Below are positions 1 through 34,037 of a stretch of DNA of 34,037 nucleotides, piece by piece. The stretch spans positions 2,924,852 through 2,958,888 of the forward strand of contig CP070751.1 of NCBI GenBank assembly GCA_020348445.1. The letters are read 5' to 3'. The position numbers and the translations under genes are program-made. This DNA is from Thermoplasmata archaeon (GTDB lineage Archaea > Thermoplasmatota > Thermoplasmata > GCA-020350865). Numbering within the stretch: the stretch's first letter is position 1; each line of letters starts with the position of its first letter. The notes beneath the pieces were generated by a model that was not told where the DNA came from, made no database searches, and was given only the letters and a program-made list of their open reading frames with translations.

Positions 1-2
1 AA

Positions 3-284
3 GCATACACTGAGTTGTTTATCGTACGATCGGATAAGGCTAAAGAAGAATACTTGAAGAAAATGATTGATTTCTTTAAAATCGATGGCATGATCTATCA
101 TGATGCTAAGACCTGTCCCAACAATTCCAATAATCGTTATGGTATGCCGCAACGGCTTGAAGAAGAGACAGGTGTACCTAGTTTGATTATAAACGGAGAT
201 TTGAATGATCTACGATGTCTCTCTGATGAGCAGACCAAAACAAATATTGAGGCGTTTATAGAGCAGCTTGGGGAGAAGTGTTAA
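3..284 (+). CDS. 2-hydroxyacyl-CoA dehydratase / benzoyl-CoA reductase-family Fe-S subunit, C-terminal fragment (5'-truncated by window edge)
   Basis: The frame is open to the window edge (AYTELFIVRS...). The C-terminal pattern DGMIYHDAKTC...GVPSLIINGDLNDLR...TNIEAFIEQL resembles HgdA/B, FldB/C and BcrB/C-family subunits. Confidence 0.75.
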   Translation, partial: AYTELFIVRSDKAKEEYLKKMIDFFKIDGMIYHDAKTCPNNSNNRYGMPQRLEEETGVPSLIINGDLNDLRCLSDEQTKTNIEAFIEQLGEKC

Positions 285-285
285 C

Positions 286-2361
286 GTGTTAGACGCATTA
301 TATAAACCTAAATCGGTGGCAATCATTGGTGCATCAACAAAAGAATTTTCTATAGGTAATAGGATCATCAAGAACCTTTTGGATTTTGGATTTAAGGGTT
401 TGATCTATCCGATAAATCCAAAGGCAGATGAGGTTCGGGGCATTAGGGCATATAATTCGATTTTGGATGTCCCAAACGAGGTTGATCTTGCCCACGTTGT
501 TATTCCTAATAAATTTGTACCTCAGGCAGTCGAAGATTGTGGGAAAAAAGGAGTGAAGGTAGCTATTATCAATTCTGCAGGTTTCAAGGAGATTGGTGGT
601 GAGGGAATTCTATTGGAAGAGCAAGTCGTAGAGAAAGCCAGGGAGCATAGTGTTCGTGTATTTGGCCCTAACTGCCAGGGAATAATTAACACCAGTCCAG
701 ATATACGTGCTTATTGCAACTTCACCTTTACAAAGCCAGAGGAGGGGTGTATATCAATTGTTGCTCAAAGTGGTGGCGTTGGTGAGGTAGTCAACCAACG
801 TTTTTCCGAGCTAGGTGTCGGAATACGAATGTATGCATCTAATGGAAATGCTTGTGATATTTCAATTCCAGAGATCATTAGATATTGGGGTGATGATGAG
901 GAGACGCGGGTAATTGTAGTTCATGTCGAGAATCTTTCCGATCCAAAAGAGTTTATGGAGGCTGCAAAAGAGGTTGCAGTAAAGAAGCCGATCCTTGGCA
1001 TGAAGACAGGACGGACAAAAGAAGGTGCAAAAGCCGTATCTTCACATACCGGTGGCTTGGCTAAGGTAGATATTGCTACAGAACTTATTTTTCAGAAAAG
1101 TGGAATTGTTACATTCAGAGATCAGGAGGAGTTATGTCAAGCTGCGGTTGCTTTTGCAAACCAACCTGTTCCCAAGGGCAAAAGGGTAGGTGTAATAACA
1201 AACACGGGTGGACCAGCAATCATTGCTGCTGATGAACTGGTAGAGGCAGGACTGGAGATACCACCGCTTTCTAGCCATGCTAAAAAAATTCTCAAGGAAA
1301 AGTTATATTCTGCAGCCTCAATTAATAACCCTATTGACGTGCTTGCAACAGGAGGAGCAGAACATTTCAGAGCAGCATTGGATGTACTCATGGATGAGCC
1401 ACAGATTGATAGTATTTTTATCAATTTTGTAACACCATTCTTTGTAGATACTGATGCTATATCACATGAGATTGTTGAAGTAAATAAAGCCCAGAAAAAA
1501 CCGATTATCTGTAACCTTATGACCGATAAAAGACAGTGGACCAAAACTATCGGCATGTTGAAAAACGGTGGTATACCTTGTTACAGTCTACCAGAAACCG
1601 CTGCACGTGCGCTTATTGCAATGACAAGATATAACGATTTGAAAGCCCGTAAAATAGGCAAGGCCGCCATATTTAACGATGTTGATAGAGAGAAAGCAAG
1701 AAATATTATTCAACAGGCAAAGAAAGAAGCCCGTGAGTTCCTCTCTGTGGAAAAAGTGAATAACTTGCTTGCTTCATATAAAATTCCTGTAGCTAAATGG
1801 CGATTGGTAAATAATGGCGTGGAATCACTCAAGGCAGCACGTATGATAGGGTTCCCAGTTGTTGTAAAGGTTGATGCTGAAAGCATTGTGCATAAAAGCG
1901 ACGCCGGCGGTATCGCACTAAATCTCAAGGAGAAAGAAGTAGAATCAACTGTTAAGGATATGGAAAAGAAATTCGCCCCTGAAAAACCACGTTTTTTTGT
2001 TCAGGAGTTCTTATCGGGTGGGAAAGAACTCTTTATGGGGGCAAAGGCTGAGGAAGGCCTTGGACATCTAATATTATTTGGAATTGGAGGCATCTATGTC
2101 GAGATTCTTAAAGACGTAGCATTTGGGATCACGCCAATCACAGCATCCGAGGCAAAGGAGATGCTTTCTTCTATCAAATCCTATCCTCTTCTGGCTGGTT
2201 TTCGAGGTGAGAAGGGTGTCGATCAGAATATACTTGTAGAGATTCTTCAACGTGTTTCCCAATTGGTTACAGATTTGCCTACGATCCAAGAAATAGATCT
2301 AAACCCTATTATCGCATATGAAGATCGAATCGTTGTCGTAGATGCCCGGATTAGAATCTAA
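286..2361 (+). CDS. ADP-forming acyl-CoA synthetase, fused alpha+beta (ACD/AcdAB-type)
   Basis: CoA-binding N-terminus (PKSVAIIGAS, INP, GPNCQG), phospho-His motif SHTG, TNTGGPAIIAAD, NPID, and an ATP-grasp C-terminus with HKSDAGG and EIDLNP. Start moved from TTG 268 to GTG 286, which follows GGAGAAG and the upstream stop. Confidence 0.88.
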   Translation: MLDALYKPKSVAIIGASTKEFSIGNRIIKNLLDFGFKGLIYPINPKADEVRGIRAYNSILDVPNEVDLAHVVIPNKFVPQAVEDCGKKGVKVAIINSAGFKEIGGEGILLEEQVVEKAREHSVRVFGPNCQGIINTSPDIRAYCNFTFTKPEEGCISIVAQSGGVGEVVNQRFSELGVGIRMYASNGNACDISIPEIIRYWGDDEETRVIVVHVENLSDPKEFMEAAKEVAVKKPILGMKTGRTKEGAKAVSSHTGGLAKVDIATELIFQKSGIVTFRDQEELCQAAVAFANQPVPKGKRVGVITNTGGPAIIAADELVEAGLEIPPLSSHAKKILKEKLYSAASINNPIDVLATGGAEHFRAALDVLMDEPQIDSIFINFVTPFFVDTDAISHEIVEVNKAQKKPIICNLMTDKRQWTKTIGMLKNGGIPCYSLPETAARALIAMTRYNDLKARKIGKAAIFNDVDREKARNIIQQAKKEAREFLSVEKVNNLLASYKIPVAKWRLVNNGVESLKAARMIGFPVVVKVDAESIVHKSDAGGIALNLKEKEVESTVKDMEKKFAPEKPRFFVQEFLSGGKELFMGAKAEEGLGHLILFGIGGIYVEILKDVAFGITPITASEAKEMLSSIKSYPLLAGFRGEKGVDQNILVEILQRVSQLVTDLPTIQEIDLNPIIAYEDRIVVVDARIRI

Positions 2362-2372
2362 GAGGAGTAGAT

Positions 2373-3923
2373 ATGGCCTGTTGGCTGAATCTAGGTCAAA
2401 TACTTAAAGTAAATGCAAAAAAGTTTCCAAGCACCATAGCCGTTAAAGATAGAAAGAGAAACTTCACCTATCCCGAGTTGAATAGAAGAGTTAATAGGCT
2501 GTCTCACAGTCTTCTTTCTATTGGACTAAAAAAGGGTGACAAGGTCGCAGTCTTTCTTGAGAACTGTATTGAGATTGTAGAGGTCTATCTAGCCACAGCA
2601 AAGACTGGACTTGTCATTGTGCCCATAAACTTTCGGTTGGTCGACAAAGATGCAGAGTACATAGCGAACAACTCAGATGCTAAGGCGTTCATAGTACACG
2701 ACGAGTTTACTCCAACAGTGGACTCGATAAAACCGAACCTGAAAAATATAGAGACGGATAGATATATTGTTGTAGGGGAAGAGATAGAAGGTTACAAGAA
2801 TTATGAAGAATTTATAGATGGAGCTCCAGAGAATGAACCCGATATTATTGTAGAGCCAAAGGACACATGGGTTTTACTGTATACATCTGGCACTACAGGA
2901 ACGCCAAAAGGAGTAGTGCGTTCCCATGAATCATATATAGCATTTTATCTAATTAATGCTGTTGACTTTGGGTTTAACGAACATGATATATGCCTAAACA
3001 TTATGCCACTGTGCCATGTCAACTCCACATTTTTTACCTTTACCTTTACATATGTAGGCGGCTCTGTCTACATCCATCCAGCACGACATTTCAGAGCTGA
3101 AGAAATATTGGAAATTATTGAGAGAGAAAAAATTACATTTATATCTCTTATTCCTACGCATTACAATCTAATACTAAACGTGTCGGAAGAGGCAAAAAAA
3201 CACAATTTAAGCTCGATAAGGAAGCTACTATGCTCCTCAGCTCCAGTGAGGAAGAGTATGAAAAAGGCGATTATGGATTTTTTTCCTGGTGTCGAGCTCT
3301 ATGAGGGATATGGTTCTACCGAAGCTGGTATAGTAACAGTGCTCAAACCAGAGCATCAGCTTAGTAAACTCGGCTCCATCGGATTTGAATCTTTGGGTAC
3401 AGATTTTGTCAAGATATTGGATGAGAATGGGAAAGAGGTTGGCGTAGCTGAGGTCGGTGAGCTTTATTCGCGTGGGCCGATGATGTTTGATAAGTACCAC
3501 AAGATGCCTGACAAGACCGCTAGCTCGTTTAGAGGGGAATGGTTTAGTGCAGGCGATATGGCTAAGCGCGGTGAAGATGGATTCTATTATATTGTAGATA
3601 GAAAAGACAACATGATCATCACTGGTGGTGAGCATTTCTATCCCAGTGAGGGTGAAGAGATTATAGGCAACCATCCCAATGTTTTTGATGTCGCTATTAT
3701 CGGCTTGCCGGATGAGAAATGGGGAGAGAAGGTGACCGCTGTGGTTGTACCAAGGGGCAAGGTCGATGAGAAAACTATTAAAGAATACTGTGCAGGTAAA
3801 CTAGCCAGGTTTAAGGTCCCAAAGCAGGTGATATTTATCAAAGATGAGGAGATGCCACGTACAAGCACTGGTAAAATCCTGCATCGTGTACTTCGGGAAC
3901 GCTTCACTACTGAGGAGGTTTAA
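2373..3923 (+). CDS. AMP-forming acyl-CoA synthetase (ANL superfamily), substrate unknown
   Basis: Motifs YTSGTTGTPKG, YEGYGSTE, GD...DG(F)YYIVDRKD and TSTGKI are present. RBS GAGGAG lies upstream. Confidence 0.9.
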   Translation: MACWLNLGQILKVNAKKFPSTIAVKDRKRNFTYPELNRRVNRLSHSLLSIGLKKGDKVAVFLENCIEIVEVYLATAKTGLVIVPINFRLVDKDAEYIANNSDAKAFIVHDEFTPTVDSIKPNLKNIETDRYIVVGEEIEGYKNYEEFIDGAPENEPDIIVEPKDTWVLLYTSGTTGTPKGVVRSHESYIAFYLINAVDFGFNEHDICLNIMPLCHVNSTFFTFTFTYVGGSVYIHPARHFRAEEILEIIEREKITFISLIPTHYNLILNVSEEAKKHNLSSIRKLLCSSAPVRKSMKKAIMDFFPGVELYEGYGSTEAGIVTVLKPEHQLSKLGSIGFESLGTDFVKILDENGKEVGVAEVGELYSRGPMMFDKYHKMPDKTASSFRGEWFSAGDMAKRGEDGFYYIVDRKDNMIITGGEHFYPSEGEEIIGNHPNVFDVAIIGLPDEKWGEKVTAVVVPRGKVDEKTIKEYCAGKLARFKVPKQVIFIKDEEMPRTSTGKILHRVLRERFTTEEV

Positions 3924-3925
3924 AC

Positions 3926-4870
3926 ATGGGTGAATATAGATTTGGTATTATTGGTGTGGGGCCTATTGGAAGTGTCATGGCAGCACATCTTGCAAAAGCA
4001 GGACATAGTGTAACCTTGGTAGATATCCTCAAAGATCATTTGGATGAAATAAACAGAAGTGGACTTACCCTTACTGGTTTCAAAGAGATGAACGTTCCTT
4101 TCCCCGGTGAGAACCTCTGCTACTCTATAGATAAGATGCGTGGAAGAAAGTTAGATGTTGTCTTTATCTCTGTAAAAGCATCTATTCTTCCTAGAGTTTT
4201 GCCTGTGTTGAAAAAAGTTACGAAGCCAAAAACGACCTTTATTAGTTTACAGAACGGATTGGATGCAGAGGATTTAATTGCAGATGTCTTTGGAAAGGAA
4301 GATACCCTGCGGATTGTGGTAAACTATGCTGGTAACCTTATTGACAATGGAAAGGTGAGAATGTCGTTCTTTAACGCCCCGAACTATATAGGTGTGATGG
4401 ATCCCGCAGCTGAAAAAAATGCTAAAGCACTGGCAGAGGTCATCACTGCAGCAGATCTGGAGACTGCCTTCACTCCCGAAATCAAGAAATATGAATGGGA
4501 GAAGACTATACTCAACGCAGCCCTTAGTCCAGTATGTGCATTGACGAGAAGGACAATGAAACAGATGATGGAATTTGAGGAAACTAGGATGCTTGTGGAG
4601 ATGATATTGCGTGAGGGGATAGAGGTTGCAGAGGCAAATGGTATCCATTTCGAGTCAGGTTTCTTAGAGCACTGTATGGCTTATCTAGATAATGCTGGGC
4701 ATCATAAAACCTCGATGCATGTGGATATAGAAAGAGGGAGCCCAACAGAGATAGGTTTTATAAATGGTAAGATAGTGGATTATGGTAAGCTCAAAGGCAT
4801 GCCTACACCATACAACTCTACAATCGTCTCTCTTATCAGGGGATCGGAACTTCCTGAATACAAGGCATGA
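3926..4870 (+). CDS. panE: Ketopantoate reductase-family (PanE/ApbA) 2-oxoacid reductase
   Basis: GIIGVGPIG Rossmann motif, SLQNG, WEKTILNA, and TSMHVDIERG.PTEI..ING. RBS GAGGAGG lies upstream. Confidence 0.85.
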   Translation: MGEYRFGIIGVGPIGSVMAAHLAKAGHSVTLVDILKDHLDEINRSGLTLTGFKEMNVPFPGENLCYSIDKMRGRKLDVVFISVKASILPRVLPVLKKVTKPKTTFISLQNGLDAEDLIADVFGKEDTLRIVVNYAGNLIDNGKVRMSFFNAPNYIGVMDPAAEKNAKALAEVITAADLETAFTPEIKKYEWEKTILNAALSPVCALTRRTMKQMMEFEETRMLVEMILREGIEVAEANGIHFESGFLEHCMAYLDNAGHHKTSMHVDIERGSPTEIGFINGKIVDYGKLKGMPTPYNSTIVSLIRGSELPEYKA

Positions 4871-6115
4871 ATGGATGGGATTTTATTGCATTATGTAATA
4901 ATCGGTAATGGCGGGGCGGGAGTTAGCGCACTACAAGCTATACGTGAGGTTGACAAAAATTCTGATATCACCATAATCTCGCGTGAACAATACCCTGCTT
5001 ATTCACCATGTTCACTTCCTAATTTAATCGCAGGTGAAGTAGACAAACCCAAAATTTTTCGGTTTGATAAAAATTTTTATCATCGTCTCAATACCAAGTT
5101 CATGAAGAACACAGAGGCACTTCAAATATTTCCGCAAGATAAGGAAGTTAAACTCGTTGATGGAAATCGTATCACGTATGACAAGTTGCTAATTGCTGCA
5201 GGTGCAAAACCTATCACTCCAAGGGGAATAACTGGGTTGGAGCTCGAGGGTGTACATGTCATGGGTACACTAGATTCTACTCTTAGGATACTAGCTCATA
5301 TAAATCAAGGTGTCAAACATGCAGTGGTTGTAGGCGGTGGTTTTATGGGAGTTGAAACTGCTACCATGTTGAAGAAAAGGGGGATAGAAGTCAGTATCGT
5401 CGAAATGCTTCCCAACATCCTTTCAAGAATGCTAGACCAAGACATGTCAGATAAGGTTGGAAAAATTCTAAAAGAGCACGGTATAAAACTTGTGTTGAAT
5501 GATACGGTGAAGGGTGTACATGGCAGGAAAACAGCTACCAGCGTATCCCTTCAAAAGGAGTTATTACAGTGCGATATGGTATTGATAGCAATAGGTGTTA
5601 CACCAAATATAGACATCGTTCAAAGCTCTGGTATAGCTGTCAATCAGGGAATTATTGTCGATTCAGCGATGCAGACTAATGTGAGAGATATCTATGCTGC
5701 TGGAGACATTGCAGAAGTACATGAGCAAATAGAAGGGAAACAGGGATCTTTTGCCATATGGCCAAATGCAATAGAGCAGGGACGAATCGCGGGCTTAAAC
5801 ATGGCTGGTATACATACTCCTTATTCTGGTGCAGAAGTTGTCAATGTTCTTGACATCTTTGATACGCCTGTAGTGGCTATGGGCTACACATCTAAGGATA
5901 TTGGTCGGTGTAAGGTTATCTCACGTTTTACTCCTGATTCTTTTAAAAAAATTCTATTGAAGAAAAGCAGGATAGTAGGGCTTCAGTTCGTGGGTACAAT
6001 CAGGAATGCTGGTACTTTGTATAGCCTTATGAAAAAAGGTGAAGATGTCAGCGGTATTGAGGATAGGCTGTTAGATGATAATTTTGTGGTTGCCCATGAT
6101 ATCGTTCCTCTTTAG
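4871..6115 (+). CDS. FAD-dependent pyridine nucleotide-disulfide oxidoreductase (NADH oxidase / AorC-like)
   Basis: FAD motif VIIGNGGAG, YSPC, LLIAAGA, NADH motif VVVGGGFMG.E, and IYAAGD. Confidence 0.85.
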   Translation: MDGILLHYVIIGNGGAGVSALQAIREVDKNSDITIISREQYPAYSPCSLPNLIAGEVDKPKIFRFDKNFYHRLNTKFMKNTEALQIFPQDKEVKLVDGNRITYDKLLIAAGAKPITPRGITGLELEGVHVMGTLDSTLRILAHINQGVKHAVVVGGGFMGVETATMLKKRGIEVSIVEMLPNILSRMLDQDMSDKVGKILKEHGIKLVLNDTVKGVHGRKTATSVSLQKELLQCDMVLIAIGVTPNIDIVQSSGIAVNQGIIVDSAMQTNVRDIYAAGDIAEVHEQIEGKQGSFAIWPNAIEQGRIAGLNMAGIHTPYSGAEVVNVLDIFDTPVVAMGYTSKDIGRCKVISRFTPDSFKKILLKKSRIVGLQFVGTIRNAGTLYSLMKKGEDVSGIEDRLLDDNFVVAHDIVPL

Positions 6116-6171
6116 AAAGGGTATAAAAGTCCATGATGCGATTAATTGGACACAGTAAAATGATTATGATG

Positions 6172-6801
6172 TTAGCTTTCTATTGCTGTTATAAGAAAGG
6201 TTAACCCAAAGTAGATGAGAATCGCTCCGAATAAGGTCATCAATGGTTTGTACCATCTTAATCCTAGTACATTTGTCCCTTTCTTTGCAAAATAGGCAAC
6301 ACCTGTAAGCCAGACATAGTCCATCCAAACATGACAGATATACATGAATACTACACCAACCAACGCTGCGAATTCAAGAGAAATGATTATAAGTTGCGCT
6401 CCAACTGTAAGCCACCAAAGTATAAAATAAGGATTCAAACCAGTGAAGGCCAGACCGATGAGGAAGAGATGACGATGCGATGATGAGGGTTTTTTTAATT
6501 CATTGGATTTAGTAATAATTGAGTTTCGAATTTGTATTGCTCCAAATGCTATTAGGATGCTCCCTCCAGCGATTCCAATGACCTGCTTGACTATTGGTTC
6601 ACTCGCAATAGTAAGGAGGCCAAGGGCGAAAAGCATAATGAGAGAAAATTCAACAACGGTGTGAGCTATTGAGAAAACAAGGCCACTTTTAGCACCAGAC
6701 TTGGTACCATAGGAAATAGTTGCGAAAAACAAAGGACCTGGTGCTAGAGCACCTGAGGCAGTTACCAGAACAATAATGACAACGAAACTTAGTATTTCCA
6801 T
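6172..6801 (-). CDS. LysE-family translocator
   Basis: Hydrophobic multi-TM protein with N-terminal SGALAPGP and GLNPYFILWW motifs. Confidence 0.85.
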   Translation of the reverse strand: MEILSFVVIIVLVTASGALAPGPLFFATISYGTKSGAKSGLVFSIAHTVVEFSLIMLFALGLLTIASEPIVKQVIGIAGGSILIAFGAIQIRNSIITKSNELKKPSSSHRHLFLIGLAFTGLNPYFILWWLTVGAQLIIISLEFAALVGVVFMYICHVWMDYVWLTGVAYFAKKGTNVLGLRWYKPLMTLFGAILIYFGLTFLITAIES

Positions 6802-6821
6802 GATACATCAGAAACGAAATT

Positions 6822-6829
6822 TTTTATAA
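6822..6829 (-). promoter_or_regulatory. Putative archaeal TATA box for a near-leaderless LysE transcript
   Basis: Minus strand reads TTATAAAA about 21 nt upstream of ATG 6801, with no RBS in between. Confidence 0.4.
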
Positions 6830-6859
6830 TAATCTTGTCTAACACGATCTCTATTATTC

Positions 6860-7318
6860 TCATTTCTTGGCAATCTCTAGAAATCTTTCAGCCATTGCTT
6901 TACGTCGTTTTTCTAGTTCATCTGTCTCATCAAGATATTGAATAGCATTTGTAGAGCAGTATTTAACACACATAGGATCCCCACCACACAAATCACATTT
7001 GATGATTTCATCGTCTATCGTTGTTACGGCATTGTATGGACAAAGTACTGCGCAGAGTCGGCAGCCAATGCATTTGTCCTCAGCTCTGATAACAACCCCA
7101 TCTTCGATTTTGTATGCGTTTTGATGACAGAACTTCAGACATACTGGTTCTTCGCATTGGAAACATACAATGGGAAACTCGTATCTGTTGAACTCGTCTC
7201 TCACTATAGTAATGGCCGTTTTCTTTGGATTGCATTCCCCAAATTTTGTAAGCGAGCAAGCAATGGAGCATTCTCTACATCCAGTACATTTCTCTGGGTA
7301 GACATAGAGATATTTCAC
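6860..7318 (-). CDS. 4Fe-4S dicluster-domain (polyferredoxin) subunit partnering AOR (AorA-like)
   Basis: Cys sets CTGCREC..AC, CFQCEEP.C..C, CIGCRLC..CP and KCDLC...P.C...C. Start reassigned to GTG 7318, which follows GGAGG and overlaps the AOR stop (ATGTGA). Confidence 0.85.
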   Translation of the reverse strand: MKYLYVYPEKCTGCRECSIACSLTKFGECNPKKTAITIVRDEFNRYEFPIVCFQCEEPVCLKFCHQNAYKIEDGVVIRAEDKCIGCRLCAVLCPYNAVTTIDDEIIKCDLCGGDPMCVKYCSTNAIQYLDETDELEKRRKAMAERFLEIAKK

Positions 7319-9144
7319 ATTAACGCCTCCAATTCTCTGATACACTCTTTTTTGACCTGTCCATTGTTGGTCCATCCACGTATTTTATAGTATCTAGTGA
7401 GGAGGCTGTCGAATTCTTTCCTGTCTATGTGATGTCCTTTTGCTACTTTTAAAGGCATGGGATCGTCAAAATATCGTTTTGGTAGGGTATCATGTTTTCG
7501 TGAGATTCCCTCACGGTTGTTGAACATTCTTTCGATGTCTATAACCCTTTTTCCAATTTCCTGTATATCTTTTTCTTTAAAAGCCCAGTCTGATGCACAA
7601 TGAATAAGTTTTTTCATCCAGTTGTAATCCACAAAATGTGGGCTGTTGAAACCATGGCATATGAACTTGCATATTCCCAAGCTGTCAATTGCAGCAAATA
7701 TGTTGTCAGAGAAGTATACAGTTTTTTCTTTAGCAATGTAGGATGTCGGGTCGTTTGGTATACCCTTACCATAAATCTTTTCTTTAACTTCTCGTGGTAA
7801 CCTTAGGAAGATTTCTAGTGTTGGTCTACTTCTGAGATGGTCTGCACCCCTGGATGAAGTAGCAATCCCTAGTGCGAATGCTTTGATGTACCGGCAGTCA
7901 TGTGGATCGCTCTGTGGTAATCCTTTGACAGCAATAAGATAGTTTTCAGATTTTTTGCCAAATCTTTTAACATTCCTTGTGCTCTCTGCAAGTATGTTTC
8001 CAAATCCTTCTCTCCGTGATATTTTGTATAATAATCTTTTTGCAAGGTCGAAATCACCAAAACGAAGCTCCTCCTCTGCCATCTTCTTATCAATAAATCC
8101 TTTTTCGTAGAGCTCGAATGCCCAACCAAGAATTGTTCCAGTAGATGATATATCTAAACCTAGTTCGTTGCATATGTTGTTGAGTTCGATAACATGGGCT
8201 GTATTTTCTATGCCAAGGTTTGCACCTAGGAGGCCCACTGCTGTGTACTCTGGTCCTTCTCCACCTAGTTTGTTTCTATGCCGACAGTGGACTATACAGG
8301 ATGAACAACTAATCATCTTTTCCACATAAGTCTCGATAACATCAGCGTTTAATGTGTCTGACCATGCATTGAGCTGGCTGTTTTTTGTTCGAATTGCACC
8401 TATTGCGTTGCTAACTTCATAAAGTAGCGGTGTCCCTACGCTACCAAGAATAGATGTTATCTTTGAGTTCATGATGTATTCTTTGAGTTGCTCAACTGTT
8501 TCAAGCATTTCCTCGGGATGTGCGATTTTTATACCTTGTGTTCCTCTTGCCGCAATTGCTTTTAAATGTTTTGAACCCATAACTGTTCCAAGACCACATC
8601 GTCCAGCAGCATTCTTCACCCCAGTTCTAACACAGGCAAATCTGACCAGGTTTTCACCAGCAACACCACAGACCGCAACCTCTACGTGTCCAAGGTCTTT
8701 TCTAAGGGTTTGCTGTACCTCTGTGGTATCTATTCCCCAGTAGTCTTTTGCATCTTTTATCTCAATGTCGTCATCTATTACATATATATAGCATGGTTTC
8801 TTTGATTTTCCGAAGATTATTAATCTATCAAAACCTGCATACCTTAGTTCAGCTGCAAAGTATCCGCCGCAGTTTGAATCCCCAAGAATACCTGTTTCTG
8901 GTGATTTAGCTGAGACATTGAAACGACTAGAGTTTGGGACAAGAGTTCCTGTTAAAAAACCTGTACCAAAGATGAGAACATTGTCTGGCGAAAGCGGATC
9001 TATTCCAGGTTTAATCATCTTGTAGAGGTAGTAGCTGTTAAGCCCCCTACCTCCTAGAAATAGCTTTTTTAACGAGTTAGGGGTTTGTTTAATTGTAACC
9101 TTTTTTTTGGATAAATCAATGATGCCAAGTTTTCTGGTGAGCAT
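7315..9144 (-). CDS. aor: Tungsten-type aldehyde:ferredoxin oxidoreductase
   Basis: LGGRG, VSAKSPETG, GGYF..EL..AGFD, GENLVRFA, GRCGLGTVMGSKHLKAI, the CxxCxxxC cluster motif, GPEY, CNELGLD, RGADH, and C-terminal YYKIRGW. Confidence 0.9.
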   Translation of the reverse strand: MLTRKLGIIDLSKKKVTIKQTPNSLKKLFLGGRGLNSYYLYKMIKPGIDPLSPDNVLIFGTGFLTGTLVPNSSRFNVSAKSPETGILGDSNCGGYFAAELRYAGFDRLIIFGKSKKPCYIYVIDDDIEIKDAKDYWGIDTTEVQQTLRKDLGHVEVAVCGVAGENLVRFACVRTGVKNAAGRCGLGTVMGSKHLKAIAARGTQGIKIAHPEEMLETVEQLKEYIMNSKITSILGSVGTPLLYEVSNAIGAIRTKNSQLNAWSDTLNADVIETYVEKMISCSSCIVHCRHRNKLGGEGPEYTAVGLLGANLGIENTAHVIELNNICNELGLDISSTGTILGWAFELYEKGFIDKKMAEEELRFGDFDLAKRLLYKISRREGFGNILAESTRNVKRFGKKSENYLIAVKGLPQSDPHDCRYIKAFALGIATSSRGADHLRSRPTLEIFLRLPREVKEKIYGKGIPNDPTSYIAKEKTVYFSDNIFAAIDSLGICKFICHGFNSPHFVDYNWMKKLIHCASDWAFKEKDIQEIGKRVIDIERMFNNREGISRKHDTLPKRYFDDPMPLKVAKGHHIDRKEFDSLLTRYYKIRGWTNNGQVKKECIRELEALM

Positions 9145-9213
9145 TACATCGCCTTATAGCAATGACAACAATTTGATAGCAAAGCGCCAACAACCAACGG
9201 TTCCATCTGAAGT

Positions 9214-11661
9214 TTAAAAGAGGTCATCAAGCTCATCACCTCCACTAGGCATCTCACCATGTTGCTGTGTATATTGCTGAAGCAGTTCACTCTCACGTTT
9301 CGAATACATGGGGTCCTCTTCAAATTTAAAAAACTTGATTTTATCACTAGATTCAAGTTTCTCCTTGAGAATCTGCCTTAGATTAGCAGTGCCTTTGATC
9401 TCTATAACATTCTTATCTTCATCATAAAGAGTGTACACCCCTGCTCCCTCTGGAACAGCATTAATTTTCTCTGCTTTAAATGGAAGCATATCGACTGGAG
9501 GCTGAGGAACCTTAGAAAGATAGAGACATAGATCACATTGAAGACATCTAACTGCCTCGCCGATGCCCTCGCCGTTATTAAGTGGTAGTTCTACTTCTGT
9601 AAAACCTAATAGGCGTTCATTTACGACTATCTTTTGAATGTCGATTCTTTTTTTAAGGAAATCTTCCTGACTAGATATTCGAGGTGATGGTTTCTGTATT
9701 GGTGACACAGTATCCTCTTCTAGACCACCAAGATACAAATGTATCTGAACAGCAGCTCTACTCCCCATACCAACCGCCTCCACAACAGAAGCAGGACCTT
9801 GGACAACATCACCACCTGCAAACACCCCAGGAATATTTGTTTCCAAAGTAGTTTCATCTGTCTTTATAGTTCCCCAGGGGGTTAACTCTAAATCCTCGAA
9901 GCCTGTGAAATCTGATTGTTGACCAACAGCTATTATAATAGTATCACCTTGGATGCTTGGTCCCTTTTTGTCTGAAAACTTTGGAACAAACCCACCATCC
10001 TTATCATAAACAGAGGTACACACAATGGTTTCTATACCGGTAAGTCTCCCTTTTTCACCTAAAATCCTTTTTGCCCCTAGTGAACCATGGATTGATACTC
10101 CATCTTCTTCTGCTTCTTCAATTTCCCAATCATGGGCAGGCATCCTATCCTTAGAAGAAAGATTCCTTGTTTCTAAACAAACAAGATGAACTTCTTTGGC
10201 CCCTAGTCTTAAAGAAGATTTAGCACAGTCTATGGCAACATTTCCGCCGCCAATGATTATTATCCTCTTTCCGAAATCCTTAGGCTTTTTCCCGGCCTTT
10301 ACCTCTCTCAAAAATGGTAAACCATAGAGGACGCCATTCATCTCTGAACCTTCAATATTTAGCTTGGCTGGATCCTGTGACCCGATAGCTATGTAAACTG
10401 CTTTATATTCATTCCTAAGTTTTTCCAGTGTTGTATCCCTACCAATTCTCGTGTTTTTCCTTCCTTCAATACCATGAGCCAATATCCAATCAATGTCATA
10501 CATTGCTACTTTCTCAGAAATACGATAATCTGGCATACAACTTGTCATCATACCCCCTAGTTTATCAGATGCTTCAAAGATAGTGACGGGGTAACCCATT
10601 TTTAAAAGTTCAAGTGCACAAGTAAGACCAGATGGACCAGCACCAACAATCGCAACCCTTTCTTTCCTTGTTGGCTTAATAACCTCAGGTGATTTCTCTT
10701 CATTCATCATTACATAATCAGAAGCAAGCCGTTTCAATGGTCGAATAGCAACAGGATTGTCAATCTCGCTTCTCAGGCATTCCTCCTCACAAGGATGATG
10801 ACAGACACGGCCACAAATCGTCGGGAAAGGATTTCTTTCTCTGATCGAGTCTATGGCCTCTTTGAACTTCCCCTCTGCAATCTGCCGTAGATATCTTGGA
10901 ATATCAACATGTGCAGGGCAATTCTCCTGACAAGGAGTTAAATCCTTTATCTTCTCAATGCGATCCAAAAAGGAACCAGTTGGACAGACCTCTATACATA
11001 ACCTGCAAAACTGACACCCACGATCTATCAACTTTTCGGGAAACATAGAATGATCAATTAACTCGGGAGGATCTGGTAAATCACCAAGTGCCTTAATACC
11101 ACGAATACTTGTACATGCCCCTACACACCTGCCGCAGCCAATACAAAGATTGTAATCTCGAACAATAAATGGATTATCTTCAAATACTGGTAAACCACGT
11201 GGTTTATAGCGTGGTGTATCCTCCGGTATCCCAATATATGCTGCTACCCTTTGAACTTCACAATCGCCAAACTTCTCACAGCATCTCTCTGCCATAGGAA
11301 CATTCAACGAACATGGCTCCCGTGCACATCCTTCTCGCTCAGCACAGACAAGACATGCATGTGGATGATTAGTAATAATTTGGGCAAGCTTCTCCTGCCG
11401 CATATGTTTAAGATCTGAAGAAGAGGTATTAACAACCATGCCCTGTTTAGCAGGAGTAATACATGCCAGCGAAGGCTCATCATCGCCCTCGATTTCAACA
11501 GCACATAAGCCACAAGCACCAAAATTAGGCATATCAGGATGATAACACAATGTTGGAATATAGATACCAGCATTCAACGCAGCATCAAGCACAGTCTGAT
11601 CCACTTGACACTCTACCTCTTTACTATCAATACAAATCTTGATTGATTGTTGAGCGTTCAT
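9214..11661 (-). CDS. bzdV: BzdV-like Fe-S/flavin NADPH:ferredoxin oxidoreductase (2Fe-2S + 4Fe-4S + GltD-like) with an extra C-terminal domain
   Basis: N-terminal 2Fe-2S (IPTLCYHP...CGLC...C), HxxxCxxC site, two CxxCxxCxxxC motifs, and GltD-type PCQENCP...CGRVC..PCE..C. FAD motif VGAGPSG and NADPH motif GGGNVA are present. It lies directly after bzdM, as in bzd clusters. Confidence 0.75.
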   Translation of the reverse strand: MNAQQSIKICIDSKEVECQVDQTVLDAALNAGIYIPTLCYHPDMPNFGACGLCAVEIEGDDEPSLACITPAKQGMVVNTSSSDLKHMRQEKLAQIITNHPHACLVCAEREGCAREPCSLNVPMAERCCEKFGDCEVQRVAAYIGIPEDTPRYKPRGLPVFEDNPFIVRDYNLCIGCGRCVGACTSIRGIKALGDLPDPPELIDHSMFPEKLIDRGCQFCRLCIEVCPTGSFLDRIEKIKDLTPCQENCPAHVDIPRYLRQIAEGKFKEAIDSIRERNPFPTICGRVCHHPCEEECLRSEIDNPVAIRPLKRLASDYVMMNEEKSPEVIKPTRKERVAIVGAGPSGLTCALELLKMGYPVTIFEASDKLGGMMTSCMPDYRISEKVAMYDIDWILAHGIEGRKNTRIGRDTTLEKLRNEYKAVYIAIGSQDPAKLNIEGSEMNGVLYGLPFLREVKAGKKPKDFGKRIIIIGGGNVAIDCAKSSLRLGAKEVHLVCLETRNLSSKDRMPAHDWEIEEAEEDGVSIHGSLGAKRILGEKGRLTGIETIVCTSVYDKDGGFVPKFSDKKGPSIQGDTIIIAVGQQSDFTGFEDLELTPWGTIKTDETTLETNIPGVFAGGDVVQGPASVVEAVGMGSRAAVQIHLYLGGLEEDTVSPIQKPSPRISSQEDFLKKRIDIQKIVVNERLLGFTEVELPLNNGEGIGEAVRCLQCDLCLYLSKVPQPPVDMLPFKAEKINAVPEGAGVYTLYDEDKNVIEIKGTANLRQILKEKLESSDKIKFFKFEEDPMYSKRESELLQQYTQQHGEMPSGGDELDDLF

Positions 11662-11676
11662 CTTCTCAAAAAACTC

Positions 11677-11964
11677 CTACCAAGAATGAGTAATTGCATC
11701 CATTTCACAGGCTTTAATACAGGGAGGAATGATCTTCTTACTAGTTGGTTTACAAGGTGCACATGTGTATTTAATCTTTTTTCTTTCCGCCTCTGCAACA
11801 AAGGCAACTTCTTGATCAGACAGAGGATCGTTGACATCTTCACCAACAGCCATCACACCATAGGGACAAGCATCAACACATTTGCCACAGCCATTACATT
11901 TATCTGTATCAATTGTTATAAAATATTCACCAGAGCCATCCTTATAACCATAATTTGCTATCAT
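11677..11964 (-). CDS. bzdM: Benzoyl-CoA reductase-associated ferredoxin
   Basis: N-terminus MIANYGYKDGSGEYFITIDTDKC recognised as BzdM-type. It carries CNGCGKCVDACP and a second spaced Cys set, and follows bzdQ. Confidence 0.85.
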   Translation of the reverse strand: MIANYGYKDGSGEYFITIDTDKCNGCGKCVDACPYGVMAVGEDVNDPLSDQEVAFVAEAERKKIKYTCAPCKPTSKKIIPPCIKACEMDAITHSW

Positions 11965-11976
11965 GAATCATCACAT

Positions 11977-12852
11977 CTATTTCTTTTTACCTTTTTCATG
12001 TAATGCCTTTGCAAACAAAGCTGCGCCTAGAGCACCAGCTATCTGCGGATCATAATTCGATGTATCCAAAATCTTGATACCAACTTCTTTCTCTAATCTT
12101 GTGACAACACCTTTATTCTTAGCTATACCGCCTGTAATAGCAAAATCCTCCTCGACGCCTATTCGCTCAAGAAGAGTCATAATCCTATGGGCCATTGCAG
12201 AACAATATGCAGCAAGCACCTTGTTCTTAGGCCAACCCTCCCTGAGTAAACCAGTAGCCTCAGTTTTAGCATAGACCACACAGGTACTGCTCACTGGTGT
12301 AGGTTCCTTATCTATATCCAAAGAAAGATTCCCTACGTCATTGATTGACACGCCAAGGAGATCAGCAAATACCTCCATTCCACGGCCTGTGCCAGCTGCA
12401 CATTTATCATTCATAAGGAAATTCGTAACCTTTCCTCGTTCATCACAATGTATTGCCTTGCAATCCTGGCCACCCATATCTAAAATGGTCCGTACCGAAG
12501 ACCCATACATGAAGTTGCCACCACGAGCATGACATGCAATCTCCGTGATAGCACGTTGACTAAACGGAACATTGACTCGTCCATAACCTGTACCAACAGT
12601 GTAAATAATATCGTCTAGCTTAAGACCTGTATCCTCCATAGCCCAGTTTATAGCTTTCATAGCAGAATCAGGGCTATCTGAACCAGTTCTCATATTAGAA
12701 TAAGCAAATAGCTCGCCATCCGCAAGAATAACAGCCTGAGAACTCACTGAACCAACATCCACACCAGAAGTAATTAACTTACCTTTCCAATCTATATCTG
12801 GGCTAGTCCACTGGGATTCTGTCCATCTCCAAAACTCTGTTTTTTCTACCAT
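11977..12852 (-). CDS. bzdQ: Benzoyl-CoA reductase (bzd type) ATPase subunit Q
   Basis: ASKHA motifs GVDVGSVSS, TGYGR, DMGGQDCK, MNDKCAAGTG and TGGIAKN, with the BzdQ-type N-terminus EFWRW.ES.W. Confidence 0.92.
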   Translation of the reverse strand: MVEKTEFWRWTESQWTSPDIDWKGKLITSGVDVGSVSSQAVILADGELFAYSNMRTGSDSPDSAMKAINWAMEDTGLKLDDIIYTVGTGYGRVNVPFSQRAITEIACHARGGNFMYGSSVRTILDMGGQDCKAIHCDERGKVTNFLMNDKCAAGTGRGMEVFADLLGVSINDVGNLSLDIDKEPTPVSSTCVVYAKTEATGLLREGWPKNKVLAAYCSAMAHRIMTLLERIGVEEDFAITGGIAKNKGVVTRLEKEVGIKILDTSNYDPQIAGALGAALFAKALHEKGKKK

Positions 12853-12855
12853 TTC

Positions 12856-13641
12856 TCATGCACCTCTCTTCCAACCAGCGGCTGCTAATGCTGCACCTAA
12901 AGCCCCCACATACTCCGGGTCCTTAGGCACTACTACCTCTAATCCAAGATCTTTATTAAGAGATTCGACAAAACCAATGTTCTTTGCAACTCCACCTACA
13001 AGTACTACATCTTTATTAAAACCAATTTTTCTAATCATAGATGTTATCCTACTTGCCATCGCATCATGAACTGCCTTAGCCATATTTGCCTTTGAAACTT
13101 TATTATGTACCATGGTCACAACCTCCGACTCCGCAAATACCGTGCACTGTGCATTCATTGGGATATCCTCAGTTGCCTTCAATGAAAGAGTGCCCAACTC
13201 TTTAAGAGGTACTTCAAGAGCACGAGACATAGCTTCAGTAAATGCACCTGCACCAGCAGCACATTTTTCATTAACCTCGAAATCTAATATCTTCCCGGTT
13301 TCATCGCATCTCATCCCCCTGCCTTCTTCAGCACCGACATCAATAACACTTCTAGCAGCAGGATGAAGATAAACTGCCCCTAGTGAATCACAGCCTACTA
13401 CAGATTTAGTTTCATCATAGAATGGAGCAAGCTTCTCACCAGTACCTGTAGAGACAACCTTGTCGAGGTCATCCTTGTTAAGACCAGCCTCTTTAAGGGC
13501 CATATCTATTGCTTTCTGAGCACTTTTTGTCACTTCAAACCCTGCTAGCTCATTAGATTTTGCAACAATCTTGTTATCCTTCAAAATCACGACTTTGATA
13601 TTCTTTGCACCTAGGTCAATTCCCATAGTGATCATAATCAT
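12856..13641 (-). CDS. bzdP: Benzoyl-CoA reductase (bzd type) ATPase subunit P
   Basis: GIDLGAKN, DVGAEEGR, NEKCAAGAG, CTVFAESEV and VGGVAKN. It lies between bzdO and bzdQ. The true start may be ATG 13635. Confidence 0.88.
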   Translation of the reverse strand: MIMITMGIDLGAKNIKVVILKDNKIVAKSNELAGFEVTKSAQKAIDMALKEAGLNKDDLDKVVSTGTGEKLAPFYDETKSVVGCDSLGAVYLHPAARSVIDVGAEEGRGMRCDETGKILDFEVNEKCAAGAGAFTEAMSRALEVPLKELGTLSLKATEDIPMNAQCTVFAESEVVTMVHNKVSKANMAKAVHDAMASRITSMIRKIGFNKDVVLVGGVAKNIGFVESLNKDLGLEVVVPKDPEYVGALGAALAAAGWKRGA

Positions 13642-13655
13642 ATCCTCCTATATTT

Positions 13656-14999
13656 TTATTTGACACCCAATGTCTCCATAAATGCATTGATTTTAGCCTT
13701 TGTTCTTGCCTCATCAAACTCTCTTTCATCAGCGTTGTTTCCCTCGAATGCCATAACTGGAAAACCGGCGTCAAGAAGAGCCAACCTATTTTCAGCAATA
13801 CCTACAGTAAGCCCTTCGCAGCCCCTGTTGTAATGAAGCATAACACCATCGAGTTTCCACTCACGGGCAATTCGTATCATCATATCACTCTTGAGATGAC
13901 ATGAGTAGAAATGTTGCCATTCGGGTTTATGCAATTCATATTTTACATATTCATAAAGTGCTTGATCTCTACTTGAGAAATCCGTATCAGGTATGGTTTT
14001 TGGACCCCAAGTACCATCCTTTTTTACCTCCCATTGACCAATAAGACCAAAAGTGTAGAGCGAACCTATACTGATACATCCAAACTTCTCAAGATACCTA
14101 AAAATACTTAAAAAACTCCACGGTGGTTGCGTGTCTGACATCACTCTGACACGTTCATTGGGTACAGCAGCGATACCTCTCTTTACCCTGTCCTTTACCT
14201 CGGGGAGAAGATCTTTTTCATAAAAATCTGCGACCTGTCTACCTGCTTTTTGTAGAGTACCAAGGACATACAATGAATAAATGGATTTTTCATCCAATGG
14301 GGCCGGTATAGCCTTATTCAGTTCACAAATCTCTGCCCATTTTGATGTTGACACAAAATGATTCCGAATAGCCTTAAACAACAGTTCATCATCATAATCC
14401 CTACCAGTAATCTTCTCCAAAAATTTGATACCATCCTTTAGTTGTTCCACAACATACTTGATCTTGCTATCGGTGAGTTCATTGGCGGGGCCTACAGCAT
14501 TATCCACCGTAAACATGGGAATGCCGCCTTCAAGGTCTGATACCACCTGATACCACTTGGCATGAGAGCAGCAGATATGATCCTGCCAGATAAAATCAGG
14601 TTTCGGGAAGCCTAGCGGCTTTGCCCCTTGAAACCTTGGGACAAACTCTCCTGCGTCGTTATATCCAAAAGCATATTTATCAATAATAACAGAACCCCAA
14701 TAGTTCCGCATATAAGCACAGAGATCTCGAGGATAACCTTTTACCTCAGTAGCCTCCATGCATTCTAACGAAAGCTCTTTGTCAAACGCAATAGTGGCAG
14801 AATAGGGTTCACTAGTAATTGGGTAAACATCATTGCCCAAGCCTGCAGGAATGGCATCAAACGTCCATGCACCACCAGCCCATCGTATTCCACCTTTGTC
14901 ATGCGCCTTAGCATAATCCTGATAATACTTTGTCCGGATATTTTTCGCCTTGTTCCAACATTTCAATTTCTCAGTTGGATATTTAGCCTCAAGTTCCAT
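13656..14999 (-). CDS. bzdO: Benzoyl-CoA reductase (bzd type) subunit O
   Basis: [45 protein letters not shown] and [17 protein letters not shown] lies upstream. Confidence 0.92.
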
Positions 15000-15012
15000 A
15001 TTTCATTACCTC

Positions 15013-16143
15013 CTAGAACAAATCCTCCTCACCTATCATTTCAAGAAACGCTTCTACTCGAATCTTAAACTGACCCACAGGCACTGTCACATCAAACTCC
15101 AGGAATAAAGTTGGTATCCCAGCATCCCCAAGTGCTTTTTTTATGGCCACGAAATCCAGCTCATGCGGGTCACAGAACTTCTGTTGCATAATGATAACGC
15201 CATCAACATTCCATTCCTTACATAAATTCAAAATGTGAGGGATTCTTTTACGCTCCTCCCAGTCCTTTGACGGACAAGGGACTCGATCTATATACCGTGC
15301 TGCTATTGACGCTAACCGATCCTCTCCAGGCATCACCTCATTCCAAAAATATCTCGAACCTGTACAATGATCGTCCGTCACAAACGTGGCGCCAAGGTTC
15401 TCCACCATGTTCATAAAGACGGTATCATCATCCTCTGATCCAAGGATCATCAATCTACTACCAGCTTCTCTATCAGGTGTATAGTTATCTAGTTTCTTTA
15501 GAAGATCTTTTAACATCTTGTTATGTTCAGCTTTATCAGTCATTTGCATAGCCATGACAATTTCCATGACCTCCTCACCAGTAATAGGCGGGTTGTCACG
15601 TTTCCTCAGATCATAAAGCTTCCTCATCAGACGTCTGTTCTCGTTGTAAACCTTTATAGCATTGTCCAAATCCTTATCAGTGATCTTTTTACCAGTCCAG
15701 TCTTCCACTTCTTTCTTAAAAATACGGTATTCCTCGGTTAGAAACTCATGTGCATGCGGACTCTGAACCTTATTAGGCATGCATAGGAATTTCTCAAAAT
15801 CTACAGGTCTATGCTTAATCCAACTAGTATACGCCTGCCGAATATGAAGACACGACTGAGCGATCATAAGACCGTCAAGGTATTTATATCTGTTCTTGAG
15901 TCCTTGAGCAAGACAATCCCGACAGAAAGGACAAAACATGGCAAAGATATGCGGCTCTGTGACATCCTGCGGTTCGTGACTACCAAGAATACGCACAGGC
16001 AATATCCCTGCAGCATACAATATCTCTTCGGGTACATAGGTACAAAAATACCCCATCACCTTTCCATTAGTCTTCTTCTTCCACTGTTTAGCATAATCAT
16101 GCCGGTTTTTTTCCAATTGCCTGAATTGTTCAATCGTTTCTAT
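15013..16143 (-). CDS. bzdN: Benzoyl-CoA reductase (bzd type) subunit N; probable ATA start
   Basis: GYFCTYVPEE, MFCPFCRDCLAQGL, SCLH, DDHCTGSRY, CPSKD and QKFCDPH. The track start is TTG 16116. The frame extends to ATA 16143, which lies 5 nt after RBS GGGGGTG. Confidence 0.9.
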   Translation of the reverse strand: METIEQFRQLEKNRHDYAKQWKKKTNGKVMGYFCTYVPEEILYAAGILPVRILGSHEPQDVTEPHIFAMFCPFCRDCLAQGLKNRYKYLDGLMIAQSCLHIRQAYTSWIKHRPVDFEKFLCMPNKVQSPHAHEFLTEEYRIFKKEVEDWTGKKITDKDLDNAIKVYNENRRLMRKLYDLRKRDNPPITGEEVMEIVMAMQMTDKAEHNKMLKDLLKKLDNYTPDREAGSRLMILGSEDDDTVFMNMVENLGATFVTDDHCTGSRYFWNEVMPGEDRLASIAARYIDRVPCPSKDWEERKRIPHILNLCKEWNVDGVIIMQQKFCDPHELDFVAIKKALGDAGIPTLFLEFDVTVPVGQFKIRVEAFLEMIGEEDLF

Positions 16144-16176
16144 TTTAACACCCCCTTTTTTACATTGTCTTTTAGA

Positions 16177-16626
16177 TCAATCTGATTTATATGCCAGATT
16201 TATGAAACCGCTTTTGTCAAACCCTATTGATTTGAAAAATGATATTAAATCTCCGCTATCCCATTTAACAGTTGTATATACCTCTTTTATACCATTGTCT
16301 CCGAAATAACGAATCAAAGCTTCTCCCAGTGTCCTCCCTATGCCTTTTCCCATGAGTTTAGGATCAACCTCTATCATCTCAATCCATCCCGACCGCTCTA
16401 CACCGAATCCCCATTCCTTGATACAACCGACTATAAAACCTACGACTCTGTTTTCATTTTCTGCAATGATACATGTTTGAGGGCTCTTTTGGATGAAGGA
16501 CACAAATAGGTCTTCGATTGCATAATTCATACTTTGGCCTAGGCCATGTCTAATAATCTTTCGATGTATTTCAACAGCCTGGTCGATATCTTTTTCCTTC
16601 ATGGGTCTTATAGTGATATCTTTCAT
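16177..16626 (-). CDS. GNAT-family acyltransferase-fold protein
   Basis: VVGFIVG, and motif A EVDP...GKGIGRTL. The motif B-like region reads DLISFFKSIGF. Confidence 0.85.
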   Translation of the reverse strand: MKDITIRPMKEKDIDQAVEIHRKIIRHGLGQSMNYAIEDLFVSFIQKSPQTCIIAENENRVVGFIVGCIKEWGFGVERSGWIEMIEVDPKLMGKGIGRTLGEALIRYFGDNGIKEVYTTVKWDSGDLISFFKSIGFDKSGFINLAYKSD

Positions 16627-16641
16627 ATTACTATCCCTATC

Positions 16642-16779
16642 TCAATCTACCCTGATAATTTTGACTTTTTTTTCAATCCAATCTGGGGGAAGATAAATGC
16701 GGCCGCTATTGCCACACTTCTTTACAATCTTCTCGAGCATCTCTTGACCATAAACCTCAAATTTTGTTGGATTGTCCAT
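16642..16779 (-). CDS. Small DUF2080-like (AbrB/SpoVT-type swapped-hairpin) protein, 45 aa; absent from the ORF track
   Basis: Hand translation gives MDNPTKFEVYGQEMLEKIVKKCGNSGRIYLPPDWIEKKVKIIRVD*. An AGGGA RBS precedes the ATG and the stop is 15 nt before the GNAT start. The FEVYG.EM.EK.VK..GNSGR.YLP..W..K.VKIIR pattern matches my recollection of DUF2080. Confidence 0.8.
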   Translation of the reverse strand: MDNPTKFEVYGQEMLEKIVKKCGNSGRIYLPPDWIEKKVKIIRVD

Positions 16780-16788
16780 AATAATCCC

Positions 16789-16805
16789 TAGCTACATTGT
16801 AGCTA
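16789..16805. promoter_or_regulatory. 17-bp palindrome, candidate operator of the benzoyl-CoA reductase operon
   Basis: TAGCTACA-T-TGTAGCTA has perfect 8-bp arms and sits between the TATA box and the RBS of the first gene. Confidence 0.55.
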
Positions 16806-16823
16806 TATTAAAGTTATAATGTA

Positions 16824-16842
16824 ATTATTTATATAGTTTTTG
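16824..16842 (-). promoter_or_regulatory. Archaeal-type BRE/TATA promoter for the DUF2080-GNAT-bzd operon
   Basis: Minus strand reads CAAAAAC-TATATAAATAAT, about 45-55 nt upstream of ATG 16779. Confidence 0.55.
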
Positions 16843-16868
16843 TTTGTATCGGCCATAACCGGAAATAG

Positions 16869-16894
16869 AAAATAAGGTGATGAAGCCTTATTTT
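16869..16894. repeat. Inverted repeat in the divergent intergenic region
   Basis: AAAATAAGG-tgatgaag-CCTTATTTT, with 9-bp arms and an 8-nt spacer. Confidence 0.5.
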
Positions 16895-16995
16895 AGGTAA
16901 AATTTTTATACCACATTTATAATATAATATTTTCATCGACTAACATCACATACTTGTTATGTTTACTATTTAAATAAAATATATGGAGGAAAAAA

Positions 16996-19845
16996 ATGAA
17001 GACAACGATGGTTTTTGGAATAATATTGAGCCTTTTGTTAAGTATGAATTCTTTGATTTCAGGTGTCAATCCTGTTTCTCACGAAGCACCATGTAGTTCT
17101 TGGTATTATGATAGCTCAATTCTCGATGAAACTTGTAACTTCGAGGACGATATGTTTTACTCAAATTTGGATAAACCACTATTTGTTCCAAATGAATTGA
17201 TCATCAAATTTAATGAGGAGGAAAAAATTGTACTTTCGAAATCACCACAAAAGAGCATAACCACAGGGCTTGATTCAACGGATAGGTTAAACATGAGATA
17301 TCGTGTTATTTCTGCTGAACCACTCTTCGATACAGATCCAATCGAACCGCTCTCTAACATCTTTGTGTTCACGTTTCCAGAGAAGACGAACCTTCGTAAA
17401 GCTGCTTCCGAATACGCTAACGATCTAAATGTAGAATTTGCAGAACCAAATTTTCTCTACCACCCGCTTGGTGTCCCTAACGACCCCTATTTTGATATGC
17501 AATGGGCGTTGAATAACACCGGGCAAACCGGGGGAACACCTGATGCCGATATAGATGCCCCTGAAGCTTGGGATCTTGAGCAGGGCGATCCAAGCATAAC
17601 TATTGCAATTATTGATACAGGAGTTGATTATACCAATCCAGATATGGGAAATTGTACTGAAGGAATAACGGAACAAGATTATATTTTAGAATCGTCTCAC
17701 CCTATCAATTGGTCGAATTCGTCAGAAACTATGAAACAGATATCCTTTCCGGAATATGATTCTGTTTCACTACATTTATCGCATTTTGATTTAGGTGGTA
17801 ACTCACGATTTGTCATCTCCAATAATGTACCTGGAAAAATATTTTCAAAAAAGTTATTTTCTGGAGGTAGTTACAATGGGACGGGGGCAAATATATGGAC
17901 AAAATTCTCTGAATTTAGAAGCGGAAATAATATAGATATCCTGGTTGACCAACGCACGTTTCCTTACCCTGAGGTTTGGGGGTATGCAATAGATAAAATC
18001 AAAACACAAATTTGGAATCCACTAAGTAAAATCTCTGAGAAATATGCAGATGGATATGACTTCTACTATCACAATCCAGATCCAATGGATGATATGGGAC
18101 ATGGAACACATTGCGCTGGAATCGCTGCTGCAGTGACAAATAATTACCATGGCATTGCAGGAGTGGCTGGAAACTGTAAAATCTTGCCAATAAAAGTCGG
18201 TGGTTCAGGTACTGGTGCTTCGAAACTCTCGTTTATCTCCCGAGCAATCTTTTTTGCAGTACGCAAAGGGGCTGATATTATTAGTTTAAGTCTTGGAGGA
18301 ATCAACAGCATTGTTGGACAACTTCTCATGGCTTATGCTAACGCACGAGGTGTTATCATTGTTGCAGCAGCTGGAAATGAAAATATGAATCTGAAAAGTC
18401 TCTCATGGCCAGCAAGCCACAAAGATGTCATTGCTGTTGCCGCTACAGATGCAAATGATTCAAAAGCATGGTTTTCCAATTATGGACCGTGGGTTGATGT
18501 TGCAGCACCTGGGATGGATATTCTTTCCCTCCGTGCACATGGAACAGATATGTATCTTCTAGAAGGATCATATAATCCTGGGGCGGCGTTCGTTCCTGCT
18601 TTTGACAATAATGCGACACTTTATAGAGCAAGTGGAACAAGTATGGCATGTCCTTTTGTGGCCGGTGTTGCAGCTCTCATTCTCTCAAAGAATCCTAATC
18701 TTACCCCTATTCAAGTAAGAACAATTTTACGATCAAGTACTGATGAGGTTTTATCAGATTTATATATTGGAACAGGGCGAATTAATGCACATACAGCATT
18801 ATTAAAGACTTTTCCAGTTAGTTCTGAACTTGATGATTCATTAAATGGAGCTGAAGTGAAGGGAACTAAAAAAATCAAAGGTATTGCAGAAGGAGAGCAA
18901 TTCAAAGGATATGAGGTTGAGTATGCACTTGGAGTATATCCTGATGAAGAAAGTTGGGTACTACTGGCTAATTCATCTTCACCAGAAAATGGAATATTAG
19001 CTTCTTTAGACACAACTATTCTTAATGAAGGCATTTACACAATTAGATTACAAGTAACTGCAGGAAATTATTCATATGAAGATAGAAAGCTTATTATTGT
19101 CAATAACAAACCAAATACATTTTATGTTGATGATGACAATGTTGTTGGACCATGGTATGGAACCCAGGAATATCCTTTCAAAACTATTCAGAATGCTCTG
19201 GACAGTTGTGGAAGTTTTCGTGATGAAGTTTATGTCTATAGCGGCATTTATTCAGAGAAAAGCGTACTTGGAAAAGGTATTAATATCTGGTCAGAACTAG
19301 CCGCTCGAGAAAGAGGAAAATCAGTAAAAATTCGAGGTGAAAATAAAAACACAACAATTCTTGATGGAAGCGGTATTCAAGCTGGAAATTTGTTGCCACC
19401 TGCTGCTTTTATTTTAATACATGCAAAATTCGTTACAATAACAGGATTTACTTTTAGAAACTTTACATTTAGTGGTATCTTTGGATTGCTAGATCATTTT
19501 AATAGGATTTTTGACAATTGTTTCGTTAATAATGGAGTTGGATTATTCCTATTTGATTCTTTCTTTAATATGATTTATAATAATAATTTTATCTCCAATA
19601 GGTTTCATGTTATCTCTGCAGGTGTTAACATGTGGTATAATCCCATACTATTGCGTGGTAATTATTGGGATGATTACGAAAAGAAGTATCCAAAGGCAAA
19701 TCCTAGACTTATTTTACCGTGGGTTTGGAATATTCCATATAAATCTGCAGGAGCTATTAGTTTACTACCCCCATATATCTCCCGTCCTGAAATCTTTCGC
19801 TTTATGTGGAATAATGATAGATTTCCCCTTATATATCCATCTTAA
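16996..19845 (+). CDS. Secreted multidomain S8 (subtilisin-like) serine protease with a CUB-like insert and a C-terminal beta-helix/NosD-like region
   Basis: Signal-peptide-like N-terminus and a prodomain ending VEFAEPN. Catalytic triad IIDTG (D207), GHGTHCAG (H369), GTSMACP (S549), and oxyanion AAAGN. The C-terminus has YVDDDN...PFKTIQ.A and GNYWDDY. Confidence 0.9.
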   Translation: MKTTMVFGIILSLLLSMNSLISGVNPVSHEAPCSSWYYDSSILDETCNFEDDMFYSNLDKPLFVPNELIIKFNEEEKIVLSKSPQKSITTGLDSTDRLNMRYRVISAEPLFDTDPIEPLSNIFVFTFPEKTNLRKAASEYANDLNVEFAEPNFLYHPLGVPNDPYFDMQWALNNTGQTGGTPDADIDAPEAWDLEQGDPSITIAIIDTGVDYTNPDMGNCTEGITEQDYILESSHPINWSNSSETMKQISFPEYDSVSLHLSHFDLGGNSRFVISNNVPGKIFSKKLFSGGSYNGTGANIWTKFSEFRSGNNIDILVDQRTFPYPEVWGYAIDKIKTQIWNPLSKISEKYADGYDFYYHNPDPMDDMGHGTHCAGIAAAVTNNYHGIAGVAGNCKILPIKVGGSGTGASKLSFISRAIFFAVRKGADIISLSLGGINSIVGQLLMAYANARGVIIVAAAGNENMNLKSLSWPASHKDVIAVAATDANDSKAWFSNYGPWVDVAAPGMDILSLRAHGTDMYLLEGSYNPGAAFVPAFDNNATLYRASGTSMACPFVAGVAALILSKNPNLTPIQVRTILRSSTDEVLSDLYIGTGRINAHTALLKTFPVSSELDDSLNGAEVKGTKKIKGIAEGEQFKGYEVEYALGVYPDEESWVLLANSSSPENGILASLDTTILNEGIYTIRLQVTAGNYSYEDRKLIIVNNKPNTFYVDDDNVVGPWYGTQEYPFKTIQNALDSCGSFRDEVYVYSGIYSEKSVLGKGINIWSELAARERGKSVKIRGENKNTTILDGSGIQAGNLLPPAAFILIHAKFVTITGFTFRNFTFSGIFGLLDHFNRIFDNCFVNNGVGLFLFDSFFNMIYNNNFISNRFHVISAGVNMWYNPILLRGNYWDDYEKKYPKANPRLILPWVWNIPYKSAGAISLLPPYISRPEIFRFMWNNDRFPLIYPS

Positions 19846-20125
19846 AGTTTAAGTGATAATAACATAATTTGGAGGATTCATAGCTGATATAGATAAGTTC
19901 CAATTCCAGCGTTTTTATCATTATAAGATAAAAATCAATCTAATCAATTCGGCGGCTTCATATTATTACATTTATGTTGACTAATTAAATCATGAAAAAC
20001 TGTAAATTATTAGAAGATAGAAAATCAGTGTATTCTGAATTTATTTATTGTTCTTAGAAAAACATTTATCTCACCTATTTATAACCTCCCTTGAACCTGT
20101 TACATATAAAGGGAGACATAGAAAC

Positions 20126-21892
20126 ATGTTGACACTTGGGGAGACATTGGATAGAGCTGCAATAGCATTTCCAGACAAAGAAGTAATTTGTTACCCCGGC
20201 AAGAAAGAGGAGAGGATTACTTATGCAGGGCTTAACGAAAGAGTAAATCGCCTAGCAGGCGGCCTAGTGAAGATAGGCATTAAAGCAGGTGATAAAGTTG
20301 CACTATGGATGCCAAATCGCCCAGAATGGATTGTGACATTATTTGCTGTGGCCAGGATTGGTGCTATTCTAGTTCCTATGGATACGTGGTATAAAGCCTC
20401 AGAGGCAGAGTATATTTTAAACCATTCTGATTCTGTGGCAGTAATTACCCCAAAGAGTTTTGGTAAAAATGATTTTATTAGCATGCTACAAGAGGCAAAA
20501 CCACATCTCCCAAAGCTCAAGCACATTATCGTTATTGATGAGGTTGTTGCGGGCACCGTTTCTTATCAATCTGTACTAGAGATGGGTGACGACTGGAGAG
20601 AGAATCAGGAATATACAGACCGACGCTTTCAAAACGATCTCGAAAATGTAGTATTCATCATCTACACCAGTGGCACAACTGGGAAACCAAAAGGAGCCAT
20701 GCTCAGTCACATGAATATTGTAGCAAACGCAAAGGATGCAGCGTCAATAATGCAGGTCAACCATAAGGATCGATTCCTTGTCCCAGTCCCTTTCTCACAT
20801 CTATTCGGTTGCGTATTAGGTATAGCTTTAACCATTGTTCATGGGGCAAGTATAGTTGTCATGGAGTCCTTTGAGCCTGAAGATGTTCTGAAAACAATAG
20901 AGAAGGAGAGGTGTACTGTATGCCATGGAGTTCCTACGATGTTTATCCGTGAGTTGGAGGTGTTGAAGGTAAGAAAGTATGATATGGGTTCCCTTAGAAC
21001 AGGAATTATCGCTGGTGCCCCGTGTCCAGTGGATACAATGCAAGGGATCATGAGCATTATGAATTGTAATATCTGTATAGGTTACGGATTAACTGAATGT
21101 AGCTTGGTCACATTAACTAGATTTGATGATATACCCCATCAAAGAGTTATGACCGTCGGTCGCGCATTGCCAAATGTAGAGGTAAAAATAGTAGATGAAA
21201 AGCGAAACTCAGTATCTATGGGAGAGACAGGCGAGTTGGCATGTAGAGGTTACAACGTGATGAAAGGCTATTACAAGATGCCTGAACAGACAGCAGAAAC
21301 TATAGATAAAGATGGTTGGCTTTATACTGGAGATCTAGCCACGGTCGATGAAAACGGTTATTACAAAATTGTGGGACGTAAGAAGGATATGGTTATCGTA
21401 GGTGGATTTAATGTCTACCCGAGGGAGTTGGAGGAGTACTTGATATCTGATCCAAAGATTCAACAAATTGCTGTGGTAGGAGTTCCAGATCATGACATGG
21501 GCGAACTAATAGCTGTAGTTATTGTTCCTGAGCCACGTGTAAAGATCACAGGGCAAGAAATCGTTGATCTCTGCTATGGTAAAATGGCAAGCGCCAAAGT
21601 CCCCCGATACGTATTTATAGAGAAAGAAATGCCAGTTAGTAGCAGAGGCAAGGTACAAAAATACATACTTCGGAGTAAACTGGCTGAGAGGATTAAGAAA
21701 GAAGGGATAAAGAAGATTGCGCCTACTGAAGTAAAGATGAAAAAGAAGAAGGATACATTAGAGACGGTTATAGATAAGCTCATGGCAACGGGTAAATTGG
21801 TGCCAGATCAAAAGGCTGATTTGGAGAAACTTTTACTATCTCTTAACGAGGAGCAAGATATGCTGTTTAAGAAGCTTGTATTAGGTAAATAG
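20126..21892 (+). CDS. AMP-forming acyl-CoA synthetase (ANL superfamily) with a C-terminal extension
   Basis: YTSGTTGKPKG, GYGLTE, TGDL, GRKKDM..GGFNVYPRE and SRGKVQK. Start reassigned to ATG 20126 after GGGAGA. Confidence 0.9.
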   Translation: MLTLGETLDRAAIAFPDKEVICYPGKKEERITYAGLNERVNRLAGGLVKIGIKAGDKVALWMPNRPEWIVTLFAVARIGAILVPMDTWYKASEAEYILNHSDSVAVITPKSFGKNDFISMLQEAKPHLPKLKHIIVIDEVVAGTVSYQSVLEMGDDWRENQEYTDRRFQNDLENVVFIIYTSGTTGKPKGAMLSHMNIVANAKDAASIMQVNHKDRFLVPVPFSHLFGCVLGIALTIVHGASIVVMESFEPEDVLKTIEKERCTVCHGVPTMFIRELEVLKVRKYDMGSLRTGIIAGAPCPVDTMQGIMSIMNCNICIGYGLTECSLVTLTRFDDIPHQRVMTVGRALPNVEVKIVDEKRNSVSMGETGELACRGYNVMKGYYKMPEQTAETIDKDGWLYTGDLATVDENGYYKIVGRKKDMVIVGGFNVYPRELEEYLISDPKIQQIAVVGVPDHDMGELIAVVIVPEPRVKITGQEIVDLCYGKMASAKVPRYVFIEKEMPVSSRGKVQKYILRSKLAERIKKEGIKKIAPTEVKMKKKKDTLETVIDKLMATGKLVPDQKADLEKLLLSLNEEQDMLFKKLVLGK

Positions 21893-21929
21893 GGTTTTTA
21901 GAAAACATAAATTATAATATTATTTAGTA

Positions 21930-22349
21930 TTATTTGATTTTTTCAAGTGAATAATAGAGCTTTATATCAGGTATCTCCTCGAATATCTTAGGTACTGCTT
22001 TTAACCGCATTTCTATCTCAATTTGTTCCTCCGGGACATCCACCCAGCCTAGGAGTCGTCCACCATCATCTAGATCCAAAACGCCAATTATGTATGGCGC
22101 GATATCGTCAAAACCTGTAGGTGCTGCATAGATGATAGTATATGTGTGTAATCTCCCTTTACCAGTTGTTTCAACCCATTCAAACTCATCTGAAAAGCAT
22201 TTAATGCAGTCGGCTCGTGGTGGAAAGTAAAACTCGCCGCATTTCTTGCATCTTGTACCCATCAGCTTCCCATCTTTTAAGTAATCAGCGAACTTAGTGA
22301 CCTTTGTGTATGGTACAAAGTTTATCTTTCCAAAGTAGTGGAATGGCAT
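21930..22349 (-). CDS. DUF35 Zn-ribbon/OB-fold thiolase partner
   Basis: RCKKCG...PPRADC..C Zn ribbon followed by an OB-fold. It is coupled to the thiolase, and the start is reassigned to ATG 22349 after GGAGGTGA. Confidence 0.88.
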   Translation of the reverse strand: MPFHYFGKINFVPYTKVTKFADYLKDGKLMGTRCKKCGEFYFPPRADCIKCFSDEFEWVETTGKGRLHTYTIIYAAPTGFDDIAPYIIGVLDLDDGGRLLGWVDVPEEQIEIEMRLKAVPKIFEEIPDIKLYYSLEKIK

Positions 22350-22353
22350 TTTC

Positions 22354-23502
22354 TCACCTCCCATGTATATGGACAAAGCAGTACTGACCTATGCCACCAA
22401 CGTTGTGTGTCAATCCTATTTCTGCATCTACTTGTCTTTTCCCTGCTTCTCCCCTAAGTTGTTTTACAATCTCTGTTGTCATTGATACTCCTGTAGCTCC
22501 TACGGGGTGACCTTTAGCCTTAAGGCCACCATCAATGTTCACAGGAGTTTTACCACCGATATAACTCTGTTTCTCTTCTATAAATTTTCCTCCCTTGCCT
22601 TTCTCACAGAAACCTAGGTCTTCATAAGCCATGATTTCTGCTATGGTGAAGCAGTCGTGTACATCTGCCACATCGACATCTTTGGGTTTAATGCCTGCTT
22701 GTTTATATGCTTGTTTCGATGCCTCCACTGTACTTGGTATTCCTACAAGGTGTGGTCGACGTAGTACTGACATTTCAGCTGATGCACATCCTAAACCCTC
22801 AAGCCATATAGGGGTATCATTTAGTTTCTTTGCATTCTTTTCATTTGTCATGATTATGCAGGCGGCTCCATCAGCATTTGCGCAGCAGTCAAAGACGTTA
22901 AGAGGATAGGCTACTTTATCTGAGGCGAGGCATTTCTCAATGGTGACTTCTTTTTGAAACATCGCCTTTGGATTCATGGTGCCATAGTGATGGTTTTTAA
23001 CAGCCACCATCGCCATCTGCTCCTTTGTAGTCCTAAATTCATACATATGCCGTGTGGCATACAATGCATAGTATCCTGGAAATGTAGTACCAAAAATGGA
23101 CTCCCATTGTACATCTCCTACTCTACCCATAAGAGCTAGTATCTCGGGCGTTGTAAGCTCTGTCATCTTCTGTAGGCCTATCACAGCTACGACCTCTTGC
23201 ATTCCAGATTTTATAGCCACATATGCCGTGCGTATAGCCGCGCTACCAGAGGCACAGGCAGCTTCGGTAAGCCAAGTAGGCTGTGGATTCACCCCTAGAT
23301 ACTCTGCTACAACTCCTGGCAAAGAACGCTGTTTATGATATTCTGGAGACGAGCCTATTATCGTGGCATCGATATCATGCTGGGTTATGTCACCAGCATC
23401 TATCAATGCTTCCCTAAAGGGCTCAAATGCAAGCTCCTGAACTGTCGCATCACTCCTTCGCCCAAACTTGCCGTGACCTATGCCAACGATTCCCACCTTC
23501 AT
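22354..23502 (-). CDS. Thiolase, archaeal/SCP2-like type (DUF35-associated)
   Basis: Catalytic EAACASG, HDCF, and GGLKAKGHPVGATG motifs. Confidence 0.9.
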   Translation of the reverse strand: MKVGIVGIGHGKFGRRSDATVQELAFEPFREALIDAGDITQHDIDATIIGSSPEYHKQRSLPGVVAEYLGVNPQPTWLTEAACASGSAAIRTAYVAIKSGMQEVVAVIGLQKMTELTTPEILALMGRVGDVQWESIFGTTFPGYYALYATRHMYEFRTTKEQMAMVAVKNHHYGTMNPKAMFQKEVTIEKCLASDKVAYPLNVFDCCANADGAACIIMTNEKNAKKLNDTPIWLEGLGCASAEMSVLRRPHLVGIPSTVEASKQAYKQAGIKPKDVDVADVHDCFTIAEIMAYEDLGFCEKGKGGKFIEEKQSYIGGKTPVNIDGGLKAKGHPVGATGVSMTTEIVKQLRGEAGKRQVDAEIGLTHNVGGIGQYCFVHIHGR

Positions 23503-23514
23503 TTCAACACCTGT

Positions 23515-24258
23515 TTAAATGTATTGACCACCATCCACCTTGATAACTTCTCCAGTGATATGCCTGGCTCTCTCGCTGCAGAGGAAGGATACAACATTTG
23601 CTATATCCTCAGGAGTAGCGAGCCTGCCTAAAACAGTCTCATCAACGGCTGTTTTTATGAATTCTGGCGGTATAGATTTTGCCATCTCTGTCATAACCAT
23701 ACCTGGTGCAACAGCATTAACGTTTACATTGAACTTTCCTAGCTCCTTTGCTAAGGCTTTAGTAAGCGCGATCTCGCCACCCTTAGAAGCAGAGTAATTT
23801 GTTTGACCAAATTTGCCACGCAACCCGTTTATGGACGTAATATTCACGATTTTACCATACCTCTGATCCTTGAAAAAACCAGCCGCTAGCTTGTTGTATA
23901 TGAAGTATCCTTTCAAATTTACCGCGATAACTTGGTCCCATTCGTCTTCACTCATCTTCCAAATTACTCTATCACGAGTGATACCGGCATTGCATACAAG
24001 AATGTCTAATCGACCAAGATTATCAATAACCTTAGAGAACATTTTCTGTGCATCCAAATGGTTAGTTACATCTGCCTTAATTGCCAAGGCTTTCCTACCC
24101 AGCTTTTCGATTTGTTTAACTATCTCCTTAGCCTCTTTGTCATGCCTACGATAGTTAATAGCTACATTTGCACCATCCTCAGCTAGTTTTACTGCGATAA
24201 CTGCGCCTATGCCTAAGCTGCCGCCCGTCACAATGGCATTCTTACCATCTAGTTCCAA
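23515..24258 (-). CDS. Short-chain dehydrogenase/reductase (FabG/PhaB-like 3-oxoacyl-CoA reductase)
   Basis: TGGSLGIG, NAG, catalytic YSASK, and NAVAPG. Start reassigned to TTG 24258 after GGAGAATGA. Confidence 0.88.
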   Translation of the reverse strand: MELDGKNAIVTGGSLGIGAVIAVKLAEDGANVAINYRRHDKEAKEIVKQIEKLGRKALAIKADVTNHLDAQKMFSKVIDNLGRLDILVCNAGITRDRVIWKMSEDEWDQVIAVNLKGYFIYNKLAAGFFKDQRYGKIVNITSINGLRGKFGQTNYSASKGGEIALTKALAKELGKFNVNVNAVAPGMVMTEMAKSIPPEFIKTAVDETVLGRLATPEDIANVVSFLCSERARHITGEVIKVDGGQYI

Positions 24259-24400
24259 AATATCATTCTCCAGCAAATTTAAAACCAGATAAACATGAAG
24301 TAATATTTTAAAATTGGGTTCCTCAATCATTTTTTACAATGATTACATGCAGAAATTCAGCAAAAATGGGGAGTTTTCCACTTAAATAATCCCTTATCTT

Positions 24401-25234
24401 TTAGGTCTTTAATCCTAGCAATTTCTCAGCATTTCTATATAGTATCTTCTCAATGGTTGTTTCTTTAAGACTTAGAGCACATACTGCATCGACATTTTCC
24501 TTAATACTCCCTACCCCTGGCCAATCTGATCCAAATATAACTTTATCAGCATTTTTCTCCAGCTCTGGAAAATATTGCAACAGTTTTTGAGGAGGCAAAC
24601 CACTGATCTCCATATACACATTTTTATGAACTCTTGAAAGAAAAAAAGCTCTATCATACCAGAAGCCACGTCCACTATGAGCCATAATAATCCTCAGGTC
24701 AGGGAAATCCGCTGCTACTTCATCAAGATGTAATGGATCTCCATATTTTAACTTAGAATTCTTGTATATTGATGAACCTGTATGGAACATAACCTGTATG
24801 CCAAGCTCAACAGCCTTCGAATAAAGTGAGTAGATCTTCCTCTGATTCGGGAAGAAATGTTGATAGGATGGATACAGCTTCAAGCCCTTAAATCCCATCC
24901 CCTCAACACAATTTTCCAATACCTTTTCAGGGTTAGAAGTTGTATTTGGATTTATAGAGGCAAAGGGTATGAACCTTTTCCGTCCTTTACAAAAATTTTG
25001 GACGTAGCAGTTTGGTACTACACCTGTTGTTAGAGGAGAGTCTTCTGCTAGGACAACAGCATATGCTACACCCTCTTTTACTAGATATTTTTCCAATCCA
25101 TCAGGATTCATGACATCTTCGAAATTCTCAAAAAGGTAGGGGTTCCTCTCTTTAAGATATTCTATTATCCATGGATGCCAATCCTTTTTTCTGCCAATGT
25201 GAAGATGAAAATCGATGACATTGCCTGTATACAC
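24401..25234 (-). CDS. Amidohydrolase-2 family metal-dependent hydrolase
   Basis: IDFHLH, GLKLYP, MFHTG, AHSG and FGSDWP metal-ligand motifs. Confidence 0.88.
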   Translation of the reverse strand: MYTGNVIDFHLHIGRKKDWHPWIIEYLKERNPYLFENFEDVMNPDGLEKYLVKEGVAYAVVLAEDSPLTTGVVPNCYVQNFCKGRKRFIPFASINPNTTSNPEKVLENCVEGMGFKGLKLYPSYQHFFPNQRKIYSLYSKAVELGIQVMFHTGSSIYKNSKLKYGDPLHLDEVAADFPDLRIIMAHSGRGFWYDRAFFLSRVHKNVYMEISGLPPQKLLQYFPELEKNADKVIFGSDWPGVGSIKENVDAVCALSLKETTIEKILYRNAEKLLGLKT

Positions 25235-25247
25235 AGAGATAGCTCCA

Positions 25248-26384
25248 TTACTTAGTCTTTTTTGGCCTTGGTAGAACTGCCTCGATTAGCTCATCATCGA
25301 ATGGATGTCCCTCTGCTAGCAATCTTCGATATTTCACAAAATCTATGACATCCTTGCCAGTTAGCTTTCTATTGTTAAAGGCATGAAAACCAAGGAATGC
25401 CTCAGTTGCCATGTTGGCTGCGAGCCAATGTCGATTTGCGAGCTTTGTTTGGTCCCAAAAGAACTTCTTTTTCATTCTTATGCCATCAATGGATTTTATT
25501 AGGCAGCCAGGCATGAGATTGGTATAAGTCCAAACCATATCGTTCACTGCTTTATCTAAGAGTTCAAAATCTGTTGGAGTAGATTTCATAAACTCCTTCG
25601 CTTTGTTCAATTCCTCTCCTTTGAGAAATTCACCGTAAACAATCTCACCATCCTCTACATATCTATCAGTTACAACCATTGGATTTCTCACGAATTTCTT
25701 ACCCTGCTTCAAAACAGGTTCTACCCTGCTAATGAGACCAACTCGCTTCATCTTGTATGCAGACCATAACTCACAAGAGATGCAGTTCCACATTGCATCC
25801 TCTATTCCTAAATACCATGGGAGAAAATCTGTTGAACCACCATCAGGTGCAGAGCCATGTCGAGGCCCAGCTTGACCAAATAATGCTAGATCTGATGAAA
25901 CGGCGAGATCACAGGCCATACCAATTTCCTGTCCACCAGCGACGCGCATTCCATTCACACGGCAGATGGTTGGTTTTTTACAGCCAAGGATTGCATCTAC
26001 CATAGCATTGAACAGATCCATGTAGTTACCATATTCGTTTGGTTTACCACTGTAATATTCTGCATATTCTTTTGTGTTTCCTCCAGTGCAAAATGCTTTG
26101 TCTCCCACGGCTGTAAATATAGCTGCCACCACGCTACGATCCATCGATGCTCTGTGAAAACCTGCAATTACGCCTTTTACCATTTCTGTAGTATATGAAT
26201 TGTATTGACTTGGATTGTTTAATATAATCCATGCGGAGTTCAAACCATCAACAGTGTTTCCTTCAGGATCAATAACTGGTTTCAATTCATAGATTATGCT
26301 AGGGGGTTCACGACTGAAATATTGGTCGCCCCATAAATCATGATTCTTCAATTCACTATCTCTAGGTAACCATTCTAAGGTCAT
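25248..26384 (-). CDS. oah: 6-oxocyclohex-1-ene-1-carbonyl-CoA hydrolase (ring-opening; Oah/BamA/BzdY)
   Basis: Crotonase fold with NNP.QYNSYTT.MVK, FCTGGNTKEYAEYY, RVNGMRVAGGQEIGMACD, GSAPDGGSTDFLP and NRHWLA.NM, all typical of BamA/Oah. Confidence 0.93.
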   Translation of the reverse strand: MTLEWLPRDSELKNHDLWGDQYFSREPPSIIYELKPVIDPEGNTVDGLNSAWIILNNPSQYNSYTTEMVKGVIAGFHRASMDRSVVAAIFTAVGDKAFCTGGNTKEYAEYYSGKPNEYGNYMDLFNAMVDAILGCKKPTICRVNGMRVAGGQEIGMACDLAVSSDLALFGQAGPRHGSAPDGGSTDFLPWYLGIEDAMWNCISCELWSAYKMKRVGLISRVEPVLKQGKKFVRNPMVVTDRYVEDGEIVYGEFLKGEELNKAKEFMKSTPTDFELLDKAVNDMVWTYTNLMPGCLIKSIDGIRMKKKFFWDQTKLANRHWLAANMATEAFLGFHAFNNRKLTGKDVIDFVKYRRLLAEGHPFDDELIEAVLPRPKKTK

Positions 26385-26435
26385 TTTAGTCCTCCCTTTA
26401 TATTAAAGGTTTATCTTAGGGCAGAATGATATAAC

Positions 26436-26453
26436 ATTATTTATATCTTTTTT
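26436..26453 (-). promoter_or_regulatory. Archaeal-type BRE/TATA promoter for the oah operon
   Basis: Minus strand reads AAAAAAG-ATATAAATAAT, about 50-60 nt upstream of ATG 26384. It is embedded in the inverted repeat GATATAA-N6-TTATATC (26428-26447). Confidence 0.5.
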
Positions 26454-26544
26454 AAAAAACAACCATTTACATAAGGGATACAATACATTAAACAAATAAA
26501 ATTAAATACCACTCTTACCATATCGCTGAGCCAAAGGGAGAGGC

Positions 26545-27717
26545 ATGAAAGCCGCAGTTTTATATGGGAAAGAAGAGCTGAATATAGTCTCAGATTTTGA
26601 AGATCCTGTCATGAAAAAAACCGATGTTCTTATCCAGTCAAAATTCGGAGGTTTGTGTAGCACTGATCGTAGTCTTTACCGTGGTTTTGTTCCGTTCAAA
26701 CCACCGTTGATCATTGGACATGAAATCGCTGGTGTAGTTAAAGATGTTGGATCTTCAGTTTCTGGTGTTGATATCGGTGACCATGTAATTATTCCACCTG
26801 TTTATCCCGGATGTGAGGATGAAACCTGCAACTCTTGTAGAGAGGGGCTAACAAATAGATGTAAAAAATCAGTGTTCATAGGACATGGTGTACATGGTGG
26901 CGATGCAGAGTTTATTGCTGTACCATCCAGGTATACATTTAAAATCAACGAAGATGTACCATTAGATGAGGCATGCATTATTCCAGATGCCGTCTCGACA
27001 CCATTTCATGCATTGAAGAGCAGGTCTGTCCCTGCACACATATTCCAGCACAGCTCAGATACTCATAAGTTGTTTGAGCATGACAGCCATTGGCTCCGAG
27101 GTAAAAATGTTGTAGTCTTTGGTGTCGGCGGTGTCGGAGGGCCTGCTGTAAATTTAGCTGCTCGTTATTTCCAGGCAAAAAATGTAGTTGCGGTAGATGT
27201 TTTTGACAAAAAACTTGAGCTTGCTAAAAAACTTGGCGCTACACACACTGTAAACTCTAAAGCATTTTTTGAGGAAAAAGGCATTACAACAAGAGAGTTA
27301 ACTGGTAGGGAGAAAGCTGAGGCGATCTCTGATTTATCTAAACATATCACGTCTCACCTATCAGAAGACAAATATCAGGTTGATGTTGTTGTTGACTGCT
27401 CCGGTGTCTCTGATACCTTTCCTGTTGCAGTTGAGGCAGCGAGCAAAAACCGAACCATTATACAAGTTGGATGGCCTCCAAAGCCTGTTAGTCAGTTCTT
27501 AAATCGAAAAATCATGGATAAATATCTTACAATTACTGGAACATGGGCATGCCCTATGAATGAGATGAAAGAAATTGTGATCGCTGTAGAAAACAAAGAA
27601 GTTGATTTGAACCTACTTGTAACGAACAAGGACTATACACTAGATAAGTTAGAAAACGCGATACATGACCTTGAAGCTGGTAAAATCCTTGGCAGGGCGA
27701 CTATTGCCATTGTTTGA
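26545..27717 (+). CDS. Zn-dependent MDR dehydrogenase, candidate 6-hydroxycyclohex-1-ene-1-carbonyl-CoA dehydrogenase (Had/BzdX role)
   Basis: GLCSTD, GHE, four structural-Zn Cys, PDAVSTPF (Had-like ADAVTTPY) and GVGGVG. It is coupled to dch and divergent from oah. Confidence 0.7.
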   Translation: MKAAVLYGKEELNIVSDFEDPVMKKTDVLIQSKFGGLCSTDRSLYRGFVPFKPPLIIGHEIAGVVKDVGSSVSGVDIGDHVIIPPVYPGCEDETCNSCREGLTNRCKKSVFIGHGVHGGDAEFIAVPSRYTFKINEDVPLDEACIIPDAVSTPFHALKSRSVPAHIFQHSSDTHKLFEHDSHWLRGKNVVVFGVGGVGGPAVNLAARYFQAKNVVAVDVFDKKLELAKKLGATHTVNSKAFFEEKGITTRELTGREKAEAISDLSKHITSHLSEDKYQVDVVVDCSGVSDTFPVAVEAASKNRTIIQVGWPPKPVSQFLNRKIMDKYLTITGTWACPMNEMKEIVIAVENKEVDLNLLVTNKDYTLDKLENAIHDLEAGKILGRATIAIV

Positions 27718-27734
27718 TAACTGGGGGTGAAATT

Positions 27735-28502
27735 TTGGAATATAAGACCATAGTTGTAGAAGAAAAGGATTTGATTGGTAGAATTACGTTTAATAGACAA
27801 CCCTTAAACATACTTAACATTGAGATGATGAAGGAAATAAATAAAGCATTAAAGGATTTTCAAAAGCAAAAGTTGAAGGTTCTTGTAATCAATGCAAATG
27901 GTAAGGCATTCTCAGCAGGTGTAGATGTATCAGATCATACAAAAGAAAAAGTAAAAGAGATGATACATGTTTTTCACGAGATTTTTACCAACCTCAGCAA
28001 GATTAAAGCTCCAACAATTGCTTTGGTCAATGGAGCAGCTTTGGGAGGAGGATGTGAAGTTGCCATTTTCTGCGATATGGTTATTGCTTCTGAAAAATCT
28101 AAATTTGGACAACCAGAGATCAAAGTAGGTGTATTTCCTCCAGTTGCAGCTGCCCTTTTTCCAAAACTTATGTGGTGTAAAAAGGCTTTAGAACTTATTA
28201 TGACTGGTGAAACTATACGTGCAAATGAGGCAAAGGAACTCGGGCTCGTAAATCATATCTTCCCTGTAGAGAATTTTGAGGAAGAAGCAGAAAAATTCAT
28301 AGCTGAGAAACTAGCAAGCAACAGCGTAGTTATTTTACAGCTGACGAAGCGGGCTTTCCTAGAAGGCGCTACGCAAAACTATACAGAGTCAATAAAAAAG
28401 ATTGAAGACATCTATCTAAATGAGCTTATGAAAACAAGTGATGCAAGTGAGGGGCTATCTGCGTTTTTAGAAAGGCGGCAGCCGATTTGGAAGAATAAAT
28501 AA
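27735..28502 (+). CDS. dch: Cyclohexa-1,5-diene-1-carbonyl-CoA hydratase (Dch/BzdW/BamR-like)
   Basis: Crotonase fold with PLNILNI, FSAGVDV.DH, ALGGGCE and GQPEIKVGVFPPVAA. Start reassigned to TTG 27735 after GGGGGTGA. The genomic context supports the call. Confidence 0.8.
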   Translation: MEYKTIVVEEKDLIGRITFNRQPLNILNIEMMKEINKALKDFQKQKLKVLVINANGKAFSAGVDVSDHTKEKVKEMIHVFHEIFTNLSKIKAPTIALVNGAALGGGCEVAIFCDMVIASEKSKFGQPEIKVGVFPPVAAALFPKLMWCKKALELIMTGETIRANEAKELGLVNHIFPVENFEEEAEKFIAEKLASNSVVILQLTKRAFLEGATQNYTESIKKIEDIYLNELMKTSDASEGLSAFLERRQPIWKNK

Positions 28503-28509
28503 AAAATTT

Positions 28510-30549
28510 TTACTTACCTTTAAAGGTCGGTCTTCGTTTCATTACCACCGAATTCAACCCTTCTAAAGCATCTTCGGTTGAAAATATCTCGAGGAGATGA
28601 CTAAGCTCCAGTTCTAATCCCTCGTTTAAATTAAGATGACTACCTTCATCTATTATCTGGTTAGCGAGTTTTATTGCAATTGGAGCTTTGTAGGAGATAG
28701 TTTTTGAGATCTTTTTTCCAAGTTCGTTTAGTTCTCCCTCACCAGATAACATCCATTGAATGTTTGCATCAGAAAAATAGTTCTTGATTTTCTCAAAATA
28801 ATCAGGTAGCTCTACTTTACGTTCCATTGATTTTCTTAGCGTTTTTCCACTGCGTATAAGCTCCGATATTTTACTGTCTATCTCATCACTCGGCACAACA
28901 TATTCAACTAACCCTATTGATGCAGCTTTTTTTGCGTCAAGTATCTTGCCTGTGAATATCATATATTTTGCTAGTTCTTTTCCTATATATTGTGTGGTTC
29001 TCTGAGTGCCACCTAATCCTGGATAAATGCCTATACCTGTTTCAGGGAAGCCTATGCTACCTTTTTCAGATGCAATTATAGTATCTGCGGTGAGTGCTAT
29101 TTCAGCGCCACCCCCCAACGCTAGCCCGTCAATTTTTGCTATAACTAGTTTATCGGCCGTATCTATCTTGTTTAGAACTGTATGGCCATATCCCGTGAAT
29201 TTGCATATATCTTCAATCTTGTCTTCTTCTATCTTTTTGATGAAGTATTGTACATCTGCACCTGCTATAAATGATCTCCCAGCACCTTCTAGAACAATTG
29301 CTTTGACATCTGGGTTGTTATTTGCAATTGTGAACTGTTTATCTAGTTGCTGGATGACTTCCTCGTTTATTGCATTCATAGCCTCCGGTCTGTTAATAAG
29401 AATTCTTGCGATATTGTCTTTAATATCAAGATCAACATAGTTGAAGCTCCATTCTTCATTGTGCTTGTACTTTTGTTTTAATATGTTAGGTATCTTCAAC
29501 ATGGGATATTTTTTCACAAACATTGTGACGATTTCATATGATTGCTCGATTCCATATTTATTCATCATTTCAAATGGGCCTAAACTCCATCTAAGACCTA
29601 CCTTTGCTCCCCTATTTGTATCCTCAATGCTTGCTACATCTTCTTCTATTAGCATGCATGCGACTGTGAAAATTGCACCAAGAAGACGTTCTTCTATAGT
29701 ATCGCGCTTTGAAGCATCGACCGCTCCGCTTAAATCCCAAGGTTCTTGCTTCTCAAACTGTTGCTTTAAACAATTGCTAGGCAGGTAGAAATCACCTAGT
29801 TTATCTGCTAATCCAATCGTGGAATGATAAGCTATTGGGATTCCTGTAACATTCATCAATTTAAACGGACCCATGCCTATGTTGAAAACCTTTTTTGCCA
29901 CATCATCTATAGTTGGAACGTTAGCAACTCCCTCCTCAAGAAGCCTCGTAGCCTCGTTCAACCATGGTACAAAAAACCGGTTAACTGCAAACCCTGGGGA
30001 ATCCTTGACATGTATAGATACCTTGCCAATTTTTTTAGAAAAAATATCGGCAAGGGAAACGGTTTTCTGATTAGTATTATTGCCAGGTATGATCTCCAAC
30101 AATCGATTCATTGCTGGATGATAAAAGAAATGGAGACCAAGGAATCTATCACTAGAGTCGATTGATAAAGCTAGTTCTGTTATAGAAAAAGAAGATGTAT
30201 TAGACGCGAAAACGGTTTTATCTTCACAAATTTTATTTAAACGCTTGAAAAGATCTTTTTTAATATCTATATCCTCGAAAACAGCCTCTACCACAAGATC
30301 AGCATTTCTTACCTCATTCAAATCAGTAGTTCCACTTATGCGACTTAATATCTCCTTAGTTTGTTCTTGATTAAATATTCCACGTTCAACTGCCTTGGCT
30401 AATGTCTGCGTGATATTTGCTATTCCCTTTTGAACAAACCTATCTTCAACGTCAATCAAAACAACATCTATTCCTTCCTGCGCCACCTTCTGGGCAATAC
30501 CGCTTCCCATATTACCAGCACCAATAACTCCAATTTTTTGAATCTTCAT
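28510..30549 (-). CDS. 3-hydroxyacyl-CoA dehydrogenase / enoyl-CoA hydratase fusion
   Basis: N-terminal GVIGAGNMG, EAVFE, SNTSS, HFFYP and PGF.VNR. C-terminal crotonase with FIAGAD, ALGGG.E and PETGIG.YPG.GGTQR. Confidence 0.9.
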   Translation of the reverse strand: MKIQKIGVIGAGNMGSGIAQKVAQEGIDVVLIDVEDRFVQKGIANITQTLAKAVERGIFNQEQTKEILSRISGTTDLNEVRNADLVVEAVFEDIDIKKDLFKRLNKICEDKTVFASNTSSFSITELALSIDSSDRFLGLHFFYHPAMNRLLEIIPGNNTNQKTVSLADIFSKKIGKVSIHVKDSPGFAVNRFFVPWLNEATRLLEEGVANVPTIDDVAKKVFNIGMGPFKLMNVTGIPIAYHSTIGLADKLGDFYLPSNCLKQQFEKQEPWDLSGAVDASKRDTIEERLLGAIFTVACMLIEEDVASIEDTNRGAKVGLRWSLGPFEMMNKYGIEQSYEIVTMFVKKYPMLKIPNILKQKYKHNEEWSFNYVDLDIKDNIARILINRPEAMNAINEEVIQQLDKQFTIANNNPDVKAIVLEGAGRSFIAGADVQYFIKKIEEDKIEDICKFTGYGHTVLNKIDTADKLVIAKIDGLALGGGAEIALTADTIIASEKGSIGFPETGIGIYPGLGGTQRTTQYIGKELAKYMIFTGKILDAKKAASIGLVEYVVPSDEIDSKISELIRSGKTLRKSMERKVELPDYFEKIKNYFSDANIQWMLSGEGELNELGKKISKTISYKAPIAIKLANQIIDEGSHLNLNEGLELELSHLLEIFSTEDALEGLNSVVMKRRPTFKGK

Positions 30550-30585
30550 GGCTTAACACCTTTCCTTAAAACATTATTATTACAT

Positions 30586-31833
30586 TTAGTTGACTCTAAC
30601 TTCTAAAACAATAGCTGCACCAGTATCACCAGCCGCACAGCCGTCAAATAATCCATAGCCTCCACCTTTTTCTACTAACTCCTCAATAAGCTCCATAATT
30701 AGTCTTGCTCCTGTAGGGGCTTGTGGATGACCGTATATTAGAGATGAACCATAGTTATTCATATCCTTCCATTCAATATCCATTTCTCTGCAGAAATAGA
30801 TATCGTTTACAGCAAAGGGATTATGTGTTTTAATCGCATTTATATCTTTAATAGATAAATCTGTATTCTCAAGGGCCATTTTTGCAGCTGGGATTATTGC
30901 CATTGCCATATAGCCCTTTTTAGCTCTACCTTCACCATAAGATAAAACTTGGATTTCAATGTTCTTATTTTTACTCAGTTGTTTTGCCTTCTGTTTTGTA
31001 GTTACAATGATCCCACAGTTACCATCTGCTGGGTGAGTTTGAGTTCCGAAAGTAACTGTACCATCAGGATATACTGGTTTGAGTTTTTGAAGTCCTTCTA
31101 AGGTAGTTGGGTATATACCCTCATCTCCATCAACAGTAGCTATAACTTTGCGACCTTTTCTATCTTTAACTTCGATAGGAGTAATCATATATTTTTTCTG
31201 AAAAGCTCTATTTTTTTTTGTTGAATCTTGATATTGTTGATATCTTAAAAGTGTAAGTTTATCTTGCTCATCTTTACTTACCCCTATTTCTTTAGCAACA
31301 TTCTCAGCGGTTTCTATCATGGCATTCTTAGCATATGGATCATTACCAAAGTTATCCCAAACCCAACTCTCTTTATCCTGGGTTGCACCAGGGTTTTGGG
31401 GGTTTGGATAAACCAGAAGTGGGCCATTAGAACATCGATCTGCATATACTACAAGTACATTTTTCCGTAATCCAAATTCAATGCCTAAAGCAGCCAATTC
31501 AACTCCTCTTGCACCAGTTGCACATGCTTGTCCAATCATTGGGCCTGTGATATGGTCAGCACCAATCATACCAGCTAACCATGGTGTACCATAAAATGCC
31601 GAAAGCTGTGGTATTGTTATTCCAAAAATTAACTCATCAAATTCTTTAGGATTGATTTTTTTATCATTAAGAAATCTCTGCCCAATTTCAGCAGCAAATT
31701 GAATCGCGTGAAGGTTTTGGAAACTACCTTGCCATGTGCAAAATGGTGTACTCCAATAACCTCCGTAAGGAATATACACATCTTTGAAAGCTTTTTCTAA
31801 TCCTTGCTGCTTCATAGACTTATAATAACTCAT
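30586..31833 (-). CDS. Thiolase, bacterial-type acetyl-CoA C-acyltransferase (BamN-like; candidate 3-oxopimeloyl-CoA thiolase)
   Basis: YIPYGGYWSTPF..WQGSF, catalytic QACATG, HNPF in place of NEAF, GHPQ.PTG, and GCAAGD. Confidence 0.85.
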   Translation of the reverse strand: MSYYKSMKQQGLEKAFKDVYIPYGGYWSTPFCTWQGSFQNLHAIQFAAEIGQRFLNDKKINPKEFDELIFGITIPQLSAFYGTPWLAGMIGADHITGPMIGQACATGARGVELAALGIEFGLRKNVLVVYADRCSNGPLLVYPNPQNPGATQDKESWVWDNFGNDPYAKNAMIETAENVAKEIGVSKDEQDKLTLLRYQQYQDSTKKNRAFQKKYMITPIEVKDRKGRKVIATVDGDEGIYPTTLEGLQKLKPVYPDGTVTFGTQTHPADGNCGIIVTTKQKAKQLSKNKNIEIQVLSYGEGRAKKGYMAMAIIPAAKMALENTDLSIKDINAIKTHNPFAVNDIYFCREMDIEWKDMNNYGSSLIYGHPQAPTGARLIMELIEELVEKGGGYGLFDGCAAGDTGAAIVLEVRVN

Positions 31834-31851
31834 AAAAACACCTCCCCTTTT

Positions 31852-33054
31852 TCAATTCTTTGAAAGATTTTTCTTAAGCTCCTCATTCAATGCAGGTATA
31901 ACTTCAAACAAATCCCCGACGATTCCACAATCTGCAATATCAAAAATCGGTGCTTCAGGATCGTTATTAATAGCTATAATTGTGTCAGAACCTTTCATAC
32001 CAACTTGATGCTGGATTTTACCGGAGATACCACACGCAATATATAACTTGGGTGATACAGTCTTCCCACTTTGACCTACCTGATCTGATCTGGGTCTCCA
32101 CCCCGCATCAACCGCTGCCCTTGACACACCAACAACTCCATTAATCGTATCAGCTAATTCTTCCAAAATCTTAAAATTTTCAGAAGATCCCATACCTCTA
32201 CCACCTGAGATTATAATATCTGCTTCATCCAGGCTCTTTACCCCTTCTTTAGTAGTTTTAACAACTTCTTTTATTATAATTCTTTTAGCTTTAGAATCAA
32301 TTTCTACAGGGGTAGATATAATCTCAGCATTCCTAGAAGTATCTGGATTACTAACCTTCATCACATTCGGTCTAACAGTAGCCATTTGAGGACGAGTGTT
32401 CGGTGTTATAATATCTGCCATTATATTGCCACCAAAAGCTGGTCTAGTCTGAAGAAGTAAACCATCTTTAATCGATAATCCTGTGCAATCTGCAGTAAGA
32501 CCAATCTTCAAAGAAGCTGCAACACGTGGGGCTAGATCCCTGCCCAAATGAGTTGCAGGGAAAATTACGATATTGGGTTTATATTTCATTATCAGACCTG
32601 TTAATATCCCTGTATAATTATTAGTGTTATATTCAACAAGGTTCTCGTTTTCAGTTATATAGGCAATATCCACACCGTAACCAGCTATATCATCACAGAA
32701 ATGTTTGACTTTTCCTCCAAGGATCACTGCCCCTACTCTCTCTCCCAGAGTGTCAGCAATCTCCCGAGCTTTACTGGCTAGTTCTAGGCTTACCTTCTTG
32801 ATCTCCTTTTCACGGAGTTCAACAAAAATCCAAACATCTTTATAATCTGATAGATCTTTATCACTCAACTTTGGTCTCTCAAGAATTATCGCATCAAATT
32901 TACAGATTTCTACACAAGATCCACAAAGTGTACAATTCGCTTCAATTATGGCTTTCTTATCCTTGACTTTTATCGCAGCAAATGGACATGCTTTAACACA
33001 TAAGGCACATCCAGTGCATTTATCAAGAACAATCTCTATACCCACAGCATTCAC
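31852..33054 (-). CDS. etfA: Electron transfer flavoprotein alpha subunit with an N-terminal 2x[4Fe-4S] ferredoxin domain
   Basis: CTGCALCVKACP and CTLCGSCVEIC, then GLTADCT, RPQMATVRP, SGGRG, QVGQSGK and GISGKIQH. The start may be GTG 33045. Confidence 0.92.
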   Translation of the reverse strand: MNAVGIEIVLDKCTGCALCVKACPFAAIKVKDKKAIIEANCTLCGSCVEICKFDAIILERPKLSDKDLSDYKDVWIFVELREKEIKKVSLELASKAREIADTLGERVGAVILGGKVKHFCDDIAGYGVDIAYITENENLVEYNTNNYTGILTGLIMKYKPNIVIFPATHLGRDLAPRVAASLKIGLTADCTGLSIKDGLLLQTRPAFGGNIMADIITPNTRPQMATVRPNVMKVSNPDTSRNAEIISTPVEIDSKAKRIIIKEVVKTTKEGVKSLDEADIIISGGRGMGSSENFKILEELADTINGVVGVSRAAVDAGWRPRSDQVGQSGKTVSPKLYIACGISGKIQHQVGMKGSDTIIAINNDPEAPIFDIADCGIVGDLFEVIPALNEELKKNLSKN

Positions 33055-33851
33055 CTCTTAGTAAGGGCCTCATGTTTCAAAAGAATTTCACTTAATTTTT
33101 TTGCAGCCTCCTTGCTATCTTGTTCTATAAGTTCACACTCCCCACGTGGTGGCGGAGTATATGTTTTTATTACTTGTGTGAATGATCCGTCTAAGCCGAA
33201 TTTAGATTCCTCGCCTCCAAGGGTTTTTGCATCCCAAATATTAAAAGGTTTCTTCTTTGCTTTTAATATACTACTCATAGGTGGATGCTCTGGTTGAAAT
33301 GAGGTTGGTGGGAGAAGAGCTAAAAGTACTGGTGCTTTAGCTTCAAGAATATAATATCCGTCCTCCGTTTGTTTATGAATCATGAGTTTGTGTTTATTAT
33401 CTATCTCAACCTTTTCTACATAGGTTACCTGAGGTATACCAAGTTGTTGCGCAAGTTCTGGTCCTACCTGTGCTGTATCTCCATCTATGGCCTGTTGTCC
33501 ACAGAAAACCATGTCAAATGATCCAAGTTTTTTAATAGCTAAAGAGAGAGTATAAGCTGTAGCCCAGGTATCAGAACCTGCAAATGCCTTATCAGAAATT
33601 AGTATTGCCTCATCTGCACCAAGAGCTAAGCATCTCATTAATGCACTTCGTGCCTGTGGTGGACCCATGGTAATAACTGTAACACTCCCCTCACCAGTCT
33701 CCTCTTTTATTCTTACGCTTTCTTCAACTGCGTAGTGATCATAGGGATTCAAAATACTTGGCACACCCTCTCTAATCAATGTATGGGTTTTAGGATCAAC
33801 CTTTACCTCGGTCGTGTCAGGTACTTGCTTTACACAAGCAATTATCTTCAT
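33051..33851 (-). CDS. etfB: Electron transfer flavoprotein beta subunit
   Basis: MKIIACVKQVPDT, LNPYD, TMGPPQA, GSDTWAT, and GQQAIDGDTAQVGP. Confidence 0.93.
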   Translation of the reverse strand: MKIIACVKQVPDTTEVKVDPKTHTLIREGVPSILNPYDHYAVEESVRIKEETGEGSVTVITMGPPQARSALMRCLALGADEAILISDKAFAGSDTWATAYTLSLAIKKLGSFDMVFCGQQAIDGDTAQVGPELAQQLGIPQVTYVEKVEIDNKHKLMIHKQTEDGYYILEAKAPVLLALLPPTSFQPEHPPMSSILKAKKKPFNIWDAKTLGGEESKFGLDGSFTQVIKTYTPPPRGECELIEQDSKEAAKKLSEILLKHEALTKR

Positions 33852-33869
33852 TTCTATACCTACATTTAA

Positions 33870-34037
33870 TTAACGATAGGCGAGAAACTCTTTTCCAAGT
33901 AATTCTCTAGCAATAATTAGCCTCATTATCTCTGAAGAACCTTCAGCAAGTGTGAATGAACGTACAGCACGCCAAGCCTTCTGATCTTCACATTCTTTTG
34001 TATATCCAAAAGCTCCCTGCCACTGCATAACATCATT
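33870..34037 (-). CDS. Acyl-CoA dehydrogenase, C-terminal fragment (5'-truncated by window edge); absent from the ORF track
   Basis: Hand translation gives NDVMQWQGAFGYTKECEDQKAWRAVRSFTLAEGSSEIMRLIIARELLGKEFLAYR*. It contains the ACAD-type GxxGY...EGSSEI.R..IAR motif and lies directly upstream of etfB. Confidence 0.85.
   Translation of the reverse strand, partial: NDVMQWQGAFGYTKECEDQKAWRAVRSFTLAEGSSEIMRLIIARELLGKEFLAYR

Follow-up and report, generated by a model that had tools for sequence, protein, structure and literature searches.

The window analysed here (34,037 nucleotides, one entire 34-kb contig of a 354-contig sediment MAG) raises the question of whether an archaeon encodes a complete ATP-dependent route for benzoyl-CoA dearomatisation, as an earlier note on this DNA had claimed, and to which organism that route belongs. 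We consider it likely that the window is a contig of a sediment Thermoplasmatota archaeon with an island for anaerobic, ATP-dependent benzoyl-CoA degradation; what is established here is the identity of the genes, the conservation of their residues, the synteny and the archaeal nature of the host. At the center of the island lies a benzoyl-CoA reductase (BCR) operon of four contiguous minus-strand genes (11977-16116; two HGD-D and two BcrAD_BadFG proteins by Pfam), followed by genes for a ferredoxin and a BzdV-like protein:

15013-16143, minus strand: BzdN, [8Fe-9S] double-cubane subunit (TIGR03190; PDB 8s02_B BzdN, 454.7 bits)
13656-14999, minus strand: BzdO, substrate-binding subunit with aqua-[4Fe-4S] cluster (TIGR03191; PDB 8s02_A BzdO, 590 bits)
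12856-13641, minus strand: BzdP, second ATPase subunit (Pfam BcrAD_BadFG, 174.5 bits; TIGR00241, 212 bits)
11977-12852, minus strand: BzdQ, ATPase subunit (TIGR03192)
11677-11964, minus strand: BzdM-type ferredoxin, 95 aa, with CxxCxxCxxxCP and CxxCx10CxxxC in the translation (Pfam Fer4)
9214-11661, minus strand: BzdV-like Fe-S flavoprotein, 815 aa, presumed ferredoxin reductase (domain matches)

The bzdN, bzdO and bzdQ products exceeded their NCBIfam equivalog cut-offs (score/cut-off 471.6/453.8, a narrow margin, 624.2/448.6 and 434.5/380.2, respectively). With ring-opening genes alongside, this bears out both the bzd-type class I assignment and the N-O-P-Q-M-V content and order described previously. 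For bzdP, the NCBIfam matches included no bzdP-specific model. Homologues in NCBI already carry the name 'benzoyl-CoA reductase, bzd-type, subunit O', and the best PDB matches were the solved Azoarcus BzdO (590 bits) and BzdN (455 bits), with 3-methylbenzoyl-CoA reductase far lower (MbdO, 50.7 bits, against the window BzdO; MbdN, 141.9 bits). The Thauera-type (BcrCBAD) and MBR-type class I enzymes belong to the same superfamily and have the same ATP-coupled mechanism as the window reductase, but the Thauera-type models scored far below cut-off (BcrB 37, BcrC 156, BcrA 148, BcrD 160 bits). At the conserved N-terminus of BzdN there is no canonical start codon; a start-codon comparison favors ATA at 16143 over TTG at 16116.

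The four-subunit architecture and the order N-O-P-Q, ferredoxin, BzdV-type match those of the bzd cluster of Azoarcus/Aromatoleum sp. CIB (bzdNOPQ, bzdM, bzdV, bzdW/X/Y; PDB 8s02, PMC11971306), and no cluster ligand or catalytic residue has been lost. Using the BzdO active site as defined from the solved Azoarcus BzdNO (PMC11971306), we found the cysteine ligands of the aqua-[4Fe-4S] cluster (C95, C128, C380), the acid/base pair E65/H131, four residues of the ring pocket (W46, Y97, L302, L383) and the two thioester ligands (Q274, Y298) to be identical in the window protein and invariant among 90 relatives. The single departure among the seven pocket and thioester residues is Ser44, which hydrogen-bonds Glu65 in Azoarcus and is replaced by Gly both here and in 90/90 relatives; the Azoarcus active site is thus conserved across 90 environmental BzdO sequences save for this position. 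Window BzdO, about 60% identical to Azoarcus BzdO (262/443 positions, counted by hand), also carries an insert of 15-17 residues after Gly113, confined to this Thermoplasmata clade. In BzdN, aligned to 8s02_B, the conserved cysteines, the basic shell of R53, R267, R290 and H330, and also S239 and Q324 are all kept, the six [8Fe-9S] ligand cysteines having been picked by conservation.

The BzdV-like protein combines a 2Fe-2S domain, a NuoG-type 4Fe-4S domain, a 2x4Fe-4S domain and a GltD-like NAD(P)H/FAD module. In architecture and position it resembles the 836-841 aa proteins that follow the ferredoxin in SM1-50 and Hodarchaeota loci, but its identity to these is only 38-51%, mostly about 42%. 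The gene exists as previously described, though outside the 11677-31833 span in which it had been placed. Further redox genes stand on both sides of the operon:

7315-9144, minus strand: tungsten-type aldehyde:ferredoxin oxidoreductase (AOR; Pfam AFOR_N 250 bits, AFOR_C 341 bits)
6860-7375, minus strand: polyferredoxin partner of AOR (Pfam Fer4 families)
4871-6115, plus strand: FAD/NAD(P)H oxidoreductase, PadH-like, possibly an AorC-type subunit (Pfam Pyr_redox_2)
33051-33851, minus strand: EtfB (Pfam ETF families)
31852-33054, minus strand: EtfA with an N-terminal 2x[4Fe-4S] ferredoxin domain (Pfam ETF, ETF_alpha, Fer4)

The AOR shares 82-85% identity with its counterparts in the closest SM1-50-like loci and 74-85% with those over type-1 loci, and the polyferredoxin adjoins it in relatives as well. 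The top NCBIfam match of the PadH-like protein was PadH at 294.6 bits, below the cut-off of 475, and the AcrA/AcrB-like matches of EtfAB were likewise all below cut-offs.

The genes for ring opening and beta-oxidation are as follows:

25248-26384, minus strand: Oah / BamA / BzdY (TIGR03200, model positions 1-360)
27714-28502, plus strand: crotonase, positional Dch candidate (TIGR03189)
26545-27717, plus strand: Zn-dependent MDR dehydrogenase, positional Had candidate (TIGR03201)
23515-24330, minus strand: SDR (FabG-like) 3-hydroxyacyl-CoA dehydrogenase, alternative Had candidate (Pfam adh_short; NCBIfam)
21930-23502, minus strand: DUF35 (OB-fold/Zn-ribbon) and SCP-x-type thiolase pair, BbsAB-like (Pfam; NCBIfam)
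28510-30549, minus strand: 3-hydroxyacyl-CoA dehydrogenase/enoyl-CoA hydratase fusion (Pfam 3HCDH_N and ECH)
30586-31833, minus strand: second thiolase (Pfam Thiolase_N/C)

Oah is secure, at 574.9 bits against an equivalog cut-off of 464.45, and the thiolase/DUF35 pair noted earlier is present (NF004720 at 499.6 bits, cut-off 420; BbsB 211 and BbsA 53.7 bits, both below cut-off). The dch and Had-like assignments held as regards gene position, the crotonase lying at a conserved place beside bzd and the MDR dehydrogenase next to oah, in SM1-50-like loci as well, but not as regards family: the crotonase reached 162.9 bits against a cut-off of 292.5 and is outscored by four general enoyl-CoA hydratase models, and the dehydrogenase reached 120.5 bits against 338.65, with the solved Had (PDB 7quy) at only 81 bits, rank 13. 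Neither is an equivalog of the Azoarcus enzyme, and we treat both as candidates named for their gene position only. Homologues of the Dch candidate (45-56% identical) adjoin bzd in Asgard and bacterial loci, those of the SDR (64-67%) in Planctomycetota and Ignavibacteriaceae loci, and those of the second thiolase (69-73%) in Asgard loci. The beta-oxidation tail had been called full; the fusion protein, thiolases and EtfAB are indeed there, but an acyl-CoA dehydrogenase is missing from the window, since the contig stops after etfB, and in the collinear genome G063 etfB is followed by two acyl-CoA dehydrogenase genes. 'Complete pathway' is therefore an overstatement for a contig with bzd and oah, positional Dch and Had, and the acyl-CoA dehydrogenase beyond its end.

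The window also has genes for CoA activation and other functions:

3-284, plus strand: C-terminal part (93 aa) of a HadB/BcrB-like HGD-D protein truncated at the contig end (Pfam HGD-D 66 bits)
268-2361, plus strand: ADP-forming acyl-CoA synthetase (ACD), acyl-CoA to ATP (Pfam ATP-grasp_5, Succ_CoA_lig, CoA_binding)
2373-3923, plus strand: AMP-forming acyl-CoA ligase 1, candidate aryl-acid (benzoate) CoA ligase (Pfam AMP-binding)
3926-4870, plus strand: PanE/ApbA-family 2-oxoacid reductase (TIGR00745, 193.6 bits against a cut-off of 141)
6172-6801, minus strand: LysE-type exporter (Pfam LysE 113 bits)
16996-19845, plus strand: subtilase (S8) with a NosD/beta-helix tail (Pfam Peptidase_S8, NosD)
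20048-21892, plus strand: AMP-forming acyl-CoA ligase 2 (Pfam AMP-binding)
24401-25234, minus strand: Amidohydrolase_2 family protein (Pfam PF04909 141.6 bits)

Full-length homologues of the HadB-like protein (398-439 aa), together with a BcrAD-type activase, occupy the same place in SM1-50-like genomes and lie near bzd in Asgard loci. Thermoplasmata loci, and some Asgard ones, also have the PanE/ApbA reductase next to bzd, and homologues of ligase 1 (49-62% identical) adjoin bzd in Asgard and Acidobacteriota loci; ligase 2 is 83% identical in loci L014 and L025. Neither ligase reached a benzoate-CoA ligase equivalog, the top NCBIfam matches being general fatty-acid/acyl-CoA ligases below cut-offs, and the ACD matched acetate/4-hydroxybutyrate-CoA ligase relatives in NCBIfam, also below cut-offs. 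The Amidohydrolase_2 protein gave no NCBIfam match, and its best PDB match is an uncharacterised protein.

Upstream of bzdN, the operon begins with a conserved promoter region, a small leader gene and a GNAT gene:

16177-16626, minus strand: GNAT acetyltransferase, just upstream of bzdN (Pfam Acetyltransf_1)
16642-16779, minus strand: 45-aa leader ORF, DUF2080/AbrB-like, candidate regulator (Pfam DUF2080 19.4 bits, below cut-off; MazE/AbrB 16.3 bits)
16789-16835, minus strand: promoter region, with the 17-bp palindrome TAGCTACAWTGTAGCTA (16789-16805) and a TATA-like box (~16826-16835)

The GNAT gene precedes each of the MAG's two bzdN genes and takes this place also in Thermoplasmata loci and in some Asgard and bacterial loci; the leader ORF is kept in 12 MAGs, and the second bzd set is likewise preceded by a DUF2080 protein. 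The palindrome, with a chance expectation of 0.16 within the window, lies in a region with exact copies in L014 and L025 and near-copies in 12/12 aligned MAGs. Of the TATA/BRE-like promoters and GGTG(A) ribosome-binding sites reported before, the box upstream of the leader stands, conserved in 12 related MAGs, while motifs of the GAGG, GGAGG or GGTG type lie within 20 nt of 16 of the 28 starts.

Taken together, these genes suggest the following pathway. An AMP-forming CoA ligase would activate the aryl acid; the BzdM ferredoxin would supply low-potential electrons, driven by BzdPQ with ATP hydrolysis via the BzdN [8Fe-9S] cluster to the aqua-[4Fe-4S] cluster of BzdO, which would convert benzoyl-CoA to cyclohexa-1,5-diene-1-carbonyl-CoA; and Oah would eventually open the ring to 3-hydroxypimelyl-CoA, all as predicted from family membership. 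Between reduction and ring opening, gene position suggests that the neighboring crotonase may hydrate the diene and the MDR or SDR dehydrogenase may oxidize the product. The fusion protein and thiolases would then shorten the chain, EtfAB would accept electrons from acyl-CoA dehydrogenases just beyond the contig end, and the ACD would recover ATP. Ferredoxin would be re-reduced by the NAD(P)H-linked BzdV-like protein, the adjoining AOR or both. The AbrB-like and GNAT genes head the operon, behind the TATA-like box and palindrome.

The host is archaeal, as the earlier note had expected, and falls in Thermoplasmatota. The SSU fragment of the MAG is archaeal, and the nearest relatives of the window are archaeal MAGs throughout, one being a 2.3-Mb 'chromosome' record collinear over ~39 kb. 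Except for BzdV and the S8 protease, every window gene has its nearest relatives in SM1-50-like 'Thermoplasmatales' (Marine Benthic Group D) MAGs, collinear with the window at 66-94% protein identity; SM1-50 is listed as a Thermoprofundales (MBG-D) MAG (PMC6461988). The proposed MBG-D/DHVEG-type lineage therefore fits, although the protease tail from which it was guessed belongs to a protein with no near kin in the genomes searched. Thermoplasmata and Asgard loci repeat the order (GNAT)-N-O-P-Q-ferredoxin-BzdV, and an Acidobacteriota locus has it without GNAT. In a BzdO tree of 90 rows, unrooted and built without a named proteobacterial or Ferroglobus sequence, 33/35 Thermoplasmata-type rows form one group (SH-aLRT 86), the Asgard rows form a starred clade, and bacteria lie between the two, so the suggestion that the cluster was bacterially derived finds no support.

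Which genome owns the island is less certain, as is the place of the contig within its MAG. The MAG (5.16 Mb, 82% complete) holds a second, genus-typical, dispersed copy of most window genes, and bzdO and oah are carried by 4/4 genus mates; with this second copy and the SM1-50-like kinship of the window, the contig would be either a transferred island or mis-binned. Mis-binning, with the function unchanged but the true owner an SM1-50-like (MBG-D/Thermoprofundales-type) archaeon from the same sediment and the MAG's genus having its own version of the pathway, is a real possibility, if not quite a probable one. It would account for the collinear SM1-50-like relatives and for an ACD and EtfA that are 87% and 86% identical to those of G063 but only 41-52% to those of genus mates (41% for the ACD). 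The window Oah is similarly 82-89% identical to the SM1-50-like group and 71-73% to genus mates, whereas the second Oah, encoded on the 95-kb contig that also bears the SSU fragment, reaches 79-93% with genus mates. No genome is common to the 50 relatives drawn for G063 and a 400-genome sample of the MAG's class, and genus mates measure 2.3-3.7 Mb. Against this, the tetranucleotide distance to the MAG mean (0.0156) is typical for contigs of this size (median 0.0127, p90 0.0175), the GC distribution of the MAG is unimodal, its CheckM-type contamination is 3.8%, and genus mate G002 also has a type-1 bzd operon. Logan depth over part of the window in two samples (19-25x in X1, 5.4-5.7x in X2) likewise tracks that of a neighboring genus-typical 46.8-kb contig (13-25x and 3.5-7.2x).

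Function can also be read differently. We regard it as unlikely that the island is mainly a reductive branch (electron sink) or serves aromatic amino-acid fermentation rather than benzoate oxidation, with the PanE-like reductase, HadB-like dehydratase and activase, SDR and thiolase/DUF35 pair making benzoyl-CoA from aryl 2-oxo acids and ring reduction then disposing of reducing equivalents. The reductase, HadB-like HGD-D protein with BcrAD-type activase and AMP ligase are kept beside bzd in four SM1-50-like genomes and 11 Asgard loci, the SDR and thiolase/DUF35 pair resemble BbsAB/CD, and EtfA carries a ferredoxin domain; moreover, dsrA was not found in the 82%-complete MAG, which has one [NiFe] hydrogenase, and comparable MAGs have been read as acetogenic or fermentative (PMC6472368). 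However, a true, conserved Oah commits the ring to cleavage, the dehydratase would have a single HGD-D subunit with activase versus two subunits in known enzymes, each step is read from gene neighborhood, and for Thermoprofundales the entry route proposed by Liu et al. 2020 (cited in PMC10581246) is phenylacetate, not phenyllactate. More doubtful still is a further extension, that the island, 34 kb or longer, has moved as a self-contained module between class-level Thermoplasmatota lineages, giving one archaeon two complete parallel benzoyl-CoA pathways, and that the PanE-like reductase, HadB-like enzyme (one subunit, own ATPase activase), BbsAB-like thiolase and SDR together provide archaea with an undescribed path to benzoyl-CoA that starts from aromatic 2-oxo acids (phenylalanine); if true, ATP-driven ring reduction would be part of peptide fermentation, not hydrocarbon degradation. 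It is very improbable that the reductase acts on methyl-, hydroxy- or halobenzoyl-CoA or another CoA ester, leaving the MAG's other bzd set as the true benzoyl-CoA reductase. The two sets are 58-79% identical to each other, the bzd models give the window set the lower scores (N, 471.6 vs 537.2; O, 624.2 vs 669.3), and window BzdO has the Ser44-to-Gly change and the clade-specific insert, but both these features are common to the two sets, the six other pocket and thioester residues are the same in both and in all 90 relatives, and it is the window set, not the other, that oah and the Dch candidate accompany.

The gene set is already published for this archaeal lineage. Class I BCR clusters are known in uncultured Thermoplasmatota (Dong et al. 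2019, PMC6472368), including Ca. Yaplasmales (PMC9239135), and in Asgard archaea (PMC8163825; bioRxiv 10.1101/763623), and are attributed to Thermoprofundales by Liu et al. 2020, as cited in PMC10581246. The window agrees with the published Thermoplasmatota and Asgard clusters in pathway, phylum and habitat, and its nearest kin include SM1-50 (PMC6461988); a published Hermodarchaeota contig likewise has BcrABCD, BzdV, ferredoxin, Dch and Had. It differs in coming from a species-level population that those papers do not name, in a bin with a second, parallel gene set, and in a BzdV only about 42% identical to the usual one. The only archaeal class I BCR studied in culture, that of Ferroglobus placidus (Ferp_1184-1187; PMC6500515 and references therein), is by description, not sequence, also ATP-dependent and ferredoxin-using, but its host, unlike that of the window, is a hyperthermophilic Fe(III) respirer. 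Compared with Azoarcus sp. CIB, the window has an archaeal host, a TATA-type promoter region and extra conserved neighbors: the AbrB-like leader, GNAT, AOR and polyferredoxin, PadH-like protein, PanE, HadB-like protein and activase, and ACD.

The window adds one well-preserved example of mesophilic sediment archaea (Thermoplasmatota, Asgard) with an ATP-consuming class I BCR. The energetic point that the earlier note raised for a probable fermenter is valid, yet class I enzymes in fermentative or acetogenic hosts were already discussed in this light for Thermoplasmata MAGs (PMC6472368); how low-energy strict anaerobes afford such an enzyme was asked there, and the contig gives no answer. For genome-resolved metabolism, one bin with two pathway copies whose nearest kin fall in different class-level lineages counsels caution. 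Biochemical work could sensibly aim at several of the conserved neighbors: the GNAT, the AOR group, the AbrB-like leader and its palindrome, and the HadB-like enzyme together with the activase. The S8 subtilase is an insertion relative to related islands and lies outside the pathway; it is missing from the collinear loci and has no close homologue in 40 relatives.

We examined the gene content of the window against family models and identified a BZD-type class I benzoyl-CoA reductase operon together with candidates for the downstream steps. The main features are as follows.

Features of the window
3-284: HadB/BcrB-like HGD-D protein
9214-11661, minus strand: 815-aa BzdV-like protein
13656-14999, minus strand: bzdO, with the Ser44-to-Gly site at residue 43 and an insert at residues 113-130
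16116-16160, minus strand: conserved N-terminus of bzdN
16642-16840, minus strand: operon leader
16996-21892: S8 subtilase with a beta-helix tail, and the adjacent second AMP ligase
Minus strand: bzdP, bzdQ and a 95-aa ferredoxin
Within the window: thiolase/DUF35 pair, SDR, HADH/ECH fusion, second thiolase and EtfAB

BzdN, BzdO and BzdQ scored 471.6, 624.2 and 434.5 bits against NCBIfam equivalog cut-offs of 453.8, 448.6 and 380.2, respectively, and the ring-opening hydrolase Oah reached 574.9 bits (cut-off 464.45), whereas Thauera-type models remained far under their cut-offs, ruling out a reductase of the Thauera/MBR type. The earlier note, which had described a complete bzd-type pathway at 11677-31833, was correct in its calls of bzdN-O-P-Q, ferredoxin, the BzdV-like gene, oah and the thiolase/DUF35 pair, although the BzdV-like gene lies outside the start of that span. 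The genes it designated dch and Had-like are both present, but both fall under their family cut-offs: the crotonase scored 162.9 bits (cut-off 292.5) and the MDR protein 120.5 bits (cut-off 338.65), with the solved Had only at rank 13 among the PDB matches of the latter. Its full beta-oxidation tail is borne out for the HADH/ECH fusion, the thiolases and EtfAB, but the window contains no acyl-CoA dehydrogenase, because the contig is cut after etfB; the nearest complete relative, the Thermoplasmatales archaeon isolate bin45 chromosome (G063, SM1-50-like), has two acyl-CoA dehydrogenase genes directly after etfB in its collinear region. Family and structure searches with the Amidohydrolase_2 protein gave no informative match, and no tRNA or Rfam family was detected in the window. 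Overall, the observation of the earlier note is confirmed, and its interpretation is partly supported.

The best PDB matches were the Azoarcus BzdO and BzdN (8s02; 590 and 455 bits), for which the functional residues have been named together with the structure (PMC11971306). In the alignment to 8s02, the window BzdO retains C95, C128, C380, E65, H131, W46, Y97, Q274, Y298, L302 and L383, a set that is invariant across 90 relatives, and BzdN retains the conserved cysteines along with R53, R267, R290, H330, S239 and Q324. Unlike Azoarcus BzdO, which has Ser44, all 90 environmental BzdO sequences compared carry Gly, and an insert of 15–17 residues after Gly113 (YKDGEFxPRFxGAxPLG-like) is limited to a 25-row Thermoplasmata clade. 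Judged by sequence, the window reductase is a bona fide BZD-type enzyme.

In the unrooted BzdO tree (90 rows, built without proteobacterial and Ferroglobus sequences), 33 of the 35 Thermoplasmata-type rows cluster together (SH-aLRT 86), and this group includes two starred subclades, type 1 at 100 and type 2 at 98. The Asgard rows make up one starred clade (100), with bacterial rows between. On such a tree, the bacterial derivation suggested in the earlier note is no more than a possibility. Homologues at 72–91% identity to the window BzdO are unlabelled or named Thermoplasmata, and those at about 68%, under the NCBI name "bzd-type, subunit O", come from Asgard archaea and several bacterial phyla. 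Among 401 genomes sampled from the MAG's class, 23 genomes in 7 families had a BzdO above the cut-off, as did 6 of the 51 around G063, so that the distribution of the trait is patchy yet recurrent; the plasmid collection searched with BzdO yielded no match.

The window is one whole contig of the source MAG (G000), which comprises 354 contigs joined by 100-N linkers (5.16 Mb, 41.5% G+C, 81.7% complete, 3.8% contaminated). In a scan using one genome per species, the best 19 of 390 relatives were Thermoplasmatota MAGs, including SM1-50, SG8-5 and several "chromosome" records, and the sole SSU rRNA piece of the MAG scored 103 bits with the archaeal model vs 84 bits with the bacterial one. With all close relatives being archaeal MAGs, a bacterial host is ruled out, and both the archaeal assignment and the suggested MBG-D-type Thermoplasmatota affinity are upheld. 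The window aligns over 10–17 kb with most of nine SM1-50-like loci at 74–79% mean nucleotide identity (4.5–4.9 kb for L016 and L018), its proteins other than BzdV are 62–93% identical to those of these loci, and G063 preserves the same gene order over about 39 kb, from the HadB-like gene and ACD through EtfA. None of the 50 relatives drawn for G063 is among the 400 genomes sampled from the MAG's class, so the SM1-50-like group appears to be another class-level lineage.

The MAG contains a second pathway set. A 10-kb contig carries a second operon (L012, G000:C1:1380919-1391050) encoding DUF2080, GNAT, bzdN-O-P-Q and ferredoxin, 58–79% identical to that of the window and scoring higher on the bzd models, and a second oah (G000:C1:665132-666214) lies on the 95-kb contig bearing the SSU fragment. 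Apart from bzd and oah, most window genes likewise have a second copy on large contigs; dispersed duplicates are found for the AOR, amidohydrolase, thiolases, SDR, ligase 1, the HadB-like gene and Etf. The second operon and oah are of the genus-typical type: the second Oah is 90–93% identical to those of three genus mates (G001, G002, G003) and 79% to that of G004, as opposed to only 71–73% for the window Oah with all four; type-2 BzdO occurs in G001, G003 and G004, and type-1 in G002.

These differing affinities leave two explanations: transfer of the window as an island from the SM1-50-like lineage, or mis-binning of the contig. Sequence composition cannot tell the two apart, because tetranucleotide distance and GC gave no separation of the MAG from SM1-50. 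A search for repeats common to the window and the rest of the MAG found no nucleotide match above 73% identity. We give mis-binning somewhat less than an even chance; in two samples, the window part and a neighbouring genus-typical contig show matching Logan contig depths, a mild argument for the window truly belonging to the MAG. Whether by transfer or mis-binning, the host is a Thermoplasmatota archaeon. Window DNA was almost complete in one sediment metagenome run, and another run from that study contained 76% of the sampled words; none of the listed runs containing it was an RNA run.

The operon leader, which is conserved across 12 Thermoplasmata MAGs, is made up of a TATA/BRE-like box, the palindrome TAGCTACAWTGTAGCTA (with exact copies in two related loci, L014 and L025), and a 45-aa ORF weakly similar to DUF2080/AbrB-MazE; the GNAT gene comes next. 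The region looks like a putative self-regulated promoter. Downstream, the conserved N-terminus of bzdN lacks ATG, GTG and TTG: at the position of ATG in L013 and GTG in L015, the window has AAA, and four other loci (L017, L020, L025, L030) have AAT or AAG. An ATA codon located 5–6 nt past a GGGGGT(G) ribosome-binding site is probably the start codon, and the TTG selected by the ORF finder (16116) corresponds to a Trp codon that is conserved in relatives.

The window pathway most likely works like the characterised benzoyl-CoA pathway. An AMP-forming ligase would produce the CoA ester, the BzdPQ ATPase pair would drive electrons from ferredoxin via BzdN to BzdO, the crotonase and dehydrogenase, as positional candidates, would hydrate and oxidise the diene, and Oah would open the ring; beta-oxidation enzymes and Etf would act next, with an ADP-forming synthetase recovering ATP. 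Candidate ferredoxin reducers are the BzdV-like protein and the AOR, with its adjoining polyferredoxin and a PadH-like flavoprotein encoded nearby on the opposite strand. The AOR might instead be a BamB-type reductase of class II; in NCBIfam, it matched only a general AOR model, below cut-off. In the 82%-complete MAG, five acyl-CoA dehydrogenases and a single [NiFe] hydrogenase were identified and dsrA was not found, a profile compatible with, though no proof of, a fermentative or acetogenic lifestyle.

Class I bcr with dch, had and oah has been described in Thermoplasmata MAGs by Dong et al. (2019, PMC6472368), who already discussed the surprise of an ATP-consuming enzyme in strict anaerobes. 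Also reported are bcrABCD in Ca. Yaplasmales (Zheng et al. 2022, PMC9239135), PCL and BCR with transcript evidence in Thermoprofundales (Liu et al. 2020, as cited in PMC10581246), Asgard clusters with BzdV, ferredoxin, Dch and Had (PMC8163825; bioRxiv 10.1101/763623), and the class I enzyme of F. placidus (PMC6500515). Four points from the present analysis deserve to be retained: the pathway is doubled and its binning uncertain, the leader region is conserved, bzdN has a probable non-canonical start, and a HadB-like enzyme with its activase is conserved beside bzd.

This last pair consists of a single HadB/BcrB-like HGD-D protein (398–439 aa) with its own BcrAD-type activase, found in SM1-50-like Thermoplasmata and 11 Asgard loci, often accompanied by a PanE-family reductase and an AMP ligase. 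The HadB-like protein falls under every family cut-off. Beyond the window, sites in three compared loci are:

L106:7902-10094
L107:2485-4701
L061:17363-19422

The BzdV-like protein is 38–51%, mostly about 42%, identical to BzdV-type proteins of all 80 related loci, including loci whose other genes match the window at 62–93%; a distant version of the same architecture seems to have taken the place of the usual one.

The S8 subtilase, which sits between the GNAT gene and the thiolase/DUF35 pair, is missing from every collinear relative; with no close homologue in 40 related genomes, it is uninformative as a lineage marker. The second AMP ligase, adjoining the protease, occupies that place only in L014 and L025 among collinear relatives. 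Separately, on a 4.2-kb neighbouring contig (L108:7400-7450; G000:C1 ~2959400), numerous Logan contigs, drawn from four runs, terminate or diverge at one point where the summed depth is high (up to ~200); this looks like a repeat or mobile-element boundary.
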